Assembly: GCA_016181175.1 (NCBI GenBank)
Contig: JACOZV010000004.1
Span: 7,718-71,717 of the forward strand
Source of the DNA: Candidatus Yanofskybacteria bacterium
Lineage (GTDB): Bacteria > Patescibacteriota > Minisyncoccia > 2-02-FULL-40-12 > IGHO2-01-FULL-4-A
Reading direction: 5' to 3'
Length of the DNA: 64,000 nucleotides
A model generated the notes under the pieces. It was not told where the DNA came from and searched no databases. It saw only the letters and a program-made list of their open reading frames with translations. A program made the translations under genes and the position numbers. How positions within the stretch are numbered: position 1 is the first letter of the stretch; each line of letters begins with the position of its first letter. Positions 1-64,000 of the stretch are shown here, in pieces.

Positions 1-26
1 AATTAAAAAACTAGCTCTAGCAATCC

Positions 27-62
27 CCAACCAAAAACCCCGATAACGGGGTTTTTGGTTGG
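27..62. other. perfect 15-bp stem / 6-nt loop hairpin (ccaaccaaaaacccc-gataac-ggggtttttggttgg)
   Basis: Inverted repeat read directly. It lies 3' of tRNA-Trp on the minus strand. There is no clean U-tract after the stem, so a terminator role is uncertain. Confidence 0.4.
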
Positions 63-122
63 GTCCTTCCTTCGCGGTCTAGAAGCGGGTTTTACCCGCC
101 GTAGCCCGCTTAGGTGGGCGAA
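63..122 (-). ncRNA. unassigned GC-rich structured element immediately 3' of tRNA-Trp
   Basis: On the minus strand, CCTTCGC...GCGAAGG encloses the nested hairpin GCGGG-TAAAA-CCCGC. It is GC-rich in an AT-rich genome. I recognise no family. Confidence 0.25.
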
Positions 123-195
123 GGCGGGGGCGTCCCGACTCGAACGGGAATTGACGGTTTTGGAGACCGTAGTCCTGCCATTGAACGACGCCCCC
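123..195 (-). tRNA. trnW: tRNA-Trp (anticodon CCA)
   Basis: The reverse complement folds as a cloverleaf. Acceptor GGGGGCG/CGCCCCC; anticodon stem ACGGT/ACCGT; loop CTCCAAA; T-stem TCCCG/CGGGA; discriminator G followed by CC. Confidence 0.85.
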
Positions 196-198
196 AAA

Positions 199-224
199 AT
201 AGTGCTTAAGGCACTATTTTTTTG
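199..224. terminator. hairpin atagtgc-ttaag-gcactat followed by T6-7
   Basis: Stem-loop plus T-run read directly. It sits between tRNA-Thr and tRNA-Trp. Confidence 0.45.
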
Positions 225-390
225 TTTCTTTGTGCATCACGTGCTTTCTGCAAAACTTGCAGAATTTCTTCATTTCGATTGTCCGCGTAACCAGTTTCTT
301 ATTTTTCGTAGAAAAATAATTGACTTGCTTGCAGATGCTGCACTTTAATTTTATTAGGTTATCTTGGGACATATTGTTTATTATTAACTT

Positions 391-465
391 TGGAGCCAGC
401 GGTCGGAATCGGACCGACGCTCTTTCCCTTACCATGGGAGTGCTTTACCACTAAGCTACGCTGGC
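391..465 (-). tRNA. trnT: tRNA-Thr (anticodon GGT), CCA encoded
   Basis: The reverse complement gives GCCAGCG-TA-GCTTAGTGGTAAAGC-A-CTCCC-ATGGTAA-GGGAA-...GTCGG-TCCGATT-CCGAC-CGCTGGC-T-CCA, a full cloverleaf. Confidence 0.85.
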
Positions 466-506
466 ATAATACCATGGAGTTGCTCTTCCACTGAGCTACA
501 ACGGCC
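466..506 (-). pseudogene. diverged duplicate of a tRNA-Thr(GGT) 5' half (acceptor, D-arm, anticodon stem-loop) with no 3' half
   Basis: The reverse complement is GCCGTTG-TA-GCTCAGTGGAAGAGC-A-ACTCC-ATGGTA..., parallel to the intact tRNA-Thr directly downstream. There is no matching 3' acceptor strand. Confidence 0.5.
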
Positions 507-520
507 TCACACCTACTTAG
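503..520. repeat. left arm of perfect 18-bp inverted repeat GGCCTCACACCTACTTAG
   Basis: Exact reverse complement of 781..798. It contains the TAG stop of the GIY-YIG ORF. Confidence 0.9.
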
Positions 521-776
521 CTTCAACAACACAATTCTTAATTCGCCTTTTAAGTTGCAGGTATGCGTTTCCTCTCAATTTTATACTATATTCTCTATGC
601 TTGGCATCTCCTTGCGAATAATAACTTTCATAGTATATCAGCCACCAAGGAATATTCAACTTTGTGGCTTTAACCAAACCAAAATTGTGTTGTTGGAATC
701 TTAACGTAAGATCGTGGGTATAGCCAAAGTATAATTGGCCATCTTTTTTACTTTTCAAAACATAAAAATAATACAT
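513..776 (-). CDS. GIY-YIG nuclease family protein (small stand-alone YhbQ/UPF0213-like), 87 aa
   Basis: The motif MYYFYVLKSKKDGQLYFGYTHDLTLRFQQHN matches the GIY-(x10)-YxG...R...H/N signature. The ORF extends to a TTG at 800 only because it reads through the inverted-repeat arm. The internal ATG at 776 is the likely start. Confidence 0.75.
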   Translation of the reverse strand: MYYFYVLKSKKDGQLYFGYTHDLTLRFQQHNFGLVKATKLNIPWWLIYYESYYSQGDAKHREYSIKLRGNAYLQLKRRIKNCVVEAK

Positions 777-780
777 AAAG

Positions 781-798
781 CTAAGTAGGTGTGAGGCC
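781..798. repeat. right arm of perfect 18-bp inverted repeat
   Basis: Reverse complement of 503..520. Confidence 0.9.
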
Positions 799-838
799 AA
801 CGGCCTTTTTTATCAACATTTTTTAACTTTATTTTTAT

Positions 839-854
839 TCTGTGGGGGCGGTAG
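839..854. repeat. 16-bp direct repeat TCTGTGGGGGCGGTAG, a copy of the tRNA-Tyr 3' end (T-stem 3' strand, acceptor 3' strand and discriminator)
   Basis: Identical to 1039..1054, which is the genuine 3' end of tRNA-Tyr. Confidence 0.85.
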
Positions 855-1036
855 CGTTGAAAACCAACTGCTTGGTTTTCAACGGGAATTTTAGCTTTGC
901 CTTGTGCGAATAGCACGGCAAAGCGTTATAAAAATTCCCATGCACCGTATTCGCTAAAAGCGAACTTGATGCAAATCTGCTGCTTCGCAGCAAGTCCAGA
1001 AACATAATCGCCGTAGGTAGTTATGTTTCTGGACTC
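855..1036 (-). other. hairpin-rich 180-nt segment between the two tRNA-Tyr 3'-end copies
   Basis: At least five strong hairpins: 855-884 (12-bp perfect stem), 883-941 (nested 9+8+4 bp), tcgctaaaagcga, gctgcttcgcagc, and 1003-1036 (14-bp stem). No ORF. Confidence 0.4.
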
Positions 1037-1038
1037 TA

Positions 1039-1054
1039 TCTGTGGGGGCGGTAG
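1039..1054. repeat. 16-bp direct repeat (native tRNA-Tyr 3' end)
   Basis: See 839..854. Confidence 0.85.
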
Positions 1055-1126
1055 GATTTGCACCTACGTAGGCACAAGGCCAGCAGATTTACAGTCTGCC
1101 CTCGTTGACTGCTTGAGTACACCCCC
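1042..1126 (-). tRNA. trnY: tRNA-Tyr (anticodon GTA), long variable arm
   Basis: The reverse complement gives GGGGGTG...GCAGA-CTGTAAA-TCTGC, a 15-nt variable arm, GTAGG-TGCAAAT-CCTAC, CGCCCCC and discriminator A. Confidence 0.85.
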
Positions 1127-1142
1127 TATTTTGGCCAACCGA

Positions 1143-1217
1143 TGGAGCCGACCCCGAGATTCGAACTCGGAACCTACGCTTTACAAAAGCGTTGCTCTGC
1201 CGTTGAGCTAGATCGGC
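1143..1217 (-). tRNA. trnT: tRNA-Thr (anticodon TGT), CCA encoded
   Basis: The reverse complement gives GCCGATC-TA-GCTCAACGGCAGAGC-A-ACGCT-TTTGTAA-AGCGT-AGGTT-CCGAG-TTCGAAT-CTCGG-GGTCGGC-T-CCA. Confidence 0.85.
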
Positions 1218-1822
1218 AACTTTTCCAATTTTTTTAAGAGTCGTGTGAGTTTGTTCCGAGTTGTTTCGTCCTCCGGATCAAGTTCTGCGGCTTTTTTAAA
1301 AGACTCAACTGCATCGTGCCACTCCTCCATTTTCATATATATATTGCCTAATTTTTTATAAAGCCCAGCGTCCTTTGGATTTGTTGCTATTTCAAGAATC
1401 AACTTATGTTCTTGCTCTTCTAAATCTACTCCCCTGCCACTGTCGCTACTAATCCTGACTTCTTGTTCGGCCTGGGCGGCCGCTTCGCTACTTATCACGC
1501 TCTCGTGATGCATCACTGATTTGCGAACCCTATTGATTAACCGATTGGTGACCGCGTCAAGTTTTAGCGAAAATAGTCTTAATTTCCTCAAAAATTTTTC
1601 AAATTCAGCAAGAAAATTAAGACGATATTGCCTTAAATCTACTTTCTGAATATAGGCAGTGGGCACCGGAAAAAATTCAGCCCAAAAACCAGACTGTTCC
1701 GGCACAACACTCTCAACCACTTCGGGGGTAAGTTTTTTAAGATAAACGAACTTTCGGCTTATAATCCAGCCGATAGAGACTATAGAGAAAATAAAAATAC
1801 CAAATGGAATGAAAAAAAACAT
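1208..1822 (-). CDS. hypothetical membrane-anchored protein with C-terminal TPR-like helical repeat
   Basis: ORF 1208..1843. An N-terminal TM helix (FFFIPFGIFIFSIVSIGWII) is followed by a charged helical region. The likely start is the internal Met at 1822 because the annotated start overlaps tsf. The stop codon overlaps the tRNA-Thr 5' end by about 10 nt. Confidence 0.5.
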   Translation of the reverse strand: MFFFIPFGIFIFSIVSIGWIISRKFVYLKKLTPEVVESVVPEQSGFWAEFFPVPTAYIQKVDLRQYRLNFLAEFEKFLRKLRLFSLKLDAVTNRLINRVRKSVMHHESVISSEAAAQAEQEVRISSDSGRGVDLEEQEHKLILEIATNPKDAGLYKKLGNIYMKMEEWHDAVESFKKAAELDPEDETTRNKLTRLLKKLEKLPI

Positions 1823-1824
1823 GT

Positions 1825-2274
1825 TTAGAGTTGCAGTCGGCAAAACTTACCTATCTTTATGTTCTCCCCGAGTTTAGCTATATATTGAGTTATCAATTCT
1901 TCAACGGTAACATCTTGATCGCGAATATATGGCTGGCTTAAAAGCTCGGGGCCGTCTTGCGGATCCATTGCCGCAACCTGCATCGCCACCTCGTGGGCCA
2001 GTTCACTGAACATGGGATTTCGCGCCACAAAATCCGTTTCGCACAAAAGTTCCAACAATACACCCACTTTTTTGTTGGAATGAATATAGGCCTCAACTAA
2101 TCCTTGTCCGGTAGTACGCAATGCCTTTTTTTCAGCCACCTTAACGCCATGTGCCTTTAATACCTCCAAAGCTCGCGCCTTATCCCCGCCGGATTCATCC
2201 AGAGCTTTTTTTATCTCGTTAAAAGACAGGCCTGTTGAATCACGAAGTTCTTTTAATAGTTCTACATGGGACAT
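1825..2274 (-). CDS. tsf: elongation factor Ts (short form)
   Basis: The N-terminus MSHVELLKELRDSTGLSFNEIKKALDESGGDKARALEVLKAHG is the EF-Ts UBA-like start. It lies directly downstream of rpsB. Confidence 0.85.
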   Translation of the reverse strand: MSHVELLKELRDSTGLSFNEIKKALDESGGDKARALEVLKAHGVKVAEKKALRTTGQGLVEAYIHSNKKVGVLLELLCETDFVARNPMFSELAHEVAMQVAAMDPQDGPELLSQPYIRDQDVTVEELITQYIAKLGENIKIGKFCRLQL

Positions 2275-2289
2275 ACATAATTGGGTTAA

Positions 2290-2988
2290 TTAAGGATTAG
2301 TGACGCCCTTGCATATTGCTTCCAATATGAGTTCTACTGATTTCTTGGAATTGTCGTTGGCCCCGATAGGATAATCGATCAGTTTGGGGTCACTATCGGT
2401 ATTAACTATGCCAACGACTTTAACACCTGCTCTTTTGGCTTCATGAACTGGCAATTGGCTCTCCTTAAGCGAGGTAATAAAAATTATGTCGGGAATACGT
2501 GACAGTTTGCGGATACCGCCGAATTTCAACTTCAGGCCTGCGATTTCTTTTTCTTTTAACACCTTTTCTTTTTTAGTAAACTTGTCAAAACCGCCTTCGG
2601 CTTGTTTTTTTTCAAGTTCTTCCAAATATTTAATCCTACCGGTAATTGTTTTGAAATTTGTCAAAGTGCCCCCAAGCCAGCGGTTGATTACATACGGCAT
2701 ACCCAATGTCTCGGCTGTTGTTTTAATCGAGTCGGCAGATTGTTTGGTCAAACCAACAAATAAAATCATCTTGCTTTCTGCCATGGCTTTCTTTAAAAAA
2801 TCCACCGCCTTAACGAGCGAATCTGTTGTTTTGATCAAATCTAATATATAGATATTATCTTTCAGGGTATAGATGTACGGTTTCATGTTTGGGTGGAAAA
2901 TCGTCTTCTTGCGCCCAAAATGCATCCCCGCCCTTACCATATCCTCATAGGCCGGCAAAAAACTGATTGTATTGTTTACTTCAGGCAT
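2290..2988 (-). CDS. rpsB: 30S ribosomal protein S2
   Basis: MHFGRKKTIFHPNMKPYIY...ILFVGLTKQ...VVGIVNTDSDP are S2 hallmarks. I take the start at the internal Met (2988); the ORF is called to 3045. Confidence 0.9.
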   Translation of the reverse strand: MPEVNNTISFLPAYEDMVRAGMHFGRKKTIFHPNMKPYIYTLKDNIYILDLIKTTDSLVKAVDFLKKAMAESKMILFVGLTKQSADSIKTTAETLGMPYVINRWLGGTLTNFKTITGRIKYLEELEKKQAEGGFDKFTKKEKVLKEKEIAGLKLKFGGIRKLSRIPDIIFITSLKESQLPVHEAKRAGVKVVGIVNTDSDPKLIDYPIGANDNSKKSVELILEAICKGVTNP

Positions 2989-3079
2989 GCTGAAAATAAT
3001 AACAAAAAAATTGGGGATATGCAACACAGCACTCGCCACCCACAAAAATTACAAACTTAATTAGCAATAGGATTTATCT

Positions 3080-3170
3080 ACCGGCTCCGCGCGCGCGTTT
3101 TGCTGGCCGCTACGCGAACAGGCACAAAACCCACGCGCCTTCACCGGAAAACCCGTCGGACTAGCACTTT
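3080..3170 (-). other. GC-rich, possibly structured leader upstream of rpsB
   Basis: A roughly 90-nt stretch at more than 60% GC in an AT-rich intergenic region, with multiple short complementary segments. Its position matches a ribosomal-protein leader. No family recognised. Confidence 0.2.
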
Positions 3171-3192
3171 GTCTTAGAAATTTACGACCGAT

Positions 3193-3215
3193 AAAAACTG
3201 CCGATTGGTATCGGC
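3193..3215 (-). terminator. rho-independent terminator (gccgataccaatcggc + T-run)
   Basis: Hairpin plus a T-tract on the minus strand downstream of the giant surface-protein gene. Confidence 0.55.
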
Positions 3216-3235
3216 TTGGGGTTTGTAATCTTTGA

Positions 3236-3263
3236 TGAAAAACAAAAGCCGAGGTGTCTCGGC
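3236..3263 (-). terminator. rho-independent terminator (gccgagacacctcggc + ttttgttttt)
   Basis: Hairpin plus a U-tract about 25 nt after the stop of ORF 3289..6984. Confidence 0.65.
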
Positions 3264-3288
3264 AAAAATTGACAGTTGCCCCTATGAC

Positions 3289-6200
3289 TTATTTATAAAA
3301 ATTCCAGAAATTTCCAAAAATATCTAACGCTTTGTCTTTTAACCCCCCCCCCCCCGTAACTTGTATTTCCAAACTGGAATCGCTGAAATTACCGGCCAGA
3401 TCAAAAACTCTGGCAGTTATTTTATGCTTTCCCGACTCAAAAAACGGGACAAGCAACTCCAAAGCAACAGGAAAAAATATTCCATCATCAATCTTAAAAT
3501 AAACAACCGGCTGAACAATTTCCTCGAAACCCACACTGAATTTAAATCTCACAGTCTCGCCGATTTTCACCGACAAAGAACTCGCCTTTATTACTGGCGG
3601 TGCCGGCGGCGTTGAATCAATCATAATTTTGAATTGGGAAACCGGCCCGAGACGGCCATCGGTGTCTTCTGCCTGGAGACGAAAATAGTATATGCTGTCT
3701 TCATCAATGGAGATGTTAAGAAAATTGTCCGAAGTTGAAACGGCTTTGCCCGGTATAAAGTCCGGGGTTTGATTCAACGCATAGTGATAAACGCCGCCTT
3801 CAAGCAACGGCCAAGCCAGCTGAATATCTTTTTTATGATACCAGCGATTGCTGTTGGGATGGCTTGGTGAAAATATGGGTATTATTTCATTAATGCTCGC
3901 GTTGGTTAATCCTTGTCGGGTAATACTGTAAAAAGCGTCACTTGCCGCCCTAAGCACATCGGTCCCCAAGCCGTCATTGGCAAGAACTTGCGTCCCTTCG
4001 GCGAATTTAAGCGAAGCCCCGCCCACAGTTAACGGCTGCACTACAAGCTCGGCTACCGTACCGGACGGTTCGGAAAATCCGGGATTAGGAACGCCGCAAA
4101 CAATTGTTACCGTTCCCGCCGCATTATCAATATCTTTTTCCAAAAAAAGTCCGGGATCGCACAAGGAATTGGCCGTCAAAATATCAACTATTTCAAACAC
4201 GCTCGGGTCATATTTTATTACCGCGCTCACGACATTGATAATTTCTCCACCGGTAAGCACCTTTATGGCAATGTTTTTTTCAACAAATTGGTTAATGATA
4301 TCCGCTTCAGGTTCAAATTTAATCGTAGAATTATAGATAGAATACGGCGCTCTTTCTAATTTTATAGAAATGCGGTCCAGTTTGTTGTAACTGATAAAAT
4401 ACATCACGGAAAATAAAGTCAGGGTTATAATTAAAATAGTTGGAATCCGATGCCTATGATGGAAAACACTCAGGAAAAAAGATAAATATATGAAAATCGC
4501 AAGAAAAGCAAGCGCCATAAAACCGGCCAAAACAATGCTATAGAAATTGTGGCTGGTCGGAAAAAGAATAATCGTTCCGCCGGGGCTTCCCTCAATTCCC
4601 GGAAATACGATATTGCTGACAATGTAATATTCCTCGCTTATTTTAAGTTCTTTGGCAAATTTAGGAACTTGTTTGGCAATTAGGTCGGAACCAACCGAGA
4701 AAAAGCTATTCAGTATAAAAATAGTATCCTTATCCTTTAAGCTTGTGCTGATTAAACCCTCCTCTGGAGTATAAAAAATAACATGCGAACCATTCTTCAA
4801 ATACTTGTCCTGAAACCGTACGGCATAAGAATTGTTAAATAAGTTTCCCAGAACAATAGCGCCGATAACTTTGTCATCTTCTAAAATAAGGGAGTTGCTT
4901 ATTGCGGCCAGGGGATTTTTGACCCCACGGACGATTTCAGTAACCGTTTCACCTTTAGCCACCCGCCTTCCTTGGATAGTGGTTTGAAAAACATTATCTC
5001 CGCGTTGATCCGGCAAATGTGAACGAACAAGCACAAATCCGTCCTTGTCAGTTACGGCAATAAAACTAAGTTCCCTTTCTTTTGCTTCAGCTTGCACGAT
5101 GGAGAGAAGCTCCAGCGTATCGCCTGCCTTCAGGGCATCGTTAAGAACTCCTGAAGAGACAATCTCCTCTCTTTGGTCAGAAATGTATTTGAGTTCCTCG
5201 GAAAAAACAGTCTTTAGTTGAATAATTTGTTTATCAGTTGAATAAGAATACCACAAGCCCAAGAGCCAGTTAGAAAATAGCATAATGATTACAAACACCA
5301 GAATGCTTAGCAATATTTCAATCATCTCTTTTTTGTGTATCCAGTCGGTTTTGCTTTTTTTATTTAATTTCTTTTTTTTACGATATTTTTTAATTAAATA
5401 ACTCTTAACTTCATGCCCAGTAGCTAGAATCTCCTTTTTTGTCGCGACAAAAATGAGCGCAATAATCAAAATAGAGGAAACCAAAAGCCATTCATTTTTA
5501 ATAAAGTTAATGAAGCCGCCGAATATCTTTGTCAAAAAGTCAAAAATTAGTTCGGTAAAAGACCCGGATTTTACCCTAAATGATACTCGGTTAGAATCAA
5601 TAGAAATGGCACTCCTGTCATCAACCGCCTGCGCCGTCACCTCGTGGCGACCTCCTCGTTCCGGCTTAAACTCAACCTGCCAATATCCATTGGCATCGGC
5701 GTGCGTTTCCAGTATGTATTCCGGGTTGACCCTGATGGCAACCCGAACTTTTTGGTTGGGCTTGGCTTTTCCATTTATAGTAATGGTTTCGCCTATTTTA
5801 ACTTGCGGCTTTTCTATTTGATTTAAAATCACCGGCTCTATTGATTGAATCTCCATTTGATAGTCAGATTCTGAATAATTCCCTGCTTTATCAAAAGCTC
5901 TTATGATAATCTTGCGCACCCCTGGCAATTGCAAAGGCATTTTATATAATCCGGCCAACCCCGGTTCTATTTTTAACCAGTCACTCTCACCGATTTTCAT
6001 TTCATATCTATCAATACCAGATGTACCGTCTGAAGTATCAAAAGCGAGTCTGGGTTGCGGGTTGGTTAAGTCCGCCACATCCAATCTGGTTATTTTAAAA
6101 TCTGCGGGTTTTTGGGTATCAACGTTAAACTTAAACGAAGTTACGGGACCTAATCCCGCTGGTGTTTTCGCACGGGCGTTAAAATAAAATTCGCCCTCTC

Positions 6201-6984
6201 CTACATCATCCAGAACTTTTTCTGAAATCGGAGGATCATAGCTTATTATCGGCGGGGAATTGTTTCTTCGGCTCAAAACCAAAATGACCTCGCCGGTATC
6301 TACCGGCAAATCCCATTTGAAAATTGGGTTATTATTTGAATACCACTTTAACTGGTCTGGATGGGTAGACGATGTAATAATCAACTGCTCCGCTGAAACA
6401 GGAGCGGGAGTTGTGACTATTTTGGGCGTTGCTTGAGACGATGCCTGCGGCGATACCGGTGTTACCTTTGGTAATACCGATATTGCCCTTAAAACATAAG
6501 CTCCGCCCGCTAACGATGATAAAACATTCGTACCCTGCCCATCATTGGCTAAAACCGCGCCGGATGAAAAAGAAACTTGAGTAGTTGCCACCGCCTTTGC
6601 CTTGAAGTTTATAGTAAGAATATTGCCTGATGTTCCCGTATATCCAGGATTAAAAACAATGCCGCCGAAATTTATCGTTCCCAGCGCATTGGAAAAATCG
6701 GGTTCTTGCACCCAGAGACTGAAAATAGAACCAGTCCTCGTAAGAGACGTAACCGCGAGTTCAGCAGGATTAAATTTTAGTATGCCTACAGCGGCGTTAA
6801 TTGAAACACCGGCGCTATTAATCCTGATAGAAACACTAAAGTTGCTCCCATTATTATAAGTTCCCGAACCTGGAGATATAAAAAGCGTCGCGGCTCGCGC
6901 TAAAGAAAAGGGAAACAGAAACAAAAGCAAAGAAATTGCTGGAATTGCCCACTGCTTTTTAAATTTTATTTTTAACCCCTCCAA
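3289..6984 (-). CDS. giant cell-surface protein: signal peptide, cohesin-like N-terminal domain, FN3/Ig-like repeats, four central TM helices, and a second cohesin-like module
   Basis: Signal peptide MEGLKIKFKKQWAIPAISLLLFLFPFSLARA. Cohesin-like motif LFISPGSG...FSVSIRINSAGVSINAAVGILKFNPAELAV, repeated near the C-terminus (NQFVEKNIAIKVL...IKYDPSVFEIVDI). TM segments near the middle. Confidence 0.75.
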   Translation of the reverse strand: MEGLKIKFKKQWAIPAISLLLFLFPFSLARAATLFISPGSGTYNNGSNFSVSIRINSAGVSINAAVGILKFNPAELAVTSLTRTGSIFSLWVQEPDFSNALGTINFGGIVFNPGYTGTSGNILTINFKAKAVATTQVSFSSGAVLANDGQGTNVLSSLAGGAYVLRAISVLPKVTPVSPQASSQATPKIVTTPAPVSAEQLIITSSTHPDQLKWYSNNNPIFKWDLPVDTGEVILVLSRRNNSPPIISYDPPISEKVLDDVGEGEFYFNARAKTPAGLGPVTSFKFNVDTQKPADFKITRLDVADLTNPQPRLAFDTSDGTSGIDRYEMKIGESDWLKIEPGLAGLYKMPLQLPGVRKIIIRAFDKAGNYSESDYQMEIQSIEPVILNQIEKPQVKIGETITINGKAKPNQKVRVAIRVNPEYILETHADANGYWQVEFKPERGGRHEVTAQAVDDRSAISIDSNRVSFRVKSGSFTELIFDFLTKIFGGFINFIKNEWLLVSSILIIALIFVATKKEILATGHEVKSYLIKKYRKKKKLNKKSKTDWIHKKEMIEILLSILVFVIIMLFSNWLLGLWYSYSTDKQIIQLKTVFSEELKYISDQREEIVSSGVLNDALKAGDTLELLSIVQAEAKERELSFIAVTDKDGFVLVRSHLPDQRGDNVFQTTIQGRRVAKGETVTEIVRGVKNPLAAISNSLILEDDKVIGAIVLGNLFNNSYAVRFQDKYLKNGSHVIFYTPEEGLISTSLKDKDTIFILNSFFSVGSDLIAKQVPKFAKELKISEEYYIVSNIVFPGIEGSPGGTIILFPTSHNFYSIVLAGFMALAFLAIFIYLSFFLSVFHHRHRIPTILIITLTLFSVMYFISYNKLDRISIKLERAPYSIYNSTIKFEPEADIINQFVEKNIAIKVLTGGEIINVVSAVIKYDPSVFEIVDILTANSLCDPGLFLEKDIDNAAGTVTIVCGVPNPGFSEPSGTVAELVVQPLTVGGASLKFAEGTQVLANDGLGTDVLRAASDAFYSITRQGLTNASINEIIPIFSPSHPNSNRWYHKKDIQLAWPLLEGGVYHYALNQTPDFIPGKAVSTSDNFLNISIDEDSIYYFRLQAEDTDGRLGPVSQFKIMIDSTPPAPPVIKASSLSVKIGETVRFKFSVGFEEIVQPVVYFKIDDGIFFPVALELLVPFFESGKHKITARVFDLAGNFSDSSLEIQVTGGGGLKDKALDIFGNFWNFYK
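3343..3355. repeat. homopolymeric C13 (G13 on the coding strand) inside the 3' end of the giant surface-protein gene
   Basis: 13 consecutive C read directly. It encodes GGGG, 20 codons before the stop. Confidence 0.95.
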
Positions 6985-7003
6985 AGTTAAAATTGATAGC
7001 CTA

Positions 7004-7903
7004 CTATCTGAATCTTTTGTTATTTTTTATTAATTTTTTTGCTCTTCGTATTAACCGTGTTAAAAATGAAAAAAATAAAATAACCAAAAAAGTCGGCGTG
7101 CCAATTGCCAAATATGCAAATCCGTGGGGGACGAATTTCTCAATTCTTGCAAGCCCTACTTTATCCACGGCTTTTATCTCTATTATACTAAACGGATACA
7201 AATGCCGCAAAACATAAGGACTGTCTGCTTCACGCCACTGACCAAACAAACCAAGAGTTTTTTCCTTAACTTCATAGTGGCTAATGCCACTTCCCTTGTC
7301 TTGGGCTGAAAAAACGGCAACTCTGGCGCCATCAAATAAATTCTCGTTTTTGGTTATGAGTATCTCAAACTTTTCGGGCGCATAAAAATCCACAATTCGT
7401 GTTTTGATTATCTCTTGGTCGCCAGCTTCAAGAATATTAACAGCCGCTATCCCCGTGGTAACCGGCGCCTCCTGGCCTCCATCTTGGTGCAAATAAACCT
7501 TAAAATCTTCGAAAAATATCCGAGCTTCTCCTGTTTTCTTGGCCAAAAATGATAAATCAATAATTTTATCTTCCTTATCAGTGGTTGGTCCCTCTCCTCC
7601 GGGTATAATACCTGAAAATTTAATTGTATCTTTTCCGATTAAGGCTGGCCTATCAACCCATAAATTTATCAGCGAATTGGCATCAGAAAAATCTTTATAT
7701 TCAAGCAGGTTTGGGTCAAATTTGATTTTACTTTCTATGGCATTTATAAATTCTTCCGGATTTATCAGAACCTTAACTGAAAAAATCTGACCGGCCTCAA
7801 TTTCGCCCGGGATAGAAAAATATAATTTGGCCGCCGAGGCAAAATTAGAGAATAGTAAGTAGAAAGTAGAAAGTAGTAAAAAAATTAAATATTTTTTAAA
7901 CAT
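7004..7903 (-). CDS. secreted/anchored protein with cohesin-like N-terminal domain and C-terminal TM anchor
   Basis: Signal peptide, then AAKLYFSIPGEIEAGQIFSVKVLINPEE...IKFDPNLLEY (same module as in 3289..6984), and a C-terminal hydrophobic segment followed by basic residues. Confidence 0.7.
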   Translation of the reverse strand: MFKKYLIFLLLSTFYLLFSNFASAAKLYFSIPGEIEAGQIFSVKVLINPEEFINAIESKIKFDPNLLEYKDFSDANSLINLWVDRPALIGKDTIKFSGIIPGGEGPTTDKEDKIIDLSFLAKKTGEARIFFEDFKVYLHQDGGQEAPVTTGIAAVNILEAGDQEIIKTRIVDFYAPEKFEILITKNENLFDGARVAVFSAQDKGSGISHYEVKEKTLGLFGQWREADSPYVLRHLYPFSIIEIKAVDKVGLARIEKFVPHGFAYLAIGTPTFLVILFFSFLTRLIRRAKKLIKNNKRFR

Positions 7904-7930
7904 TTTTGTTCAGAAGTAATCTATCTGACT

Positions 7931-9730
7931 CTATCCGGACCAATGGAATGCTAATATGCTAAAGTCGGCTAAGTTCAAAAGTCCGTCACAGTTCAAGTCA
8001 ACATTAGAACCTTCGGGAACTGTTCTTTTCCACCAGTAAGCCATAATAGAAAAGTCTATTAGATTAATTTTTCCGTCACTATTAATATCGGCGTCGCGGG
8101 AACATTCTTTTTGCGGAACCGCAACGCCGATTCCAAAAGTCACCAGCTGGGAAAAAATGGATTCATCACCGGTTTTTAAAACTTCGGTTTTGGTTTTAAC
8201 AGTATGAATACCCTTCTCCAGACCGATAGTAGAAAAAACCTGTGAATAATCTCCGTTCAACAACGATTTGGTAATATAATCTTTTGGTTCTGATACGACG
8301 CTCACTCTGACTTGGGAATCGGGCACGGAAGACCCGCTAACGGTCAATTGCTCTCCTAGGTTAACGGAGGTTTTATTTAAACTGATTGTCGGCGGCAAAA
8401 CAATATTGGACACTTTTGCGATAGAACCGCTTGTCAAAATTTCCCGCTTAGTAAAGGTTACCGAACGCCGGCCGGTTTTGTCTTGCGCCCAAAATCCAAA
8501 GTTATAACCACCCGCTGATAACCCCGATAAAATAAAGCTGAATTTGCCGCTACTGTCAGCCGTAGTCGCACCGGCATTAGATCCGTCTTTCAAAAAATTA
8601 ATAACTGCCGACGGGTAAGCAAAACCCCCAAACTCCACAGCCGCTGTTGCAAGTATAGACCCGCCGCCGCCACCTCCGCCTCCGCCACTCGAAGCCGGTG
8701 TGGGCGTCGGTGTAGCCGCCGTGGTTCCAAAAATGGCAAATGAACTAAAATTAGCAGTAGAAAAAGTAATTGTTTTATTGGTTGTATTAATTGTCGCTCC
8801 GCTAACCAGTTGCCATGAGGAGTCGCTGGATCCCCAACGATAAGGCGCAAGGGAGCTTTCTGTAATACCGCTTACATCCGAACTGGAATAACTAAGAGTA
8901 ATGGTAGCCGGAATAGAAATGGCGCTTATCTGGTCTCCGGTACTTGGATGAAAAATGTTAAAGTCGTATGTTTTGCCGACAAAGTTTTTTTGGGAAGGCG
9001 CCGGTTTGCTGGAAGCAAAATAACTATTTGGAAAAGAATTTGCGACGAGTTGAACCGTCTGTGTGTAGAAGTTCTGAGGAAAATCAAGAACAGCGGTCGT
9101 ACCGCCGCTGTTGGTTAAAGTAAGAGCATTTCTGGTGGCCACATTAAAAGTAGAGGCATTGGCCGCTTCTGCTATGCTACTTGAGACGGGAGTAACACTT
9201 TTTTCATTAGAGGTAGCGACAACATTGCCCACCCCGTCTTTTGTTTCAATTTTAAAAGTATAATCGGAGTTATTAGTTAAACTTGATTTTTGATAGAAAA
9301 TAACATTCCCTACGTTTTGGCACGAATAAGTTCCGCCTGAAGTTAATTTTGTGCAAACATTATATCCACCAACAGAAAAACCCTGGGATGCCGAAGCCGG
9401 TGTCCAAGAAAGAAAAGCTTCGGCATTCCCCTTTAAAGCAGTATGCAATATTGGAGCTGTTACTTTCGGAAAATACAAAAACCCACTTCTCAAACCAAAG
9501 TTAGTAATTGAAGAACTGCCGATGGCTAAGTCGCCGACCGTTGCTCTCAAAATAAAACTTGACGAGCTTGACGAAGCTGTACCGCCGAAAATCGAATGTT
9601 GTGAGTCCAAAATCCTAAAATTATCGGAAGATAAACTCGCGCCAATAGAAATTTCGGCCGAGACAAAATCAGGGATTAGAAATACCAAAAACAATATTAT
9701 TAACACCAATAAACCCTTGTAATGGCTCAC
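7931..9730 (-). CDS. secreted repeat protein with C-terminal dockerin-like module
   Basis: Signal peptide. A Ser/Gly-rich repeat region. The C-terminus DINSDGKINLIDFSIMAYWW...DLNCDGLLNLADFSILAFHW is a duplicated dockerin-type Ca-binding repeat. Confidence 0.7.
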   Translation of the reverse strand: MSHYKGLLVLIILFLVFLIPDFVSAEISIGASLSSDNFRILDSQHSIFGGTASSSSSSFILRATVGDLAIGSSSITNFGLRSGFLYFPKVTAPILHTALKGNAEAFLSWTPASASQGFSVGGYNVCTKLTSGGTYSCQNVGNVIFYQKSSLTNNSDYTFKIETKDGVGNVVATSNEKSVTPVSSSIAEAANASTFNVATRNALTLTNSGGTTAVLDFPQNFYTQTVQLVANSFPNSYFASSKPAPSQKNFVGKTYDFNIFHPSTGDQISAISIPATITLSYSSSDVSGITESSLAPYRWGSSDSSWQLVSGATINTTNKTITFSTANFSSFAIFGTTAATPTPTPASSGGGGGGGGGSILATAAVEFGGFAYPSAVINFLKDGSNAGATTADSSGKFSFILSGLSAGGYNFGFWAQDKTGRRSVTFTKREILTSGSIAKVSNIVLPPTISLNKTSVNLGEQLTVSGSSVPDSQVRVSVVSEPKDYITKSLLNGDYSQVFSTIGLEKGIHTVKTKTEVLKTGDESIFSQLVTFGIGVAVPQKECSRDADINSDGKINLIDFSIMAYWWKRTVPEGSNVDLNCDGLLNLADFSILAFHWSG

Positions 9731-9746
9731 TTGCTAATTTTAACAC

Positions 9747-9773
9747 AAAACCGCCGCAAAAGCGGCGGTTTTA
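9747..9773. terminator. bidirectional terminator hairpin aaaaccgccgc-aaaa-gcggcggtttt
   Basis: Perfect stem flanked by A- and T-runs. Confidence 0.7.
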
Positions 9774-9790
9774 TCAACAAATTTAAAATT

Positions 9791-10237
9791 TTACTTATTT
9801 CCTATGCTTATAGGGGCTACTTCTACAATTTTATTGTTATCCGGGTCATAGAGGATGGCTTTTTTAGCATTGGCATACAGCAAAAGCTTGTCGCCCTTTT
9901 TTGCTTTCACGAAGAATTGCTGGTCTTTTAATTTTTCCGGATCTGAAACAGTGGCAACAGTCGGCGTTTCTCCTTCGGGCAATATGATAAGTTTGGAAAT
10001 TTGAGCAACCAACTTGGCTGTTTCTTCCCTGACGATCTTGTTTGGATCTTCTTTTAGCACGGCTGCTTCATTGTAAAAATAAAACGCTAAACCGCTTGTC
10101 GTAAGCGCAAGAAAAACCAAAATGGGAATCAAATGTTTTTTACGCTTGGGTGGTGTTTGAACGGCTAAATCTGTACCTAAGCCTTCGTTATTCATTTCTT
10201 CCTCTACTACAACTTCATTATTTATATGTTTACTCAT
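9791..10237 (-). CDS. hypothetical membrane-anchored protein
   Basis: A charged N-terminus, one TM helix (LIPILVFLALTTSGLAFYFY), then a soluble domain. Confidence 0.55.
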   Translation of the reverse strand: MSKHINNEVVVEEEMNNEGLGTDLAVQTPPKRKKHLIPILVFLALTTSGLAFYFYNEAAVLKEDPNKIVREETAKLVAQISKLIILPEGETPTVATVSDPEKLKDQQFFVKAKKGDKLLLYANAKKAILYDPDNNKIVEVAPISIGNK

Positions 10238-10296
10238 ATCAATATACTACTTAACTAATTTTTAACTTTCAAGACGACTGTGGATAACTTCTGCTT

Positions 10297-12393
10297 TTAC
10301 TGATTCGTTTTAGGATTTAGATAGCCCTGAAGCTGGTTTAAATAGTTTGTGGTGTCATAGCGGTCCGGATCAAGATATAAAGATTTTTGAAACGAGTCTT
10401 CCGCTTTTTCAAACTGACCAGTCCTGAAATAAGCTAGACCAAGCCACATATAACTCTCTGGGGTTTTCTCGCCCATATCAATCGCGTTCTCCAGAAAAAT
10501 AATCGCCGAAATTAAACTCTGGGGATCATTCTTCCACACTTTAATAGAACCCATATACAACCAAACCCAGCTGTTTTTAGGATATTCGGCCACTACTTTT
10601 TTCAAGACAGAAGTGGACAAATTTTCACTGCCCATTAAATAAATAAACCGGCCGGCAATAATTCTATCTAACACATCATCGGACGTCAGCATGTGGTTAA
10701 TTCTCTCGTTGAGATTTCCAGGAGTACTAAATTTATTAATAACTTCACTGTTCTGAGGAATGTTTCTCAAAAGAATTACTGCATAAGAATCAATATAAAC
10801 TAATGACCATAATGGATCGCGCAAGCGCCTCAATAAAAAACTTCCCACAACCGGACTTCCGTCCCGCAAACTTATAAATATCGCGTTCAGGTTATATTTA
10901 TCCCGCGCTTCAATCCATTTTTCTTCACTTGATAGCGCCGGTATGAAAACATCATCAAAAAAAGAAACAGGATAAGAATCGGCTCCATTGTTGTCAACAA
11001 AAACACGCTCTTTAGGAAATAAGTGATAAATAATATAACCTCCGATATCATAATCATTAAAAATAGGACCTTTTAAGTTATTATTCTTGAAAAATTCTCC
11101 GGCATCATTTGAGTGGCGACCTAATCCAATGCCCCAGTCATTCTTATATCCCCGCGAAGCCGCATCCGCATTCAAATCATAAGCCTTATAAGGATAAACA
11201 GCAGAGATAATGACAACTAAACTATACCCTAACACGACTGCCAATTTTGGCCTTTTTTGCCTTAACCAATTTTTTATCGCAAGAAAAACACCATTAAAAT
11301 TAGACGAAACCGCGGGTAAAAATATAAACGCAAAAAGAGTAATTAATCTAATTTGGTTAAGTCCCGCGACGGCGCTAGCAAGTCCGGCCAATAAAAAGAA
11401 TATCGGTTTGTTTTTGTAGCGAAAACCAAAAATGGAACTAAAAAGAAAAATAAATACCATGGGCGCAAATGGCGAATTGAAAATATCCCACGAAAAAATA
11501 CTGGCTTTCAAATTAAAAAATGGCTGGTTTTCGCTTACCGAAAATGAGGCATAGTGAAATTTAATTTTAAGCGGAGCAAGCGCTCCTTCTAAGCCGTTGG
11601 GGTTGATAAATATTACAGCGAACAGTATAAACAGGACCGAAAGTAATTTTTTAACCACCGGATCATTTCGCAAATTTTTTAAATTTATTCTCCAATCCGC
11701 CAGCCGCCCGAATTGGCGGAGGCGGATTTTGGGCATATATAAAACAACTTTCTCAAACAAAAATCCGGCAACCAGAACGATGCCGAGAAAAAAGAAAAGA
11801 TGAAAATTAACCCACAAAAGCTGAAGCGGAATAAGCCAAAAAATCCTTTTTCTTTCCGGATGTTTTTCCAGGTCAAACAGCAAATAAAGAAACAGGGCGA
11901 GAAAAAGATAACTGAACATTTCCGGCCGTATTCTGTTGCGGCCCGCCAAGATCAAAATAGTCGGCAAAGAAAAAACCGCCACCAACCAAAAGTTAGCTTT
12001 TTTCATTGCTGCAATAAAAAGAATAGCGAAAGCGGAAAGAAGAATCGCGGTTTTTAAAATAGTCAATGCCCCAAAGCCGAAGATTTCGGACACGAGATAA
12101 AAAACAACGCTACTCATCCAGTGATGGTCGTATACAGGATGGTCCGGCACCGTAAAAGAATAGATGTTATTTCTAAATACATTTTGAGTTTCCCAAATCG
12201 TTTTGCCGTCCATAATATACAGACCGGTGTCGTTATCCATGTGCGGCAAACTTATCTTAATAAGCAAAAAAGAGGCATAAAAAGCCAGAATGATAATAAA
12301 AATCAGAATTTTCTTATAATCGGCGGGAATCAAATTCTTCATAAAACATTTTAGAGATAGCGCCAATGACATTGGAAAGTTTTTCAATGTCAT
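10297..12393 (-). CDS. polytopic membrane protein, GT-C-type glycosyltransferase-like, with C-terminal TPR repeats
   Basis: More than 10 predicted TM helices. The C-terminal TPR region includes YMWLGLAYFRTGQFEKAEDSFQKSLYLDPD. The start is uncertain (internal Mets at 12372 and 12342). Confidence 0.5.
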   Translation of the reverse strand: MTLKNFPMSLALSLKCFMKNLIPADYKKILIFIIILAFYASFLLIKISLPHMDNDTGLYIMDGKTIWETQNVFRNNIYSFTVPDHPVYDHHWMSSVVFYLVSEIFGFGALTILKTAILLSAFAILFIAAMKKANFWLVAVFSLPTILILAGRNRIRPEMFSYLFLALFLYLLFDLEKHPERKRIFWLIPLQLLWVNFHLFFFLGIVLVAGFLFEKVVLYMPKIRLRQFGRLADWRINLKNLRNDPVVKKLLSVLFILFAVIFINPNGLEGALAPLKIKFHYASFSVSENQPFFNLKASIFSWDIFNSPFAPMVFIFLFSSIFGFRYKNKPIFFLLAGLASAVAGLNQIRLITLFAFIFLPAVSSNFNGVFLAIKNWLRQKRPKLAVVLGYSLVVIISAVYPYKAYDLNADAASRGYKNDWGIGLGRHSNDAGEFFKNNNLKGPIFNDYDIGGYIIYHLFPKERVFVDNNGADSYPVSFFDDVFIPALSSEEKWIEARDKYNLNAIFISLRDGSPVVGSFLLRRLRDPLWSLVYIDSYAVILLRNIPQNSEVINKFSTPGNLNERINHMLTSDDVLDRIIAGRFIYLMGSENLSTSVLKKVVAEYPKNSWVWLYMGSIKVWKNDPQSLISAIIFLENAIDMGEKTPESYMWLGLAYFRTGQFEKAEDSFQKSLYLDPDRYDTTNYLNQLQGYLNPKTNQ

Positions 12394-13303
12394 GACCGCG
12401 CGTCATTACGCAAAGAAGGTACGGATTTTTAGGGTAATATACGATACCGCAATCATGGAGTTGTTTTATGCCACCCTCAAACCCGGTTCGCTCCCCGAAT
12501 TTATGCGCTACCGAAATTTCGGGGGGAACCCCAGCTACAATACCAATATTAAAATCTGTATTTGCCAGAAATTCTAATGTCTTTTCTGAAGTTTCTTTAT
12601 TCCTAAAAAATGATGCGTGGTAAAGCTGAATAAATATTGAGGAGTATGATTTTACGCTTATTACTTCGTCACGCTCTCCTCTTGGACTGACAATGCCCAA
12701 ATCTTGAATCGTTTCAGTAAAAACATCTGTATTTGGATAGGCCTGAATTAAATATTTAGTCAAAACAATGTATGCCTTATTGTCAGAATATTTAATCAGA
12801 CGCTTAAGCAAATCGTTTACAGAATAAGATTCATTTTCTTGAATTGATTCTTTTGGAGAAATTAATTGCTCAAAAATCACTTCTTTTGTCGTATGGTATG
12901 TTAATTTTTTTTCGAGCAACTCTGGTTTGTCCTCGGCAAAATTTAAATAGGTTATAAGCAGGGGCACCTTAAGTAAGCTGGCCGGGGCAAAAACGGCATG
13001 GTCATCAATACCCAGTGTCGGACCGCTCACAAGGTCTCTAAAATAAATGGACACATTAGTAATTTCTTTCTCTTTTATTTTAGAATCAATGAATTCTTCA
13101 ATCCTGCTCTTTAAGTCAGCATAAGCATGTTTTTTTATAACAAAAGAGTTATCGCAAGCCAGTTCTTTATTAATAAATTTAAACCTAGATTGATTACAAA
13201 AAAGATTAATATCAATAATATTAAATTTGTTTGCCAAAAATCCTCCTCCAAAAAGAATGAAAATAATAAGAAGGGTATTTGAAAACCTAAACCCAAAAAG
13301 CAT
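12314..13303 (-). CDS. class A beta-lactamase-like serine hydrolase (PBP fold)
   Basis: SxxK (PASLLKVP), SDN (YSDNKAY) and a degenerate KTG-like box (HKFGERTG), after an N-terminal TM/signal segment. Confidence 0.55.
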   Translation of the reverse strand: MLFGFRFSNTLLIIFILFGGGFLANKFNIIDINLFCNQSRFKFINKELACDNSFVIKKHAYADLKSRIEEFIDSKIKEKEITNVSIYFRDLVSGPTLGIDDHAVFAPASLLKVPLLITYLNFAEDKPELLEKKLTYHTTKEVIFEQLISPKESIQENESYSVNDLLKRLIKYSDNKAYIVLTKYLIQAYPNTDVFTETIQDLGIVSPRGERDEVISVKSYSSIFIQLYHASFFRNKETSEKTLEFLANTDFNIGIVAGVPPEISVAHKFGERTGFEGGIKQLHDCGIVYYPKNPYLLCVMTRGHDIEKLSNVIGAISKMFYEEFDSRRL

Positions 13304-13339
13304 CTTTTCAGTTTAAACTAAAATAAGAGTTTTTCAAAT

Positions 13340-15337
13340 TTAAGTGTCCGGTGAAGTTTCCGAAAGCGGAGATTCTTCTGACGGAGGCGGCTCTGGCGTT
13401 GCTTGCGGTAAGCTTGTTGAATCCGGTTCAGGAGTTGGCTCTTCCACTGGAGGTTGAACCTCTACTTGAGGTTCAACCTCGGCGGATGGCGTAGGTTCCG
13501 GAGGTGGCGATTCTTCTATTATTGGCTCCGCCGTGGACTCTTCGGATACGGATGGTTCTGATTCTGAAGTCGGTTCTATGCTCGACTCCGGAGTTGCCAA
13601 AGATTCGTAATCTTTTGAAGGAATTGGCGTCGGTTCTGGCTGTGAATTATTGAGGATACTCGGAATAACCGAACACTCACCCGGTATGTGAACCAGTTGT
13701 CCCCTTGTCATTCTTACGCAATACGGCTCCCCTGTTTCGGTATCATAAAACGTAATGCCGTTTGGCCGGTCTCGACTCCCTATGGTTAGCGAGTCGGCTT
13801 TAAGCGCCCCTGAGAAAAACGCATTACCTAAACTGTCAAAGGTAATTACCGGCGGACCAGTGCCTCGCCCCAAGCTTGAAGGACCAAATGAAGTAGAGAA
13901 TGAATCTGAAGCAACATTGAAAATACTAAATACGCCGCCATTGGCCAATTTAAACCCGACATCATCATCCACCGGCTCAATGATGTTCACGACCAGCGTA
14001 TCAGTTAAGACCCGCGGTGAAATAATTTCCAATCCGGCTATTATTCTATCAGTATATATTTCCGACAAAGATGTGCTGGCTGTTATTTCCTGCTTGTGAC
14101 TTAACATCTGGGCCAGTACCAGGCGCCCGATATCAATATCTTCTGGTATCTCATCCATATTGACCCCATATTTGCCAAGAACCGACTTTGTCCTGGCTCC
14201 GGTAGAATATGTTGTGGAAATGAACATTAAGATTTTACCTTGGTCTTCAGGAAAACCATCAGATTGGCTAGCAACACTGACGTCAAAATCTTCCAATGCC
14301 GAACCAATTATTAATCCCGCTTTATCAGTCCTTACTGCGACACCCGGAACATCGGATGCGGTAAGCAAATCGCCTTTTTTAATTTCACCATTTGCAGTTG
14401 AAACCTTAACAAGCGCCGTTCCCGACAAAGCTACGGGTTGGGTATCCGACGGCCTTTGGTCGTTCAGGTCTTTATTCATTATTTGAAATGGATCAGTAGA
14501 GATAACCCCAACTACACGGTCTTCAGGGGTTGCTTTTTTAAGAACTGCTGTTTTCTGGAGACCTTGTTTTGAGTCATATGAGGTGTCATTGGGGCCTACA
14601 GCCACCACATCACCGGGCTCTACACCATCTTCAACCACGAAATATTCTGCCAAGTCGGAACCATTGGTACCCGAAAGAGCCCAGACGATAACTGCACCGG
14701 CTGCTCCGGCGGCACCTTTTCCAAGGTTTGCAGAACCACCGCCTCCAGCGCCACCTGGAGCTGCTCCGATTGTTCCATTGCCATTATGAGCTGAGCCAGC
14801 CCCCGAACCCCCGCCGCCACCCGCACCACCCATCGGACTTCCTCCACCATCGCCGCCACCGGCGCCGGCAACTGCGGCAAAACCTGAACCGCCATTGCTT
14901 CCGCTTAGATTTAAGGTACCGCCAATTGCACTCCCCCCCACACCACCAACACCATTGGCAAGTCCTAATCCCCCGCCATTACCTTGAATATTAGCCCCAC
15001 CATTAAGTGCGCCTGTAAATCTGCTTAAATTTCCAACAACTCCGACGGTGCCACCGGTACCAACAACGATAGACACATTTCCGTTGACAGCCGTTATTCC
15101 CGCACTATACCCACCACCACCACCACCACCACCACCGTTTATCGCCGCAGCATTATTTCCACCAGCACCGCCGCCCCATACTTCCACATAAACCTGATTA
15201 ACATACGCCTGTTTAACCCAATTGCCATTAGCAGTGAAGGCGTTTATAGCTTCAATACCAAATCCCGCATCACCGCTACCAGCAGAGGTATCATCATCAC
15301 CACACGAAAATTTTCCTGTTGTTATATCCCAACCCAA
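13340..15337 (-). CDS. glycine-rich tail-fibre-like protein, C-terminal segment (frame C), with Pro/Glu/Ser-rich tail
   Basis: ORF call; the 'start' is a TTG artefact. This frame stays open upstream to about 15495 (PDPGFNFDSSLYIFDISKGLHALAALTSVGSASFNGG...). It contains long GGxGG tracts. Confidence 0.55.
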   Translation of the reverse strand: MGWDITTGKFSCGDDDTSAGSGDAGFGIEAINAFTANGNWVKQAYVNQVYVEVWGGGAGGNNAAAINGGGGGGGGGYSAGITAVNGNVSIVVGTGGTVGVVGNLSRFTGALNGGANIQGNGGGLGLANGVGGVGGSAIGGTLNLSGSNGGSGFAAVAGAGGGDGGGSPMGGAGGGGGSGAGSAHNGNGTIGAAPGGAGGGGSANLGKGAAGAAGAVIVWALSGTNGSDLAEYFVVEDGVEPGDVVAVGPNDTSYDSKQGLQKTAVLKKATPEDRVVGVISTDPFQIMNKDLNDQRPSDTQPVALSGTALVKVSTANGEIKKGDLLTASDVPGVAVRTDKAGLIIGSALEDFDVSVASQSDGFPEDQGKILMFISTTYSTGARTKSVLGKYGVNMDEIPEDIDIGRLVLAQMLSHKQEITASTSLSEIYTDRIIAGLEIISPRVLTDTLVVNIIEPVDDDVGFKLANGGVFSIFNVASDSFSTSFGPSSLGRGTGPPVITFDSLGNAFFSGALKADSLTIGSRDRPNGITFYDTETGEPYCVRMTRGQLVHIPGECSVIPSILNNSQPEPTPIPSKDYESLATPESSIEPTSESEPSVSEESTAEPIIEESPPPEPTPSAEVEPQVEVQPPVEEPTPEPDSTSLPQATPEPPPSEESPLSETSPDT

Positions 15338-15363
15338 TGTTTGGGTATCACCATCGCAATCAA

Positions 15364-16131
15364 CTAACCCCGAACCTCTGACTCCCCCGTTAAAGGAAGC
15401 TGAACCGACTGAAGTAAGGGCGGCCAGAGCGTGAAGTCCTTTGGATATGTCGAAAATGTAAAGGCTTGAGTCAAAGTTGAATCCAGGGTCAGGTCATCGC
15501 CGGTCAAGGTGAGATCGGTGCCGGCGGTAAGATTGGTGTGATTTGATATGTCTATGCCTTGGGAAGCTATGGTTAGGGTTGGAAAGGCGGTGAAAGTTAA
15601 GGCTCCGCCCAGACCGGCTAATACAGTGGCGCCGGCTGAATCATCCCACATGAAGAATCTGTCGGCGTTGGGGTCGGTAAGAGTGGCTCCAGTGCCGCCG
15701 TCGGCTAAAGAAACATCTGTGCCGCCGACTGTGTAGACGTTGGATCCGCCTATTGTAAGGGCGGAAACGCTGGCGGTTTTTATCTCAAGAGTATTACTGA
15801 ATTGATTGGAAGCGTTACTGAATGTCCAGCTTCCGGTGATAGTTTCATTGGCGGCACGACTTGCAGGACCGGTAGTCCAGTCTAATGTGATGGTGCCGTT
15901 GGAAGCGGTATTGCTGAAATTGAACATGTTAGCATCGAATTGTAAGGAAGCGATGGCGAAATATGTGCCGGCGGTTACGGCGATGTCTAAGCCGTCGGAA
16001 ACGTTGCCGCCTGAACCGCCGCCGGTATTCGGCGGAAGGCCAGGTATATGTAACGCCATTGAATGTGGTGGCGCCGGATATTGAGGCCGTACCGCCAACT
16101 TCAAAAGCGGTATTGGTAAGAGCACCCGCAT
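15364..16131 (-). CDS. tail-fibre-like protein, middle segment (frame B)
   Basis: Contains VSLADGGTGATLTDPNADRFF, which resembles the phage tail-fibre GGTGAT box. It overlaps frame A by about 200 nt. Confidence 0.5.
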   Translation of the reverse strand: MRVLLPIPLLKLAVRPQYPAPPHSMALHIPGLPPNTGGGSGGNVSDGLDIAVTAGTYFAIASLQFDANMFNFSNTASNGTITLDWTTGPASRAANETITGSWTFSNASNQFSNTLEIKTASVSALTIGGSNVYTVGGTDVSLADGGTGATLTDPNADRFFMWDDSAGATVLAGLGGALTFTAFPTLTIASQGIDISNHTNLTAGTDLTLTGDDLTLDSTLTQAFTFSTYPKDFTLWPPLLQSVQLPLTGESEVRG

Positions 16132-16834
16132 TAATACCCAGTTTTGAAAGTGTTGATGTTAACTCTAAACTTCCGGAAATTGAAGCGCTACTTCCAAAAC
16201 TCACAAATCCGTCAAATGAAACTGAACCGTCCACCTCAAGACCACCGGAGATTAGAAGATCGTTAGCGGAATAAATTGCATCGGAATGAGTCGTTGTCGC
16301 TGTCCCGAATCTTGAGTATGAAGCCGTAGTTAGTCCGCCGAACTGACCAACACCAGTCGCGTTCAAAAATCTCCCCCCGTGAACCGTCTCGGCGTTAACC
16401 GCAAATCCGGAAGCAACGATCCTTTGCCTGGGTGACAATGTTTCAAAGTCAACATTGTCATCAGACACCTGAACTTCCAAATAATAGGTCTGAGAATCAA
16501 AATCCAAATTTAACGCGCTATAACTGGCAGACGTATCACCAAGTAAAGTATTAAAAACACCTTGAGTAACTTTTATCGTTATCGCAGTTCCACCGGATGA
16601 CCACAACTCATTATCACCCGTTGCCGTAGAATGGATTTCGAACTTGAAATAAAAGTTAGTTCCGTTTCCGCCAAGAAGATTTCCAGAAGCATCAGCCAGC
16701 CGTCCTTGAAAACTTAAAATTTGAGGAACAGCAGCCGAAGAATGCCACGCAAAAAAAGTAAACGAAAAAACCGCAGTAATCAAAAACAGCGTGAAAAATC
16801 TTTTTAAAATTAAAATTTTCCCTCCTTGTTTCAC
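15929..16834 (-). CDS. tail-fibre-like surface protein, N-terminal segment (frame A) with signal peptide
   Basis: Signal peptide, then PQILSFQGRLADASGNLLGGNGTNFYFKFEIH...LWSS. The ORF ends in an Arg-rich out-of-frame tail (YRRRFRRQRFRRLRHRR), which marks a frameshift near 16035-16050. Confidence 0.55.
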   Translation of the reverse strand: MKQGGKILILKRFFTLFLITAVFSFTFFAWHSSAAVPQILSFQGRLADASGNLLGGNGTNFYFKFEIHSTATGDNELWSSGGTAITIKVTQGVFNTLLGDTSASYSALNLDFDSQTYYLEVQVSDDNVDFETLSPRQRIVASGFAVNAETVHGGRFLNATGVGQFGGLTTASYSRFGTATTTHSDAIYSANDLLISGGLEVDGSVSFDGFVSFGSSASISGSLELTSTLSKLGINAGALTNTAFEVGGTASISGATTFNGVTYTWPSAEYRRRFRRQRFRRLRHRRNRRHIFRHRFLTIRC

Positions 16835-17007
16835 TTATTAGAGAATAAATATATATTCCAATGAATTATATTTTCTCTAGTAATAATTTTAACATTAAAA
16901 CAAGCTTCCTGCTCGACTTTTATCCACAAGTTATTTTATGACATGAACGAAGACATTTTATAAGAATCCGGTTGCTTTATAAAATAAATTGTGATAATCT
17001 AATAATG

Positions 17008-17256
17008 ATGAAACCAGACATTCACCCACAATATTTTGACGCCACAGTCCACTGCGCCTGCGGAAATAAATGGAAAACCGGCTCAACAATGCCGGAGATT
17101 AGCGTGGAAATTTGCAGTCAATGCCATCCTTTCTATACGGGCAAAGAAAAAATGCTTGATACGCGAGGACGAGTTGATAGGTTCAAAAAAAGAATGGGAA
17201 AATCGGATGTTGCAATCAAAAGCAAAACCGTTAAAAAACCTCGCATCAAAAAATAG
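17008..17256 (+). CDS. rpmE: 50S ribosomal protein L31
   Basis: [27 protein letters not shown]...[10 protein letters not shown] carries the CxxC...CxxC zinc ribbon of L31. The called ORF starts at a TTG at 16972. Confidence 0.85.
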
Positions 17257-17277
17257 CTTGCCACCTGGCTCTCCTCA

Positions 17278-18168
17278 ATGCCAACAGCTGAAGAACTCAA
17301 AAAAGAACTTGATCAAATTCAAAAACAACTCGCTGATCCCGAGTTTGTTTTAGATTACAAGCGAGTAGCTGAAGCATCTAAGAGATATGCCGAGATTGAA
17401 CGATTGCTTTCCGGCGGCCAGTCAACTAACTCCGGGCAGGGCCGACAAGAAACTATTATTGAAATACGCGCCGGTACCGGTGGCGAGGAAGCGGCCTTGT
17501 TTTCTTCCAGACTTTTTGAAATGTACAAAAAATATGCCGAAACACAGGGTTGGCAAACAAGCGTCCTGGATTACAGTCAAACAACGCTTGGCGGTTATAA
17601 AAACATGGTCTTTGAACTGTCAGGAAAGGAGGTTTATAATAAAATGCGGTATGAGTCAGGCGTTCATAGAGTTCAACGAATTCCCGAAACCGAAAAAAGC
17701 GGACGCGTTCACACTTCAACAGCCACAGTGGCCGTACTCCCCAAAGCAAAGGAAACAGACTTGGAAATTAAACCTGAAGACCTTGAAATATCATTTTACC
17801 GCGCCGGCGGACCGGGAGGGCAAAATGTAAATAAAGTTTCAACCGCAGTAAGATTACTTCACAAACCATCCGGTTTAGTCGTCAGCTCGCAAAAGGAACG
17901 CTCCCAAGCGCGCAACAAGGAAAGCGCGCTGGAAGTCCTGCGATCCAAATTGTTGGATATCAAAAAACGCGAAGAAGTCGGAGCCGTTACCGAGGAACGC
18001 CGCAAACAGATTGGCTCTGCTGAACGCGCCGAAAAAATACGCACTTATAATTTCCCCCAAGACCGCATTACAGATCATCGCATCAAGAAAAGCTGGGGAA
18101 ACATAAGCAAAATACTGGACGGCAATCTTGATGTAATAGTTAATGCGTTGCTGAATATTAAAAATTAA
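17278..18168 (+). CDS. prfA: peptide chain release factor 1
   Basis: GGQ motif ([19 protein letters not shown]), an RF1-type PxT region ([22 protein letters not shown]), and the position after rpmE. Confidence 0.85.
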
Positions 18169-18294
18169 AAATAAAAGACTGGTTAATTTTATAATTTTTA
18201 ATTTTATAATTTTGTAAATAATTTCTAATGTTTAAAAATTAAAAACATTAAGATTTATTTAAAAATTAAAAATTGGAAATTAAAAATTACAAAA

Positions 18295-18852
18295 ATGCAA
18301 TTAGACCATCGTGCTTTATTTTTAAAATCTGGCACAAGCGGGTTAAATGCGCCGGGCGGTAAATCATCTGGGCCGGTTTTTGAGTTTGGCCCCGGTTGGG
18401 GAAGCAAAATAAAAAAGTGGTTTAAAAAATATATTCTCGGCGGTCACTGCACGCTCTGTCGGGCAACGCGTTATGTTCTTCTTTTTGGTCTGGTACTTCT
18501 GGTATTTGGCGGACCACAATTGAAGTCGCTGCTGGACAGCAAAAAACAGCAAGCCCTAATAAGTGAAACGAGAATAACCGAAACGGCTCAATCCGGCGAC
18601 AGTAAAATCAAAATGGCCCGCCGCGCCCTTACGGGTTATCTTAACAAATTCACCGACACGACCGTTACAAACGGCCAGAGAGTTTTCATTGAAACAGTAT
18701 TGAGCCAAACAATAACTGACGAATTGAAACCTGGCGCTCAAATAGATTTTGATTTTAAAAGCGTTGAGACCCTTATAGAGCAGTCACGCTTACTCACTCC
18801 TTCCCAGCTCCAAAAATGGGAGGACTACGCCAAAAAGGTGAAGTTTTATTAA
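18295..18852 (+). CDS. hypothetical membrane-anchored protein
   Basis: A single TM helix (YVLLFGLVLLVFGG) followed by a soluble domain. Confidence 0.5.
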   Translation: MQLDHRALFLKSGTSGLNAPGGKSSGPVFEFGPGWGSKIKKWFKKYILGGHCTLCRATRYVLLFGLVLLVFGGPQLKSLLDSKKQQALISETRITETAQSGDSKIKMARRALTGYLNKFTDTTVTNGQRVFIETVLSQTITDELKPGAQIDFDFKSVETLIEQSRLLTPSQLQKWEDYAKKVKFY

Positions 18853-18856
18853 ATCA

Positions 18857-18882
18857 AAACCCGCCTTATGGCGGGTTTTGAT
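18857..18882. terminator. bidirectional terminator aaaacccgcc-ttat-ggcgggtttt
   Basis: Perfect stem with flanking A/T runs between convergent genes. Confidence 0.7.
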
Positions 18883-19568
18883 TACTCTTTTTTCTCTGAC
18901 GACACCGGTGCTTCTTCCGCAACTTCCTCTTCGGGTTTTTCTTTCTTAATAACCTCAACCTCCTCCGGCGCGGTCGTAACCGGTGTCTCAAGTTGAGCCT
19001 TGAGTTCTTCTTCGGAAATCGGTTCCTGTACCAAAGCCACTATAACTTCGGGTTCAACCTTCACCTCAAGTTTTTTTGAGATTGATAAATCTTTTACCAA
19101 AATTTGGCTTTTAAATTCCGCGAGTACAGAGATATCTACATCGATCTGGTGGGGCAAATCTTGCGGAAAACCCTCAACTTCTATTTCAGACAGGTTTTTC
19201 ACTAAAATTCCGCCCAAGCCCTTAACCGCTGGGGATTCACCTATAAAATTAAGCTGAATTTTTGCATGTATTTTTTCATCCAAACGCACTTTATAAAAAT
19301 CTGCGTGCAAAAAAATATCATTTAACGGGTCACGAACAACATCGTGAATAATAGTAGGATGATCCTGTCCATCAACATTGAGATAAATTACAGTGGATTC
19401 ACCGGCTTCAGTATAAACCCGCTCAAATTCATTAACTGGCACCTGAATTGATAGTGGCTTAAAACCGTGACCATAAACTACGGCCGGCACAAAACCGCGT
19501 CGTCTAAGCGACTTCACCTGCCTGCCAATAATACTTCTCGGTTCCGCTTGTAGTATAACTCTTTCCAT
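18882..19568 (-). CDS. rplY: 50S ribosomal protein L25 / general stress protein Ctc
   Basis: MERVILQAEPRSIIGRQVKSLRRRGFVPAVVYGHG...FLHADFYKV is the L25 N-domain. It is followed by a C-terminal acidic extension. Confidence 0.85.
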   Translation of the reverse strand: MERVILQAEPRSIIGRQVKSLRRRGFVPAVVYGHGFKPLSIQVPVNEFERVYTEAGESTVIYLNVDGQDHPTIIHDVVRDPLNDIFLHADFYKVRLDEKIHAKIQLNFIGESPAVKGLGGILVKNLSEIEVEGFPQDLPHQIDVDISVLAEFKSQILVKDLSISKKLEVKVEPEVIVALVQEPISEEELKAQLETPVTTAPEEVEVIKKEKPEEEVAEEAPVSSEKKE

Positions 19569-19779
19569 TTGTGACGGGACTTACACGCTTAACTTAAGAA
19601 GCCCGAAATCTTATGGGCTTTGCTTGAGTTAAGCCCTACGGGTTTGTCCAATTTCTTCGTTAAAACCTCCGCTTCTCGCTCACCATAGTTCTGCTATGAC
19701 TCGCTTCGATGCTCGGTTTTGCCTTGAACTTCGCCAACCGCGTAAGCCCAGAATTATTAACTTAACACGGAAAAAATAA

Positions 19780-21086
<1,307 letters not shown>

Positions 21087-21088
21087 GT

Positions 21089-21274
21089 CTAGTTACCCTT
21101 CTTTCCCCAGACATACAGATATAAAATATCCAATACACCCAAAGTGTTAACTAATAACAGCACAACAAACCATCGCTTGTTGCGGTTTTGTGCCGCTCGC
21201 CAAAGGGCCCAACCTTTCCACGGCAAACTCCATATTGCCGCCACAACCATAATAACTAAAAATAATTTACTCAT
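21089..21274 (-). CDS. small membrane protein (two TM helices)
   Basis: MSKLFLVIMVVAAIWSLPWKGWALWRAAQNRNKRWFVVLLLVNTLGVLDILYLYVWGKK. Confidence 0.5.
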   Translation of the reverse strand: MSKLFLVIMVVAAIWSLPWKGWALWRAAQNRNKRWFVVLLLVNTLGVLDILYLYVWGKKGN

Positions 21275-21313
21275 ATGAAAAGTATACCACGTTTGTTAAA
21301 AATTAAACATTAA

Positions 21314-21946
21314 ATGTGCAACCGGGTCAACTGTTGGCAAGCCAGTAATGGCATGCTTAAATGCACACAACATGAATCCCGAACGAGACAGCCTTCGCCA
21401 ACAACAAGGAAGGGTTACAATGGCTATTTAATCGGGAATAATAAAGTTATTTTTAATAGGCACGGAAATGATTTACACAACAAATCATTTCCTGTCTCGT
21501 ACGGGATGAAACTCCTCGGCCGCGCCTACAAGCAAAAAAATGGCTGGACCTGCGGCCCAGCGGTAACCAAAATAATCCTGAATTATTCAGGCAAAACTTG
21601 CCTGGACACCAACTTGGCTAAAGAACTTAAAACCACACCGTCGGGAACTTCAAATAGTCAATTAGTTAAATTTCTAAAAAAGAAAGGTGTAAAATTTAGA
21701 GTAAGAGAGGGAGCGAGCCTAGACGCCCTGAAAAGGTTCTCAAAAAAAAGTTTGGTTCTAGTTACTTATTGGATTCCCAACCACAAAGAACATCATTACT
21801 CAATCGTAAAAAAAGTTTCCTCAAAAAGAATTTATTTCCACGACACCTGGTTCGGCGCCAACCACAGTTATACTATTGGACACTTCCGCAAAAATTGGTG
21901 GGATGATGAAGCTAAAAGCAGCTGGCTATTGGCTGTTAAAAAATAG
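21314..21946 (+). CDS. papain-like (C39-type) cysteine peptidase domain protein
   Basis: NGWTCGPAVTKIIL is a Cys box, with HYSIV...D downstream. The N-terminal 60 aa look non-protein-like, so the true start may be the Met at about 21503. Confidence 0.45.
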   Translation: MCNRVNCWQASNGMLKCTQHESRTRQPSPTTRKGYNGYLIGNNKVIFNRHGNDLHNKSFPVSYGMKLLGRAYKQKNGWTCGPAVTKIILNYSGKTCLDTNLAKELKTTPSGTSNSQLVKFLKKKGVKFRVREGASLDALKRFSKKSLVLVTYWIPNHKEHHYSIVKKVSSKRIYFHDTWFGANHSYTIGHFRKNWWDDEAKSSWLLAVKK

Positions 21947-21975
21947 CCCAGACAAATCGTCTGGGCTATTTTTTA
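21942..21975. terminator. bidirectional terminator aatagcccagac-aaatc-gtctgggctatt + T-run
   Basis: Read directly. Confidence 0.7.
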
Positions 21976-22583
21976 TATTGGACAACTTTGCCGGCCTTAA
22001 TCTCTGTTGGGTCGGCACTGCGGAATGAGGCAATGGTTTTTTTGTCGGCAATTTTTTGGTGAAGACAGTCGCATAACGCCTCGGCAATATGCCAAGGGTC
22101 TTTTTCAGCGGTTATCCAGTCGCTACCGAATTTTCTCAAATCAAGCGGCCTGGAATATTCCCTCAAATTCTTCCGGCCGACATTATCAAAGTATTCGTGG
22201 AAATAGGACATCGCTAACTCACGAATGCTTTTATAAACCGGCTCACGATAACGCAAAACAGCGTGGTTGGTCTTGCTGATCGCGCCCCAGTAACCACCGC
22301 GCTTGAAAAGCGTAACTACATGATCAAAATCCCTGTCAGCCGCACTCAAATCTAAAAGCAACGGCCTCTCGCCATGAAACCAAAGCACCGCTGACGCAAA
22401 CATAGCCCCCTCAATACAGTGCGCCTTATTTTTACGGAGCATAACCCGGGGCGACATGCAGGTATCTTTTTTGTGATCAAAATTTATAGGAATCGCTTCC
22501 AGAAAATCTTGTATTTTTTGGGGCGTATTTAATTTCCTGAAAATTTTTAGTTCTTCTGGATTTAGGAAAGAAAAGTTATCCAT
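21966..22583 (-). CDS. transglutaminase-like (Cys-His-Asp) superfamily protein
   Basis: KAHCIEGAMFASAVLWFHGERPLLL resembles the C-E-x-x-A-x-x-F-x-A-L-L-R...G-I-P-A-R core. A DFDH follows downstream. Confidence 0.4.
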   Translation of the reverse strand: MDNFSFLNPEELKIFRKLNTPQKIQDFLEAIPINFDHKKDTCMSPRVMLRKNKAHCIEGAMFASAVLWFHGERPLLLDLSAADRDFDHVVTLFKRGGYWGAISKTNHAVLRYREPVYKSIRELAMSYFHEYFDNVGRKNLREYSRPLDLRKFGSDWITAEKDPWHIAEALCDCLHQKIADKKTIASFRSADPTEIKAGKVVQYKK

Positions 22584-22701
22584 AAAATAACAAATTGTGC
22601 TAATTTCATATTAAATATAGCACAAACAAAATAGGATTGACCAACAATAAAAAATAATTTATTCTTTCGTGATAGATAACGCACATTTAAAAGGAGTTTA
22701 G

Positions 22702-23817
22702 ATGATAAAACAAGAAATCGAACGGCGTTTTTTGGTTAAAAAAATTAACCTGCCGCTAATGCTTTCCTGCGAAGACGGCTGTAAAAAAATACAGCAGGGA
22801 TACCTTGAACTGCCCGAACAGACAAAATCATTTAGGGTAAGATTGGCCAGTGAAGGAAAGTCAATTTTGGCAACAGCGACAATCAAAACCGGCTCGGGGT
22901 TGGTGCGCGAGGAAGGCCAGTTTAAAATAGATCGCCTTTTTGCGGAACACCTGCTAATGGCATGCCATCATCATCTTACAAAAACTAGGCATAAGGTTAA
23001 CGGCTGGGAAGTTGATTTTTATGATGAACCTTTGAAAGGAATTATTATCGCGGAAAAAGAATTGGCATCCGCAGACGAAAAAGTAGAACTGCCGCCATGG
23101 ATTATGGAAGCTACCGAGGTAACCGACAAGTTATCAAATTTACATCTTGCCAGACTAGCAAGTGAGTTGCGTGGCATTAACGGCCAAATTGCCTTGAATC
23201 ACACGAGAGAACTGCAAAAAGATATTTGCCGAATGGCCATAATTGGTCCCCCTTGTTCTGGTAAAAGTAGCATCTTGGAAATATTTAAAAAAAAGAGACC
23301 TGAAATATATTTTATTCCAGAAACGGCTTCAATGGTAATCCATCAACTTGGCATAAAACCAAGTGGCGATAGGGTCGCTAACCGCAGATTTCAGCTGACG
23401 GTATATCAAACTCAAAAAAATTTTGAAACGCTATCAATTCAATTCGCCAAATTAGAAAACAAAAAAGCAATTGCAGTAGATCGTGGCACACTGGATAACG
23501 CGGCGTATCTCAATGGCGGCTTGAAAGAATTTTTGAGTTTTTTCAAAACAAGCGTGGAACAAGAATATGCCCGATACGACGCCGTCATATATCTAGGTCC
23601 GCCACCAAAGCATATATTTGAAAAGGACCGCTTAAAAAATCCTGCCCGCTACGAAAAAAATTACGAAGAAATAGCACAAAGACACCGCGAGCTGTTCCGA
23701 TTGTGGAGCAAACACCCTGCATTTTTTTACATAGGATCCAAACTAAACTGGGAAGAAAAAGTTGATGAAGTTCGCTCGATAATAAAAAATATTTTAAGTA
23801 AAGGGGGGAGACAATGA
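22702..23817 (+). CDS. CYTH (triphosphate tunnel) domain fused to a P-loop NTPase/kinase domain (AAA_28/NadR-kinase-like)
   Basis: The N-terminus EIERRFLV...IQQGYL...FRVRL is CYTH. The Walker A is IIGPPCSGKSS, followed by a nucleoside-kinase-like region. Confidence 0.6.
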   Translation: MIKQEIERRFLVKKINLPLMLSCEDGCKKIQQGYLELPEQTKSFRVRLASEGKSILATATIKTGSGLVREEGQFKIDRLFAEHLLMACHHHLTKTRHKVNGWEVDFYDEPLKGIIIAEKELASADEKVELPPWIMEATEVTDKLSNLHLARLASELRGINGQIALNHTRELQKDICRMAIIGPPCSGKSSILEIFKKKRPEIYFIPETASMVIHQLGIKPSGDRVANRRFQLTVYQTQKNFETLSIQFAKLENKKAIAVDRGTLDNAAYLNGGLKEFLSFFKTSVEQEYARYDAVIYLGPPPKHIFEKDRLKNPARYEKNYEEIAQRHRELFRLWSKHPAFFYIGSKLNWEEKVDEVRSIIKNILSKGGRQ

Positions 23818-24551
23818 AGTCCGGCATTCCAAACCATATTGCTATCATACCGGACGGCAACCGGCGCTGGGCAAAATCTAAAGGACGGCCATCAGTAATG
23901 GGTCACCTGGAAGGTAAAAAACGATTTCACGAAATCAGCAAAATTGCGTTTAATCTCGGCATCCCCTATTTCACGTTTTGGGCAATGTCCGAAGACAACT
24001 ATAGAAAAAGGTGTGCCACTGAAATAGATTATTTGGTTTCTTTGCTAAAGAAAGGTCTAAACGGCCGCTTAACAAAAGACCTGTTTGAAAAACAAATCAG
24101 GTTCAAGGTTTTTGGCAAATGGAAAGAACTTACCGCCACCAGAGTTTTGGCTGATTTAATCAAGAACCTTGAGATGCGGACTGCAAATTTTGACAAACAC
24201 CACCTTACTCTCCTGTTGGGATACGACGGGAAACAAGAATTAGTCGAAGCTTTTCAAATCCAAGCGAAAATGAGAAATTGGCAACCACAAAACGCATGGC
24301 AACCTGGAGAATTAGATTTTCAAAAAATTAAGGCAACACTTTGGACGAGAGAACTGCCACCGGTAGATCTTGTTATCAGGACCGGCGAAACAAAAGAACA
24401 TTGGTTTCACAACAGTTCGGGTTTTATGATGTTGCACACCACCGATTCGGAAATTTATATATCACCCACCCTCTGGCCAGATTTTTCTGAAGAAGAGTTT
24501 AAAAAAATAATTGAAGAGTACGGCCAGCGAGAAAGAAAATTAGGAAAATAA
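23814..24551 (+). CDS. uppS: undecaprenyl diphosphate synthase (cis-prenyltransferase)
   Basis: HIAIIPDGNRRWA, IRTGETKEHWFHNS and WPDF motifs. Confidence 0.85.
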   Translation: MKSGIPNHIAIIPDGNRRWAKSKGRPSVMGHLEGKKRFHEISKIAFNLGIPYFTFWAMSEDNYRKRCATEIDYLVSLLKKGLNGRLTKDLFEKQIRFKVFGKWKELTATRVLADLIKNLEMRTANFDKHHLTLLLGYDGKQELVEAFQIQAKMRNWQPQNAWQPGELDFQKIKATLWTRELPPVDLVIRTGETKEHWFHNSSGFMMLHTTDSEIYISPTLWPDFSEEEFKKIIEEYGQRERKLGK

Positions 24552-24574
24552 AAGCGCGAGAAACGCGCTTTTTG
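24551..24574. terminator. terminator aaagcgcg-agaaa-cgcgcttttt
   Basis: Read directly. Confidence 0.7.
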
Positions 24575-24588
24575 TTTAGGCATAATAG

Positions 24589-25065
24589 TTAGCCAAGCCA
24601 GAAACGTAATTTTGGAAATTTGGAACAAATTGGCAACCTTGAACACCAATTTTCCAGACCCCAAACACGACCCGCCCGGATTGTAGCAAGAAATAGCAAC
24701 ACCGAAATATAAATTATATGCTCATCTACTATGAACGAATGGGCATTGGGGTACGGGAATTGCAAAATCGGAAAATAATATAGGAGCATAAGCACTGCCC
24801 CCAGAACCGAACTCAACCTAACAAAGATTCCAAAAATAAGAGCTAGGCCCAACAGCGTAAGACCCCACTCGTTCACAAGATTAGTAAACGGTAAAATATC
24901 GGGTCGTAAAAACCAATTATAAAACCCAGTAAAAGTTTTGGCATTGCCAAGATAGCCAGCCGCCGACCATGTCGGGTCAACAACCTTTATGATCCCGGCG
25001 TAAAACATAAGCCAACCCATTGAAATGCGAAGCAAAAATAAACAAATTTTTTGAAATTTATTCAT
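24589..25065 (-). CDS. DoxX family membrane protein
   Basis: LRISMGWLMFYAGIIKV... with four TM helices, typical of DoxX. Confidence 0.55.
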   Translation of the reverse strand: MNKFQKICLFLLRISMGWLMFYAGIIKVVDPTWSAAGYLGNAKTFTGFYNWFLRPDILPFTNLVNEWGLTLLGLALIFGIFVRLSSVLGAVLMLLYYFPILQFPYPNAHSFIVDEHIIYISVLLFLATIRAGRVWGLENWCSRLPICSKFPKLRFWLG

Positions 25066-25834
25066 AAAACAATAAAAGAAAAAATATTAAGGCCGCTATA
25101 ACACGATAAATGCCGAACCCGATAAATGAATGGCGCTGTATCAAATTAAGCAGGAATTTTACACCTAGTAAAGCGGCGAAAAAGGAAATAACAAACCCTG
25201 CCGCCAACAAATGGAATTGGCTGGCTGAAAATCCGCCGGCATTCTTAAAAAGGTCGTAGCCAGTTGCGGCGGCCATGGTCGGAACAGCCAAAACAAAAGA
25301 AAATTCAACTATAGCTACGCGTTTTATCCCGGCAAACATCCCCCCTATTATAGTTGCCGCCGCCCGCGATACGCCGGGTATAACCGCCAACGATTGCGCG
25401 CAACCCACCATGAATGCTTGGGTATAAGTAATGTCTTTCATACTAGCGGCTGAAGTTTCTTTTTCTTTAAACAACAGTTCAAAAATTATTAAAATAATAC
25501 CACCCGCAAACAAGGAAATAATAATTACGAACAAACTTTCAAATAAAACTCCTTTGATTGTTTTATACAGCAAAAAACCTACCACGGCCGTCGGCAAAAA
25601 GGCCACTAATGTTTTTTTGCCTATTCCCGGGTTTATTACCAACCGCCACGCGTAAAGAAATACAACGGCCAATATCGCCCCCAGCTGAATAGCAATTGTG
25701 AAACTTTTCATAAACTCCGATCCGCCCAATTGAAACAACCGGGACGCTAAAATAAGATGGGCCGTTGATGAGATCGGCAAAAACTCCGTAAATCCCTCCA
25801 GAATCCCTAAAATAAAAAGCTGTATTATATCCAT
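25058..25834 (-). CDS. uppP: undecaprenyl-diphosphatase
   Basis: GILEGFTEFLPISSTAHLIL and a polytopic membrane profile. I take the start at the internal Met (25834). Confidence 0.85.
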   Translation of the reverse strand: MDIIQLFILGILEGFTEFLPISSTAHLILASRLFQLGGSEFMKSFTIAIQLGAILAVVFLYAWRLVINPGIGKKTLVAFLPTAVVGFLLYKTIKGVLFESLFVIIISLFAGGIILIIFELLFKEKETSAASMKDITYTQAFMVGCAQSLAVIPGVSRAAATIIGGMFAGIKRVAIVEFSFVLAVPTMAAATGYDLFKNAGGFSASQFHLLAAGFVISFFAALLGVKFLLNLIQRHSFIGFGIYRVIAALIFFLLLFYE

Positions 25835-25850
25835 ATCATTGAGACTGTTT

Positions 25851-26192
25851 TTAACTCCACAAATAATGCCAAATGAAAAATAAAAACACAACCGAGAATC
25901 CGGCCAACGCGGTAATAATTAAAAATATCAGTCCCCCACGAATGGTATTGGGGTTTGCGCCCTTGGGCAATAAATAAAATATAGCCAATCCCCCGAAATA
26001 AACTATTAACGACAGCGCACTTTTGGTCAGCCAGTGGTGGCCTGTAAAACCGGCAAGCCAAGTCTTAAACGAAGGCGACAACTCACCCCAAATTGTAACT
26101 GCGGTGATAACAACAATAGAAAGAGCGGCGGCTATTGAAGATGAATAAGTTAGTTTAACCTTGTTCATAATATAACGACTTGCGATGTCCAA
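25851..26192 (-). CDS. hypothetical membrane protein (3-4 TM)
   Basis: Hydrophobic profile; the start may be the Met at 26168. Confidence 0.45.
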   Translation of the reverse strand: MDIASRYIMNKVKLTYSSSIAAALSIVVITAVTIWGELSPSFKTWLAGFTGHHWLTKSALSLIVYFGGLAIFYLLPKGANPNTIRGGLIFLIITALAGFSVVFLFFIWHYLWS

Positions 26193-26229
26193 ATATTAAA
26201 ACCCAATATGAGGACATCGCAAGTCGTGT

Positions 26230-26742
26230 CTAGCCCCAGCGAACGGCGGCGGATATAATAAATCCCATCGCGCCGATGGCTAATCCCAGAAAAGCAATAA
26301 ATCCGGCTAATAACATAGCCGTTTTGCGTAGCTTGAATTTTTCAAATTCTTCTTTATCTACAAACGCCAAAATCATTGCCGTTATTGCTAGTGGCAAAAT
26401 AAACAAAAAAATATGCTCTTTGGCTTCCATCGCGATAGCATGTGCCCAAGGCGCCGTTCCCTTTAGAATTACCGGCTTCACCATCTTGCCGTAATTAACA
26501 ACATAGTAATAACCGCCGAGTAGCCAGGTTAAAGCAAAACCGATTACGCCGATTATGGAAGCCCATTTAATTCTGGCATGATTTTGCGACTTGCCGGCTT
26601 GTCCAGCTCCAGTTTGGGACTGTCCAAACTGGAGCTGGACCAACTCCCCTAAGTACCACAAAAAAGCGTCTATGCCGGCAATTGCAAAAGCAAGGTGTAA
26701 TCCCACCAATACAGGTTTATATGTTAAAAATGAAAGTATCAT
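26230..26742 (-). CDS. hypothetical polytopic membrane protein
   Basis: Five TM helices. It contains a 40-nt perfect hairpin repeat at 26601..26640 encoding LVQLQFGQSQTGAGQAG. Confidence 0.5.
   Translation of the reverse strand: MILSFLTYKPVLVGLHLAFAIAGIDAFLWYLGELVQLQFGQSQTGAGQAGKSQNHARIKWASIIGVIGFALTWLLGGYYYVVNYGKMVKPVILKGTAPWAHAIAMEAKEHIFLFILPLAITAMILAFVDKEEFEKFKLRKTAMLLAGFIAFLGLAIGAMGFIISAAVRWG
26601..26640. repeat. perfect 17-bp inverted repeat with 6-nt spacer inside a CDS
   Basis: gtccagctccagtttgg-gactgt-ccaaactggagctggac. Confidence 0.9.
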
Positions 26743-26779
26743 TTTTTTATTATATCACATTAAACCAAGTTTATAGACG

Positions 26780-28609
26780 TTATGCGGCGCTATTTAAATA
26801 ATCAACTTCCATACGAGCACCGGAAATAATCGGCAGATAAGCCGCCAGTTGGCGTTTAAGGTATTCGATTTTTTTAGCTTTATCGTCCAGTAGATCAGCG
26901 GCATGGCGCATTTGCCCATAAAGCGATTCGACTTCTTCATTAAAATTTTGACCGCTGATTTCTAAAAATGATTCCTCCTTTTCTGTTTTGGCCTGTTCGG
27001 CAAGCACCTCCAGATCGGCCGCTCCTCCATCGGGAGTAGAGATCAGGATTGTATTGCCAAGAATATCCTTCTCCCATGAAGTGCCGCAGGCTTCGGTGCT
27101 AATACGTTCTCCCCTTCTCTCCCCTTCTTCAATTCTTACACGCGGCGTATTGAGCGCGACATCAGCTCCCTGCGCCAGAGCTTTTGCCAATACCTCGTTA
27201 TAATTTTTAACAAAGTGCACGCGTTTTTTAAGAATCGGATTGGCATCAATAACTTTAAAAATTCTTTTCAATTCCTCCTGCATCGGCTTGTCGGCCGAAT
27301 GCGCTTCTCCAGCCATTACCAGATAGGCATCTCGTTCTTCAAGAATACCAGCAAGTTCATCAGGACGTTCAAAAACCATACCTGGCCGTTTGTATTCCGC
27401 AATTCTTCGCTTCCAATCATATATTTTTGCCTCTTGCGGCACCACGACGGGCTCACCATATTGGTTTTTGTGTTTTTTTAAAACATCTCTCGCGATGGTG
27501 CGATCGCGTTCTTTTATTTCTTCCAATTTTTGAGCATCCATGGATTGTATTTTTTCCTTAAAATCGTCCAATACAAGATCAAATTCGTCAATAATGCCAT
27601 GCTCTCGATAATATGCAAGAAGTTCCCGATCTCCCCAGCGATCAAGCGCAATTCCATTAGTAATACCCTCAAATTCCACATTATTGCCGTGGATATCTTT
27701 GTATGTCTTGCCGGCTTCGCGTGCGTGAATCAAACTGACTCCATTCTTTTTGCCGGCAAGTTCTATCGCAAGAGTACTTAACTTGACCCTACCATCTCTA
27801 AATAATCCGCGAAGCCACTTTTTAACAGTGTCGCTTTGTATATTTGGCATTACAAAACGATCAAACTGATCAAGCGTAAATTCAGCTTCAGCGGCCTGTA
27901 CTAAAGTATGGTTAGTATAAATTGTGCCATCTTTTACGGCTCGCAATGCCTGCTCAAAATCGCCAACTACACGAACCTTCTCATCAAGGCACGCAAGAGC
28001 TGAAAAAACCGTAGCCGACTCATTGAGTTGCCGCACCGTTGGCTCCATTCCCATTTTCCTCATCGCCTGCCAACCGCCAAAACCCAATGATATTTCTTGA
28101 TAAAGACGGTGATCGCTATTGTTTTCACCCTGATAAAGCGCACCGAAGTTTTTCTCCGTGATTGTGAGTAATGTAACGCAACCCTCTTGTTTTTGGTATA
28201 CGCCCAATTCCGTAAAATCAGGTCTTCCACCCGCGACCTCTCTTACCGTAACTGACCAACCCGTAGGCTTAAATCCGCGTTTTTCCGGTTTTACGTTCGT
28301 TAGCTTGATTCTCTGTTCAAATTTCTTAAATCCCTGCGCTCTTTCTTTGGTATAAAAGGGGGTAATAAAAACAGCCGGAACTTGCTCTTTCTTTTTTACC
28401 TCAAGTGTGTCCGCCGCTAGAATTCCCAAACCTCCGCCGCCCCTTATACCGCTTCCGTAAAGTTCCATTGTAAAATAAGCCCATGGCGTTTCGGGGGTTA
28501 ACTTTTCTTTCAACTCCGGCCTGCCAATCCGTTCAAAAAACGACAGTCTTTTTTCACTTTCAATTTTCGTTTCCGGCTTTATCTCTGATTTTGGTTGTTC
28601 CAAAGACAT
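26780..28609 (-). CDS. alpha-glucan (glycogen/maltodextrin) phosphorylase, GT35 short type
   Basis: YFTMELYGSGIRGGGGLGILAADTL and the PLP-lysine region ISTEACGTSWEKDILGNTILISTPDG. Confidence 0.75.
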   Translation of the reverse strand: MSLEQPKSEIKPETKIESEKRLSFFERIGRPELKEKLTPETPWAYFTMELYGSGIRGGGGLGILAADTLEVKKKEQVPAVFITPFYTKERAQGFKKFEQRIKLTNVKPEKRGFKPTGWSVTVREVAGGRPDFTELGVYQKQEGCVTLLTITEKNFGALYQGENNSDHRLYQEISLGFGGWQAMRKMGMEPTVRQLNESATVFSALACLDEKVRVVGDFEQALRAVKDGTIYTNHTLVQAAEAEFTLDQFDRFVMPNIQSDTVKKWLRGLFRDGRVKLSTLAIELAGKKNGVSLIHAREAGKTYKDIHGNNVEFEGITNGIALDRWGDRELLAYYREHGIIDEFDLVLDDFKEKIQSMDAQKLEEIKERDRTIARDVLKKHKNQYGEPVVVPQEAKIYDWKRRIAEYKRPGMVFERPDELAGILEERDAYLVMAGEAHSADKPMQEELKRIFKVIDANPILKKRVHFVKNYNEVLAKALAQGADVALNTPRVRIEEGERRGERISTEACGTSWEKDILGNTILISTPDGGAADLEVLAEQAKTEKEESFLEISGQNFNEEVESLYGQMRHAADLLDDKAKKIEYLKRQLAAYLPIISGARMEVDYLNSAA

Positions 28610-28777
28610 ACTCCAATTCTATCACTCATTCTTCTTTATTTTCAAACCCCGTTAGAAGTAACTACTGCGTAGCTTTACACATAAGTTAAAACTGTTTTCA
28701 GCAAACTTTTTAAGTTATTTGATAGTTATTGAATACAAACCCGCTAGGGCTACTTCTAATGGGGTCAAACCCAAATT

Positions 28778-28806
28778 AAAAACCCACCAATTGGTGGGTA
28801 AAAAAT
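28778..28806. terminator. bidirectional terminator aaaaacccaccaattggtgggtaaaaaa
   Basis: A 9-bp palindromic stem flanked by A/T runs, 3' of nrdJ. Confidence 0.7.
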
Positions 28807-28822
28807 AAAAAATTAAATAATC

Positions 28823-31504
28823 CTAATCACATGAACCGGTTGAAGTGGCACAATTCGAACATGTGTAACACGAGCCAGCTCTTTTCATGATAGTACCGCA
28901 TCCACAAACCGGAGCATCGGTATCGACACCACTGATACCGCTTTTTTCTGATACGCTAACAGGTGTTTTATCATGTGGCGGTCCAAAAATTTCTTCCTGG
29001 TCTTCCTTTGAAAGAAACTTCTTGCCAAGCCATTTAAAAATGTAATCAACAATTGAACTTGCGAAACGTATTTCCTGATTTTCGGTTATACCCGCCGGCT
29101 CAAATCTCATGTCTTTAAACTTCTTAACCAGAACTTTTAGCGGCACGCCCGACTGCAGAGCTACCGAAATAAGGGTTGCAATGGTATCAACCAATCCAGA
29201 CACCGTGCTCCCTTCCTTTGCCATGACAATAAATGTTTCACCAGGAGATCCATCGGGATAAAGACCAACGGTCAAATATCCTTCATGGCCGCCGAGAGAA
29301 AACTTATGGGTTATCGCATCTCTTGTGTCAGGCAACTTTCTTCTCGTGTAATTGCCGATTGTCTGGACGAGATTACCGTCAGCAGTTTGTGGATTTACTG
29401 TCTTTTTTGTTTTTTCTTCGTCTGAAACATTCAACGGCTGAACGCTCTTACAACCATCGCGGTAAACGGCCACTGCTTTCAGGCCAAGTTTCCACGACTG
29501 TATAAATACATCGCGAATATTCTCCACCGTGGCACCACTGGGCAGATTGACGGTTTTAGAAATCGCACCGGAAATAAAGGGCTGAACGGCACCCATCATT
29601 TTGATATGACCCGCATAACCGATACTTCTAACACCGTTTTGTGCTTTGAACGAACAGTCAAAAACGGGCAGGTGTTCATCCTTTAGATACGGCGCGCCTT
29701 CTATGGTTTCCTTTTCCAAAATGTAATTTTTGATGTCAGAAACTTGCTGTTCATTGTAACCGAGTTTTTTAAGAGCCGCCGGCACTTGGTTATTTATCAA
29801 CTTAAGTGTTCCACCACCCACGAGTTTCTTATACTTAACCAAAGCCAATTCCGGTTCAACTCCGGTCGTATCACAATCCATCAGGAATGCAATAGTACCG
29901 GTCGGAGCCAATACTGTAGCTTGAGAATTCCGATAGCCAAATTTTTGCCCTAGCCCAAAAGCTTCTTTCCAAACACATTCAGATTCGCGCATAAGATGCG
30001 TCCGCTCACCAAATTGGTTTTGAAGTTTTATGGCAAATATGCCGTGCTTTTCTATAACTTTCAACATGTCTTCACGATTTAACTCATATCCGGCAAACGG
30101 GCCAGTTACTTCCGCAATTCTTGCAGACATGCAGTATGCCTCTCCGGTCATAATAGAGGTAATAGCGGCTGCCACGTCACGGCCAAAATCAGAATCGTAG
30201 GGCAAGCCCATATTCATTAAAAGACTACCGAGGTTAGCATAGCCCAATCCAAGTTCACGGAAAGCAAGAGCATTGGCGGTTATTTTTGGTGTTGGATAAG
30301 AAGAGTTGCCGACAATGATTTCTTGGGCAAGAATCATGGTATCCACGGCTTTTTTAAATGAAACAATGTCAAAACTGCCGTCATTATTCAGAAATTTAAC
30401 CAAGTTAAGCGAAGCTAAGTTACAAGCGCTATCATCCAAATGCATATACTCACTGCATGGGTTTGAAGCGTTAATTCTGCCGGTTTTCGGACAAGTATGC
30501 CAATCGTTAATTATGGTATCAAATTGCATACCCGGATCAGCAGAACGCCAGGCGGCATCCGCAATCCACCTCATGACCTCTCTTGCTTTTACCACCCTGA
30601 GTGTTTCTCCGGTGGTAACCGCTTTGAGTTCCCAATCTTCATCGGCATCAACCCGTCGCATAAATTCATTGCTTACACGCACGGAGTTATTAGCATTTTG
30701 ATAAGGTATCATGGTATATGGACTAAAAAGATCACCGTCAATTGAATTTTGAAAACCGCTGGCCTCTAAAGCCCTCACTTCATCTTCTGCTATTGTTTTA
30801 CAACAAATAAACTGCTTGATATCGGGATGGTCAACATTTAAAACTACCATTTTGGCGGCGCGTCTAGTTGTGCCGCCAGAACGTATCATGTTGGCAAATC
30901 CGTCAGCACCTTTCATAAATGAAACCGGACCAGAAGATCTGCCACCTCTAGATAATGGCTCCAGAGAAGACCTTAGTGGTGAAAGATTTACTCCACTTCC
31001 AGAACCACCCTTAAAAATCCAGCCCTCCTGCCTGCACCATTCAAAAATTGATTCCATACTGTCGTCTATGGATAGAATAAAACAGGCACTACACTGCGGT
31101 TTGTCATAAACTCCAACATTGAACCAGACTGGGCTGTTAAACGCCGCCCACTGATTTATCATCAAGAATTTTAGGTCCTGCCTGAAATTTTCAGCATCTT
31201 GTTCGGTTGCGAAATAGCTGTCCAATATGCCCCAAGCAGTGATTCTATCTACAACGCGATTAACCATCTGCCTGGCACTATTTTCTCTTTCTGATGATTC
31301 TAGTTTACCGCGAAAATATTTTGAAGCCACGATATTGGTCGCGGTCTGGCTCCAAAAATCTGGAACTTCAACACCGTCCTGTCTAAAAAAGATCTTGCCT
31401 TTTTCATTAGTAATTTCTGCCGTTCTTTTTTCCCATTTTATAGAATCATATGGATCGCCTTCACCAAATAAACGAGGCCACGAAAGGCCCTTATTTTTTT
31501 CCAT
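28823..31504 (-). CDS. nrdJ: class II (adenosylcobalamin-dependent) ribonucleotide reductase
   Basis: NPCSEYMHLDDSACNLASLNL is the active-site Cys loop. The C-terminal Cys-rich zinc ribbon is CGCGTIMKRAGSCYTCSNC. Confidence 0.85.
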   Translation of the reverse strand: MEKNKGLSWPRLFGEGDPYDSIKWEKRTAEITNEKGKIFFRQDGVEVPDFWSQTATNIVASKYFRGKLESSERENSARQMVNRVVDRITAWGILDSYFATEQDAENFRQDLKFLMINQWAAFNSPVWFNVGVYDKPQCSACFILSIDDSMESIFEWCRQEGWIFKGGSGSGVNLSPLRSSLEPLSRGGRSSGPVSFMKGADGFANMIRSGGTTRRAAKMVVLNVDHPDIKQFICCKTIAEDEVRALEASGFQNSIDGDLFSPYTMIPYQNANNSVRVSNEFMRRVDADEDWELKAVTTGETLRVVKAREVMRWIADAAWRSADPGMQFDTIINDWHTCPKTGRINASNPCSEYMHLDDSACNLASLNLVKFLNNDGSFDIVSFKKAVDTMILAQEIIVGNSSYPTPKITANALAFRELGLGYANLGSLLMNMGLPYDSDFGRDVAAAITSIMTGEAYCMSARIAEVTGPFAGYELNREDMLKVIEKHGIFAIKLQNQFGERTHLMRESECVWKEAFGLGQKFGYRNSQATVLAPTGTIAFLMDCDTTGVEPELALVKYKKLVGGGTLKLINNQVPAALKKLGYNEQQVSDIKNYILEKETIEGAPYLKDEHLPVFDCSFKAQNGVRSIGYAGHIKMMGAVQPFISGAISKTVNLPSGATVENIRDVFIQSWKLGLKAVAVYRDGCKSVQPLNVSDEEKTKKTVNPQTADGNLVQTIGNYTRRKLPDTRDAITHKFSLGGHEGYLTVGLYPDGSPGETFIVMAKEGSTVSGLVDTIATLISVALQSGVPLKVLVKKFKDMRFEPAGITENQEIRFASSIVDYIFKWLGKKFLSKEDQEEIFGPPHDKTPVSVSEKSGISGVDTDAPVCGCGTIMKRAGSCYTCSNCATSTGSCD

Positions 31505-31652
31505 TTCTACTCCTTTTGTTAACGAACAAAAATGTAGTTGGAATTATAGCAGTCTAAAAAATATGCGTCAAATTAATCCGACTAACACGATACGATTGAT
31601 TTTTTTTCTATGAAGCCTATGCTTTAAATAACTTGGTCTTTTAAAATATTTA

Positions 31653-32789
31653 GTGGAGATAGTCATGGCAAATAAAATGCGCGTGGGAACTCTTTTAAAC
31701 ACCTTCAAGCTAATACCCAAAATTTTGCAAGATACGCTTTTTTCCGACCCGCACCTTCATCATCCGCTACTGCGGCGGCGAATGGGCAATATCTTGCTCA
31801 AATTGGGCGGGCGATGTTTAAGCGGCATTTACCACGGTCCGCAAATGCCCCCGGAAAAATTGCTTTCAATGTTTAACCTTGAAAACCAAATTGAAGAATT
31901 GAGGAATGCCGGCGCGGAACATTTTGAACTTGATGACGACATAGTTTTCCTAAGACCCGAGATTACACAGTGGTGGCAAAATAAAATACCCTATTTGAGC
32001 CAGCTCAAAGATGAAGGCATAACCTTCAGCGAACACTTATCGCAATTCGGCGGATTGCAAGTTGATTCATTTATACCGGAAATCAGACAAGCTTCAGTCC
32101 AGGCGATAGGTAGAATGGTAAAACTTTTTGAACCGTTACAACCGCTTAATTATGTCCTGCATCTTGGCGGAGACAGATTTTTCCGCTACTTGAATACCCA
32201 TGCCATTGATCCTGTTTTAAGGCAAGAACTTGATAAAATATTCCCCCATTCACCTCTTAAAAAATATGCTCTGCGCAAATTTATACAGGGCTTAGTTTGG
32301 TGGACACAGCATCACGTCAATGACACTATCGTAGTTCCCTCTGTTTTGGAAACAATGAAAGAATTAAAAAAAATAATCCCCGCTCAAAACATTTGTTTGG
32401 AAAACCTGGAACACAGCGACTTTGATATGATGGCCGATATTGTTACCAAACAAATAGATGCCAGGATTTGTTTTGACGTAGGACATGACGTAATCAGGAA
32501 CGGCTTTGAACATCCCAAGCGATTTATTTTGAAATACGGACACAAGATCGCCCAATTGCACCTGCACGATATCCGCGTCATTGCCAGCACCATTTACCCG
32601 TCGGGGTATAAAGAGCCGGTTTATCAAGACCACAAGCCGCTTGGTGATGGGTCTCTTAACCTTAAAAATAATATCTTGATACCGCTAAAAGAAGTCGGGT
32701 TTTCTGGCCCGATTGTCATAGAAGATTATTACCACGACCCACTACCATCAGTAAAAATTCTAAGAAAAGCAATTGATGAAATAAGCTAG
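31653..32789 (+). CDS. sugar phosphate isomerase/epimerase family (xylose-isomerase-like TIM barrel) protein
   Basis: CFDVGHD...LHLHD...DHKPLGDG is a metal-binding pattern. Confidence 0.55.
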   Translation: MEIVMANKMRVGTLLNTFKLIPKILQDTLFSDPHLHHPLLRRRMGNILLKLGGRCLSGIYHGPQMPPEKLLSMFNLENQIEELRNAGAEHFELDDDIVFLRPEITQWWQNKIPYLSQLKDEGITFSEHLSQFGGLQVDSFIPEIRQASVQAIGRMVKLFEPLQPLNYVLHLGGDRFFRYLNTHAIDPVLRQELDKIFPHSPLKKYALRKFIQGLVWWTQHHVNDTIVVPSVLETMKELKKIIPAQNICLENLEHSDFDMMADIVTKQIDARICFDVGHDVIRNGFEHPKRFILKYGHKIAQLHLHDIRVIASTIYPSGYKEPVYQDHKPLGDGSLNLKNNILIPLKEVGFSGPIVIEDYYHDPLPSVKILRKAIDEIS

Positions 32790-32798
32790 TTGAATGCC

Positions 32799-32845
32799 GC
32801 CATAACAGGCGGTTTTTTTATTAAAAAAAACCGCCTGTTATGGGG
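32799..32845. terminator. bidirectional terminator, 13-bp stem ccataacaggcgg / ccgcctgttatgg with T7/A8 loop
   Basis: Read directly between convergent genes. Confidence 0.75.
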
Positions 32846-32851
32846 CGGAGG

Positions 32852-34345
32852 TTAAAACCCATGAAGGAATGCTCTCAATGCTAAGTTGGTCAAACCGTTA
32901 TACGGAAGCCACCACGGTTCCTTTGTCTTAAAAAACGGCAAATGGAAAAACGGGTGGTCGTGCCAAACAATAGTCTTGGGTTTTCCGAATCGCTGAATAC
33001 CGGTTCGGCCGTGCCGCGGCAAACCGCCGTATTGGGACGTACTCCCCTTCCGACCGCATTGCGGCGCGTCAGTTATAAACCAGTTTATCATCGCGTCATT
33101 GCCGACAACATTGCCAGCCTGAATATATCCGGCTATTTCATAAAATAATTTCTTGTTTTTGGTAAAAACGGAAGCATTCAAACCCAAATGAGAATCATTG
33201 GCCAAAGAGATGGCTTCTCCGATGTCATCAAATTCCATGAATGGCATTACGGGACCAAAGGTCTCTTCTTTCATCACAGACATCGAATGATCCGTGGGAT
33301 ATAAAATTGCCGGAGTCAGCCAGTTGCCACCATCGCGCAACCGATCTGGCAATTCTTTCCTCCAACAAACATGGGCTCCGGCTTTTTTGACGTCCTCAAT
33401 TTGTTTTTCCACAACATCAAATTGAGCTCTTGTAATCATGGGACCATAATCTCTGCCGGGTTTAAGATCATAGTGCACAATCTGAATGACATAAGACAAA
33501 ATGGCGTGTAAAACTTCTTTGTGAACGTAAATCCTTTCAAACGATTTGCAATATTGACCTGAATTTGCAATTGCACCGTACACCAGTGCTTGGGCAGTAC
33601 GCCGTAAATCCGCATCGGGCAGGACGATTGCCGGCGCCTTGCCGCCCATTTCTAAATTGGGTATGAAGCCGCGAGACTGGCAAATTTCAGCAACTTTTTT
33701 GCCGGTTTTACATGAACCGGTAAAACTAATGTGATCCGCAACTTGGCAAAGTTTCGCTCCAATATCGCCGTAACCCAATAGCACTTGCATCAAGCCCGCA
33801 GGAAAACCGACATTTTTCATAATTTCTTCCAGCTTTAAGGCCGTCAAGGGCGTATATTCAGACGGCTTCCAGATAACCGCGCTGCCAAGAAATAATGCCG
33901 GAAAAATATCTGCCGCCGGAATAGCCAAAGGCAAATTCCATGGAGTAATTACCCCCACAAGCTGATGCGGTTCAAAGAAGACCTTCGCATTTTTATTTGA
34001 TAAAAATACGTGATTAGAAACATGCTCGCAGGCATAAGCTTCACCCCTCCGCTCAAGCTCATGAATTTCGGCAACAGCGGATATCACGTCAACCATCGCA
34101 TCCGGCCAAGTTTTTCCCGTTTCTGATTGATTCGGCTCGACTAATTCATGATATTTTTTTTGAATATGGCGTTTCAGTTTCTTGAAAAGTTTCAATCGAT
34201 CGGAAAAGGAAACTTTTTGCCATTTTATTTGAGCCTTTCTGCCTTCACGCACAAAAAAATCCAATATAGTTTCATCATGACAAACAATTTCTCTAAATAC
34301 CTTGCCAGTGGCAGGATTAGTTACAACAATAGATTCATGGGTCAT
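32852..34345 (-). CDS. aldehyde dehydrogenase family protein
   Basis: FTGSCKTGKKV, LEMGGKAP, GQYCKS and EETFGPV motifs. Confidence 0.8.
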   Translation of the reverse strand: MTHESIVVTNPATGKVFREIVCHDETILDFFVREGRKAQIKWQKVSFSDRLKLFKKLKRHIQKKYHELVEPNQSETGKTWPDAMVDVISAVAEIHELERRGEAYACEHVSNHVFLSNKNAKVFFEPHQLVGVITPWNLPLAIPAADIFPALFLGSAVIWKPSEYTPLTALKLEEIMKNVGFPAGLMQVLLGYGDIGAKLCQVADHISFTGSCKTGKKVAEICQSRGFIPNLEMGGKAPAIVLPDADLRRTAQALVYGAIANSGQYCKSFERIYVHKEVLHAILSYVIQIVHYDLKPGRDYGPMITRAQFDVVEKQIEDVKKAGAHVCWRKELPDRLRDGGNWLTPAILYPTDHSMSVMKEETFGPVMPFMEFDDIGEAISLANDSHLGLNASVFTKNKKLFYEIAGYIQAGNVVGNDAMINWFITDAPQCGRKGSTSQYGGLPRHGRTGIQRFGKPKTIVWHDHPFFHLPFFKTKEPWWLPYNGLTNLALRAFLHGF

Positions 34346-34525
34346 TTTGTCTCTTTTTTATTAAAGATCAAATTCTAACCGCAGTCTATTTTAAACATAT
34401 ATAAAAAACAAGGGGGAAGTTACAATTTGACCCCGCCCTTGAAAAGGACGGGCGGGGTTTACAAAATATCAATAATAGTAAAGAATGATGACAACTTGAT
34501 AGCACATTAAAAAGGTAGGTAAAGT

Positions 34526-35593
34526 ATGTCAGAAACAAAAAAACCAACTGCTTTGGTAACCGGCGCCTACGGATTTGTGGGGCCGCATATGATAAAACTG
34601 CTGATAGATAATGGCTTTGGGGTCATAGCCACAGACCATCCAAATGCTAAACCCAAACCATTGCCTTATAATGTGGAATATCAACCGTGCGATCTGGCAA
34701 ATTTTTCAGATGTGGCCTCGTTGATTGCTAAACATAGACCAAACGTTGAATTCCTCGTTGCTTCTATTTTTAGATACGATGTTCCGCGAGAAAAAATTCT
34801 AAAGACCAATCACGCTATCATGAGAAATTGCTTAGAAGCAACGCGAAAATACAATCCTGATGTTCAACATATTGTGGCTTGGATTTCAGCATCCGTTTAT
34901 GGAGAAAGTTTCCGCAAGTCAAAGAACGTAAACGAAGGACATATAATCATTGATCAGCCTCTTTCAGAAAACTCACCAATGCGTCCTCGAAACGCCTACG
35001 AAGAATCAAAGGCATTACAACACATGATTTGCCAAGAATATGAAGATCTTCCTATAACCGAAATTTTTCCGATGGCAATTTACGGACCGGGTGGTAACTA
35101 TGGAGCAATGGTGATCATTGACATGATGGCCAAAAACCAGCTCCCGGGTTTTCCGTGCGGTGGCAAAAATAGAATTAGTTTGGTACATGTCTCGGATGTA
35201 TGCAGGGCGGCGCTTTTCCTTGCTAAACGCCAAGATACAATTGGAAAATGCTTTAATCTTGGCGACCGCTCCAGCTATACCATTAAAGATTTGATGCTGT
35301 GGCTAAAAAAGGAGTTTGAACGGGTAGGAATCAGGGTCGATCTTTTCCCGGTTAGCTATCCGATGTGGCTGATGAAGTTTTTCGCATGGCAATCAGAAAG
35401 AATCGCACGAAAATATAATCACCCGCCATTAGTTCAACGCGATTTCTTGGGCTACTTTGAACGTGGTTATAACTTTTTGGTTAGTTCTGAGTCTATTCGT
35501 AACCTTGGATTTAGATTTCAATATAATGACCCGCTACTTGATGGTGGCCTGCGTGAAACAATTGAATGGATGAGGGAGGAGGGACTGATATGA
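34526..35593 (+). CDS. NAD-dependent epimerase/dehydratase (extended SDR)
   Basis: ALVTGAYGFVGPHMIKLL is a Rossmann motif; YEESK is the catalytic YxxxK. Confidence 0.75.
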   Translation: MSETKKPTALVTGAYGFVGPHMIKLLIDNGFGVIATDHPNAKPKPLPYNVEYQPCDLANFSDVASLIAKHRPNVEFLVASIFRYDVPREKILKTNHAIMRNCLEATRKYNPDVQHIVAWISASVYGESFRKSKNVNEGHIIIDQPLSENSPMRPRNAYEESKALQHMICQEYEDLPITEIFPMAIYGPGGNYGAMVIIDMMAKNQLPGFPCGGKNRISLVHVSDVCRAALFLAKRQDTIGKCFNLGDRSSYTIKDLMLWLKKEFERVGIRVDLFPVSYPMWLMKFFAWQSERIARKYNHPPLVQRDFLGYFERGYNFLVSSESIRNLGFRFQYNDPLLDGGLRETIEWMREEGLI

Positions 35594-36312
35594 TTATTAT
35601 GTTATTGATGGTTCTTGCCAGTATCGGCATTGTTCTTACGGCTGAACGGCACGCAACAACACGCGGTGTAATACGAGGGCTCGCTCAAGCGTATACTCCC
35701 GGCACTTGCCATAGCTTCCTACTTGATATACCAATTCTTCTGCCGCTTGTCGGCTTACTGGTCGAAGTCCTGGCAAGACGCATAAATAGTCTAAGGGCTC
35801 TGGCAATTTTCCCAACCATAACTTCACTCATATTCTTGTTTGCTGGATTTTTTTTGCAAAATAACTTTTTAATGATTTTAGCCTTCATTCTCTATTGCCC
35901 ATTTGTTCCTGGATTATTGTTTGGAGGAAAAACTTGGCTATGGTGGACAATGCGCCAAACACCGCTATATTATACGGCGCTTGTGATTTTCTTGACGATT
36001 TCCGGTTCTCTTTATGTTGATTACATTAATTTTTCATTTCTGACGCCACTACTCGGCCATGCCGAAGCATGGAGTGGAAATCACTTTATGTGGAATTCCG
36101 GGATTGAGGTTGTGGGGTTCAACCCACTTATTGACACGACTGTGCCGACTTACAAAAACTTCCTGGGTTCCTGGAACCTTCTTGCTCTTGTTTTATTTCT
36201 CACCTATCCCTTTGTCATGATAGGTGCCGGCACCAGAATTCATGGATTAATTTTCGGCTATAGTGAAAAACAGACCGGCATTTCCGCTTTATTTTTAGAA
36301 CGCAAAACCTAA
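35566..36312 (+). CDS. hypothetical polytopic membrane protein
   Basis: Multiple TM helices; overlaps the end of the epimerase gene. Confidence 0.5.
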   Translation: MDEGGGTDMIIMLLMVLASIGIVLTAERHATTRGVIRGLAQAYTPGTCHSFLLDIPILLPLVGLLVEVLARRINSLRALAIFPTITSLIFLFAGFFLQNNFLMILAFILYCPFVPGLLFGGKTWLWWTMRQTPLYYTALVIFLTISGSLYVDYINFSFLTPLLGHAEAWSGNHFMWNSGIEVVGFNPLIDTTVPTYKNFLGSWNLLALVLFLTYPFVMIGAGTRIHGLIFGYSEKQTGISALFLERKT

Positions 36313-36337
36313 TCGGGATAAAAACCCGATTTTTTTA
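36312..36337 (+). terminator. terminator atcggg-ataaaaa-cccgat + T7
   Basis: Read directly. Confidence 0.7.
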
Positions 36338-36417
36338 TTAGCCTTTACAAGTTTCGCAATTCGGCGTATTTTTTAGATGAATTATTTGGGTTCTTTTAAA
36401 ATAAGCGGGAGAAAACC

Positions 36418-38400
36418 ATGAAAGATATTCAAAGAATAGCTGTTTTTGGCGCTGGAACTATGGGTTTGGGTATTGCCCAAAACGCCCTGCAAAGCGGCTT
36501 TGATGTTTACCTTTATGATGTTTTTTCGTCAATGGCAAAAAATAAAAATAATAGCGGACCGTTTGAAATTGCGTATCAGGAAACGATTCAAGATTTTAAA
36601 AGAAGACTCTGGCTTGCGCTTTTTTTGGCTAAAGGATCAGATAGCCGGCTCTTATACTATTCCAAGGAAGCCGTAAACTCGGCTTTGAGCCGTATCCAAT
36701 TTTTTGATTCAAGCAATTTAGACTCACTAACTTTGGCCGATTTTATCATAGAAGCAATTTTCGAAGATTCAGAAACCAAAATGAAACTCTACGAAGCGGT
36801 GACCGAAAAAATCGACGACAGTATTCCAATAGCTTCAAACACTTCAACCATAAAAATTGAGACTCTGGCTCAAGCCGTAAAAAATCCACAGAGATTTCTG
36901 GGGATGCACTTTTTTAACCCAGTACCAAAAATGCATTTGGTTGAATTGGTTTTTTCCAAATACACCAACAAGGTAACAGCGGATTCGGCAATTTTCTTGG
37001 CTTCCGCCTTGGGTAAAACCCACGTTATCGCCCCAGATATTCCGGGTTTTATCGTAAATCGGGTTGCACTGCCCATGCTAATGACCACCTTTGAAGTTTT
37101 GTCTGAAAGCACAACTCCCCAAGACATAGACGGAGCTTTTACAAGCGGGGAATGGTTCAAAGATCAAAAGTCATTAAGGATTATGAAGGCTATGGCTAAT
37201 TCTGTTTCAGAGCTCGCAAAAGAAACCGGCTGTAGCATGGATGCCATTGACAAGGCTTTACGATTGGGCTTAAACTGGCCCGTCAAAGCTTCGGAATTGG
37301 ATCGGCTCCTGTCGCTATCGACCGATAAACTTGAAGAACAAAAAGAAGAACTCAAATTCAGGATGGGGCCGGTAATGTTCAGCGATTTAGTTGGCAATGA
37401 TGTCAGCTTAGACGCATTAAAGTCATTCCAAAAACAAGAACCGGAAAAACACTGGTCTATTCCGCCGCTACTTGCAAAAATGGTAGCGGAAAAAAAACTG
37501 GGAATGAAAACCGGAAACGGTTTTTACGAATACAGATCAGGGGTCAGGCTTGATAACCTGGGTGATGGCTACTGGCAAATTACCTTCGGCGATGGCCGAA
37601 GCAACCTTTTGTCGTCATCAATCGTAAAACAACTCCGTGAAGCATTTGAATCGTTAAGAAGCCAAAAAGACATTCGAGCCGTTTTTATTGGAGCCAACGG
37701 ACCGGTAAACGGTGCGAACATCAAAGAGTTTCCCTTGTGTCTGCAAAGTGTTGAGCAAGCACAAAAAGCAGTAAACGAATTCAACGATTTGCTTAAAACC
37801 ATTGAGGATTTTCCGGCTCTAGTTGTCGCGATCATTCGCCAGCGTGCTTTGGGCGGCGGCTACGAATTGGCTCTGGCTTGCGACCGGATTGTCGCCACAA
37901 AAGACAGCCAAATCGGTTTGCCAGAAGTAACCTTGGGTATTATGCCTGGTGCAGGAGGCACGCAAAGGTTGCCTCGCCGCGCCGGAAGGGTTCGTGCTAT
38001 TAACCTAATACTTTCCGGCAGACTCGAAAAAGCCGAACCTCCATTTGTCGATTTCGTTTTATCAACAATAGAACCGCGATTTTTAAAATTACTGTTTGCG
38101 CAACCTTACAAGCCAATCAAACAATCAAAGAACGGACCGCTTAACGAAATGTTTAGCGACAAACTGGCGGCTCTCAAAGAAATACTAAAAATATGGCTGG
38201 GTTGGAAAGTAAAAGGCATGACACCACCTAAATCTTTTGCGTCGGCGTGTCAAACAATAATTCGTGGCAGTAGAAAAACTCTTGAAGAAGGACTGCTATG
38301 TGAAAAAAACGCAATTTTAGAATCTTTCCAAAGCCGTGATGCCGAAGAAGGGATCAGAGCTTTTCTTGAAAAACGTAAACCTAAATTTACCGGACAATAA
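36418..38400 (+). CDS. 3-hydroxyacyl-CoA dehydrogenase (N-terminal) / enoyl-CoA hydratase (C-terminal) fusion protein
   Basis: The N-terminus is IAVFGAGTMGLGIAQ (NAD-binding HCDH). The C-terminus is ALGGGYELALACDRIVAT (crotonase fold). The domain order is the reverse of FadB. Confidence 0.75.
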   Translation: MKDIQRIAVFGAGTMGLGIAQNALQSGFDVYLYDVFSSMAKNKNNSGPFEIAYQETIQDFKRRLWLALFLAKGSDSRLLYYSKEAVNSALSRIQFFDSSNLDSLTLADFIIEAIFEDSETKMKLYEAVTEKIDDSIPIASNTSTIKIETLAQAVKNPQRFLGMHFFNPVPKMHLVELVFSKYTNKVTADSAIFLASALGKTHVIAPDIPGFIVNRVALPMLMTTFEVLSESTTPQDIDGAFTSGEWFKDQKSLRIMKAMANSVSELAKETGCSMDAIDKALRLGLNWPVKASELDRLLSLSTDKLEEQKEELKFRMGPVMFSDLVGNDVSLDALKSFQKQEPEKHWSIPPLLAKMVAEKKLGMKTGNGFYEYRSGVRLDNLGDGYWQITFGDGRSNLLSSSIVKQLREAFESLRSQKDIRAVFIGANGPVNGANIKEFPLCLQSVEQAQKAVNEFNDLLKTIEDFPALVVAIIRQRALGGGYELALACDRIVATKDSQIGLPEVTLGIMPGAGGTQRLPRRAGRVRAINLILSGRLEKAEPPFVDFVLSTIEPRFLKLLFAQPYKPIKQSKNGPLNEMFSDKLAALKEILKIWLGWKVKGMTPPKSFASACQTIIRGSRKTLEEGLLCEKNAILESFQSRDAEEGIRAFLEKRKPKFTGQ

Positions 38401-38422
38401 AACCTGCAAAAGCAGGTTTTTA
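38401..38422. terminator. terminator aacctgc-aaaa-gcaggtt + TTT
   Basis: Read directly. Confidence 0.65.
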
Positions 38423-38441
38423 ATTTAGCTATTTTTCCAGA

Positions 38442-38960
38442 TTATTCTGACAATCCTGGTCTGTTTTGTTCTATAAAATCCGTTACTTTTGTAGAATTCT
38501 CGTTGCTTAAAATTTGCATGAGCAATTCATCTTCTATAAAAATCGGTGAATTAAAATGTAATGCCATGGCAACCGCATCGCTGGGCCTACTATCTATAAT
38601 TTTCTCTTCCTCGCCTTGTTGACAGTAAATCTCGGCAAAATATGTTGCATCCTCGTCAATTCTGGTAATAACGACTTTGTTTATCTTTATACCCCAATCA
38701 ACAAGAGTATTTTTAAAAAGATCGTGCGTTAGCGGTCTTAAAGTAGCAGCACCCTCAAGTAACAAAGAAATGGCTACATACACAGACTCGTCTATCCAGA
38801 TCGGAAATGTGGAATTTGTTAGTTTGTCCCGAGGCAAAAGAATATAGTGAATTTCTAGGGGCTGATCTTCCTCCTCTTGGCCATCCTTAACCTGGCTGTT
38901 TTTTATGTAACCCTTTATGATTACGGGAGAACTTAAATCAACTATTAACTCTCTCAGCAT
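38442..38960 (-). CDS. bifunctional nuclease family protein (BFN/DUF151)
   Basis: DSRPSDAVAMALHFNSPIFIEDEL matches the D-(A/S)-RPSDA-(I/V)-ALA core. Confidence 0.65.
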   Translation of the reverse strand: MLRELIVDLSSPVIIKGYIKNSQVKDGQEEEDQPLEIHYILLPRDKLTNSTFPIWIDESVYVAISLLLEGAATLRPLTHDLFKNTLVDWGIKINKVVITRIDEDATYFAEIYCQQGEEEKIIDSRPSDAVAMALHFNSPIFIEDELLMQILSNENSTKVTDFIEQNRPGLSE

Positions 38961-39044
38961 TTTGCTTCCTTATTTTAATGAACGAGTAATTAGTTGATGT
39001 AAGAGTATCACTGGTGTTTCTTGCTGTCCAACATTGGTTAGTGT

Positions 39045-39266
39045 TTAAAAACTTATTTCAAAAATTTTGTTTCTTTTTTTTGCGCCACTGATTAGCCTGA
39101 TTTTAGCCGATGACATTTTAAAATACGAAATTAGAGCGGGCACAACCGCTTTGTTGGCTAAACCTCGTTCGGCTTTTTCCTTTACCCTAACTTCCAAGCT
39201 ATCCTCTGACTTTTTTATGATTCCTGTTTTCTTTGAGCCGACGAAAACCTTTACTTTAATCAACAA
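39045..39266 (-). CDS. DUF167 (YggU/UPF0235) family protein
   Basis: KVKVFVGSKKTGI...LEVRVKEKAERGLANKAVVPALISYFK...IRLISGAKKRNKIFEI. Confidence 0.6.
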   Translation of the reverse strand: MLIKVKVFVGSKKTGIIKKSEDSLEVRVKEKAERGLANKAVVPALISYFKMSSAKIRLISGAKKRNKIFEISF

Positions 39267-39270
39267 TTTA

Positions 39271-39405
39271 TTATTTGCCTTTTATCTTTTTCCAAAGCCA
39301 AAAACCAAGAAGCACTAAGTCAATAAGAATAACAGCTGAAAAAAGTGATGCAAACAAACCAAAACCGCCTCCCCAGCCCATCATGTTTCCCCAATAACCC
39401 ATCAT
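39271..39405 (-). CDS. unlisted small membrane peptide (44 aa, Gly/Trp-rich then TM)
   Basis: MMGYWGNMMGWGGGFGLFASLFSAVILIDLVLLGFWLWKKIKGK, preceded by a strong RBS (aagggggtgcatctac-ATG). It is below the 60-aa ORF cutoff. Confidence 0.4.
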   Translation of the reverse strand: MMGYWGNMMGWGGGFGLFASLFSAVILIDLVLLGFWLWKKIKGK

Positions 39406-39435
39406 GTAGATGCACCCCCTTTCGTTTTAGCCATT

Positions 39436-40398
39436 TTAATTCTCAAACAATATCGGTATTTCTATGGCATCATCATATTCAGGAAGACCCGAAGGATTGT
39501 CTTTTCTTAAAATAAGTGCTCCCCTTCTGCTGAAGTCACCGATATATTCCGGCTTTTTAAATTCAATCACTCCTTCAAACGGAACAAAGTCCTCGGTCAT
39601 CCAATCTTTTTTCGCCATTGCATACCCTTCGGAGATAATTCTTCCGTCCCAATCCGTCAGCACAATTGGAAAACTTGCTTCAAAAAACCAAATACCCCTA
39701 GCCTGGCCCTTCACGGTCAAGGGACTTGAAACAGTATCATTAGCTTTGACATTTTCAACCTTGATTAAGTCTTCCTTGGGACAAAGCGCAAACTCGCAAT
39801 TTGGTCCAGTCCTACCAACATACGATCCATCTGAACAAAGTTTAGCATCCTGCGTACAGAAAACAGTGTCGGGTGTTTTATTGGCTTGCCAAATGGAAAA
39901 ATTAAGATAGGCCGCAAAACTCACCCAGAGAATATATGGCACTAGCAAATATGCCGCGGAATGGAAAATTTTGTAAAACACAACGATTGTCCAGACAATC
40001 GCAAACCAGAGCGCTACGATATCAACAAATGCCCAACCGAGATTATTTATGGTGAGCCATGTCGAACCATGCAATCCGAAAAAAATAATTGACCAGATAG
40101 CATTCAAGAATAACTGGATAAAAAACACCGCGATGGCCATTTTCCACATCCACAACATTCTAACATTCTGCAGAATGTTAGAATGTTGTTTCCAAACAAG
40201 GAAAAGCGCGATACCCATTAGTGCGTAAAGTGTTGTCCACGCCGGCCCAAATACCCATGCCGGTGGGTTAAGTGCCGGCTTTGTGAGTGTCTCATACCAG
40301 GTTGGAATTGCCGAGATCGTAAACACGGAACCAAGAATACCAGCAAGTTCGGATACGCCGACTGCAATGAATAACTTAGTAAGATTATTTAAACGCAT
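39436..40398 (-). CDS. TspO/MBR (tryptophan-rich sensory protein) domain fused to a C-terminal Gmad2 Ig-like domain
   Basis: PTWYETLTKPALNPPAWVFGPAWTTLYALMG is TspO. The C-terminus GIWFFEASFPIVLTDWDGRII is Gmad2-like. I take the start at Met 40398. Confidence 0.6.
   Translation of the reverse strand: MRLNNLTKLFIAVGVSELAGILGSVFTISAIPTWYETLTKPALNPPAWVFGPAWTTLYALMGIALFLVWKQHSNILQNVRMLWMWKMAIAVFFIQLFLNAIWSIIFFGLHGSTWLTINNLGWAFVDIVALWFAIVWTIVVFYKIFHSAAYLLVPYILWVSFAAYLNFSIWQANKTPDTVFCTQDAKLCSDGSYVGRTGPNCEFALCPKEDLIKVENVKANDTVSSPLTVKGQARGIWFFEASFPIVLTDWDGRIISEGYAMAKKDWMTEDFVPFEGVIEFKKPEYIGDFSRRGALILRKDNPSGLPEYDDAIEIPILFEN
40152..40189. repeat. perfect 38-bp palindrome (19+19, centre ctgcag) inside the TspO gene
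   Basis: acaacattctaacattctg | cagaatgttagaatgttgt. Confidence 0.9.
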
Positions 40399-40441
40399 AA
40401 TTAAATTATATCTTAAATCATTTATACGAACAAAAAAACAA

Positions 40442-40466
40442 AACGACACGAAAGTGTCGTTTTGTC
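40442..40466 (-). terminator. terminator aacgacac-gaaa-gtgtcgtt + T-rich
   Basis: Downstream of the 66-aa gene on the minus strand. Confidence 0.6.
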
Positions 40467-40598
40467 CTGTCTGGCTCCGAACTGTTGACTGCGTTCGAAC
40501 ATGGATTAGGGCAAACTATCGGACGTATTATGTGCCTAAATTAGAGAAGCCGAAATAAAAAATGACCGTTCTCGGCCAGCGAGCCCATCGTGGACAAC

Positions 40599-40799
40599 CT
40601 ACTTGTTGATGTCTCTGTGTATCTCTTCTTGAACCTCAGATAGACGGGCTTTGTAAAGCGGAGCAATTTCTCCGAGTTCTTGGCAATATCCTGGCTCCTG
40701 GAGTTCCATGAGCATATTGCTCACAGCTACTCGAATTGCCATCGATTGAGCCTCATTTAACTTGGTACTACCAATCATGATTGTCGCTTCTTTTGACAT
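40599..40799 (-). CDS. small hypothetical protein (66 aa, helical, charged)
   Basis: Good RBS (gggaggtaacgc-ATG). A 9-bp palindromic operator-like site lies about 20 nt upstream. Confidence 0.45.
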   Translation of the reverse strand: MSKEATIMIGSTKLNEAQSMAIRVAVSNMLMELQEPGYCQELGEIAPLYKARLSEVQEEIHRDINK

Positions 40800-40820
40800 G
40801 CGTTACCTCCCATTAAAAAA

Positions 40821-40842
40821 ATATACCACTTTTGTGGTATAT
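40821..40842. promoter_or_regulatory. palindrome ATATACCAC-TTTT-GTGGTATAT upstream of the 66-aa gene (candidate operator)
   Basis: Perfect 9-bp inverted repeat read directly. Confidence 0.4.
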
Positions 40843-41039
40843 TGTCAAACAATGCTCGCTTGGGTGGATAGTTTCAGGAACTATAATTGGCGCAAGGCTC
40901 TACCGTGTCCGGATGTAACAATTAAGCATTCAAAATACTTGTTGTCTTTGATTTGACTTGTACTGAGCTTGTCGAAGTAATCCTCTCCCGACATTTCGGG
41001 TAAGGTTCAGAAAAGTGAAAAGTAAACCGTCAACCATAA

Positions 41040-41423
41040 TTAGTTTTGCATTTTTGGTTTTCTGAAAAGCGATTTGTTATAGATGACAGCAGTAATAATT
41101 AATCCAACGCCCGTTCCCCAAATCTGCCATATTCCCCAAGTACTGGCAAATACATAGCGACCGACATAAAGAAGAATTGCCCCAATCACAAGCAGTATAA
41201 ATGGTTTTTGATTTTTATGCGCTCGGTAGTCCAAAATAAAGCCAACTGCACCAAGAGTAATGAAACCAAAAGCAATCCATCGCCAAACTGGTATTAAGGC
41301 ACCTAATCCTAAATAAGTTAAAAGCGAAGCCGAACCAATCCAGCAGAGCGGACAGACACCTATTGCTCCAGCACCTAGAATAGGGGCTAGTCTCGTCACT
41401 ATCTTTTTAAAAAATTCCCTCAC
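41040..41423 (-). CDS. hypothetical membrane protein with CPLC motif in its first TM helix
   Basis: GAGAIGVCPLCWIGSASLL; four TM helices. Confidence 0.45.
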   Translation of the reverse strand: MREFFKKIVTRLAPILGAGAIGVCPLCWIGSASLLTYLGLGALIPVWRWIAFGFITLGAVGFILDYRAHKNQKPFILLVIGAILLYVGRYVFASTWGIWQIWGTGVGLIITAVIYNKSLFRKPKMQN

Positions 41424-41426
41424 GAA

Positions 41427-41604
41427 CTTATTTTATATCATTATTCTTATTTTCCTCTGCTTGAGCGGTAATCTCTAAATTACAACTATGATGCTCCTTA
41501 CACCATGCTTCGCATTTTTCAGCTTGTTCTTTTTCAACGTAGTGAAAACCGCATTCTTCACATTGATATAATTGCTTGACTTCTTGTATCGAAACTTTAA
41601 CCAT
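41427..41604 (-). CDS. unlisted small Cys-rich zinc-ribbon protein (58 aa)
   Basis: MVKVSIQEVKQLYQCEECGFHYVEKEQAEKCEAWCKEHHSCNLEI..., preceded by the RBS ggaggcattataaat-ATG. It lies between trxB and the CPLC membrane protein. Confidence 0.45.
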
Positions 41605-41606
41605 AT

Positions 41607-42584
41607 TTATAATGCCTCCGCTGCGGGGCTTTGTTTCTGGCGCTGAAGCAGATAGTTGTAGGCTGCCAAAGCTGCCTTAACCGCATCGCCAGCAGAGATG
41701 TTATTTTGCTTATAGGGGTCATTCGTTATATCACCGGCTGCAAATATACCGGGATGGGAAGTAGAAGCATGGCGCGGGTTAATGACTACTTGCCCCCATT
41801 GATCAAGTTCTACCAAACCCTTTACTATTTCCGAGTTTGGTACCGAACCTATTTCTACAAAGACACCATCCAGAGACATTGTCCCCTCTTCTTTTGTTTG
41901 TTTGTCCCTGTATTTTAGACCAGAGACAAATTTATCACCTGTTATTTCAAGAGTCTCGGCGTTTAATATCAAACCCTTGAATTTATTGCTTTTTTTAATC
42001 TCTTCTAGCGTGGTGGCATCGCCCTTGATTTTGTCAGAGTTATTGAAGAGGTAAACCTCGGAGGCATAGGGTATCAAGTCCTGAACCGCTTCCAGTCCGG
42101 CATTGCCACCGCCAACTACCGCTACTTTTTTACCTGGGAAAAGTGGAGCATCGCAGGTTGAGCAATAAGCGACGCCCTTGCTGCTAAACTGTTCTTCTCC
42201 TGGTATTCCTAGCTTTCGACGCCTTGCACCGGCAGCGAGAATCAACGCCTTGCCTTGATATTTATTTGATTGATCGGTCTCAACTTCAAAATCGCAAGTC
42301 CTTCCCGGATCGGTGCATGCTATCGCGCTTACTTTAACTACTTTCTCTGGAGATTTTATTTCAACCATTTCTGGGTATGAGCGTATATGGGTTTCCAGTT
42401 TTTGAGCCAAGTCGAATCCTGAAATATGGGGGTCGCCAATCCAGTTTTGAATATCATCGGAAACGATTGATTGCCCGCCGAATGAATCGGCAATAAAAAG
42501 GGTTTTTAGTTTTTTCCTGGCCGCATAAACCCCGGCCGCTACTCCAGCCGGCCCGCCGCCGATAATAATTAGGTCGTAAGCCAT
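41607..42584 (-). CDS. trxB: thioredoxin-disulfide reductase
   Basis: MAYDLIIIGGGPAGVAAGVYAARK (FAD binding). The redox-active site is CSTC. An NADPH-binding GGGNAG motif is present. Confidence 0.85.
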   Translation of the reverse strand: MAYDLIIIGGGPAGVAAGVYAARKKLKTLFIADSFGGQSIVSDDIQNWIGDPHISGFDLAQKLETHIRSYPEMVEIKSPEKVVKVSAIACTDPGRTCDFEVETDQSNKYQGKALILAAGARRRKLGIPGEEQFSSKGVAYCSTCDAPLFPGKKVAVVGGGNAGLEAVQDLIPYASEVYLFNNSDKIKGDATTLEEIKKSNKFKGLILNAETLEITGDKFVSGLKYRDKQTKEEGTMSLDGVFVEIGSVPNSEIVKGLVELDQWGQVVINPRHASTSHPGIFAAGDITNDPYKQNNISAGDAVKAALAAYNYLLQRQKQSPAAEAL

Positions 42585-42638
42585 AGTATGTGTGACAATG
42601 AATCTCCACGCAACAAATTACGCGAAGATTCATCATTT

Positions 42639-42881
42639 TTAGGCAGTCTTAACCTTCTCCCATAGTTCAAGATCTTGGAAAAATCTATCGTCTTCGTATT
42701 TTTTGTTTGCCATGCAAGAAAAACAGCTAGTAAACATCGCGCCTTTTTCAAAATATTGTTTCCTTCCGCAAGGCACGCATATATATTCTCCCGCTTCTTT
42801 TACCAAACTACCGACCGCGAATACCGTCTCGGCAGACTCCTGTTTTTCTCCGGTTTTATTAAAGGTTTTATTAGTAAACAT
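42639..42881 (-). CDS. small Cys-rich protein (CxxC...CxxC, zinc-ribbon-like)
   Basis: ICVPCGRK...TSCFSCMANK. Confidence 0.45.
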   Translation of the reverse strand: MFTNKTFNKTGEKQESAETVFAVGSLVKEAGEYICVPCGRKQYFEKGAMFTSCFSCMANKKYEDDRFFQDLELWEKVKTA

Positions 42882-42909
42882 GGTTTTTTATTATTTTAAG
42901 ACGCTCAAC

Positions 42910-43617
42910 CTACAGACCGCCGTTTGTTAATATTTGATCTATTAAACCGGCGAAAACTTGATATGGCTGGGCGCCAACAAGTTGACGGCCATTGAGAAAA
43001 AAGTTGGGCGTGCCGCGAGCGCCGAATCGAGCCGCATCTTGACTGTCTTTGGCTATTTCTTGCTGATATTTGCCTGATTCATAACAAGAACTGAATTGTT
43101 CCGTGTCAAGCCCCAGATCAGAAGCAAATTTTATAAGATTATTTTTTTTAAAAACTCCAACATTGTAACCGCGGCGTTCGGAATAAAGCCGATCGTGATA
43201 ATCCCAATACTTCTCTTGTTCTCCGGCGCATTCTGCCGCCTCAGCGGCATTTTGGGACTCGCGACCGTTGATAACAAGGTCACGAAACACAATCTTTAGT
43301 TTTCCCGTTTTAACATATTTATCAATTAGAATTGATTCGGTCTCGTTAAAAAACTTGGTGCAAAAAGTACATTGATAATCGGCGAACTCTACCAATGTTA
43401 TAGGGGCATCGGGATTGCCAAGCACGGCGTCATTATCTTCAAGAGATGTTGGGCCCGGAACGATTTGCGCGGCCTGCTGCGGGCGTGGCGCGCTGTTGCC
43501 CAGATGATTTCCCGTGGGTTGATTGGTGGCCTTTCCGCCAACTAAAATCAGTATCACTGACAGACCGATAGCGCCTGCTATCATGCTTATCGAAGTTATT
43601 AAAGATTTATTTTTCAT
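42910..43617 (-). CDS. DsbA-like thioredoxin-fold protein (CxxC = CTFC) with signal/TM anchor
   Basis: FADYQCTFCTKFF; N-terminal TM helix. Confidence 0.7.
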   Translation of the reverse strand: MKNKSLITSISMIAGAIGLSVILILVGGKATNQPTGNHLGNSAPRPQQAAQIVPGPTSLEDNDAVLGNPDAPITLVEFADYQCTFCTKFFNETESILIDKYVKTGKLKIVFRDLVINGRESQNAAEAAECAGEQEKYWDYHDRLYSERRGYNVGVFKKNNLIKFASDLGLDTEQFSSCYESGKYQQEIAKDSQDAARFGARGTPNFFLNGRQLVGAQPYQVFAGLIDQILTNGGL

Positions 43618-43620
43618 AAT

Positions 43621-44388
43621 TTATAAAAATCTATTTATATATTCTTCATAAAACTGGTATTGCAGCAACCAACCGCGGAATTGGTTAAAAACCGGCGTGA
43701 ACTGGTTACTGATAAGGAGAGCGCCGAGCGCGATAAGAAAAATACCAGCGACAACATTGATGACCTTGAGCATTCGGCCCCACTTGGCAAAAACCGTAAA
43801 CGCTTTGCCGATAAGAAGCGCAGTAATCAAAAAAGGTATGGCTAGCCCTAAAGAAAACATCATCAAAAGAAATGTGCCCTGCGCCACCGTACCGGATCCG
43901 GATGCCAGGAAAAGAATAGAACCCAAGAGCGGCCCGACACAGGGCGACCAACCGAGAGCGAAAAGCACGCCGATACCGAATGAGTTTGTCTTATTAGATG
44001 AAGTAAAAAGCTTGGGCAATCGAATCTGTTTCTCTGCGCTCAACCATGGCAGTTTTAATAATCCCGACAAAAATAGTCCGAACAGTATTATCAAGATACC
44101 GCCGATTCTTTGAAGCCATAACCGGATAACAAAAATTTTACCCAGGAATGAGAAAGCCACGCCGAATAATATAAATACCAGTGAAAATCCAAGCACATAG
44201 AAAACAGCGTTGCTGAATATTTTCCAACGTAACCGTTTTAGCTTCTCGGGATCGTTCAGCTCTTCCGGCCCGACGCCGGCAATCACACCCAAAAACGCCG
44301 GCACAAGCGGTAGAGTGCAGGGCGCGAAAAAAGTAAATACGCCGGCAACAAATGAAGAAAGTATTAATGCGATACCAAATTCTATCAT
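43621..44388 (-). CDS. ccdA: cytochrome c biogenesis / disulfide transfer membrane protein CcdA (DsbD core)
   Basis: FFAPCTLPLVPAFLG and GWSPCVGPLLGSIL, the two conserved Cys-bearing TM segments. Confidence 0.75.
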   Translation of the reverse strand: MIEFGIALILSSFVAGVFTFFAPCTLPLVPAFLGVIAGVGPEELNDPEKLKRLRWKIFSNAVFYVLGFSLVFILFGVAFSFLGKIFVIRLWLQRIGGILIILFGLFLSGLLKLPWLSAEKQIRLPKLFTSSNKTNSFGIGVLFALGWSPCVGPLLGSILFLASGSGTVAQGTFLLMMFSLGLAIPFLITALLIGKAFTVFAKWGRMLKVINVVAGIFLIALGALLISNQFTPVFNQFRGWLLQYQFYEEYINRFL

Positions 44389-44420
44389 CGTTTATTTGAT
44401 TATTTTATTTATTTTTTGGA

Positions 44421-44930
44421 TTAACTCTGCCTGTGGGGCATCGCAAAGCCTCCGTAACGTCCATAGATAGAGTCGGATTTATCGTTAAGAAAAACAAGGG
44501 CATCGGCTAGACTAAGCTGGTCCGTGAATTTTTGGCCGGTTTTCTGATCTTCGCCTCGGTTAATCGCCAAAGTAACATACTGGCCACCGGATTGTTTTTG
44601 AACACGGGCCATAAGCGGAAGCTCTTCAACGCAAAACGGACACCATGACGCCCAGAAATTTACGAACACCGGTTTCTGTCCGCGAAAATCAGACAACCTT
44701 ACGGTCTTGCCGTTATAATCTGTTAATTCAAAATCGGGCGCGAGATTGCCGATCTTTGTCCCCGTTGTTAGCTCGCCTTGCGGTTCTTCCGTGGTTGAGG
44801 GCGTTGAAACTGATGTTTCTTTTTTGCCATCGCGCAAAACTAATGCCAAAACCGCCGCAATAATTATGACTATAATTGGAATAATTTTTTTCATATTTCG
44901 TGCATTATTTGCAACCGCAAGCGGGGGCAC
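44421..44930 (-). CDS. TlpA/ResA-like thiol-disulfide oxidoreductase
   Basis: VFVNFWASWCPFCVEELP; N-terminal anchor. Confidence 0.75.
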   Translation of the reverse strand: MPPLAVANNARNMKKIIPIIVIIIAAVLALVLRDGKKETSVSTPSTTEEPQGELTTGTKIGNLAPDFELTDYNGKTVRLSDFRGQKPVFVNFWASWCPFCVEELPLMARVQKQSGGQYVTLAINRGEDQKTGQKFTDQLSLADALVFLNDKSDSIYGRYGGFAMPHRQS

Positions 44931-44941
44931 CGTCTTCCTTA

Positions 44942-45178
44942 TTATTTTATCCCAAGTAATTGCGAAAGCCGCGGCTTATCAAAGCCGACAACAATCGTGC
45001 CGTCAATATCAATAACCGGCACTGACATTGCTCCTGATTTTTCCATTGCTTCCTCCGCTGCGGCGTGATCTGACGCCACATCTTTTTCCTCGTAGACGAC
45101 ATTATGCTCTTTGAAAAAAGCTTTGGTCATCTTGCAATATGCGCAGGTGGGTGTTGTATATATTGTTACTTTAACCAT
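44942..45178 (-). CDS. glutaredoxin / NrdH-like redoxin
   Basis: VTIYTTPTCAYCKMTKAFF...SVPVIDIDGTIVVGFD. Confidence 0.75.
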   Translation of the reverse strand: MVKVTIYTTPTCAYCKMTKAFFKEHNVVYEEKDVASDHAAAEEAMEKSGAMSVPVIDIDGTIVVGFDKPRLSQLLGIK

Positions 45179-45194
45179 AGTTTTGTTATTTTAA

Positions 45195-45581
45195 TTACTG
45201 AATTAACCTATAGTATCCGCCGCCAGTAAAGAATATCGCCAGGTTAGATGCCAACAATATAAAATCAAACTCCCAACCGGTTTTATCCATCGCGGAAAAC
45301 CTCGTTTTCCATTTTGTCATCTTGAAATATATTGCCCCGACCATGACAATAGACAGCAAGATGGATGCTAACTGTATATAAATTCCTAAGAGCAGACCTA
45401 TACCAGAAAGGGCTTCAATCATACCAAGCATGAATACCTCACCTCCGGACATGCCCATCATCTGACCCATCATGCCGGCTTTCATCAGTTTTGGCAGGCC
45501 ATGGTAAAGAAAGATGATTGCTACCGCCAATCTCAATATCAGTAAACCGAGATTGGCATTCAAAAAAACTGATGGATCCAT
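45195..45581 (-). CDS. DoxX family membrane protein
   Basis: LGLLILRLAVAIIFLYHGLPKL. Confidence 0.55.
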   Translation of the reverse strand: MDPSVFLNANLGLLILRLAVAIIFLYHGLPKLMKAGMMGQMMGMSGGEVFMLGMIEALSGIGLLLGIYIQLASILLSIVMVGAIYFKMTKWKTRFSAMDKTGWEFDFILLASNLAIFFTGGGYYRLIQ

Positions 45582-45685
45582 TCTGTTTAGATAAACTAAG
45601 CTGATGTTTCTCTGTTTTGATTTTCAACTCAGAAAAAGCATCATTCTTAATTATTAATGGGTTGAACTCAGCTCGATGGGCCAAA

Positions 45686-46333
45686 TTATTTATATAATTC
45701 CGTCTCCGGATGAACTGCTAACCAACTGAACCAGAATCCTCCAATATATGGAAGCGGTTTTTTGTTTGCGCCGATAAACATTCTCACTTCTCCTTCCGTT
45801 TTTTTCTGGATTAGAATCTGCTTTCCGCTGAACGTATCTTTTGTCTCTCCGGCTTTCAGAGCTTCCGAATGATATGCTTTGTACTTTCCATCAATCTGAA
45901 TTCCCAAAACAAATTCTTTGGGGTGCAGACGGGTATCGCTAAAGGATGCACCGAAGGAAACATCGTTGGAGGTGTAATAATCGCCATAAGGATCGTAGCC
46001 GTAACTTCTGATGGTTCCCGTGTCTTTAGAAAGAACGGTTGTGCCGGGATGCAGTTTTTTCCAGTCGCTGTATCTGACTACATCGGATGGGATAACTTTC
46101 AATTTCGTTCCTGTAAACTCACCGACAATCGCTTCGCCGAGCACCTGTGACCATAGAGATTCCTTTTGGGGGTCACCGGTTCGGTTATACATAACAAGGT
46201 TGGACTTCCAGAGCTTCCCGGAAGTGCCAAATTCCACTGTCGTACCGTCTAATTTTCTTTCAAAAACAATACCAGTCAGACAAAGGGGGCAATACGTGAC
46301 CAATACTGGTTGATTGCCAACGGTGTCATTCAC
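45686..46333 (-). CDS. DUF3179 family protein, C-terminal part (GTG-called start is an artefact)
   Basis: NDTVGNQPVLVTYCPLCLTGIVFERKLDGTTVEFGTSGKLWKSNLVMYNRTGDPQKESLWSQ is the DUF3179 core. This frame continues upstream as FYPYQILVWHEIVND, to about 46384. Confidence 0.6.
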   Translation of the reverse strand: MNDTVGNQPVLVTYCPLCLTGIVFERKLDGTTVEFGTSGKLWKSNLVMYNRTGDPQKESLWSQVLGEAIVGEFTGTKLKVIPSDVVRYSDWKKLHPGTTVLSKDTGTIRSYGYDPYGDYYTSNDVSFGASFSDTRLHPKEFVLGIQIDGKYKAYHSEALKAGETKDTFSGKQILIQKKTEGEVRMFIGANKKPLPYIGGFWFSWLAVHPETELYK

Positions 46334-46347
46334 AATCTCATGCCAAA

Positions 46348-46656
46348 CTAGTATTTGATAAGGATAAAATCGGAATCCGCTTCTTTAGTGGATAGAAATT
46401 TCGGGTCATCAATTGAGGGTATGCCGTCTTTAGGCGGACCGCCGGATAGAATTTCATTTAATGGTACGGAATGTTTTACCCCGTCGGTTATTAAAATTTT
46501 TCTGTCTGATATTGGCATGTTGAAATCAGAATTGGCCGGCGCTGTTTCTAAAACTTTGGTCTCTCCTTTGGGCAGTTTAAACTGGCGCGATTGGTTATAA
46601 AAATAAAACCCGCCAACTCCAAGCAATAACACAATAATTATAACCCATTTTATCAT
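46348..46656 (-). CDS. DUF3179 family protein, N-terminal part (TM anchor + GGPPKDGIPSIDDPKF)
   Basis: Matches the DUF3179 N-terminus. It is separated from the core by a 1-nt frame change in an A4/T4 run at about 46366-46371. Confidence 0.55.
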   Translation of the reverse strand: MIKWVIIIVLLLGVGGFYFYNQSRQFKLPKGETKVLETAPANSDFNMPISDRKILITDGVKHSVPLNEILSGGPPKDGIPSIDDPKFLSTKEADSDFILIKY

Positions 46657-47003
46657 TTAACTGTTTTTATAAGTTTAATTAGCTGGTTAGTTAGTTTGTT
46701 ATCTCTATTAAGGCAATAGCATATCTCCTGACCATAACGGCACCTAGAAACAACACCCAAAAGCTCTAACTTTTTCAACTGGTGAGAGATGGCGGATAAA
46801 GATGAGTTCGTCATTTCAGATATCCTGCCTACGCAAGGCTCTTTCTCTGCTATTAAAACCTTAAAAATACTGATCCTGGTAGGGTCGGACAAGAGGCTAA
46901 AAACTTCCGCTGGTTCTAATTGTTTGTATTGGTCATTCATGGATTCGATTAACTCACCATGGGTTGATTCTATAAGCTTATCACAACTTGAAGAATTGAG
47001 CAA
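46653..47003 (-). CDS. ArsR/SmtB family transcriptional regulator
   Basis: LSDPTRISIFKVLIAEKEPCVGRISEMTNSSLSAISHQLKKLELLGVV is a winged HTH with the metal-site Cys. Confidence 0.7.
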   Translation of the reverse strand: MLNSSSCDKLIESTHGELIESMNDQYKQLEPAEVFSLLSDPTRISIFKVLIAEKEPCVGRISEMTNSSLSAISHQLKKLELLGVVSRCRYGQEICYCLNRDNKLTNQLIKLIKTVK

Positions 47004-47121
47004 CTATTCAAGTATACTACCTGAAAAATATGCCGTCAACTGTGGACAACTTGAACATCAAAAAACTGCCCCTGGGCAGCTTAAATTAAAATCATCGTTT
47101 ATCTATCGCCGAGCGTTTCTT

Positions 47122-47280
47122 TCATTTTGGTGTTACTTCCGTTCCGCCTCTGGTACCGACCCCGGCAAAATGCTTTTTTTCAAAATCATTGAGTTCGTCT
47201 TTATGATTTTTAGCCAACATAGCGTAATTCATCAAATTACGGGCCATCACATCAACCATTGCTTTGGTGGCTTTGCTCAT
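47122..47280 (-). CDS. small hypothetical protein (about 52 aa)
   Basis: The internal Met MSKATKAMVDVMARNL... starts right after the stop of the upstream gene. The longer ORF call (to 47364) overlaps the flavodoxin gene. Confidence 0.3.
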   Translation of the reverse strand: MSKATKAMVDVMARNLMNYAMLAKNHKDELNDFEKKHFAGVGTRGGTEVTPK

Positions 47281-47780
47281 TCTCCTTTTTTCAGCATCTT
47301 GGTCCATGCTTCCGCCACACTCTCGGGCGGTATGACAAATCCGAGCCACTGCAAAAAATTGCATAAATTGCCAACAATATGTTGGACCCCGTCTTCGTGA
47401 CCGGTAATAATCAAACCGGCAATTTTATGATAGAAATCAGATTTTCCGGTCATAATATATGACTCGTCAAAATGAGTCATCCTTTCCATAACCCGTTGAA
47501 TCAAACTTGATTGCCCGCCCCACCAAATAGGGGTAGCGAAAATAACAATATCAGCTTTCCGCAAGGCATCGGCAATCTTGGGCCAGTCGTCGTCATCAGA
47601 CATCTTTTCCCCCAGGCCAACCGGGATATTCATATTGGCTAAACGAAATTTCTCCATTTCTGTTCCATATTCATTAAAATGCTTCAAAAGATTATCAACA
47701 AGCTCGTCTGTATTAGATGGCCCATCGCCAACCTTAAGAGTTCCCAATAAAACCACTATTTTTATTTTTTCTTCAAACAT
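47277..47780 (-). CDS. flavodoxin-like NAD(P)H-dependent FMN reductase family protein
   Basis: KIVVLLGT...ADIVIFATPIWWGGQSSLIQRVMER. Confidence 0.6.
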   Translation of the reverse strand: MFEEKIKIVVLLGTLKVGDGPSNTDELVDNLLKHFNEYGTEMEKFRLANMNIPVGLGEKMSDDDDWPKIADALRKADIVIFATPIWWGGQSSLIQRVMERMTHFDESYIMTGKSDFYHKIAGLIITGHEDGVQHIVGNLCNFLQWLGFVIPPESVAEAWTKMLKKGE

Positions 47781-47783
47781 AAT

Positions 47784-48071
47784 TTATTCAATATTTGTCT
47801 TTATTCCACAAATCTTGCAGAACTTATGCCAAAAATTAGGATGATCGACAATCAGCTCTTCCAATATAGCAAACGGAATGACAATAACAATAGCGCCCAA
47901 CATAATACGGGGGGTTATTATTTGATCAGTTAAGAAGTATAAAGACAACAAGTTGTCGGCTAGGTTGGATATTAAACCGAAAATTACAAACTCCAAAATT
48001 CTGAATATGGTTTTAGGTTTCATGTATTCATTATATCCGCCATTTAAAAATAAGGTAAGAGAGTAGGCCAA
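47784..48071 (-). CDS. hypothetical membrane protein
   Basis: Three TM helices. Confidence 0.4.
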   Translation of the reverse strand: MAYSLTLFLNGGYNEYMKPKTIFRILEFVIFGLISNLADNLLSLYFLTDQIITPRIMLGAIVIVIPFAILEELIVDHPNFWHKFCKICGIKTNIE

Positions 48072-48411
48072 GTTGTAAAGTTGGAGTTAGCCCCGTATCT
48101 AATAAGGGTATGATCGGCATTAATGAAGTATATGCCCATCGACCGCTACTGATAGCAAAACGTTCTAGTACAACCGCAACAACAACACCGAATATTAACG
48201 CATACCATTTTCTTTCTCTAAAATATGAAATTCTTATAAATAATACAGCTAAAAGTGTTATAAAAAAAGCATCAAAAAGCGTAGCTCGCAATAAAATGAG
48301 TTGAGTTATCTCTCCTGCCTTATAATGGATATACAGATACGAATACAGATTTTCCCAAACTAAATTCAACAAGAAACTAATTATAAAAATTAGAGATAAT
48401 TTCTTAAACAT
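48031..48411 (-). CDS. hypothetical membrane protein
   Basis: Four TM helices. The likely start is MFKKLSLIF (48411); the ORF is called to 48456. Confidence 0.4.
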   Translation of the reverse strand: MFKKLSLIFIISFLLNLVWENLYSYLYIHYKAGEITQLILLRATLFDAFFITLLAVLFIRISYFRERKWYALIFGVVVAVVLERFAISSGRWAYTSLMPIIPLLDTGLTPTLQLGLLSYLIFKWRI

Positions 48412-48905
48412 TAGGGCTTTTGATCGAGTTGAGGACGGAGGCAGGTCGCAACACACCAGAAACTACTTGATAGGTGGGTAAACGCCTTTATGGCCTATGA
48501 CTGAAAGAAGGCTTTTGCTGATCCAGAAGTGGCTATTAAACAGATATGTCAGCTACTGGCCACAATATAGTGAATTAAAAAACTACTTCCCTGGCCTATC
48601 AAAATCTGGCCCTCGGGGTTCTTTGTCTACAAAAGGTTAGAACTGGATAAAAACCGCTTAAACAAAGCACAAAAGGAAGCTCTCGCTTCCCTTCATTCAC
48701 ACTGGCTCGCTTGGCTAACCGCTTTCCGAACAACGGACTGGTCTAAAATCTTCCCATATCCATTGGTTTCTTTGAGGCAGATGCGCTACTTACTCACTTT
48801 AGTGGACTAACTTTTGCCCTCTTTTTTGCCTTTTTGAATAATTTTCGAACCGGACGACTCCAGCCCAAAAAATCGGGTACTTTACTGCTTACAATACTTT
48901 GCATT

Positions 48906-49075
48906 TAGGATCCTTGTTTGCGCGCCGGTTCTTCCTTGATTCGACGAAGTGTTTCGTCGAAGAGAATGGCGAAGGCGTCATCAAGATTACGCTGACCTTC
49001 TTCAGTTAAAGGAAGCTGGTGATAGCGCAGCTCAACAAGTAACGGTTTCTGTTTTCTTTTTTTCTTGGTGGTCAT
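48906..49075 (-). CDS. unlisted small basic protein (56 aa), translationally coupled to the upstream 492-aa gene
   Basis: MTTKKKRKQKPLLVELRYHQLPLTEEGQRNLDDAFAILFDETLRRIKEEPARKQGS. Its ATG lies 6 nt after the upstream stop. Confidence 0.35.
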
Positions 49076-49080
49076 GACAA

Positions 49081-50559
49081 TTACATTACCAACTTCCTAT
49101 ATGCCCCATCTAAAAAAGTGTCTATTGCTCTGATCTGATTATCTCTCCTTAAATCGAGGAGTGTTTTTATATCATCGTCGTCAAGCGCGATGATAAAACC
49201 TCGATCGTCGGACGCTGTATCTTTGCATCGTTGAATGAAGCGCGTCTTGTTGGTAAAACTCCTGCATATTAACAATCCGAATCTGCCACGATTAGTAGAA
49301 AACCTACCGGACAACTGGTCGAGTTCGGGGTTAGCCGGATCAGATGAGTAATTCTTACACTCAACAAAAATATAGCTTGATGGTACTCGCTTGTTCTGCG
49401 GTAATTCCCAAAAGAACCCTTTTTTTGCAGCGTTTTCGAAAACGATATCAACTTTCTTTCTCCTTTCATGTAGCGGCTGCTCCTTTTTCGGATTTATAAG
49501 AAACGGATAAAAAATGGCAGTGAGCGCCCCTTGAATATGGTTATGGAAATTGTCTGCGTCAGCATCACCAGTATCTATACGATCCAGTTCTGCTTTTAGA
49601 GCATCGAAGTCAAAAGCTGGGCGTGCACCTATAGCATCAATGTCTTCGTTACTAATTTCTTCGAGATTGTACTGTTTACTGTCGCGATATCGTCGCAAAA
49701 CTTCCGGATGATCTTTCGAAAAAGTGTAAAGAAATTGCTTCGAATGAGGGTGAAGTTCTTTGAGTGCCTTTTTTGTAGGCGGTCTACGCGTTCCATCTTT
49801 AAGCACCCTCACAAGGGCAGAGTTCGCGCTTAAATGCTCTTCCTGTAAAAAGTTTAGTACGAAATGCTGATAGTATTCCTGATGGCTAAACTCCAAACTA
49901 AAACGCGCAACTGCTTTAGGGACAAGTAAAACATTTCTATCATTACACACCGGAAGATTAACATACTCATTAGTCCATTCATTACGAACCGTATTCCAAA
50001 CAGTGCCGCTTGGTACGTTGTGCATTGTAATACCCCAAAATATACATTCGTTTTGGGTGTACTCGATTAACTTTCCGCGAATAATGTTAGTGGTCATGTC
50101 AGATATCTTGTCATGGCTGATGCCTTCGATAAGAAGTTCGCACTCTTCAAGATCTTTAAGAAACCCAGTTCTTACAGCCGAGCTTTCAGCCAACGCATCA
50201 TATAAATCGTTCGCCTGATCTCCTCCTACACCCCTACCTCTCGGGGATCCTCCAACAGACAAACCAAAACGAGTTTGATTCGGCTCTCGCAATCCTGAAA
50301 GCATGTATTTTGCGTCATCCTTTCTATCGGCTCTGATCAAGTCGATAACTCTTTGAAAAAAATTAACGATCTGATTGTGGCAATCGATTGACCACCTATC
50401 ATTCCGCTTTGAAAGAGCATAAGGATCAATAAACAAAGGAATATCCCCATTATTTATGGGAACATCGACAAAATCGAGTTCGTACTGGCTTTTACCAAGT
50501 CGGAAGTTCTCCGAAAAGGTTTCGTATCTTCTTGGTTGTTGTGTTCTTTGTCTTGGCAT
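49081..50559 (-). CDS. large hypothetical protein with a C-terminal PD-(D/E)xK-type nuclease motif
   Basis: ...KKVDIVFENAAKKGFFWELPQNKRVPSSYIFVECKNYS...GRFGLLICRSF fits D-x(n)-E-x-K with a downstream Q/R. No other recognisable domain. It is the last large gene of the type I R-M operon. Confidence 0.5.
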   Translation of the reverse strand: MPRQRTQQPRRYETFSENFRLGKSQYELDFVDVPINNGDIPLFIDPYALSKRNDRWSIDCHNQIVNFFQRVIDLIRADRKDDAKYMLSGLREPNQTRFGLSVGGSPRGRGVGGDQANDLYDALAESSAVRTGFLKDLEECELLIEGISHDKISDMTTNIIRGKLIEYTQNECIFWGITMHNVPSGTVWNTVRNEWTNEYVNLPVCNDRNVLLVPKAVARFSLEFSHQEYYQHFVLNFLQEEHLSANSALVRVLKDGTRRPPTKKALKELHPHSKQFLYTFSKDHPEVLRRYRDSKQYNLEEISNEDIDAIGARPAFDFDALKAELDRIDTGDADADNFHNHIQGALTAIFYPFLINPKKEQPLHERRKKVDIVFENAAKKGFFWELPQNKRVPSSYIFVECKNYSSDPANPELDQLSGRFSTNRGRFGLLICRSFTNKTRFIQRCKDTASDDRGFIIALDDDDIKTLLDLRRDNQIRAIDTFLDGAYRKLVM

Positions 50560-50567
50560 GGTTCATG

Positions 50568-52250
50568 CTATTTGATCAATTTCTTATTCCAGCCCTTTGA
50601 TTTGATGAACTTGAGCGTGCCTTCGATTTCGGCTTTCCTAAACTTGTTTGGTTTCCATGCTTGAATCTTGTCATTGATCGTTGTGAGATCGTCGCTTTTT
50701 GCATCCTGCACAACCTTGCAGACGGTTGCCAAGCACTCAATTTGAGCGCTGGTGGAGTTTTTAATTGCCGGCATAAGATCATTAAGGACGGACTCCATGT
50801 TGCTCAAGATTTTTGAGTTGTATTTGAAGAGTTTACCGGAGTTAGCGCCTAAACCATAGACGCCGTTTTTTTGCTGAAAGAAGCCATTGCGAGGACTTGC
50901 GCCGGCGGTGATGGCTTTCTTAATCTGTAGATCGTAGGGGCCGAAGTTCTGCGAGGTAAAGCTGAAGCCGAGCGGTACCCTGTAAACTTCCTGCGCGAGA
51001 TATAAGAGCTTCGCCACAACCATTTCACCACGTTCAAAACGTTGCAACACCGCTCCGATGGCTTGCCACACCGGAAAGACACTTGCTTTGACAGGAACAG
51101 CAGCCACGCCCTCTTTTACCAACTCACCAGCAAGCGCTTTTGACAAGGCGGAATCAAAAAGTTCCTTCAGCTTCTCTTTTTGAACGAGAAGTCCTTTTTT
51201 ATACTCTTTAATAGCACTAAACCTCTCGGCAATGGCATGCTGGTCTGTCGTTGGTGGTACCATGATTTTTATTTTTTTAAGTGCGGTAGAGTTTACTGCG
51301 GCTTGATTTACCCACGGCGTGCATAGATAACGAAATCTATCGGTTGAATATAAGTATTGAAGATATATAGAGAAGTAGCGCGGATCTAATACTTTTTCGT
51401 TTGTGCGAATCCGAGTGATGTGATTTGAAAAGACATACTTGTAATCCTTGTCTATGTAAACGCTTTTTCCAACTAAACTAATACTGTTTGTATTATTAAA
51501 TAGGACATCACCACTCTTCAGGAAATAAGTTTCCGCATGTGGGTAATCCTGTGGAATATACTTGATGCTATCAAAGTTCAAACTACCGTCATCGCCGATA
51601 TTATTAGGTCTGATTTGTCCAATACCCTTCCCAACCGGACGGAAGGCAAAACCATTCGTAACATCGACTACTAACGCACCGATCTTTTCTTCCTTCCAGC
51701 TTTTTGACGATGATCCAAAAATCTTATTCAAAAGCGACTGAAAAAGCTGATCTGTTTTTTCAATAAGCGCATCATTGAGTTTTTGGGCTTCGCGGATAGA
51801 ATCAACACGTTCTGCAATTGCTTGTTGGGTATTTAAAGACGGCATTGGTACTCGTAAATTTTCAAGGAAGGTTCTATTCAAATGTGGTACTGCCGCTCCT
51901 TGCGCTGCTGATCTAATTTTTTGCTGATTAAATTGCAAAAGGTAAGCAAGGTATCGACTTTCCAGTGTTTCGTTATGAACCACTTTAGCAATCGTGGAAC
52001 CAACAAATCCTCTTAAACCGATACCAACGGTGCCGGCATAAGCACCATCCCAAACCAATAAAACATCGTCATTGTCGCATCGAACTCCGTTATTTTCTGA
52101 AGTGTAAAGCGTATATTGACCACTTCTTAAATTTTCAATGCCAATATAAGGCAAGGTGTCCTTTGCGGCTTCTGCTGCGGAAATCATCATTTTACCTTTC
52201 GCAAAAGAAATAAGTTCGCCTAATTTTTTTGTTTGATAATTACTTTGCAT
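50568..52250 (-). CDS. hsdS: type I restriction-modification specificity subunit HsdS (two TRDs) with a 180-aa C-terminal Panacea/DUF4065-like extension
   Basis: The N-terminus and central conserved region are typical HsdS (LGELISFAKG...IGIENL...; central NTQQAIAERVDSIREAQKLNDALIEKTDQLFQSLLNKIFG; distal HAIAERFSAIKEYKKGLLVQKEKLKELFDSAL). After about aa 380 an extra domain carries KLLYLAQEVYRVPLGFSFTSQNFGPY. Confidence 0.75.
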   Translation of the reverse strand: MQSNYQTKKLGELISFAKGKMMISAAEAAKDTLPYIGIENLRSGQYTLYTSENNGVRCDNDDVLLVWDGAYAGTVGIGLRGFVGSTIAKVVHNETLESRYLAYLLQFNQQKIRSAAQGAAVPHLNRTFLENLRVPMPSLNTQQAIAERVDSIREAQKLNDALIEKTDQLFQSLLNKIFGSSSKSWKEEKIGALVVDVTNGFAFRPVGKGIGQIRPNNIGDDGSLNFDSIKYIPQDYPHAETYFLKSGDVLFNNTNSISLVGKSVYIDKDYKYVFSNHITRIRTNEKVLDPRYFSIYLQYLYSTDRFRYLCTPWVNQAAVNSTALKKIKIMVPPTTDQHAIAERFSAIKEYKKGLLVQKEKLKELFDSALSKALAGELVKEGVAAVPVKASVFPVWQAIGAVLQRFERGEMVVAKLLYLAQEVYRVPLGFSFTSQNFGPYDLQIKKAITAGASPRNGFFQQKNGVYGLGANSGKLFKYNSKILSNMESVLNDLMPAIKNSTSAQIECLATVCKVVQDAKSDDLTTINDKIQAWKPNKFRKAEIEGTLKFIKSKGWNKKLIK

Positions 52251-52869
52251 AAGAATGCGCAGAGTATTGAATTCTACCTACGCGGTTTAATAAGCGCGTA
52301 TCCCGAACTTTTAAGTTTTCACCATCTTTATCGAATGGCCTTATTTCTGCTTTCCAAATAGATCTACAAAAAACAGTGTTCTGATCATTCATATATGTAA
52401 TTTCTAAACATACTGGTATCGCAAATTCAGCCATTTCATACCATTCTCTAAAATTTTTTATGAGTTGAAGTTTGATTCTAAATGACTCATCCTCTGTGGT
52501 CTGATAGAGGGGCACCTTATGATATCTTTCTTCTGCGATGGGCATACCGGTCGCTTTGGGTTGGGAGATATTAAAAGCCGATCCGCGACCAGAATTGAAA
52601 CAGTCAAACTCTATGGAAAAAACTATTTCAAAATGATTCGCATCAGCACGGATTATGCTTCCGGCATCCATCACACCATATCCATGCTCTACTTCACTAT
52701 GTCTAACCCCAACCCATATTCTTAATGGACGCAAAATTAAGCTGGGTACTGTACTTAATGCAGAATTCCAATCTGCTTTTCTGATAGCTTTTATCGAAAT
52801 CCACAGTGAAACAACTGCGGTTATCCCGACTAAAATATCTGCCGTTTTAGAAATTATTTCAAAATTCAT
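52240..52869 (-). CDS. hypothetical protein with N-terminal TM helix, embedded between hsdM and hsdS
   Basis: MNFEIISKTADILVGITAVVSLWISIKAI... It overlaps the hsdS start by 11 nt and begins 7 nt after the hsdM stop. Confidence 0.5.
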   Translation of the reverse strand: MNFEIISKTADILVGITAVVSLWISIKAIRKADWNSALSTVPSLILRPLRIWVGVRHSEVEHGYGVMDAGSIIRADANHFEIVFSIEFDCFNSGRGSAFNISQPKATGMPIAEERYHKVPLYQTTEDESFRIKLQLIKNFREWYEMAEFAIPVCLEITYMNDQNTVFCRSIWKAEIRPFDKDGENLKVRDTRLLNRVGRIQYSAHSYAK

Positions 52870-52875
52870 AATCTT

Positions 52876-54405
52876 TTATCCCAGTTTATCTGTCATCTCT
52901 TCTTGTAATTTTGTTAGATCTTTATTGATTTTCTCAATTTCTTTCAAAATAATTTTTGGCTCGCGGTGTTTTATCTCTTCTCCGATAGCATATGGGTTAT
53001 AAGTGTTTGCAGAAAGTATGTAATCATTTTCGATGATTTCTTTAACTGGCGTAAACCATGCAAGCTGTTTTTCAACTGCGCGGTTTTTATGCCAGAGTTC
53101 CAACAGCTTCGGAATATCATTTCTATATTGGCTGCCGAATTTTTTGGATGCTGAAAGCGATGAACCATCACCTTGCATATCAAAGAACCATACCTTTGCA
53201 GATTCATCGAGTTTCGGCACCGCCTTTTTTTTGAACACCAAGAAGGACGTTTTTACGCCGGCATACGGCTGAAACACGCCTGCCGGCATGGAAACAACCG
53301 CCTGTAAGTCCGTATTTTCAAGTAGAAAACGGCGGATCTCTTTATCATCGCGGTTGGTACCAAAAAATGAACCTTCGGGAAGGATTATGCCGGCTCTGCC
53401 ATTGGGCTTGAGCGAGTTTATAACATGACCCAAAAATAGAACCTGTGTTTTGGTTGATTTGACCGGCAAGGTTGGTTTTATACGTTCCCGATCAACCTTT
53501 CCAGAGAATGGTGGATTTGTAAGGACAATATCGAATGTGCGCAGATCATCCTCATCTTCAGATCCAGCAACCGTGTCTTTGCGCTTAATGTTCGCACTCT
53601 CTATGCCATGTAATATCAAATTCATAAGTGCTAACCGCACCATCTCCGGATCAACATCAGAACCCAAAAAGGTTTTTTTGGTTAGAAATTCCCACTGTTT
53701 TTTATCGAGCTTATCTCCAAACCCCCTCTTGTGTCCATTTTCCTCTTCAATGCTTTTGGGATCGCTATTTCTTAATCGGATCCAATCATAGCCGGAGATG
53801 AGGAAGCCACCAGAACCACACGCAGGATCATAAACAGTTTCGCCAATTTTTGGATTCACCATTTCAACTATGACGCGAACGATATGACGCGGAGTGAGAA
53901 ATTGTCCAAGTTCGCCGGCTGATTCAATACTTGCAAGCAGCTCTTCATAAAGATCGCCCTTAACATCTGTGTCTAATCCTGTTAAATTGATCGTGTCAAT
54001 AATTTCAATCGTGTTTTTTAATGTAACAGAATGGGGAATTTCGAGCTTCGCATCATAAAAAATTTGCCGTATGTTAGAGTGTCCATTTTGCAATCGCTCC
54101 ACAAAGGGAAATACCTCATCACGAACAATTTTATACAATTCATCGCCAGCTTTTTCTTTCCAGCGCGACCATCGGAATTTTTCGTTTTTGCCCTCGAAAA
54201 TTGATTTATGTTTACGCCCAGTAAGTTCTTCGCCTCTCTCCATAGAAATATCCTGTTCCTCAAGCATTTTCAAAAAAAACAAAAAGCTAATCTGCTGGAT
54301 CCTTCTCACAGGGTCTCGTAAACCTGCACCCCAAAGATAATCGTTCAGGCGATCTAATTTTTGGCGAAACTCTATTCTTAATTGTTGTATTTTTTGTTCG
54401 GGCAT
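52876..54405 (-). CDS. hsdM: type I restriction-modification N6-adenine DNA methyltransferase subunit
   Basis: NPPFSGKV catalytic motif, AdoMet site DPACGSGGFL, HsdM N-terminal domain. Confidence 0.85.
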   Translation of the reverse strand: MPEQKIQQLRIEFRQKLDRLNDYLWGAGLRDPVRRIQQISFLFFLKMLEEQDISMERGEELTGRKHKSIFEGKNEKFRWSRWKEKAGDELYKIVRDEVFPFVERLQNGHSNIRQIFYDAKLEIPHSVTLKNTIEIIDTINLTGLDTDVKGDLYEELLASIESAGELGQFLTPRHIVRVIVEMVNPKIGETVYDPACGSGGFLISGYDWIRLRNSDPKSIEEENGHKRGFGDKLDKKQWEFLTKKTFLGSDVDPEMVRLALMNLILHGIESANIKRKDTVAGSEDEDDLRTFDIVLTNPPFSGKVDRERIKPTLPVKSTKTQVLFLGHVINSLKPNGRAGIILPEGSFFGTNRDDKEIRRFLLENTDLQAVVSMPAGVFQPYAGVKTSFLVFKKKAVPKLDESAKVWFFDMQGDGSSLSASKKFGSQYRNDIPKLLELWHKNRAVEKQLAWFTPVKEIIENDYILSANTYNPYAIGEEIKHREPKIILKEIEKINKDLTKLQEEMTDKLG

Positions 54406-54407
54406 AG

Positions 54408-56663
54408 TTATCGTGTACAGATCCTTTGGTTAAGCTCCGAGAGAGCGGATTGTAAAACACCTTCCTCAAACACTCGCAACGCATAATTAAGACCACCGAT
54501 TTGCCGGAAGATCGGCTCGTTGAATATGGAAATATCAACCGGCTCTTTGCGAACGATACATTGCGACTTTACCAAACGCAGGATTTTTATTTGATCGGAT
54601 GCAAAGTTTTTCTCGATTAGCCATGATTCAAAAAGCTGATTTACACGCTGCTCATGTAGTTGCTCTTCTGTAGGGAACTCCTTTGTTTTGAGTGCTGCTT
54701 GTATGAAGTCATTGAGCGTGCCTACCGGATAGCGATATGCTTCTCGCAAGTTTGCTTCGTTAAAATAGAACTCCGGAGAATTAAGTTTTTCGGAAAGGAA
54801 GGCGGTTTCGTCATTTGAAAGATCTTCGCCTTGTTTAACTTTTGAAATAAGCGGCTCGGTTTTAGCCATCTCTTGAACTTGCTGCTCCCATGCCACCTGA
54901 TAATCATCGGCATCAATTCTTTCGCCTTCTGCTCCAACTTCGATATGCGCACGCTGCATAACCACGTCCATGTTTTCGGGTGCTGTTTCCGGCACTTGAA
55001 CAAAAAGTCGCTTCACCACTTCTTCCTCTTCCTGCGTTAAATCTTCAGCTTCGGTTCCCCACGGAATACCAGCTTTAATTTTTGCATAGGCAGAATACGG
55101 ATCAAATCCTTCGTCATTGAAGTAACGAGTAACGCCAGCAAAGTCATAAATACGAAAAGATGTTTTGCTGATTTTTTGATATAATCGGCTGCCACGTCCT
55201 CGCATCTGTTGGTAAAGGATCGGGGAACGTGTAGGACGCGCCATGATCAAGTTTTCTACCATTGGGACATCGATGCCGGTATCCATCATACCCACCGAAA
55301 CCGCTACCATCGGCATTTCTTGGTGCTTAAAACGTCTTATGGCTCCACGAGGATCTTCGGTATCGGAAGTAATAACTTCAGCGTATCTTCCCTTATATTC
55401 CGGATATGTCTGATTGAGATAATACGCCAATTGCGCAGCGTGTTTTTTCGTAACAGCATAAAGAATGGTTTTGCGATGGTGTTTTGGTTCATGCTTTTCT
55501 TCTTCCTCTCTGAATGTTTTTGCCAATTGCTCGTTTCTTGCCGGCACATTGATTTTTCTCTCCAAATCTTCGGCGTTGTAATCTTCACCCTCAAATTGCA
55601 CACCTTCTAAAGACACTTTGGTGTCGATCTGTAAGATCTCATAACCAGCAAGAAATCCCTCTTTGATGCCTCGTCGAATACTGTATAGAAATGTCGGTTT
55701 ACCCTTTTTTTCACGCTCATCCCAACAACCAAAGAGCTTATAGGTGTTACGATCAATAAACACACTCGGCGTTGCTGTAAGACCTATCCGGATTGCGTCA
55801 AAATGCGATAGGACAGCGTTGTAGATGCCGAAGATGGATCTATGTGCTTCGTCCGAGATAACCACATCAAAATAACCACTTGTAAAATTCGATAGTTGCG
55901 AATAAAGAGTGGGAAGTGTCGAGATGATTATTGAGGATTCGTCTTTTTGCTTGCCTCCGTAAAGAAGCTTTGTAGGATAATCTTTCAAAATTTCATCAAA
56001 AACTTCCTTTGTTTGTATGCCTAAATCAATGCGATCAACAAGAAATAAAACACGCCGGATGAGATTCGCTTCAAACAGCCGTTTGAGATAAAGAGCTATG
56101 GTATCTGTCTTGCCAGTGCCGGTTGCCATAGCGATGAGCATTTTGCGCAAACCGCCCTCAATGGTTTTGTCCATGATCTGCATGGCCTCCTTTTGATATG
56201 GGCGTGGTGTGCGTAATTCGCCACCTTTAAAATAATTGTCGGGTACAGGAATGGCGGTTATCGGCTTTTGATCTATTCGTAGGGTTTGGATTTTTTCTAA
56301 ATCGCGTTGAGAAAAGAAGGTAATTACCTTTTGCTCTGGACGATATTTGTAATCCCAAAAATAAATATCCTCTCCATTGGAAAGGAAAATGAAATCGATA
56401 CCCAGCTCTTCTGCGTAGGTCAATGCCTGCTGTTTTGCCAATACTGGTTCAGTTGAAAACCGCTTTGCTTCGATAAGCCCGATGGCTCTGCCGCGTCTAT
56501 CCCTCAAGAAATAATCGGCACGTCCATCCTTCACCGGATCTTCGGTTGAAACTTGATTTTTATCCTCAATATCCCAGCCAGCTTCGCGGAGTTTGCGATC
56601 GATGACAATGCGAGCGTCCGTTTCTCTTGAGTTGTTATTGTTATTTGTCATATTCATTTTCAT
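54408..56663 (-). CDS. hsdR: type I restriction enzyme R subunit (short form: N-terminal PD-(D/E)xK nuclease + SF2 helicase)
   Basis: DYFL...IGLIEAKR nuclease core; MATGTGKT Walker A; DEAH box (VVISDEAH). Its stop overlaps the hsdM start (ATGA). Confidence 0.8.
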   Translation of the reverse strand: MKMNMTNNNNNSRETDARIVIDRKLREAGWDIEDKNQVSTEDPVKDGRADYFLRDRRGRAIGLIEAKRFSTEPVLAKQQALTYAEELGIDFIFLSNGEDIYFWDYKYRPEQKVITFFSQRDLEKIQTLRIDQKPITAIPVPDNYFKGGELRTPRPYQKEAMQIMDKTIEGGLRKMLIAMATGTGKTDTIALYLKRLFEANLIRRVLFLVDRIDLGIQTKEVFDEILKDYPTKLLYGGKQKDESSIIISTLPTLYSQLSNFTSGYFDVVISDEAHRSIFGIYNAVLSHFDAIRIGLTATPSVFIDRNTYKLFGCWDEREKKGKPTFLYSIRRGIKEGFLAGYEILQIDTKVSLEGVQFEGEDYNAEDLERKINVPARNEQLAKTFREEEEKHEPKHHRKTILYAVTKKHAAQLAYYLNQTYPEYKGRYAEVITSDTEDPRGAIRRFKHQEMPMVAVSVGMMDTGIDVPMVENLIMARPTRSPILYQQMRGRGSRLYQKISKTSFRIYDFAGVTRYFNDEGFDPYSAYAKIKAGIPWGTEAEDLTQEEEEVVKRLFVQVPETAPENMDVVMQRAHIEVGAEGERIDADDYQVAWEQQVQEMAKTEPLISKVKQGEDLSNDETAFLSEKLNSPEFYFNEANLREAYRYPVGTLNDFIQAALKTKEFPTEEQLHEQRVNQLFESWLIEKNFASDQIKILRLVKSQCIVRKEPVDISIFNEPIFRQIGGLNYALRVFEEGVLQSALSELNQRICTR

Positions 56664-56676
56664 TCTTGAGCTTGAT

Positions 56677-58476
56677 CTATAAATTCTCGTAATACCCCCT
56701 GATCTTTTTCGCCATGAGTTTGCGGCGTTCCTTCAAAAACCTTTCGTAATCCCCAAGCTCCATATTCTGAAAGCCATCCGGTATGCAATTCTGTTTTAGG
56801 TTCTCGGCGAGATCTTTTTTATCGGTTATGCCGCCATACTTGAGCTTGCCTCCTTCGGTTTGTTTCATTACTTCAGCCATGTACTCTTTGGGAGATTTTT
56901 TGCCGACTTTGATATTTATTTCAGATTGAGCATAAGTAAAGTTGCCAATCTGGTTGTAATCGCCCCTACTTAAGCCGCCTGCTTTCTTCAGGTATTCCTT
57001 TGGAAAGAGATGATGGATGTCGCCGCGATGACTGATCATATTACCAACGGTAATGTCGGTTGAAAGAAAGCCCCTGTCGTTATTTTTAACCTGTGCCGCA
57101 AAAAAAAGATTGAGAAATGGATTGCTGATGCTCGCCTTATCGAGTTCCTGAATAAGCTGCGCGTTCCAAAAAGCATCGGAGAGTTGCGCTTCTTCGATTG
57201 ATTTCAAAATCTCGCCAGCATCGCCATTGGAAATCTGCTTAATATCCGAATCAAATTGGCTTTCCGGTGATCCGGAATAACGTCCGGTGAGGATAGACAT
57301 CACAAACCAGCGTTGGACATACTTTTCGATCAAGCTTGGATCGACACTCTTATCGCGCAGCTTGAGATATAAAATATAGGCAAAGTTAAGAGCGTTTTGC
57401 GAATTGATAAGGTCGTTGCTTATAAAGCCGCAGGATTTGATGATCATTACAAACCGCTTGAAGTTTGTTTCATTTACAAAATCCAGTACCGCATCACGGA
57501 GTTTTTGGAAAGACGCATCCATTATGTCTTGCTCAAAACTGCGTGTTTCAAAGTTACGCCCCGAAAGCAGTCCGACAAGATCCGCCATCTTGCCTCGTTC
57601 AAATTGTTTGGTGAAACTCACACGCAACACATCGGAATAATCCGGATCGTAGAGGTCGTCATTTTCATCTTTAAGCCATGCAAGTTTTGAAAGGTAAACA
57701 GTTTTGTTAAACTCTGCATCATTTTCAGTTATGTGTTTGTAAAACTGCGGCTCGCGCGCAAGATGGCAAAAATAGTCGACACACTTTCTTAAATTAACGC
57801 CGAAATTATCCTCCTTGTCATAAGAAGCTATCTTCGACATGGCAAAGTCAGCTTGGCTTAATACAACACCTTTGGAATTGATACGGATAAAAATCTCGGT
57901 AACCGTTTCAATATCTAAACCGGCATCAAGTTCAATAAAACCAACCTGCTTGCTTTTGATCTGTAATAACTTCTCAATGTTCTTTTCAATGAGTTCACGA
58001 TTTACGTCAAGATTTTTGTCGCAATAGTCAGTTACATCTTTGAATAAGCCGCCGTCCTTACTCATAAGTTTTGAGATGTCAGCTATCCACGCCTTGTCCT
58101 TTTTTATTGCCGGTGTGAGTGTGGCAAATTCTTCTATGATGGGGTGAAATGCAATATAGATCCGTTCCTCCTTATAATCTTTATTGATAATGTTTTGACC
58201 GAGAATTGCCGCACGGAGAGCGGTAATGCGTTGCTGTCCGTCAATCAAGACCTTTTTGCCGTTGGAAATGGAGCCATCTTTAAGACGAACATCGGGGTTT
58301 TTCCATGCAATGATATAGCCGATCGGATAGCCACGATAAAGCGAATCCATCAGATCGCGCACCTTTGTCGAATCCCAAACAAACGGACGCTGGATTTCCG
58401 GTATAGCGATTTCCTTTTCCTGAACCCAATTCAGGATATTGCTCACAAAGTATTGATTGACTGTGTATTTTTGCAT
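56677..58476 (-). CDS. GmrSD-family type IV restriction enzyme (DUF262 ParB-like N domain + DUF1524 HNH-like C domain)
   Basis: IPEIQRPFVWDSTKVRDLMDSLYRGYPIGYII...LIDGQQRITAL is DUF262. The C-terminus GDIHHLFPKEYL is DUF1524. I take the start at MQKYTV (58476). The ORF call to 58638 reads through an HTH gene in another frame. Confidence 0.75.
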   Translation of the reverse strand: MQKYTVNQYFVSNILNWVQEKEIAIPEIQRPFVWDSTKVRDLMDSLYRGYPIGYIIAWKNPDVRLKDGSISNGKKVLIDGQQRITALRAAILGQNIINKDYKEERIYIAFHPIIEEFATLTPAIKKDKAWIADISKLMSKDGGLFKDVTDYCDKNLDVNRELIEKNIEKLLQIKSKQVGFIELDAGLDIETVTEIFIRINSKGVVLSQADFAMSKIASYDKEDNFGVNLRKCVDYFCHLAREPQFYKHITENDAEFNKTVYLSKLAWLKDENDDLYDPDYSDVLRVSFTKQFERGKMADLVGLLSGRNFETRSFEQDIMDASFQKLRDAVLDFVNETNFKRFVMIIKSCGFISNDLINSQNALNFAYILYLKLRDKSVDPSLIEKYVQRWFVMSILTGRYSGSPESQFDSDIKQISNGDAGEILKSIEEAQLSDAFWNAQLIQELDKASISNPFLNLFFAAQVKNNDRGFLSTDITVGNMISHRGDIHHLFPKEYLKKAGGLSRGDYNQIGNFTYAQSEINIKVGKKSPKEYMAEVMKQTEGGKLKYGGITDKKDLAENLKQNCIPDGFQNMELGDYERFLKERRKLMAKKIRGYYENL

Positions 58477-58477
58477 A

Positions 58478-58666
58478 TTACTTTTTTGGTTTCTTGATAT
58501 TCGATCGAGAACGAATAAACGCCTCGAGATCGCTCTCGCTGATCCGCCAATAGCCGACTTTGGTCGCCTTGAGCCGCCCACTCGAAATATAGCGATACAA
58601 GGATCGCTCGCTAACTCGCAAATACTTTGCCGCTTCACGTAATGTAAGAAATTTCTTTTTGGTCAT
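58478..58666 (-). CDS. excisionase/AlpA-family helix-turn-helix DNA-binding protein
   Basis: LTLREAAKYLRVSERSLYRYISSGRLKATKVGYWRISESDLEAF. It is the first gene of the defence operon. Confidence 0.65.
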   Translation of the reverse strand: MTKKKFLTLREAAKYLRVSERSLYRYISSGRLKATKVGYWRISESDLEAFIRSRSNIKKPKK

Positions 58667-58704
58667 AGGTCAATTGATTTCATTCTATCGCAAAAAAGCC
58701 ACAT

Positions 58705-58723
58705 GGTCAAATGTGGCAAAGTC
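58705..58723 (+). repeat. 19-mer GGTCAAATGTGGCAAAGTC (copy 1), embedded in the palindrome gccacat-ggtcaa-atgtggc
   Basis: Matches 59333..59351 at 18/19. Confidence 0.8.
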
Positions 58724-58747
58724 GGTTATCTTCCTAAAAGGCAGGTG

Positions 58748-59188
58748 TTAGCAGGGGTAACCATTTGGACAAATATCTTCCTGTCGTTCGGTCGTCGGAT
58801 CAATAGGGGTGTTTAAGTCCGGCACGGTATGGTTGCGTGCCATCAACCACCAAACGAGAAGTATCCAAAATCCCCAAAATAAAACTACTGGAACAACTTT
58901 TGAGATGTTTTTCTTTACTCTGATTTTCAACGGAGGGTGAAGTACATGTTTAAGCTCATGGCTTGCTAAATCGCCGTACTCGATTTTCTCCACACACTTT
59001 GGACACGCAACAAATTCTTTCTGCTGCTCGGAAAAGCGCTTGTTTACTCTTGCCCAGAACCCCTCGTCAATAAATGGATTTCTATTTTTTCCGCTCATAG
59101 TTTTGTGAGCGGCGAGTTTTGAAACACAAAACCCACCACTGGGAGGGCTTGCGCCCCTATGGAAGTTTCCCTCCATAACGTTAGGCAC
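58748..59188 (-). CDS. hypothetical protein with CxxC motif and C-terminal TM helix
   Basis: ACPKCVEKIEYGD...; C-terminal VVPVVLFWGFWILLVWWLMA. Start uncertain. Confidence 0.4.
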   Translation of the reverse strand: MPNVMEGNFHRGASPPSGGFCVSKLAAHKTMSGKNRNPFIDEGFWARVNKRFSEQQKEFVACPKCVEKIEYGDLASHELKHVLHPPLKIRVKKNISKVVPVVLFWGFWILLVWWLMARNHTVPDLNTPIDPTTERQEDICPNGYPC

Positions 59189-59332
59189 GCCCCAAATGAT
59201 GGGTTTTCTATGCCTAACGATTTGCGACCATGCCGCCAGCCGAAGCCGATGGTTTAGATCATTTGATATCCAATTGTGTTTTTAAGTATATCAGAAAAAC
59301 ATGAGATCCTGCAACGGATGAAAAATACTGCT

Positions 59333-59351
59333 GGTCAAATGTGGCAAGGTC
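59333..59351 (+). repeat. 19-mer GGTCAAATGTGGCAAGGTC (copy 2)
   Basis: Direct repeat of 58705..58723. The two copies bracket the divergent control region. Confidence 0.8.
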
Positions 59352-59371
59352 TGCTAAAATGAGTTTTAAGA

Positions 59372-59869
59372 ATGACGATGAATATGAAAATGAATAGTAA
59401 AAAAACCGAACCATTTCGCGTTGTTATAAATACAAGTACCGACCCCAATGTGCCATTGATTGAGCTTGTACGTGGTAACCGGAAAGCCAAACTTCCACCT
59501 ATTGCGATCAAAAACGTACGTCTTGATACCGATCGCTATTTGCTTGTCGTAAATGACGGCGAGCGCGTTGTTGCCTTTAAGTCAAAAAGGCACAAGAAGG
59601 GACTGGATAAAGAAACGAAGCTATTTAAAGTGCTGGTATTGCTTTTTGATTTTCGCCTCGAAAAAAAGGGTGAAAAAATACTCCACAGCAAAAACCTTAA
59701 CCCCGACTACACTTCTCTAAAAAATATCGCCGGAAATAGCGGAAGCCCAACACAAGAAGCAGCATATAGAAACATAAAGCGGTTAAATGGCTACTTTGAG
59801 GAAAATGGCTTGTCTATATGGATTGAAAAACACGGCAATGATTGCCGCCTCGTAGTTAAGAAGAGTTAA
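59372..59869 (+). CDS. hypothetical protein
   Basis: ORF only; no motif recognised. Confidence 0.4.
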   Translation: MTMNMKMNSKKTEPFRVVINTSTDPNVPLIELVRGNRKAKLPPIAIKNVRLDTDRYLLVVNDGERVVAFKSKRHKKGLDKETKLFKVLVLLFDFRLEKKGEKILHSKNLNPDYTSLKNIAGNSGSPTQEAAYRNIKRLNGYFEENGLSIWIEKHGNDCRLVVKKS

Positions 59870-59986
59870 TACGCGGACATTATTTTTACAGAAGCGCTCG
59901 ATACTTTAAGGATAAAAGCGCTCAAAAAGTAGAAAAAATCCCTCAAGGGACATTTTGAAAATGTCCCCGATTTTTCTCAATAGTGA

Positions 59987-60298
59987 ATGATATGGTCAAA
60001 GCAAGATACGCTTTGGCTTTTTTGTTTTCCCAAGCCAGCGCGGTCGGATGATATGAAGATACTAAATGAAAAAAACTTTTATCAAACTTCTGACTTTTGC
60101 CTCGCAACGGTTATTTCACTTTCTTTTCCGATAGAAGCAGTAGATCGGCAGAACACGCGAAAAGTTCAATTTATATTTCGTCGCAATAACGTCCTCGATA
60201 AGCTGATCGAGGATTTTTGGCGTGGTGAGATCCGAATTGATCCACAGCTTTTCTATAACCAATTACGAGTGATGAAAGCTCGGATTTACAACGACTAA
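59987..60298 (+). CDS. hypothetical protein
   Basis: ORF only. Confidence 0.35.
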   Translation: MIWSKQDTLWLFCFPKPARSDDMKILNEKNFYQTSDFCLATVISLSFPIEAVDRQNTRKVQFIFRRNNVLDKLIEDFWRGEIRIDPQLFYNQLRVMKARIYND

Positions 60299-60299
60299 C

Positions 60300-60554
60300 A
60301 TGCTTAAACCATCGGCAATTGAAGAATTAAGGTCGATATTGCTCGAAGAGTTTGGGCGTGATGTTGATATTAAAACAGCCAGAACGATCGGCGAGGATTT
60401 AGTCGGCTTCTACGACACTCTCGCAAAGATCGCGCATAAGGATAAAACGATAAGCAAAAATCTTTCCCCTTGCTCGGGTTCCATAGTGGACTATCCACTT
60501 GCAATGAGTAGTTCATTGAAAAAGAGGGTGGAACCCGAACAAAGAGAAAGATAA
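60300..60554 (+). CDS. hypothetical protein
   Basis: ORF only; tightly packed with its neighbours. Confidence 0.35.
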   Translation: MLKPSAIEELRSILLEEFGRDVDIKTARTIGEDLVGFYDTLAKIAHKDKTISKNLSPCSGSIVDYPLAMSSSLKKRVEPEQRER

Positions 60555-60565
60555 AAAAAGAAATT

Positions 60566-62125
60566 ATGAAAAACATTTTTAGTGGTAACCACAAAAAAGG
60601 AAAGGTGTCCGACAAACTGAAGGGCGCGGAATTGGTTTTAGATGTGATCGAAAAAAGCGACTTATGGCTCTTTCACGATCAATTAAACGAGGCATACGCC
60701 GTTATAGCTGGTGATGGAGCATCAATAATGAAAATCGACTCGCAAAAGTTCCACAACTGGCTTTTTAATCATATCTATGACGAAACCGGAAAGATCAGCA
60801 ACACAGCCGCGTGCGAGGCAGCCATAAAGGTTCTGAAACATCAAGCAGAAACTGGGAATCTATTTGAGCTTGGAGTTAGGGTAAAACTGCGTGAGGGCGG
60901 TATTTGGTACGATCTCGGCGGTCAAAACTTTGTGAGTATCGCAGAAGATGGATGGTTGGTAACTGATCCTCCGCAACCAATCCTCTTTAAGAGGTTCGGG
61001 CATCAAAAAGAGCAGGTGCGACCGGAACGCGAGGGTAGCATGAATGAGTTTATGGAGCTTATTAACCTACAAGACAAAAAAGAATCTTTGCTCCTCATGG
61101 TTTACTTGGTTGCATCGTTTATTCCTAACTTTCCTCATCCTGTATTGATTGTGCATGGTTCGCAGGGGGCTGCTAAAAGTACCGCATGTAAATTGATTAA
61201 AGAATTAGTGGATCCATCTGCATTAGAAACTTCGACTATAAACGACGATAAAGACATAAAAGAATTGGTACAAGCCGCATCGCATCATTGGCTGTTAGTT
61301 CTCGATAATATCTCCTATATCTCCGAGAAAATCTCGGACACGATCTCACGAATATGTACCGGAGGCGGATTATCTAAAAGAATACATTATAGCAATGACG
61401 ACGACTTCATTTACAACTTTATGCACATAGTCGCCATTAACGGAATCCATCAGATCGTAAGCAAGCCCGATCTCCTCGATCGATCAATCTTGTTGGCGCT
61501 TGAACGCATCCCTGAAGATAAAAGGATAACGGAGGAGCAACTTTGGGGTCGTTTCAATGCAATGAAAGGAAGAGTTCTCGGCGCGGTTTTCGATGCCGTA
61601 TCCGGAGCATTGCGTGAATATCCGAATGTGCAGTTAGCAACATTGCCACGAATGGCGGACTTTGCACGCTGGGGATGCGCTATTGCGAGGACGCTCGGCT
61701 ACACCGACGAGGACTTTATGAATGTATACAAAACGAATATCGGAAGGCAGAACCAAGAGGCGCTTTCAGCAAGCGCCACAGCAGCAGTCATCATCAAGCT
61801 CATGGAAGATAATGATGTTTTCGAAGATACACCATCTGCTCTTTTGCGACTAATGGATCCGATAGCCGACGATCTCAAGGTAAAAGAAGCGAAGGATTAT
61901 CCACGACAGGCAAACTGGCTTTGGAGGCGCATTGAAGCGGTTATACCGAACCTTGCTGACGCCGGCATAAAGGTCGAGCAAACGAAAGATACTGAACGGA
62001 AGATAAAAATATCAAAGATATTGCGCGGTGATGACAGCACTGAAATTATGCCGTCTTCCGAAAAACCAGCAGAAGAACCTGCAAAAGACAGCATCGACAG
62101 CATAGACGGCACTTTCCCCCTGTAG
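60566..62125 (+). CDS. plasmid/phage replication-associated P-loop NTPase (primase-helicase C-terminal / D5-VirE-like)
   Basis: Walker A VLIVHGSQGAAKSTACKLI; Walker B WLLVLDNIS. The size and context are typical of replication proteins on integrative elements. Confidence 0.5.
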   Translation: MKNIFSGNHKKGKVSDKLKGAELVLDVIEKSDLWLFHDQLNEAYAVIAGDGASIMKIDSQKFHNWLFNHIYDETGKISNTAACEAAIKVLKHQAETGNLFELGVRVKLREGGIWYDLGGQNFVSIAEDGWLVTDPPQPILFKRFGHQKEQVRPEREGSMNEFMELINLQDKKESLLLMVYLVASFIPNFPHPVLIVHGSQGAAKSTACKLIKELVDPSALETSTINDDKDIKELVQAASHHWLLVLDNISYISEKISDTISRICTGGGLSKRIHYSNDDDFIYNFMHIVAINGIHQIVSKPDLLDRSILLALERIPEDKRITEEQLWGRFNAMKGRVLGAVFDAVSGALREYPNVQLATLPRMADFARWGCAIARTLGYTDEDFMNVYKTNIGRQNQEALSASATAAVIIKLMEDNDVFEDTPSALLRLMDPIADDLKVKEAKDYPRQANWLWRRIEAVIPNLADAGIKVEQTKDTERKIKISKILRGDDSTEIMPSSEKPAEEPAKDSIDSIDGTFPL

Positions 62126-62190
62126 GTTTTGGGGTTGTAGGGGTAAATAAAGAAATAGGAATTGCTGTCTGTGTTGTCGGTAAAAAAACT

Positions 62191-62418
62191 ATGAAGAATC
62201 GAACCGAACAATTTAGAGCATGGCGAAGGCGCAATCCGGCGGCATGGAACGCTATTGTAAAGCGCTGCAAGCGCAAGGGGCGCGCGCTCAAGCTACAGTG
62301 GGTTATAAACGAGTATTCGCGCTGGCAGAAGTGGTGTGCAGCGCATCCAGCACAACACCGTAAAATAGCACGCGATTCTTACCACAGAAGAAAAACAAAT
62401 AAGATCAGGGATGCTTGA
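62191..62418 (+). CDS. small basic hypothetical protein
   Basis: Arg/Lys/Trp-rich, 75 aa. Confidence 0.35.
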   Translation: MKNRTEQFRAWRRRNPAAWNAIVKRCKRKGRALKLQWVINEYSRWQKWCAAHPAQHRKIARDSYHRRKTNKIRDA

Positions 62419-62419
62419 G

Positions 62420-62622
62420 TTGTATTCATTGTCAGATTTTTATCTGGCAGCAAGCTGGGTTGTATTCGTTGTCAAAGTGTACATGGATATAACTACAGTA
62501 GTAATGTGCGCATAAAAGATGGGGTTGAACAGGAGTGCGTGTCGTATTGTCAAGCTTCGAAGCAAGTATTGCACGCAAAGAAAAGATGGCTTGATTGAAA
62601 ACGTGTATTTGTTTGTCAAGCC
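62420..62622 (+). repeat. four direct iteron-like repeats GTTGTATTCRTTGTCAAG, at 62420-62435, 62460-62477, 62539-62555 and 62603-62622
   Basis: The repeat consensus was read directly. It lies upstream of the recombinase promoter. Confidence 0.7.
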
Positions 62623-62653
62623 CCGAAGAGAAAAACAAGGAAAAAAGTAAACA

Positions 62654-62682
62654 TTGTATCGACAATGTATTGATAGTATAAT
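62654..62682 (+). promoter_or_regulatory. sigma70-like promoter: TTGTAT - 17 nt - TATAAT
   Basis: Optimal 17-nt spacing with a perfect -10 box. It is overlapped by the small palindrome cattg-tatcga-caatg. Confidence 0.5.
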
Positions 62683-62710
62683 GGCAATGTACCCCCAGTT
62701 GCACTACAAT

Positions 62711-62770
62711 CCGTGATTTTTTATTGGCTTCTGCCCTTAAGGGGGGCGGTGCCGGAAGCCAATCCTCACG
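62711..62770 (+). other. structured 5' leader of the recombinase gene
   Basis: ccgtga...tcacgg encloses ttggcttc...gaagccaa, two nested perfect stems. Confidence 0.35.
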
Positions 62771-62808
62771 GAAAAAGCGACTGGGGTACCACCGCTCCCT
62801 TTAAGTTT

Positions 62809-64000
62809 ATGAAAAACGAACAAAATACAACTAAAAATAAGGCGATTTCCTTTTGCCGCGTAAGCTCGAAGGAGCAAGCCGATGAGGGTTATTCGCTTGA
62901 ATCGCAGGAAAAGCTACTTGAGGCATACGCTACAGACGATAAACGAGATTTTAAGATCATCAAGATCTATAAGATCACGGAATCAGCGAGCGGAAAGCAG
63001 GTACGAAAGACATTTCAGGAAGCACTGAAATACGCCACTGATCAAAAAATAAAGATCATTCTGTGTGAAAAGATTGATCGATTAACACGCAACCTTAAAG
63101 ACGCCAGCACAATTGACGATTGGGTAAAGGATAAAGACACTACCGGTCGGCAGGTTCACTTTGTAAAGGAAAACTTTATTCTTAACGCTGATACAAAGGC
63201 ACACGATAACCTTGTGTGGGATATGAAGGTGGCTATTGCGCGTTTCTATTCAAACAATCTATCCGAAGAAGTGAAGAAGGGGCAAAAGGAAAAGATCGCG
63301 CAAGGATGGCTTCCTACGAAGCCGCCGCTTGGGTATCGCACGATCGGCGACAAAGGGCATAAAACGCACGAAATTGACGAGAAGATCGCCCCATATATCC
63401 GTAAGATGTTTGAGCTTTACGCTACCGGTAATTACTCAACGCTTTCTTTGGTAAGGGTTATGTACAAGGAAGGTTTGCGCAACCGCGAGGGTAAAAGGGT
63501 TGGAAAGAGTAGATTGCATCAATTGCTTTCGGATCCATTTTATTACGGCAAGATGCGATGGAAAGGCGAGGTTGTTAAAGCAGAACACGAACCCCTTATT
63601 CCGAAAGAATTGTTTGACGACGTTCAAAAAATACTTGTCCGGAAGATCAAATATCCCATGTATAGGAAACACCTCCCTATATTTAAGGCGATGCTGCGCT
63701 GCGGAGAGTGCAAAGGCACTGTTACGTGGGAAATACAAAAAAATCATTGGTACGCTCACTGTAGCCATTACCGAAACTGCAAGCAAAAAAAGTATGTCCG
63801 GCAGGAAGCTGTCGAAGAACAGCTTTTCCCATACTTTGATCGAGTTGCCCCGATAAACACGCGCTTGCTGCAGTGGCTTGAGAAGCAGCTTAAAGAAAGC
63901 CACACCGAAGAGATCAAATACAACACCTCAAAGCGAGAGGAGTTAAACCGGATCATCGCAACCGCCGATAGACGGATCGAGGCGGCGTATAAAGAGAAGC
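62809..64000 (+). CDS. large serine recombinase (resolvase catalytic domain + recombinase domain + zinc ribbon), 3'-truncated by the window end
   Basis: My own translation gives MKNEQNTTKNKAISFCRVSSKEQADEGYSLESQ... (catalytic Ser), then DPFYYGKMRWKGE and CGECKG...C. It is not in the ORF table because it has no stop within the window. Confidence 0.85.
   Translation, partial: MKNEQNTTKNKAISFCRVSSKEQADEGYSLESQEKLLEAYATDDKRDFKIIKIYKITESASGKQVRKTFQEALKYATDQKIKIILCEKIDRLTRNLKDASTIDDWVKDKDTTGRQVHFVKENFILNADTKAHDNLVWDMKVAIARFYSNNLSEEVKKGQKEKIAQGWLPTKPPLGYRTIGDKGHKTHEIDEKIAPYIRKMFELYATGNYSTLSLVRVMYKEGLRNREGKRVGKSRLHQLLSDPFYYGKMRWKGEVVKAEHEPLIPKELFDDVQKILVRKIKYPMYRKHLPIFKAMLRCGECKGTVTWEIQKNHWYAHCSHYRNCKQKKYVRQEAVEEQLFPYFDRVAPINTRLLQWLEKQLKESHTEEIKYNTSKREELNRIIATADRRIEAAYKEK

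What the first reader, a model, noticed from the sequence alone, without database searches (positions are those of the whole stretch)
13340..16834. Tail-fibre-like glycine-rich giant gene (about 1150 aa) split into three overlapping frames
ORFs 15929-16834, 15364-16131 and 13340-15337 are consecutive pieces of one protein. It has a signal peptide, an N-terminal domain, a GGTGAT-box tail-fibre-like region, a long Gly-rich region and a Pro/Glu-rich tail. I traced both frame changes: one near 16035-16050 (the first piece ends in an Arg-rich nonsense tail), and one between about 15440 and 15500 (the third frame is open far upstream of its called TTG start). The gene is either a fresh pseudogene, has sequencing errors in repetitive DNA, or has programmed frameshifts.
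Basis: seen in the sequence. Interest (0 to 1): 0.5.

Follow-up and report, generated by a model that had tools for sequence, protein, structure and literature searches.

The report
Broken surface-fibre gene in a groundwater bacterium
Three overlapping reading frames are pieces of one phage-tail-fibre-like surface fibre gene of a tiny groundwater bacterium (Candidatus Yanofskybacteria); the gene is interrupted by two short losses of sequence, which are either a real inactivating mutation or a local assembly fault, and not a programmed frameshift.

Summary
The minus-strand ORFs 16834-15929, 16131-15364 and 15337(open from 15493)-13340 are consecutive pieces of one gene of about 1163 codons. The frame goes A, then B, then back to A, so the two shifts compensate: +1 at 16030, -1 at about 15456-15451.

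Homologues in Patescibacteria genomes and their phages are single ORFs of 700-2900 aa that read straight across both junctions. None of 31 other loci changes frame, so a conserved programmed frameshift is excluded.

These are not single-base slips. Against a colinear phage tail fibre (P0143), the window lacks 21 aa of the conserved YTWPSADG...LSW motif at junction 1. It lacks 11-12 aa of the conserved TGSxSFxGS motif at junction 2. That is about 62 + 34 = 96 nt.

Both lesions lie in or at the edge of a 0.6-0.7 kb stretch with foreign codon usage: third-position C is 0.51, against 0.17 in the rest of the gene. Independent assemblies of four sequencing runs match the flanks 100% but stop at 15382 and 16700.

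The protein has a signal peptide, a Bdellovibrio-MAT-like N-domain, fibre repeats, a glycine-rich domain and a phi29 gp12-type self-cleaving chaperone. Whether the break is a real disrupted allele (about 50%) or a local misassembly (about 43%) needs the reads. Interest is low to moderate.

The parts
13340..16834 (-). Whole fibre gene as it stands: about 1163 sense codons in three frame segments, stop codon at 13340-13342
   Evidence: ORFs and six-frame translation. Homologues cover all three segments. NCBI annotates only two of the pieces: HYT61_03410 (301 aa) and HYT61_03405 (665 aa).
16736..16834 (-). Signal peptide or N-terminal membrane anchor (MKQGGKILILKRFF-hydrophobic stretch-HSSA|AVPQ)
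   Evidence: Read directly from the translation. A charged N-terminus followed by a hydrophobic stretch is also visible in the printed sequences of P0001, P0002 and P0143. No signal-peptide predictor was run.
16400..16735 (-). Conserved N-terminal beta-sandwich domain (aa 34-145), a distant relative of the Bdellovibrio MAT N-domain
15380..16096 (-). Island of foreign codon usage. Third-position C is 0.48-0.51 inside and 0.17 outside. The 5' edge has support 16126-16075 and the 3' edge 15499-15371.
   Evidence: Change-point analysis gives an lnL gain of 46.7, against a maximum of 11.2 in 30 permutations. Codon tables: GGC 17 of 24 Gly codons against 2 of 28; GCC 17 of 23 Ala codons against 2 of 22. 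DNA homology to the closest N-terminal relative, L017, stops at 16077.
16027..16033 (-). Junction 1: frame A to frame B (+1). GCC(Ala268) - orphan G at 16030 - AAT(Asn). About 21 codons of the YTWPSADG...L(S/T)W motif are missing.
15457..16029 (-). Middle piece in frame B (191 codons). Modules GNVSDGLDIA...SLQFDA...LDW..GPASRA, SALTIGG..GGTDVSLADGGTGATLTDPNADRFFMWDD and DISNHTNLTAGTDLTLTGDDLTLDSTLTQAFT.
   Evidence: 748 relatives at E <= 1e-3 among 1.84 billion representatives. 55% identity to P0016 over the whole piece. NCBI has no annotated protein here: the locus tags on either side are consecutive.
15449..15459 (-). Junction 2: frame B to frame A (-1), inside ACA TTT TCG AC. 34 nt (11-12 codons of the T/N-TGSQxFxGS-V/L motif plus a frame change) are missing relative to P0018 and P0143.
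   Evidence: DNA alignment with L034 shows 14 nt between conserved blocks in the window against 48 nt in L034. Motif counts and protein alignment.
14657..15190 (-). Glycine-rich domain (YVEVWGGGAGG ... VIVWALSGTNGS)
   Evidence: Translation. PHROG 863 (category 'tail') covers aa 437-727, E 9e-9.
14150..14656 (-). phi29 gp12-type C-terminal intramolecular chaperone. The predicted self-cleavage site is Ser|Asp, immediately before DLAEYF at 14656.
13343..13651 (-). Pro/Glu/Ser/Thr-rich C-terminal tail
   Evidence: Translation. A similar tail ends the 2906-aa homologue in L027 and the sequence of P0086.

Best explanation
This is one gene for a long, mosaic, phage-tail-fibre-like surface fibre of a Candidatus Yanofskybacteria (Patescibacteria/CPR) bacterium.

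An intact version would be built as follows:
- a signal peptide;
- a conserved beta-sandwich N-domain that sits at the cell surface (inferred by analogy with Bdellovibrio MAT fibres);
- a shaft made of short repeated motifs that it shares with phage tail fibres;
- a glycine-rich distal domain;
- a phi29 gp12-type C-terminal chaperone that would help the fibre fold and then cut itself off at Ser|Asp before DLAEYF (inferred from fold and motif).

In the sequence as given, the gene cannot make that product. Two short stretches are missing from the shaft: about 62 nt inside the YTWPSADG...LSW motif at 16030, and 34 nt inside the TGSxSFxGS motif at about 15454. The first loss shifts the frame by +1 and the second shifts it back. 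Translation from the normal start therefore ends at 15929, after a 33-residue Arg-rich nonsense tail.

Both losses lie in or at the edge of a 0.6-0.7 kb cassette whose codon usage is foreign to the rest of the gene and to its neighbours. That cassette was probably brought in by recombination from another fibre gene.

My preferred reading is that these are real deletions in this allele, that is, a recently inactivated copy of a fast-evolving, recombining fibre gene, probably coexisting with other alleles in the population. This is only slightly more likely than a local misassembly of the same region.
For: Shown:
- One gene. Single-ORF homologues span both junctions.
- The frame pattern is -1/-2/-1 only in the window. 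All 31 other loci use a single frame.
- Conserved residues are missing exactly at the junctions. The window shows a 21-aa and an 11-aa gap against colinear P0143, E 2e-60. None of about 45 relatives has a truncated YTWPSA joined to the GGSGG module. 17 of 17 [DN][VI]SKG motifs are preceded by GSxSFxGS. The 34-nt deficit is measured on DNA against L034.
- Codon-usage island.
- Domain identities.

In favour of real deletions rather than an artefact:
- The flanks are reproduced at 100% identity by independent Logan assemblies of four runs.
- The rest of the 64 kb has no broken genes.
- There are no direct repeats of 14 nt or more at the junctions that could make a de Bruijn assembler skip sequence.
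- Losses of tens of bases are not a typical short-read error (my own knowledge).
- No stop codons have accumulated in the proper frame of any of the three segments, so the event would be recent.
Against: No read-level evidence is available.

- I could not retrieve any independent contig that crosses either junction. The Logan contigs of two runs both stop at 15382, and another stops at 16700. The assembly graph therefore branches around exactly this 1.3 kb, which is where a consensus path can be wrong.
- Both lesions fall within 573 nt of a 3.5 kb gene, at motifs that recur in many fibre genes of the same communities. They add up to a multiple of three (96 nt).
- The gene is otherwise undamaged.

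All of this is equally or better explained by a local misassembly. The two closest exact-product look-ups returned only the NCBI MAG itself.
Confidence: 0.5

Rival explanations
1. Local misassembly. The true gene in this organism is intact. The published contig dropped or mis-threaded two short, widely shared motif segments while passing through a strain-variable or paralogue-tangled part of the assembly graph. The C3-rich middle may even come from another allele or organism.
For: - Independent assemblies break on both sides of the region at identical coordinates in two runs: 15382 in L001 and L002, and 16700 in L005.
- Both lesions cluster in or at the compositional island.
- The missing pieces are the most widely repeated motifs of the family.
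- The net loss is 96 nt, so the flanks stay in one frame.
- No other decay is seen in 1163 codons.
- All other family loci are intact.
- MAGs of a similar origin (groundwater Yanofskybacteria) were made with MEGAHIT plus IDBA-UD scaffolding (PMC7906910). I could not confirm that this MAG belongs to that study.
Against: - A path switch at a shared k-mer keeps the reading frame.
- Skipping 62 or 34 nt would need exact direct repeats at that spacing, and none of 14 nt or more is present.
- There are no Ns in the window.
- The remaining 64 kb looks error-free, and 10.6 kb of it is identical in an independent assembly.
Confidence: 0.43
2. Programmed recoding. Ribosomes shift +1 at about 16030 and -1 at about 15454 and make a full-length fibre from this sequence.
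For: The two shifts compensate, and all three segments are free of stops in their proper frames.
Against: - None of 31 other family loci changes frame, including those with the same modules.
- Reading the sequence directly, I find no X XXY YYZ heptamer and no stop or rare-codon +1 motif at the positions fixed by homology.
- There is no stable RNA structure 3' of either site: z = -0.8 and +0.4.
- Even after shifting, the product would lack 21 and 11-12 residues of two conserved structural motifs.
Confidence: 0.02
3. Two single-base errors or mutations: an extra A in GCC GA(A) TAC C and a lost T in ACA TTTT CG. On this reading the absence of the 21-aa and 11-12-aa segments is natural in-frame variation of this allele.
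For: Removing one A restores ...YTWPSAD|TGGGSGG..., which keeps the family's PSAD. Adding one T gives ...AFTFFDISKGLHA... (and direct reading). Both sites are short homopolymers.
Against: No relative shows either shortened architecture (0 of about 45 and 0 of 17). Two independent one-base indels 573 nt apart would be unusual in short-read data, given that the other 60 kb is clean.
Confidence: 0.05

Closest known systems
Bdellovibrio bacteriovorus MAT (mosaic adhesive trimer) fibre proteins (Caulton et al. 2024, PMC10769870)
   Same: - A signal peptide is followed directly by a conserved beta-rich N-domain of about 110-130 aa, with sequence similarity to NF053851.
- The shaft is long and mosaic, built of phage-tail-fibre-like repeats.
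- The distal part is variable.
- Many members have a C-terminal self-cleaving chaperone.
- The bacterium lives on other bacteria.
   Different: - The N-domain match is below the curated cut-off (38 against 60 bits).
- The chaperone is of the phi29 gp12 (G2) type, not S74.
- The host is a Patescibacterium, not a predator.
- Trimer formation and surface display were not tested.
- This copy is interrupted.
Bacteriophage phi29 gp12 pre-neck appendage (tailspike) C-terminal autochaperone (PDB 3GQH/3GQK)
   Different: Upstream of the cleavage site there is a glycine-rich domain and a repeat shaft, not a gp12 beta-helix. Downstream there are about 280 more residues and a Pro/Glu-rich tail. Cleavage is inferred, not shown.
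Tail fibres of Patescibacteria phages (P0143 on a terminase-bearing contig L038; P0018 on L034; P0022 'YadA domain-containing structural protein' of Podoviridae sp. ctviO18, MN582093.1)
   Same: The order of modules is colinear across the whole broken region (joined aa 240-528 against P0143, E 2e-60). The motif vocabulary is the same.
   Different: The window gene is chromosomal, lying between rpmE/prfA and a beta-lactamase-like gene. It has the MAT-like N-domain and signal peptide, which the phage proteins lack. DNA identity is only 69-80%.
Frameshifted pseudogenes or phase-variable adhesin genes of host-associated bacteria
   Same: A surface adhesin-like gene switched off by out-of-frame length changes.
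   Different: There is no simple-sequence repeat tract at either junction. The length changes are 62 and 34 nt, not repeat units. No second allele has been seen.

Membership tests
Bdellovibrio MAT superfamily | Conserved beta-rich domain of about 130 aa immediately after the signal peptide (PMC10769870) | tested here: inconclusive
   NF053851 hits aa 26-107 at E 1.2e-9, but with 38 bits against a 60-bit cut-off. 24 of 27 relatives also hit it. The AF2 model is a confident beta-sandwich. No MAT N-domain structure exists for comparison (the paper says the same).
Bdellovibrio MAT superfamily | Trimeric intertwined beta-prism/beta-helix fibre displayed on the cell surface | not testable with these tools
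   Only monomer models were possible. Surface display needs experiment.
Bdellovibrio MAT superfamily | S74 self-cleaving chaperone (S74 subfamily) or an independent tip domain (NS74) | tested here: not met
   No PF13884 (S74) match in the window protein. A gp12-type chaperone is found instead. Some relatives (P0024, P0033, P0037) do carry PF13884.
phi29 gp12-type (MEROPS G2 / Pfam PF11962) intramolecular chaperone | Fold of the released C-terminal fragment | tested here: met
phi29 gp12-type (MEROPS G2 / Pfam PF11962) intramolecular chaperone | Conserved cleavage-site motif: Ser|Asp-x-Ala-Glu-Tyr-Phe at the start of the fragment | tested here: met
   GS|DLAEYF in the window against DFAEYF at residue 1 of 3gqh_A. 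D, A and E are invariant in 11 homologues. The Pfam model itself gave no hit at E <= 1. The profile-to-PDB sequence E-value is only 0.21.
phi29 gp12-type (MEROPS G2 / Pfam PF11962) intramolecular chaperone | Actual autoproteolysis | not testable with these tools
   Needs expression of the C-terminal region and a gel or mass spectrum.
Programmed ribosomal frameshift genes | Frameshift conserved in homologues | tested here: not met
   31 other loci all use a single frame. All the long homologues are single ORFs.
Programmed ribosomal frameshift genes | Slippery sequence plus a stimulatory element at the shift site | tested here: not met
   No heptamer or +1 motif at the homology-defined sites (direct reading). 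The 3' RNA folds are no better than shuffled sequence.
Phase-variable contingency genes | Simple-sequence repeat tract at the frame change | tested here: not met
   Only TTTT and a (CGG)3 run lie nearby. No tandem repeat or direct repeat of 14 nt or more at either junction.

The most novel reading that the evidence does not exclude
The 1.3 kb between 15383 and 16699 may be a swappable cassette of the host-recognition fibre that exists as several alleles in the same Yanofskybacteria population. On this reading, cassettes (here one with foreign, C3-rich codon usage) are exchanged with phage tail-fibre genes or other fibre genes. The out-of-frame copy would be a genuine OFF variant produced by imprecise recombination at the short shared motifs. 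That would be a recombination-based on/off and specificity switch for attachment in an episymbiotic CPR bacterium.
Probability: 0.1. Interest if true: 0.6.

Novelty: new member of a known kind. Interest (0 to 1): 0.28.

Why it matters
As a frameshift, this is ordinary: a broken or misassembled gene in a metagenome-assembled genome. NCBI currently annotates it as two unrelated hypothetical proteins with an unannotated gap between them.

The gene itself is of some interest. It shows that Patescibacteria, which live attached to other cells, carry chromosomal fibres with three features together:
- an N-domain related to that of Bdellovibrio MAT fibres;
- shaft modules shared with their own phages' tail fibres;
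- a phi29 gp12-type self-cleaving chaperone.

Such fibres are candidates for host recognition, about which little is known in this group. The foreign-codon cassette and the assembly breaks around it suggest that this part of the gene is exchanged or polymorphic in nature. Existing reads can test that.

Tried and rejected
- **Exact-product look-ups.** I looked up ORF1, ORF2 and ORF3 with many alternative starts, plus guessed partial products, hoping to find independent contigs across the junctions. Only the NCBI MAG's own two proteins are on record.
- **Collection scans.** Scans of GTDB species genomes and JGI metagenomes did not find the source or a near-identical strain. The best hit was 59% aa identity.
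- **Strict orthologue by synteny.** P0005 and P0016 lie in unrelated neighbourhoods. Only L027/L028 shares the downstream beta-lactamase-like gene, next to an intact 2906-aa homologue.
- **Paralogue or template copy inside the window** (as for a diversity-generating retroelement or silent cassette). None was found.
- **Local repeats that could explain slippage or an assembler shortcut.** None of 14 nt or more lies at the junctions.
- **Domain and sequence searches.** Pfam, and PDB by sequence, gave nothing significant for any piece. tblastn against INPHARED phages gave no match.
- **Source study.** I tried to confirm that the MAG and SRA runs belong to He et al. 2021. The run numbers were not found in the held supplementary text.
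- **A -1 slip on CCA AAG.** I considered and rejected it because frame A already matches the family consensus (D-I-S-K-G) upstream of that site.
Full report
**Observation**

On the minus strand, ORFs 16834-15929 (301 aa, GTG start), 16131-15364 (255 aa) and 15337-13340 (665 aa, TTG start) exist as described.

Their frames, taken as the end coordinate modulo 3, are 1, 0 and 1. The first and third pieces therefore share a frame and the middle piece is displaced by +1, so the two frame changes compensate.

The sensible part of piece 1 ends at ...GATTFNGVTYTWPSA and is followed by a 33-residue Arg-rich tail. The first 36 residues and the last 30 or so residues of piece 2 are out-of-frame readings of pieces 1 and 3. 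Piece 3 is open from 15493.

No other pair of same-strand overlapping out-of-frame ORFs occurs in the 64 kb, which otherwise carries clean ORFs of up to 1231 aa. The window has no Ns.

**Source**

Piece 1 is identical to MBI2063252.1 (HYT61_03410). Piece 3 is identical to MBI2063251.1 (HYT61_03405). Both are from 'MAG: Candidatus Yanofskybacteria bacterium', on a contig of 126,662 nt, and both are singleton clusters. The locus tags are consecutive, so the middle piece is not annotated.

The genome is not among the GTDB species representatives or the JGI metagenome contigs that I could scan.

Logan assemblies of four SRA runs reproduce the flanks at 100% identity:
- L001 covers window 15382-4729.
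- L002 covers 15382-9659.
- L005 covers 16700-18244.

Two contigs from different runs end at exactly 15382 and one ends at 16700. I could retrieve nothing between those points.

**One gene**

A conceptual join of 1163-1164 aa finds long single-ORF relatives (700-2000 aa) in Patescibacteria MAGs and their phages.
- P0007 aligns across both junctions.
- P0006, P0011, P0014, P0005 and L017 align across junction 1.
- P0018, P0009, P0027 and L006 align across junction 2.

A full HMMER scan with the middle piece alone finds 748 relatives.

blastx of 31 other loci with family proteins shows a single frame in every one. Only the window goes -1/-2/-1.

A 2906-aa intact homologue in L027/L028 is followed by a beta-lactamase-like gene that is 44% identical to the window's downstream neighbour. 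This is the only synteny I found.

**Anatomy of the junctions**

*Junction 1.* GCC (Ala268, 16033-16031), then an orphan G at 16030, then AAT ACC GGC GGC GGT in frame B.
- In the family, G(V/I)TYTWPSA always continues DG..(N/Q)x(V/L)LxTxGxGxL(S/T)W.
- The module that follows in the window (GGSGGNVSDGLDIA...SLQFDA...LDW..GPAS) is, in about 45 relatives, always preceded by a complete ...W..G.FSCG.D or Y.(W/F)P..DG...L.W motif. It is never preceded by a truncated YTWPSA.

*Junction 2.* This lies inside ACA TTT TCG AC (15459-15449).
- The DNA alignment with L034 (gene of P0018) leaves 14 nt between conserved blocks in the window and 48 nt in L034. That is a 34-nt deficit.
- The missing residues are TNTGSQ(T/S)(F/M)TGS(V/L). 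All 17 [DN][VI]SKG motifs in the family set are preceded by GSxS(F/M)xGS(L/V).

*Colinear comparison.* The phage tail fibre P0143 (745 aa, on a contig with a terminase, L038) is colinear with joined aa 240-528 (E 2e-60). It shows exactly two gaps in the window: 21 aa at junction 1 and 11 aa at junction 2.

Taken against these relatives, the losses are about 62 nt and 34 nt, or 96 nt together. This is why the outer frames agree.

A minimal alternative exists: one extra A in GCC GA(A) TAC and one lost T in TTTT, with the shorter architecture being natural. It cannot be excluded, but it has no precedent among the relatives.

**Compositional island**

Third-position C is 0.49-0.51 in codons 247-459. 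It is 0.14 in the N-terminal 246 codons, 0.17-0.22 downstream and 0.20 in nine neighbouring genes. GGC and GCC dominate the Gly and Ala codons only in this stretch.

A two-change-point model places the island at 16096 to 15487-15380:
- The 2-lnL support for the start is 16126-16075.
- The 2-lnL support for the end is 15499-15371.
- The lnL gain is 46.7, against a maximum of 11.2 in 30 permutations.

Junction 1 is therefore about 66 nt inside the island. Junction 2 and the Logan contig end at 15382 fall within the support interval of its 3' edge.

DNA similarity to the closest N-terminal relative, L017 (75%), stops at 16077.

The relatives whose DNA I hold are not C3-rich (0.15-0.32), so the donor is unknown. 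The family as a whole is visibly mosaic: identical short motifs appear in different orders in different proteins.

**What the protein is**

- **Signal peptide or anchor.** Residues 1-33 look like one (direct reading).
- **N-domain.** Residues 34-145 form a confidently predicted beta-sandwich (pLDDT 85-96) with only generic Ig-like PDB neighbours. The domain hits NCBIfam Bdello_MAT_N at E 1.2e-9, below the curated cut-off, as do 24 of 27 relatives. The MAT paper states that all MATs carry such a domain directly after the signal peptide and that it has no PDB homologue (PMC10769870).
- **Shaft and Gly-rich domain.** PHROG 863 (category 'tail') covers aa 437-727.

I infer a fibre that folds with the help of this domain and then sheds it, as gp12 does. 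This is inference from fold and motif only.

**Cause of the break**

*Programmed recoding* is very unlikely. The shift is not conserved, there is no slippery or +1 motif at the homology-defined sites, and no 3' structure (z = -0.8 and +0.4). The shifted product would still lack conserved motif residues.

The real choice is between genuine deletions and a local misassembly.

For genuine deletions:
- The surrounding sequence is accurate and independently reproduced.
- No repeats could make an assembler skip these stretches.
- A path switch at shared k-mers would preserve the frame.

For misassembly:
- Independent assemblies cannot cross this 1.3 kb and stop at identical points.
- Both lesions sit within 573 nt, in or at the foreign-composition cassette.
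- The missing pieces are the motifs most widely shared among fibre genes.
- The net loss is in frame.
- The gene shows no other decay.

I put real deletion (a recent pseudogene or OFF allele) at about 0.50, misassembly at about 0.43, two single-base changes at about 0.05 and recoding at about 0.02. Read mapping from the four named runs would settle the question.

**Verdict**

The finding is an interrupted member of a known kind of protein, namely mosaic, phage-tail-fibre-like surface fibres. It is not a new mechanism.

The modest points of interest are:
- the MAT-like N-domain and gp12-type chaperone in a Patescibacterium;
- the modules it shares with Patescibacteria phages;
- the foreign-codon cassette, which coincides with the damage and with the assembly breaks.

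Noticed in passing
window 59144-59260 (-): Rfam LOOT RNA (RF03000) match, 71 bits against a gathering score of 46. It partly overlaps the start of a 146-aa ORF (58748-59188).
   Followed up: no
window 123-1217 (-): Cluster of four tRNA genes: Trp-CCA, Thr-GGT, Tyr-GTA and Thr-TGT.
   Followed up: no
window 17278-18168 (+): The release factor 1 gene (Pfam PCRF and RF-1) is only 296 aa, about 60 residues shorter than typical RF1 (the typical length is from my own knowledge). It lies just downstream of rpmE (about 17005-17256). A 105-aa ORF (17036-17353) overlaps both.
   Followed up: no
window 15364-16131 (-): NCBI's annotation of this MAG has consecutive locus tags for the two outer pieces (HYT61_03405 and HYT61_03410). 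The 570-nt middle piece carries no annotated protein, and the gene is not flagged as a pseudogene in the protein records I saw.
   Followed up: yes
window 12314-12393 (-): The beta-lactamase-like gene (12314-13303, PF13354) and the downstream 698-aa TPR membrane protein (10297-12393) overlap by 80 nt as longest ORFs. The gene caller used for L001 gives a 691-aa product (L001 3011-5086) that still overlaps the beta-lactamase-like gene (L001 2080-3069) by 59 nt.
   Followed up: partly
L027/L028 5798-20732: A JGI contig carries an intact 2906-aa family member, then a beta-lactamase-like gene (44% identical to the window's), then a further 1659-aa ORF. The fibre gene and a serine-hydrolase-like gene may be a conserved pair.
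   Followed up: partly
L036 11199-14869: Next to the 1534-aa homologue P0005 (GCA_003151795.1) lie genes with dockerin (PF00404) and cohesin (PF00963) domains. This hints at a surface-assembly neighbourhood.
   Followed up: no
alignment A1 (family N-domains): One family member also gives a weak hit (E 0.0034) to NCBIfam NF058579, 'CPR-type pilus protein PamT'.
   Followed up: no

What the first reader, a model, noticed from the sequence alone, without database searches (positions are those of the whole stretch)
48457..64000. 15-kb mobile defence island: Xis-like HTH > GmrSD (type IV) > hsdR > hsdM > TM protein > HsdS-Panacea > nuclease > small ORF, plus replication protein and large serine recombinase
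From 58666 down to 48906 eight minus-strand genes are packed with gaps of -11 to 14 nt, so they form a single operon. They combine a type IV (modified-DNA) restriction enzyme with a type I R-M system and the unusual fusion and effector genes. A divergent plus-strand block follows: hypotheticals, a D5/VirE-like P-loop replication protein, an iteron array, a promoter, and a large serine recombinase running off the window end. Together with the excisionase-like HTH these indicate an integrative element. GC content is slightly higher than in the surrounding genome. A 450-nt ORF-free decayed stretch at 48457-48905 may be the left junction.
Basis: partly seen in the sequence, partly recalled or inferred. 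Interest (0 to 1): 0.7.

Follow-up and report, generated by a model that had tools for sequence, protein, structure and literature searches.

The report
Integrative defence-cargo element in a CPR bacterium
This is a roughly 16-kb mobile element in an ultra-small (CPR) bacterium, sitting next to a tRNA-Asn gene, that carries three or four anti-phage systems and belongs to an apparently undescribed element family marked by an orphan structured RNA called LOOT.

Summary
Eight minus-strand genes lie 1-13 nt apart, with one 11-nt overlap. They encode an HTH_17 protein, a DUF262/GmrSD-like protein, HsdR, HsdM, a 209-aa membrane protein, HsdS with a C-terminal extension, a 492-aa nuclease and a 56-aa ORF. 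A divergent plus-strand block ends in a large serine recombinase (LSR).

The mobile-island reading is supported and sharpened.
- Relatives of this LSR end 13-40 nt inside a tRNA-Asn gene.
- A 93%-identical LSR sits in an element with the same HTH and promoter motifs but type III R-M cargo and another Rep-like protein.
- A 51%-identical LSR lies on an ~8.98-kb circle assembled in two samples.
- The "ORF-free stretch" holds an LSR C-terminal tail piece, as at the far end of two relatives. It therefore marks attL.

Domain calls:
- The 492-aa protein is DUF8370/PADLOC PDC-M36A with a FokI-like nuclease domain.

Not supported: higher GC, and a D5/VirE assignment. The "iterons" are two exact repeats plus degenerate copies.

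New: a LOOT RNA (Rfam RF03000) sits in the backbone here and in six related elements.

The element kind is known; this is a new variant. Interest is moderate to high.

The parts
48574..48810 (+). Start-less 78-codon piece, plus stop, homologous to the C-terminal tail of LSRs of this family. It marks the left junction (attL). The likely crossover is near its 5' part (about 48.63-48.67 kb).
   Evidence: blastp against the contiguous LSR of L017, residues 496-542, E 1.4e-7. tblastx against L009 3618-3758 E 4e-10 and L019 561-671 E 1.4e-9. Alignment shows the shared WLAW..RT.KWE.IFPYP.VSL.Q motif and a stop at the same position. Differences are mostly at third codon positions.
48669..48696 (-). 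Terminator-like hairpin about 210 nt downstream of the last operon gene
   Evidence: 12-pair stem followed by a T-rich tail. Consensus match only.
48905..49075 (-). 56-aa basic/acidic ORF, no family. Annotated in the source MAG as MBI2063292.
49081..50559 (-). 492-aa DUF8370 (PF28123) protein, equal to PADLOC candidate PDC-M36A. N-terminal helical/beta domain plus a C-terminal FokI-like PD-(D/E)xK nuclease domain (invariant D371, E400, K402).
50568..52250 (-). HsdS (two TRDs, aa 1 to about 380) fused to a DarG-C-terminal/Panacea-like domain (aa about 392-560, window 50571-51077)
52240..52869 (-). 209-aa protein with one N-terminal hydrophobic helix. It belongs to a rare family with no known domain and is inserted between hsdM and hsdS.
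   Evidence: No Pfam, PADLOC, NCBIfam or PHROG hit. Only 24 cluster representatives among 1.84e9. One homologue lies beside ribosomal protein genes.
52876..54405 (-). HsdM (type I N6-adenine methyltransferase)
   Evidence: N6_Mtase E 1e-61 and HsdM_N. PADLOC MTase_I E 3e-141.
54408..56663 (-). HsdR, EcoAI/EcoEI-like (HSDR_N nuclease, ResIII, Helicase_C, EcoEI_R_C)
56677..58476 (-). 599-aa DUF262 (GmrSD_N) protein with a C-terminal His-Me-like motif (DIHHLFP...N); GmrSD/HEC-05-like
   Evidence: GmrSD_N E 7e-33. PADLOC HEC-05 E 7e-32. No DUF1524 hit on the C-terminal half. Motif read from the translation.
58478..58666 (-). 62-aa HTH_17/excisionase-family DNA-binding protein heading the cargo operon. 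It is part of the conserved backbone.
   Evidence: HTH_17 E 3e-18. TIGR01764 E 1e-12. phrog_66. 85% nt identity to the same gene in L015.
58682..58719 (-). Best sigma-70-like promoter of the region (TTGACC, 17 nt, TAGAAT). Its -35 lies in the centre of a perfect 7-bp palindrome (GCCACAT N6 ATGTGGC). This is copy 1 of the conserved 15-nt motif GGTCAAATGTGGCAA (58705-58719).
58748..59176 (-). Small protein (142 aa, or 116 aa from ATG 59098) with a CxxC...H..H motif and a hydrophobic helix. It occupies the 'small membrane protein downstream of LOOT' position seen in all relatives.
   Evidence: No family hit.
59144..59260 (-). LOOT RNA (Rfam RF03000), full length
   Evidence: 71.1 bits against gathering 46.4, E 2e-13. 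It is the only copy in the 64-kb window. Also found in L008, L015, L009, L016, L017, L018 and L025. 24 of 34 predicted pairs show compensatory changes.
59333..59347 (+). Copy 2 of the 15-nt motif, overlapping a plus-strand promoter-like site (TGGTCA, 17 nt, TAAAAT) upstream of the 165-aa gene
59372..59869 (+). 165-aa protein, no family. First gene of the plus block.
59987..60298 (+). DUF5659 protein. A similar small protein is present in L009.
60300..60554 (+). 84-aa protein. A similar 55-85-aa ORF (motif ..EELR..F.EEFG..) occupies the same position in the related elements; the similarity was seen by inspection only.
   Evidence: by inspection
60566..62125 (+). 519-aa P-loop NTPase (Walker A GSQGAAKST, Walker B LLVLDN). 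A replication or helicase role is inferred from its position. The module is replaceable: an AAA_25 protein sits there in L008/L015.
62416..62690 (.). Cluster of short direct repeats. Two 19-nt copies TGrGTTGTATTCrTTGTCA lie at 62416 and 62456, with degenerate GTATT..TTGTCA copies near 62538, 62601 and 62656. A TATAAT box at 62677-62682 lies upstream of the LSR gene.
62809..64000 (+). Large serine recombinase, N-terminal 397 of 625 aa. The rest lies outside the window, and the ORF reads into a tRNA-Asn-like 3' exon at about 64536.
   Evidence: Resolvase, Recombinase and a weak Zn ribbon. Full sequence P0250. Coordinates extrapolated.

Best explanation
Window positions from about 48.6 kb to about 64.4-64.5 kb (the right end lies 0.4-0.5 kb beyond the window) form one integrated copy of a small LSR-driven integrative/episomal element of Patescibacteria. 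The host here is a Candidatus Yanofskybacteria MAG.

Backbone. It consists of an HTH_17 regulator, two copies of a 15-nt promoter/operator motif that bracket a LOOT RNA and a small membrane-protein gene, a plus-strand block of small proteins, a replaceable P-loop 'Rep' module with short repeats, and the LSR gene at the right end.

Integration. The element inserts next to tRNA-Asn(GTT), so the LSR ORF runs into the tRNA. In this genome the tRNA very probably carries a group I intron. The native LSR tail is left at the other end of the element (attL, 48574-48810).

Cargo. The slot between attL and the HTH holds a single tightly packed operon driven by the palindrome-overlapped promoter at 58682-58717. 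It stacks four modules:
- a DUF262/GmrSD-like (type IV-like) enzyme;
- a complete EcoAI-like type I R-M system;
- a rare membrane protein embedded in that system;
- a stand-alone FokI-like DUF8370 nuclease (PADLOC PDC-M36A).
The type I S subunit has acquired a DarG-CTD/Panacea-type antitoxin domain.

Shown: gene content, folds, the tRNA-Asn association in relatives, cargo swapping, the circular relative and the LOOT association.
Inferred: the crossover position, operon status, the roles of the HTH, LOOT and the repeats, and any interaction between the HsdS extension and a nuclease.
For: - Source and linkage. A second NCBI MAG contig of 19,272 nt carries both the identical LSR and the flanking FMN-reductase homologue.
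- Gene calls: 1, 3, 6, 7, 12, 13.
- tRNA-Asn overlap: the LSR ORF overlaps tRNA-Asn by 13-40 nt in L008, L009, L011, L014, L016, L019 and L024. The window LSR tail DLLREQDSNLQPSP matches L014's DLLRRQDSNLQPTP*.
- Group I intron: read-through residues YTLSNTFVSGWTISL match L021 and L012/L022, where a group I intron follows a tRNA-Asn-like 3' exon.
- Logan contig: a contig covering window 48211..64564 ends 30 nt into the tRNA-like sequence, as expected for a repeat of at least 31 nt in a k=31 graph.
- Backbone conservation: L008/L015 share the LSR (93% aa, 85% nt), the HTH (85% nt) and both 15-nt motifs. They carry type III R-M, HARE-HTH and AAA_15 cargo and an AAA_25 protein instead.
- Circular relative: L017 and L018 are circular permutations of one ~8.98-kb circle with a contiguous LSR tail.
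- Tail fragments at the far end of the window, L009 and L019 elements.
- Other cargo in relatives: Schlafen/AlbA_2, DUF5677, a trypsin-like peptidase and SNase.
- Composition shift at 48-49 kb.
- LOOT in 7 related loci, always 2-4 kb upstream of the LSR on the opposite strand.
Against: - No empty site in a related genome was obtained.
- The source contig beyond 64000 could not be read. The right junction is inferred from the protein sequence and from relatives.
- No att-like repeat or displaced tRNA fragment was found at the left end.
- Two Logan contigs end at 48211, not at the proposed junction.
- The window LSR keeps its own divergent tail-like motif. The left fragment could therefore be a relic of an older tandem element rather than this element's own tail.
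- GC content is not distinctive.
- The Rep-like protein has no significant family match.
- No transfer genes are present.
Confidence: 0.85

Rival explanations
1. The block is a fixed, no longer mobile chromosomal defence island. The recombinase and the tail fragment are relics of past insertions at a tRNA-Asn hotspot, laid down as tandem or successive elements. The present cargo is simply host DNA.
For: The window LSR has its own tail-like motif, and the left fragment resembles another LSR lineage more closely. No att similarity was detected. The region 47781-48573 has no annotated genes and could be older debris.
Against: The LSR ORF is intact over 625 codons. The backbone (HTH, motifs, LOOT) is intact and 85% identical at the nucleotide level to another element. 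The tail fragments keep frame and stop in three diverged loci, with third-position variation. A circular relative exists. The same rep and LSR pair occurs on a contig binned to a Colwellbacteria MAG.
Confidence: 0.1
2. The element is really an episome (plasmid-like circle) that was wrongly joined to a chromosomal contig during MAG assembly.
For: The relative L017/L018 is circular. The longest independent Logan contig (48211-64564) covers only the element plus about 0.4 kb. Left-flank proteins are found only in NCBI assemblies.
Against: Two separate NCBI assemblies link the FMN-reductase gene to the element. The LSR ORF is separated from a tail-like piece by the whole element and instead reads into tRNA-like sequence. 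That is the integrated configuration seen in seven relatives on contigs of up to 274 kb.
Confidence: 0.05
3. Sub-mechanism rival. The DarG-CTD/Panacea-like domain on HsdS is the antitoxin of the adjacent DUF8370 nuclease. The type I complex tethers and silences the nuclease, which is released when a phage inactivates the R-M complex. This would be a PrrC/EcoprrI-style guard.
For: The fold is that of a toxin-binding antitoxin domain (PMC13621843 states that DUF4065 proteins are homologous to the DarG CTD). The nuclease gene starts 8 nt after hsdS. A DUF8370 homologue in L006/L007 is preceded by a 59-aa FitA-like RHH antitoxin-type gene. Panacea domains are known to pair with many unrelated toxins (PMC8832971).
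Against: In the only two other loci with this HsdS extension (L028, L029) the next gene is hsdR, and no DUF8370 is present. DUF8370 genes in L003, L005 and L006 have no Panacea-like neighbour. The Pfam Panacea score is below the cut-off. No interaction model could be run.
Confidence: 0.15

Closest known systems
SCC/SCCmec-type and other large-serine-recombinase genomic islands and IMEs
   Same: A small non-conjugative island is inserted site-specifically by a large serine recombinase encoded at one end. It carries variable accessory or defence cargo, often type I R-M. NCBIfam CcrA/B/C and XisF models hit the LSR at E 1e-15 to 1e-25.
   Different: All those hits are far below the family cut-offs. 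The target is the 3' side of tRNA-Asn rather than rlmH or a protein gene. The LSR ORF itself crosses the junction. The host is a CPR bacterium. The backbone contains the LOOT RNA.
Defence-cargo hotspots of P4-like satellites, P2 prophages and SXT ICEs (from general knowledge; not checked in papers here)
   Same: A conserved mobile backbone has one slot in which unrelated defence systems are exchanged. Here the slot holds GmrSD-like, type I R-M and DUF8370 genes. L008/L015 hold type III R-M, HARE-HTH and AAA_15. L019 holds Schlafen and DUF5677.
   Different: The backbone is unrelated, and there are no phage or conjugation genes. Not all cargo in relatives is obviously defensive (SNase and an adhesin-like protein in L017).
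DarG antitoxin C-terminal domain / PanA (Panacea, DUF4065) antitoxins
   Different: There is no macrodomain and no DarT. The domain is fused to a restriction specificity subunit. It is below the Pfam threshold for PF13274. The partner is not conserved.
PrrC-EcoprrI (anticodon nuclease embedded in and masked by a type I R-M system; from general knowledge)
   Same: Extra genes are embedded in or appended to a type I hsd operon, which makes R-M-coupled control of a second effector possible.
   Different: The effector is a FokI-like DNA nuclease, not an anticodon nuclease. No evidence of masking was obtained.
Integration-dependent immunity of mycobacteriophages (attP inside a regulatory gene, so that integration changes the protein's C-terminus; from general knowledge)
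   Same: If the split-ORF model is right, integration replaces the C-terminal tail of a phage- or element-encoded protein.
   Different: Here the affected gene would be the recombinase itself, of the serine type. This is untested.
LOOT RNA motif (Rfam RF03000)
   Same: Full-length, above-threshold matches with supported covariation.
   Different: Rfam types it only as 'Gene; sRNA', which gives no function. I found no paper text that gives it a host or genetic context. Here it has a fixed place in an LSR element of Patescibacteria.

Membership tests
Large serine recombinase | N-terminal resolvase catalytic domain with the catalytic serine | tested here: met
   PF00239 E 5e-24. The motif CRVSSKEQ is read in the translation.
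Large serine recombinase | Recombinase domain and zinc-ribbon domain C-terminal to the catalytic domain | tested here: met
   PF07508 E 4.5e-17. PF13408 scores 23.5 bits, just under its 25.3 cut-off. The protein is 625 aa long.
Integrative mobile element | Defined att junctions, and empty or excised forms | tested here: inconclusive
   The right junction is inferred from relatives and protein sequence. The left junction is marked by the LSR-tail fragment. A circular form was seen only for a 51%-identity relative. No empty site was obtained.
Type I restriction-modification system | HsdR with nuclease, SF2 motor and C-terminal domains; HsdM; HsdS with two TRDs | tested here: met
GmrSD-family type IV restriction enzyme | N-terminal DUF262 domain | tested here: met
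   PF03235 E 7e-33, above its cut-off
GmrSD-family type IV restriction enzyme | C-terminal DUF1524 His-Me nuclease domain | tested here: inconclusive
   No Pfam hit on aa 293-599 even at E<=1. A DIHHLFP...N motif is visible in the translation. The best PADLOC model is HEC-05, not a named GmrSD model.
GmrSD-family type IV restriction enzyme | Cleavage dependent on modified DNA | not testable with these tools
   Biochemical property
Panacea (DUF4065, PF13274) antitoxin domain | Match to the family model above the gathering score | tested here: not met
   16.2 bits against 25.7, E 0.02. Only 1 of 5 homologues matches at all.
Panacea / DarG C-terminal antitoxin fold | Three-dimensional fold of the toxin-binding domain | tested here: met
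PanAT-type toxin-antitoxin pair | Conserved adjacency to a toxin gene that it neutralises | tested here: inconclusive
   DUF8370 follows after 8 nt here. In L028 and L029 the next gene is hsdR. Neutralisation is not testable.
DarTG | DarT ADP-ribosyltransferase and the DarG macrodomain | tested here: not met
   No Macro or DarT hit in any island protein
PADLOC candidate PDC-M36 / Pfam DUF8370 | Match to PDC-M36A models and to PF28123 | tested here: met
   E 2e-48 and 4e-20. All 120 listed homologues carry PF28123. Whether the candidate system needs further genes is not known to me.
PD-(D/E)xK (FokI-like) nuclease | Fold and catalytic D...E-x-K triad | tested here: met
MADS (methylation-associated defence system) | mad1-mad8 gene set above family cut-offs | tested here: not met
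   Only weak mad1, mad2 and mad5 similarities, far below the NCBIfam cut-offs. The better hits are to type I models.
D5/VirE (VapE) primase-helicase replication proteins | Significant match to the VirE/D5 helicase domains | tested here: not met
   VapE-like E 0.085 and nSTAND 0.011, both sub-threshold. No PDB sequence relative beyond P-loop matches. No PHROG.
LOOT RNA (RF03000) | Covariance-model score above gathering, and conserved pairing | tested here: met
   71.1 bits against 46.4. 24 of 34 pairs have compensatory changes among six copies.

The most novel reading that the evidence does not exclude
The island belongs to an undescribed family of LOOT-RNA-bearing integrative/episomal elements of CPR bacteria. 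In this family attP lies inside the serine-recombinase gene. Integration beside tRNA-Asn would then detach the recombinase's native C-terminal tail, leaving it at attL. The tail would be replaced by a chromosomal pseudo-tail or tRNA read-through. That would be an integration-dependent switch of recombinase form. LOOT and the two conserved operator motifs would control the choice between episomal and integrated life. In this member, in addition, a type I specificity subunit has captured a DarG/Panacea antitoxin domain that may hold a nuclease (DUF8370 or HsdR) in check.
Probability: 0.4. Interest if true: 0.75.

Novelty: new variant of a known kind. Interest (0 to 1): 0.6.

Why it matters
- Mobile elements of CPR/Patescibacteria are poorly known. 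This one gives a concrete, comparable family (LSR, tRNA-Asn target, HTH, LOOT RNA, swappable cargo slot) with both an integrated and a circular member.
- It gives the orphan LOOT RNA motif a host clade and a genetic context, which makes its function testable. Candidate roles are copy control, the switch between states, or a leader for the small membrane protein.
- I know of no other serine recombinase that targets a tRNA gene with its own ORF crossing the junction, and this one could be of use as an integrase tool.
- The HsdS::DarG-CTD fusion and the FokI-like DUF8370 (PDC-M36A) are concrete candidates for coupling restriction to a second effector.

Tried and rejected
- Extending the source contig beyond 64000 failed. 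The source MAG is not among the GTDB representatives. The MAG's own LSR and that of a second MAG are not in the gene-position index.
- Viral contig scans with the LSR and with the Rep-like protein found nothing. The element is therefore not catalogued as viral, and PHROG hits are limited to the HTH and DUF8370.
- A displaced tRNA fragment or att repeat at the left end was sought in four ways: tblastn of the LSR tail, blastn of the relatives' tRNA-Asn, Smith-Waterman with an inferred arm, and Hamming scans. All stayed at background level. My early impression that TTCGAACCGGACGACTCC at 48844 is a tRNA remnant is not supported statistically.
- No direct repeats were found at element ends in relatives.
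- No synteny was found between the flanks of relatives and the window.
- The empty-site test failed.
- A profile search of the HsdS extension against PDB sequences found nothing.
- The 209-aa protein is unrelated to the 250-aa neighbour of a DUF8370 gene in L005.
- The 56-aa ORF is unrelated to small ORFs next to other DUF8370 genes.
- The idea that the LSR read-through meant a non-tRNA secondary insertion site was dropped after the group I intron matches.

Full report
SOURCE. Exact-sequence look-ups place the window on a 126,662-nt contig of a Candidatus Yanofskybacteria MAG (Patescibacteria/CPR). The island proteins are MBI2063292-MBI2063306. Three Logan assemblies of runs SRR12113384, SRR12113420 and SRR12113430 reproduce the island at 100% identity.

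OBSERVATION: GENES. The eight minus-strand genes and their spacing are as described. One correction applies: the GmrSD-like gene starts at ATG 58476 (599 aa), 1 nt after the HTH stop. Gaps run 1, 13, 2, 6, -11, 8 and 5 nt.

Family scans give the following.
- HTH_17/excisionase family.
- DUF262 = GmrSD_N, with PADLOC HEC-05 as the best model. No DUF1524 hit was found on the C-terminal half, although a DIHHLFP...N His-Me-like motif is visible.
- HsdR of the EcoAI/EcoEI type, plus HsdM.
- HsdS with two TRDs up to about aa 380, plus a 180-aa extension.

The best sigma-70-like site in the whole 16 kb sits just upstream of the HTH (TTGACC, 17 nt, TAGAAT). Its -35 lies inside a perfect palindrome. 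With the tight spacing, this makes one transcription unit likely, but that is an inference.

OBSERVATION: COMPOSITION. GC is not elevated: 0.424 against 0.4195, within the flank's own range. Tetranucleotide distance of the island to the flank is 0.226, against 0.077 +/- 0.007 for flank windows. Trinucleotide distance rises from about 48-49 kb onward.

ARE THE TWO GENES A PAIR? The comparative evidence is thin. In L028 and L029 the same HsdS extension is followed by hsdR, with no DUF8370. DUF8370 genes elsewhere stand alone beside other R-M genes; one is preceded by an RHH antitoxin-like gene. I rate the guard or antitoxin idea at about 0.15.

The 209-aa protein between hsdM and hsdS belongs to a rare family of 24 representatives with one N-terminal hydrophobic helix. 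At least one member lies in a non-defence context.

MOBILITY: RIGHT END. The LSR is 625 aa long. In seven related loci the LSR ORF ends 13-40 nt inside a minus-strand tRNA-Asn(GTT) gene. In four of them the stop codon TAA lies in the anticodon loop.

The window LSR ends ...SRDLLREQDSNLQPSP and then reads on for 37 codons. L014 ends ...SRDLLRRQDSNLQPTP*. The extra residues (YTLSNTFVSGWTISL) recur in L021 and L012/L022. In L012, and likewise in L027, Rfam finds a group I intron placed directly after the TTA of a tRNA-Asn-like 3' exon. The tRNA-Asn of this genome is therefore very probably intron-containing, and the island does abut it.

A 16,354-nt Logan contig equals window 48211..64564. Its right end lies 30 nt into the tRNA-like sequence, which is the signature of a repeat of at least 31 nt in a k=31 graph.

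MOBILITY: BACKBONE AND CARGO. L008/L015 carry an LSR 93% identical in protein (85% nt), the same HTH gene (85% nt) and both copies of the 15-nt motif GGTCAAATGTGGCAA. Their cargo differs: type III methylase and helicase, HARE-HTH and an AAA_15 ATPase. Their ATPase is an AAA_25 protein. More distant members carry Schlafen/AlbA_2 and DUF5677 (L019), a trypsin-like peptidase (L009), or SNase, DUF2807 and DUF5677 (L017).

L017 and L018 come from two samples and are circular permutations of one ~8.98-kb circle. L018 has a 55-nt terminal overlap.

A Colwellbacteria-binned 3.4-kb contig carries near-identical rep and LSR fragments. This suggests spread between lineages, but mis-binning cannot be excluded.

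MOBILITY: LEFT END. The 'ORF-free decayed stretch' contains, on the plus strand at 48574-48810, a start-less reading frame that ends in a stop. It is homologous to the last ~58 residues of the contiguous LSR of the circular element L017 (E 1.4e-7). It is also homologous to equivalent pieces 6-8 kb upstream of the LSR genes in L009 and L019 (E 4e-10 and 1.4e-9).

The pieces share WLAW..RT.KWE.IFPYP.VSL.Q and the same stop position. They differ mainly at third codon positions, so they are conserved as protein.

The simplest reading is that attP lies inside the LSR ORF. The circle then encodes the full recombinase. Integration leaves the tail at attL and joins the body to chromosomal sequence next to tRNA-Asn.

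The window LSR also keeps a divergent tail-like motif before the tRNA. This fits an attB that is itself an old LSR-tail relic, but it equally allows a tandem-relic explanation.

No att repeat could be found, as expected for serine recombinases. Two Logan contigs end at 48211 for reasons I cannot explain.

LOOT RNA. An Rfam scan found one hit in the window: LOOT (RF03000) at 59144-59260 on the minus strand (71 bits, gathering 46.4). It lies between the two 15-nt motifs. LOOT is also present in L008, L015, L009, L016, L017, L018 and L025. In every case it lies 2-4 kb upstream of the LSR on the opposite strand and is followed by a gene for a small protein with a hydrophobic helix. Six copies support the fold with compensatory changes in 24 of 34 pairs. 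I found no text in the held literature that gives LOOT a context.

WHAT IS NOT SHOWN.
- The role of the HTH (regulator or recombination directionality factor).
- The role of the P-loop protein: no significant family, only Walker motifs.
- The role of the repeats at 62416-62690: two exact copies plus degenerate ones.
- Current mobility in this genome.

VERDICT. The kind of thing, an integrative element loaded with restriction-type defences, is known. Four features make it a new variant of moderate-to-high interest:
- the family it belongs to (CPR host, LSR beside tRNA-Asn, possible split recombinase ORF, LOOT RNA);
- the HsdS::DarG-CTD fusion;
- the FokI-like DUF8370 nuclease;
- the apparent exchange of cargo on a conserved backbone.

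Noticed in passing
window 59144-59260 (-); L008 5764-5884; L015 5776-5896; L009 7465-7587; L016 2178-2306; L017 1320-1433; L018 3642-3755; L025 301-419: LOOT RNA (Rfam RF03000), which Rfam types only as 'Gene; sRNA', is a fixed backbone component of these LSR elements. It always lies antisense to the LSR, 2-4 kb upstream, and is followed by a small membrane-protein gene.
   Followed up: partly
L017 (8989 nt) and L018 (9039 nt): Two contigs from different samples are circular permutations of one ~8.98-kb circle (55-nt terminal overlap in L018). The circle carries LOOT, an HTH regulator and an LSR with a contiguous C-terminal tail. It is an episomal or excised member of the family.
   Followed up: partly
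beyond window end (about 64536-64680, inferred); L012 11576-11929; L027 about 1720-2014: tRNA-Asn genes next to these recombinases can carry a group I intron in the anticodon loop. ARAGORN misses them, and the LSR ORF reads through the 3' exon into the intron.
   Followed up: partly
window 58705-58719 and 59333-59347; L008 5314-5328 and 5959-5973; L015 5326-5340 and 5971-5985: An exact 15-nt motif GGTCAAATGTGGCAA occurs twice, 628-645 nt apart, bracketing LOOT. It is conserved between elements with different cargo and Rep modules. Copy 1 lies in a perfect palindrome that overlaps the -35 of the HTH-operon promoter. It is a probable operator.
   Followed up: partly
window 47781-48573: The source MAG annotates no gene here, although ORFs of 141 aa (48031-48456, multi-helix hydrophobic) and 95 aa exist. 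GC is low (0.374 for 47781-48904). Two independent Logan contigs both stop at 48211. A 52-aa fragment similar to the neighbouring FMN reductase is annotated nearby (MBI2063290). This could be older element debris or a strain-variable region.
   Followed up: partly
L028 1192-2688 and L029 71-823: The DarG-CTD-like extension on HsdS recurs in two other metagenomic type I loci, where it directly precedes and overlaps hsdR. Gene callers had split the L028 fusion into a 232-aa 'stand-alone' protein.
   Followed up: partly
L003 6085-7947 (-), next to a DUF8370 gene: A 620-aa fusion of a LexA DNA-binding domain, an S24 peptidase and an N6/N4 DNA methyltransferase lies beside an MvaI/BcnI-type endonuclease. 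This looks like an SOS-cleavable methylase in a CPR-like contig.
   Followed up: no
window 13000-17000: A stretch with GC 0.46-0.50 and trinucleotide usage as deviant as the island's (distance 0.18-0.195). It covers ORFs 13340-15337, 15364-16131 and 15929-16834.
   Followed up: no
window 123-1217: A cluster of four minus-strand tRNA genes (Trp, Thr, Tyr, Thr) lies at the window start, followed by a 1231-aa ORF (3289-6984) that I did not identify. This is ordinary chromosomal context.
   Followed up: no
P0125/P0248 (MBI2594954, MBI2594956; 3,432-nt contig): Fragments at least 90% identical to this island's Rep-like protein and LSR sit together on a contig binned to a Candidatus Colwellbacteria MAG. 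Either the element crosses CPR lineages or the short contig was mis-binned.
   Followed up: no

What the first reader, a model, noticed from the sequence alone, without database searches (positions are those of the whole stretch)
48906..50559. 492-aa PD-(D/E)xK-motif protein plus a coupled 56-aa protein directly after the HsdS-Panacea gene: candidate cognate toxin/effector
Immediately downstream of the fused HsdS (9-nt gap) is a 492-aa protein. Its only recognisable feature is a C-terminal restriction-endonuclease-like D...E-C-K motif (DIVFEN...YIFVECKNYS). A 56-aa basic ORF is translationally coupled 6 nt after its stop. Panacea antitoxins are typically encoded next to their toxin. This nuclease-motif protein is therefore the obvious candidate partner, which would make it a new toxin type, or an Shedu/Hachiman-like stand-alone effector.
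Basis: inference. Interest (0 to 1): 0.8.

Follow-up and report, generated by a model that had tools for sequence, protein, structure and literature searches.

The report
Candidate defence nuclease after restriction operon
The 492-aa gene is a member of a widespread, uncharacterised family (Pfam DUF8370, PADLOC candidate PDC-M36A) that joins a domain of unknown fold to a FokI-like DNA-cutting domain; it most likely acts alone as an anti-phage nuclease and is not the toxin partner of the neighbouring HsdS protein.

Summary

The family has about 2,500 representative clusters across many phyla and is already catalogued as the untested PADLOC candidate PDC-M36A.

The toxin-antitoxin reading fails. 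None of more than 85 other DUF8370 loci has a Panacea-like or any other conserved neighbour. The only relatives of the HsdS C-terminal extension sit in Type I operons without DUF8370. The Panacea match itself is below threshold.

The DUF8370 domain occurs alone on small plasmids, or fused to the nuclease, to PNP_UDP_1 or to CHAT. That pattern suggests a sensor or regulator driving a swappable effector.

My best reading is a stand-alone defence nuclease appended to a Type I RM and GmrSD island. The 56-aa ORF is unconfirmed as a gene. Interest is moderate.

The parts
49081..50559 (-). 492-aa two-domain protein (DUF8370 N-domain plus C-terminal PD-(D/E)xK nuclease domain); member of PADLOC candidate family PDC-M36A
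   Evidence: ORF. PADLOC PDC-M36A E 2.1e-48. The identical protein on public contigs is annotated PF28123:DUF8370. At least 2,988 homologues. AF2 model with pLDDT 89.9 and pTM 0.90.
49612..50559 (-). N-terminal DUF8370 domain (residues 1-316), mostly helical with one beta-hairpin. Conserved polar constellation: D39, D45, E92, D150, S153, D154, N158 (plus K254, K274).
49081..49611 (-). C-terminal FokI/Mrr-like PD-(D/E)xK endonuclease domain (residues about 317-492). Catalytic D371 (49447-49449), E400 (49360-49362) and K402 (49354-49356).
48905..49075 (-). 56-aa basic ORF 5 nt after the 492-aa stop; unconfirmed as a gene
   Evidence: ORF. No family hit in Pfam, PADLOC, NCBIfam or PHROGs. Not called on identical contigs. 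Only marginal similarity to small ORFs in the same position in L096 and L005. DNA homology with the 90%-identical relative stops at the DUF8370 stop codon.
48669..48696 (-). Terminator-like hairpin (12-bp stem plus T-rich tail), the first one downstream of the operon
   Evidence: No promoter-like site was predicted between hsdS and the 492-aa gene, which is consistent with co-transcription (inference).
50568..52250 (-). HsdS (two target-recognition domains, residues 1-385) with a 175-aa C-terminal extension (50568-51095) that is Panacea-like or DarG-C-like below threshold
   Evidence: Methylase_S 5.7e-34. PADLOC Specificity_I 4.8e-65 over residues 4-377. Extension: SocA_Panacea E 0.018, covering profile positions 2-113 of 113; NCBIfam DarG C-terminal region 6e-6, far below its cut-off.
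52876..56663 (-). hsdM (52876-54405) and hsdR (54408-56663) of the Type I RM operon that the 492-aa gene is appended to
   Evidence: N6_Mtase 1.1e-61, ResIII 3.5e-34, EcoEI_R_C 2.8e-17. PADLOC MTase_I 3.4e-141 and REase_I 6.7e-70.

Best explanation
The 492-aa gene encodes a self-contained, single-polypeptide defence-type nuclease. It has been appended to the 3' end of a Type I restriction-modification operon within a small defence island (GmrSD-like enzyme, hsdR, hsdM, a 209-aa ORF, hsdS, this gene). The N-terminal DUF8370 domain is the family-defining module. It has a novel fold and a conserved acidic/polar pocket. It most likely senses or binds a trigger, or carries out a regulatory reaction, and controls the C-terminal FokI-like non-specific DNA-cleavage domain. 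As with FokI-type domains in general, that domain probably has to pair with a second copy to cut double-stranded DNA. Shown here: the fold of the C-domain, invariance of its catalytic triad, the absence of any conserved partner gene, wide horizontal distribution, and exchange of the C-terminal domain for other effector types. Inferred: sensing by the N-domain, activation by oligomerisation, an anti-phage role, and co-transcription with the hsd genes.
For: The C-domain is a FokI/Mrr-like PD-(D/E)xK fold with invariant D371, E400 and K402. The same N-domain, with the same invariant residues, is fused in other proteins to PNP_UDP_1 (P0242, P0321) or to CHAT (P0281), or stands alone. One conserved N-module with swappable effector domains is the pattern seen in sensor-effector immune proteins (established knowledge of conflict-system architectures). 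No partner gene is conserved: the commonest neighbour family is in 9 of 85 clustered loci and no Pfam family is in more than 4 of 282 flanking ORFs. All six contexts with Pfam annotation contain RM, defence or mobile-element genes within a few kb: Type I RM plus GmrSD (window), Type III RM plus HEPN_AbiV plus recombinase (L087), Type II RM (L085), Dcm plus HNH plus recombinase/IS (L001), MTase-Mrr fusion (L004), conjugation genes (L089). Four further genome loci have it at the 3' end of Type I operons (L009, L011, L035, L038). It matches PADLOC PDC-M36A, a candidate derived from genes embedded in BREX, DISARM or Type I RM systems (bioRxiv 10.1101/2024.01.29.577857). Identity of 45-72% across Patescibacteria, Proteobacteria, Acidobacteria, Firmicutes and Bacteroidota implies horizontal spread.
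Against: No family member has been tested experimentally as far as I could find. About a third of the best representatives are N-domain-only proteins (47 of 150), some as the sole cargo of tiny plasmids. That fits an autonomous enzyme or toxin better than a pure sensor. Many flanking genes are housekeeping, and I did not compute a statistical enrichment in defence islands. Only a handful of sequences show the PNP and CHAT fusions.
Confidence: 0.5

Rival explanations
1. Type IV-like or Type IIS-like restriction endonuclease. The N-domain would be a DNA-recognition module, for example for modified phage DNA, and the C-terminal FokI-like domain would cut nearby. No cognate methyltransferase would be needed.
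For: The best structural matches are restriction enzymes built the same way, with an N-terminal recognition domain and a C-terminal cleavage domain: FokI, N.BspD6I, AspBHI, MspJI, EcoT38I. No methyltransferase is consistently linked. The gene sits next to RM systems.
Against: The N-domain matches no known DNA- or modified-base-binding fold. Its invariant residues are mostly acidic (D39, D45, E92, D150, D154), which is unusual for a DNA-binding surface. The same domain is fused to non-DNA effectors, PNP_UDP_1 and CHAT, and often occurs alone. A pure DNA-recognition role does not explain these points.
Confidence: 0.2
2. The DUF8370 domain is itself the active enzyme or toxin (a novel metal-dependent hydrolase or similar) with a role in plasmid or mobile-element biology, such as addiction, exclusion or competition. 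The nuclease would be an accessory, and the position next to the RM operon would be incidental to integration in a variable region.
For: N-only forms are common (47 of 150). They are cargo on small plasmids: a B. cereus 4.56-kb plasmid carries only a RepL-like gene plus this one, and they also occur on Acinetobacter, Rhodococcus and Lacticaseibacillus plasmids. No separate nuclease homologue lies nearby. The invariant D/E/N/S/K constellation looks catalytic. Integrases, recombinases and TrwB are among the neighbours.
Against: There are no hits in 50,697 phage records. The architecture with swappable effectors, the RM adjacency and the PADLOC guilt-by-embedding origin all point to defence. The two roles are not mutually exclusive.
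Confidence: 0.15
3. One reading: the 492-aa nuclease is a toxin neutralised by the Panacea-like C-terminal domain of HsdS (a PanAT-type pair), possibly with the 56-aa protein as a third component.
For: The gap to hsdS is 8 nt, on the same strand. The HsdS extension aligns end to end with the SocA_Panacea profile at E 0.018 and weakly with the DarG antitoxin C-terminal region. A PD-(D/E)xK nuclease could plausibly be toxic.
Against: There is no co-occurrence in either direction. More than 85 other DUF8370 loci lack any C-extension or Panacea neighbour. The recovered HsdS C-extension relatives (L091: hsdM-hsdS_Cext-hsdR; L092: hsdR-hsdM-hsdS_Cext followed by unrelated genes) lack DUF8370. The Panacea hit is below Pfam's gathering score. 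The gene belongs to a six-gene operon. The 56-aa ORF is not conserved.
Confidence: 0.05

Closest known systems
PADLOC phage-defence candidate PDC-M36 (gene A); Payne et al., bioRxiv 10.1101/2024.01.29.577857
   Same: The protein hits both PDC-M36A HMMs (2.1e-48 and 3.6e-20). Like the founding examples, it is attached to a Type I RM operon. The candidate set was derived from genes embedded in BREX, DISARM or Type I RM systems.
   Different: PDC-M36 was defined as a three-gene cassette, FAM_01399>>FAM_00303>>FAM_00303. In the window, and in the more than 85 loci examined, the gene has no conserved companion. The candidate is untested, so membership says nothing about mechanism.
FokI / BspD6I-type Type IIS cleavage domains and Mrr-like Type IV/ISP nuclease domains (MspJI, AspBHI, LlaBIII)
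   Different: Sequence identity is only 9-15%. The N-terminal region is unrelated to FokI recognition domains, SRA-like domains or any solved fold. There is no linked methyltransferase.
Single-protein or two-part sensor-effector defence nucleases (Shedu SduA, Hachiman HamA, Cap4, Can2/Card1, NucC)
   Different: There is no PADLOC hit to Shedu, Hachiman or CBASS models. There is no HamB-type helicase partner, no CARF or SAVED domain, and no cyclase nearby. The sensor-like domain is DUF8370.
PrrC-EcoprrI (anticodon nuclease kept latent by a Type I RM complex)
   Same: An accessory nuclease gene is housed in a Type I hsd operon. This offers a precedent for functional coupling between an embedded effector and the RM proteins (my own knowledge, and the mention).
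   Different: PrrC is found almost exclusively inside Type I RM loci. Only about 5% of DUF8370 loci are next to Type I RM (4 of 80 genome loci). The protein families are unrelated, and no evidence of interaction exists here.
PanAT (Panacea antitoxin-toxin) modules, PMC8832971
   Same: There is a short intergenic distance to a gene whose product carries a possibly Panacea-like domain.
   Different: The architecture is not conserved in any other species. The operon is longer than three genes. The Panacea match is below threshold. The putative antitoxin domain is fused to HsdS, and it recurs in hsd operons without this nuclease.

Membership tests
Pfam PF28123 (DUF8370) | Match to the family HMM | tested here: met
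   The identical protein on public contigs carries the precomputed hit PF28123:DUF8370. All 120 listed homologues do too. N-only proteins carry the same accession, so the family corresponds to residues 1-316. The model is absent from the local Pfam copy.
PADLOC PDC-M36 | Hit to the PDC-M36A HMMs | tested here: met
   PDLC04597 E 2.1e-48 and PDLC04598 E 3.6e-20.
PADLOC PDC-M36 | Presence of the multi-gene cassette (FAM_01399>>FAM_00303>>FAM_00303) | tested here: inconclusive
   None of the other five operon proteins hits a PDC-M36 model, and no PDC-M36 partner appeared among the top families of 282 flanking ORFs. I could not establish which cassette family the A models stand for, or whether models of the other genes exist.
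PD-(D/E)xK nuclease superfamily (FokI/Mrr-like branch) | alpha-beta-beta-beta-alpha-beta core fold | tested here: met
PD-(D/E)xK nuclease superfamily (FokI/Mrr-like branch) | Catalytic D ... (D/E)-x-K residues on strands 2 and 3 | tested here: met
   D371 lies at the start of strand 372-376, and E400-C-K402 at the end of strand 396-402. All three are invariant in 47 sequences.
PD-(D/E)xK nuclease superfamily (FokI/Mrr-like branch) | Metal-dependent DNA cleavage | not testable with these tools
   This needs biochemistry.
PanAT toxin-antitoxin (Panacea/DUF4065) | Neighbour carries a Panacea (PF13274) domain | tested here: inconclusive
   HsdS residues 386-560: E 0.018, 16.4 bits against a gathering score of 25.7, though the match spans profile positions 2-113 of 113. 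NCBIfam DarG C-terminal region 6e-6, far below its cut-off.
PanAT toxin-antitoxin (Panacea/DUF4065) | At most 100 nt between the two genes (criterion 1 of PMC8832971) | tested here: met
   The gap is 8 nt.
PanAT toxin-antitoxin (Panacea/DUF4065) | [quoted passage not shown] | tested here: not met
   No C-extension homologue lies next to DUF8370 in more than 85 other loci. No DUF8370 gene lies next to the C-extension homologues in L091 and L092.
PanAT toxin-antitoxin (Panacea/DUF4065) | Neighbourhood does not suggest an operon longer than three genes (criterion 3) | tested here: not met
   Six same-strand ORFs with gaps of 8 nt or less, or overlapping (hsdR, hsdM, 209-aa ORF, hsdS, 492-aa gene, 56-aa ORF), precede the first terminator-like hairpin.
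PanAT toxin-antitoxin (Panacea/DUF4065) | Toxicity of the toxin and neutralisation by the antitoxin | not testable with these tools
   This needs expression assays.
Shedu / Hachiman | Match to SduA (DUF4263) or HamA models; HamB helicase partner for Hachiman | tested here: not met
Type IV (modification-dependent) restriction enzymes | Stand-alone nuclease with no cognate methyltransferase | tested here: met
   No methyltransferase family occurs in more than 2 of 145 upstream or 137 downstream flanking ORFs.
Type IV (modification-dependent) restriction enzymes | Recognised modified-DNA reader domain (SRA, EVE/PUA, winged helix and others) | tested here: not met

The most novel reading that the evidence does not exclude
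A PrrC-EcoprrI-style guard. In this particular operon, the Panacea-like C-terminal extension of HsdS would tether the DUF8370 nuclease and keep it latent on the Type I RM complex. Phage anti-restriction proteins that attack the RM complex would then release the nuclease as a second line of defence. This would be the first case of a specificity subunit carrying an antitoxin-type domain to hold an embedded effector.
Probability: 0.06. Interest if true: 0.8.

Novelty: new member of a known kind. Interest (0 to 1): 0.42.

Why it matters
The DUF8370 domain has a confidently predicted fold with no solved relative and about 2,500 representative clusters across bacteria. It occurs with at least three different effector domains: a FokI-like nuclease, a PNP-type nucleosidase and a CHAT protease. 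If it is an immune sensor, it would be a new sensor class for single-protein defence systems, and it would validate a PADLOC guilt-by-embedding candidate. A compact FokI-like cleavage module under the control of a new regulatory domain could also interest enzyme engineers. For the scan itself, the lesson is negative. Adjacency to an antitoxin-like domain did not survive comparative genomics, so the new Panacea toxin claim should be dropped.

Tried and rejected
- Sequence search of the 492-aa protein against PDB chains found nothing at E of 10 or below.
- A tblastn search of 50,697 phage records gave no match.
- Literature searches for 'PDC-M36', 'PF28123' and 'DUF8370' found no papers. Only the supplement of the Payne et al. 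preprint lists the cassette.
- For the 56-aa ORF, Pfam, PADLOC, NCBIfam and PHROGs gave no hit. A permissive tblastn gave one marginal match, to L005 (E 0.013 in a tiny database). That match disappears with composition-based statistics. The 55-aa ORF after the 90%-identical relative aligns only at E 0.07, and DNA homology ends at the DUF8370 stop codon.
- I considered that these small ORFs belong to a family of 'LTxE' mini-proteins seen beside serine recombinases in CPR loci (L010, L011, L013). The alignment was not convincing, so I make no claim.
- I looked for a split version of the fusion, a separate nuclease gene beside N-only DUF8370 genes. None was found.
- A profile of the HsdS C-extension against the PDB gave only an insignificant DarG hit (E 1.8).
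- No multimer prediction was possible with the tools and caps.

Full report
**Observation**

On the minus strand the window carries a tight run of ORFs:
- hsdR, 54408-56663, 751 aa
- hsdM, 52876-54405, 509 aa
- an unknown 209-aa ORF, 52240-52869
- hsdS, 50568-52250, 560 aa
- the 492-aa ORF, 49081-50559
- a 56-aa ORF, 48905-49075

The sequence shows 8 nt between the hsdS stop and the 492-aa ATG, and 5 nt between the 492-aa stop and the 56-aa ATG. DIVFEN lies at residues 371-376 and YIFVECKNYS at 396-405. The first terminator-like hairpin on this strand follows at 48696-48669. No promoter-like site lies between hsdS and the 492-aa gene, so co-transcription with the hsd genes is plausible but inferred.

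**What the 492-aa protein is**

- The local Pfam copy gave only a sub-threshold Mrr_cat hit at residues 396-437.
- PADLOC gave PDC-M36A at E 2.1e-48 and 3.6e-20.
- PHROGs gave family 27295, of unknown function, at 3.6e-105.
- The large protein database returned at least 2,988 homologues, all carrying a precomputed PF28123 hit. Context look-ups name that family DUF8370.
- One genome per species yielded 323 relatives. The best 80 share 43-72% identity and span Patescibacteria, Proteobacteria, Acidobacteria, Firmicutes, Bacteroidota, Chloroflexi and others. This points to horizontal spread.

**Structure**

An AF2 model built from 47 homologues is confident (pLDDT 89.9, pTM 0.90).

- lower matches to MspJI, Can2, HamA, Shedu and Cap4

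D371 sits at the start of one core strand and E400-x-K402 at the end of the next. All three are invariant.

**The N-domain is the family-defining module**

- A tblastn search of plasmids found many hits covering only residues about 15-300.
- These are 300-320-aa proteins on small plasmids. One example is a 4.56-kb B. cereus plasmid whose only other annotated gene is a RepL-like HTH protein. Others are on Acinetobacter and B. amyloliquefaciens plasmids.
- These proteins also carry PF28123.
- An N-domain profile searched against 1.84 billion representatives found 2,555 hits (E of 0.001 or below). The domain is always at the N-terminus.
- Of the best 150, 88 carry the PD-(D/E)xK domain, 47 are N-only, and the rest have other C-termini.
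- Pfam identifies PNP_UDP_1 in P0242 and P0321, and CHAT in P0281.
- A constellation of residues is invariant down to 24% identity and in every architecture: D39, D45, E92, G99, G108, G132, D150, S153, D154, N158, plus near-invariant K254 and K274.
- N-only loci have no separate homologue of the nuclease domain nearby.

**Genomic context**

I called ORFs in 85 loci (84 fetched loci, a few of them duplicate contigs, plus the window) and clustered the neighbours within 6 kb. Apart from DUF8370 itself, no cluster occurs in more than 9 loci. The largest clusters are proteins of about 400 aa that I did not annotate individually. The genes immediately upstream and downstream differ from locus to locus in size, strand and distance.

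Pfam and PADLOC scans of 145 upstream and 137 downstream flanking ORFs found no family in more than four members. The list mixes two kinds of gene:
- integrases, TrwB, STAND NTPases, Schlafen-type helicases, HerA, GmrSD, MazG-like proteins and RM components
- housekeeping genes

Type I RM lies directly upstream in four genome loci (L009, L011, L035, L038). Contexts annotated with Pfam show the following:
- Type III RM, then DUF8370, then an unknown 427-aa protein, HEPN_AbiV and a recombinase (L087)
- a Type II RM (L085)
- Dcm plus HNH plus recombinase (L001)
- an MTase-Mrr fusion (L004)
- conjugation genes (L089)

In the window, a GmrSD-like gene (56677-58638) precedes hsdR. The gene therefore behaves as a mobile, self-contained unit that tends to lodge in RM, defence or mobile regions. 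I did not compute a formal enrichment.

**Test of the toxin-antitoxin idea**

The HsdS C-terminal extension (residues 386-560) matches SocA_Panacea end to end, but only at E 0.018 and 16.4 bits against a cut-off of 25.7. It also matches the DarG antitoxin C-terminal region at 6e-6, far below that model's cut-off.

Its only relatives in the 5.8-billion-protein collection are four HsdS C-terminal fragments. In the two contexts recovered, the fusion sits in hsd operons with no DUF8370 gene:
- L091: hsdM, hsdS_Cext, hsdR
- L092: hsdR, hsdM, hsdS_Cext, then glyoxalase and other genes

Conversely, no tblastn match to the extension occurs in any other DUF8370 locus.

The Panacea paper defined TA-like loci by three criteria (PMC8832971):
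- At most 100 nt between the genes. This is met.
- Conservation in at least two species. This is not met.
- No operon longer than three genes. This is not met.

The pairing looks like a one-off juxtaposition.

**The 56-aa ORF**

It is basic (pI 9.8) but has no family hit. It was not called on three identical public contigs. Open stretches of this length are common in the window. The 90%-identical relative (L096) has a 55-aa ORF 14 nt downstream, but the two align only at E 0.07 over 21 residues. DNA similarity stops at the DUF8370 stop codon. The 72%-identical relative (L005) has an 81-aa ORF 4 nt downstream. A permissive search matched it, but composition-corrected BLAST did not. Other close relatives have unrelated ORFs or none. 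I treat it as an unconfirmed gene that is not a conserved partner.

**Mechanism**

The most economical reading is a single-polypeptide defence nuclease. A conserved N-terminal module with a polar pocket, and a C-terminal domain exchangeable between nuclease, nucleosidase-type and caspase-like protease domains, is the architecture of sensor-effector immune proteins (established knowledge). FokI-type domains cut double-stranded DNA as dimers. Activation by trigger-induced self-association is therefore a reasonable inference.

Rivals are:
- a Type IV or IIS-like restriction enzyme, weakened by the acidic invariant residues, the non-DNA effectors and the novel fold
- an autonomous DUF8370 enzyme with a plasmid or mobile-element role, supported by the abundant N-only forms
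- the Panacea TA model, contradicted by the comparative data

**Comparison with what is known, and novelty**

The family is already in Pfam as a DUF. [quoted passage not shown] I found no experimental test.

The window gene is therefore a new member of a catalogued but uncharacterised candidate family. It is not a new toxin type. What this analysis adds is the domain dissection:
- the FokI-like C-domain
- the N-domain with no structural neighbour in the PDB
- the alternative effector fusions
- the N-only plasmid forms
- the refutation of the Panacea pairing

Interest is moderate (0.42).

Noticed in passing
window 52240-52869 (-): A 209-aa ORF lies between hsdM and hsdS and overlaps the hsdS start by 11 nt. 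Its N-terminus is hydrophobic. It has no hit in Pfam, PADLOC, NCBIfam or PHROGs, and it is called as a gene on identical public contigs. It is a second embedded gene of unknown function in the same Type I operon.
   Followed up: partly
window 50568-51095 (-); L091 1990-2688; L092 6001-6769: The 175-aa C-terminal extension of HsdS is very rare. Only four relatives were found among 5.8 billion proteins, all of them HsdS C-termini in Type I operons. It is Panacea-like or DarG-C-like only below threshold. Its role within Type I RM systems is unexplained.
   Followed up: partly
window 56677-58638 (-): A GmrSD-like (DUF262/DUF1524-type) putative Type IV restriction enzyme lies directly upstream of hsdR. 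The motifs DGQQR and HHLFP are visible in the translation, and the public contig is annotated PF03235 GmrSD_N. The whole stretch of about 48.9-58.6 kb is a defence island.
   Followed up: partly
window 59144-59260 (-): There is a full-length match to the Rfam LOOT RNA (RF03000; 71.1 bits against a gathering score of 46.4). It lies just beyond the defence island and overlaps the start of a 146-aa ORF at 58748-59188.
   Followed up: no
window 59372-62125 (+): A divergent block of ORFs (165, 103 and 519 aa) lies next to the island. They were not analysed. They could belong to a mobile element that delivered the island.
   Followed up: no
L093 (NZ_AP022914.1, 4,560-bp B. cereus plasmid) 2500-3456; L094; L095: N-domain-only DUF8370 proteins (300-320 aa) are cargo of very small plasmids. 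One plasmid has only a RepL-like HTH gene plus this gene. This suggests the domain has an autonomous function.
   Followed up: partly
proteins P0242, P0321, P0281: The DUF8370 N-domain is fused to PNP_UDP_1 (751 aa and 1,144 aa; the latter also keeps a nuclease-like region) and to CHAT (603 aa). About 13 further representatives have C-terminal regions that match neither the nuclease domain nor, where tested, Pfam.
   Followed up: partly
L087 4863-8344: In a CPR contig the DUF8370 nuclease follows a Type III RM (Mod plus Res). It is followed, 4 nt later, by an unknown 427-aa protein with no Pfam or PADLOC hit, then by HEPN_AbiV and a serine recombinase.
   Followed up: no
L005 11487-11732; L010 5645-5821; L011 15931-16146; L013 8709-8915: Small (58-81 aa) helical ORFs with an 'L(S/T)xxE(A)...L(I)' pattern recur in CPR loci, often beside serine recombinases. 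Their relation to the window's 56-aa ORF is unproven.
   Followed up: partly
window 123-1217 (-): There is a cluster of four tRNA genes: Trp-CCA, Thr-GGT, Tyr-GTA and Thr-TGT.
   Followed up: no
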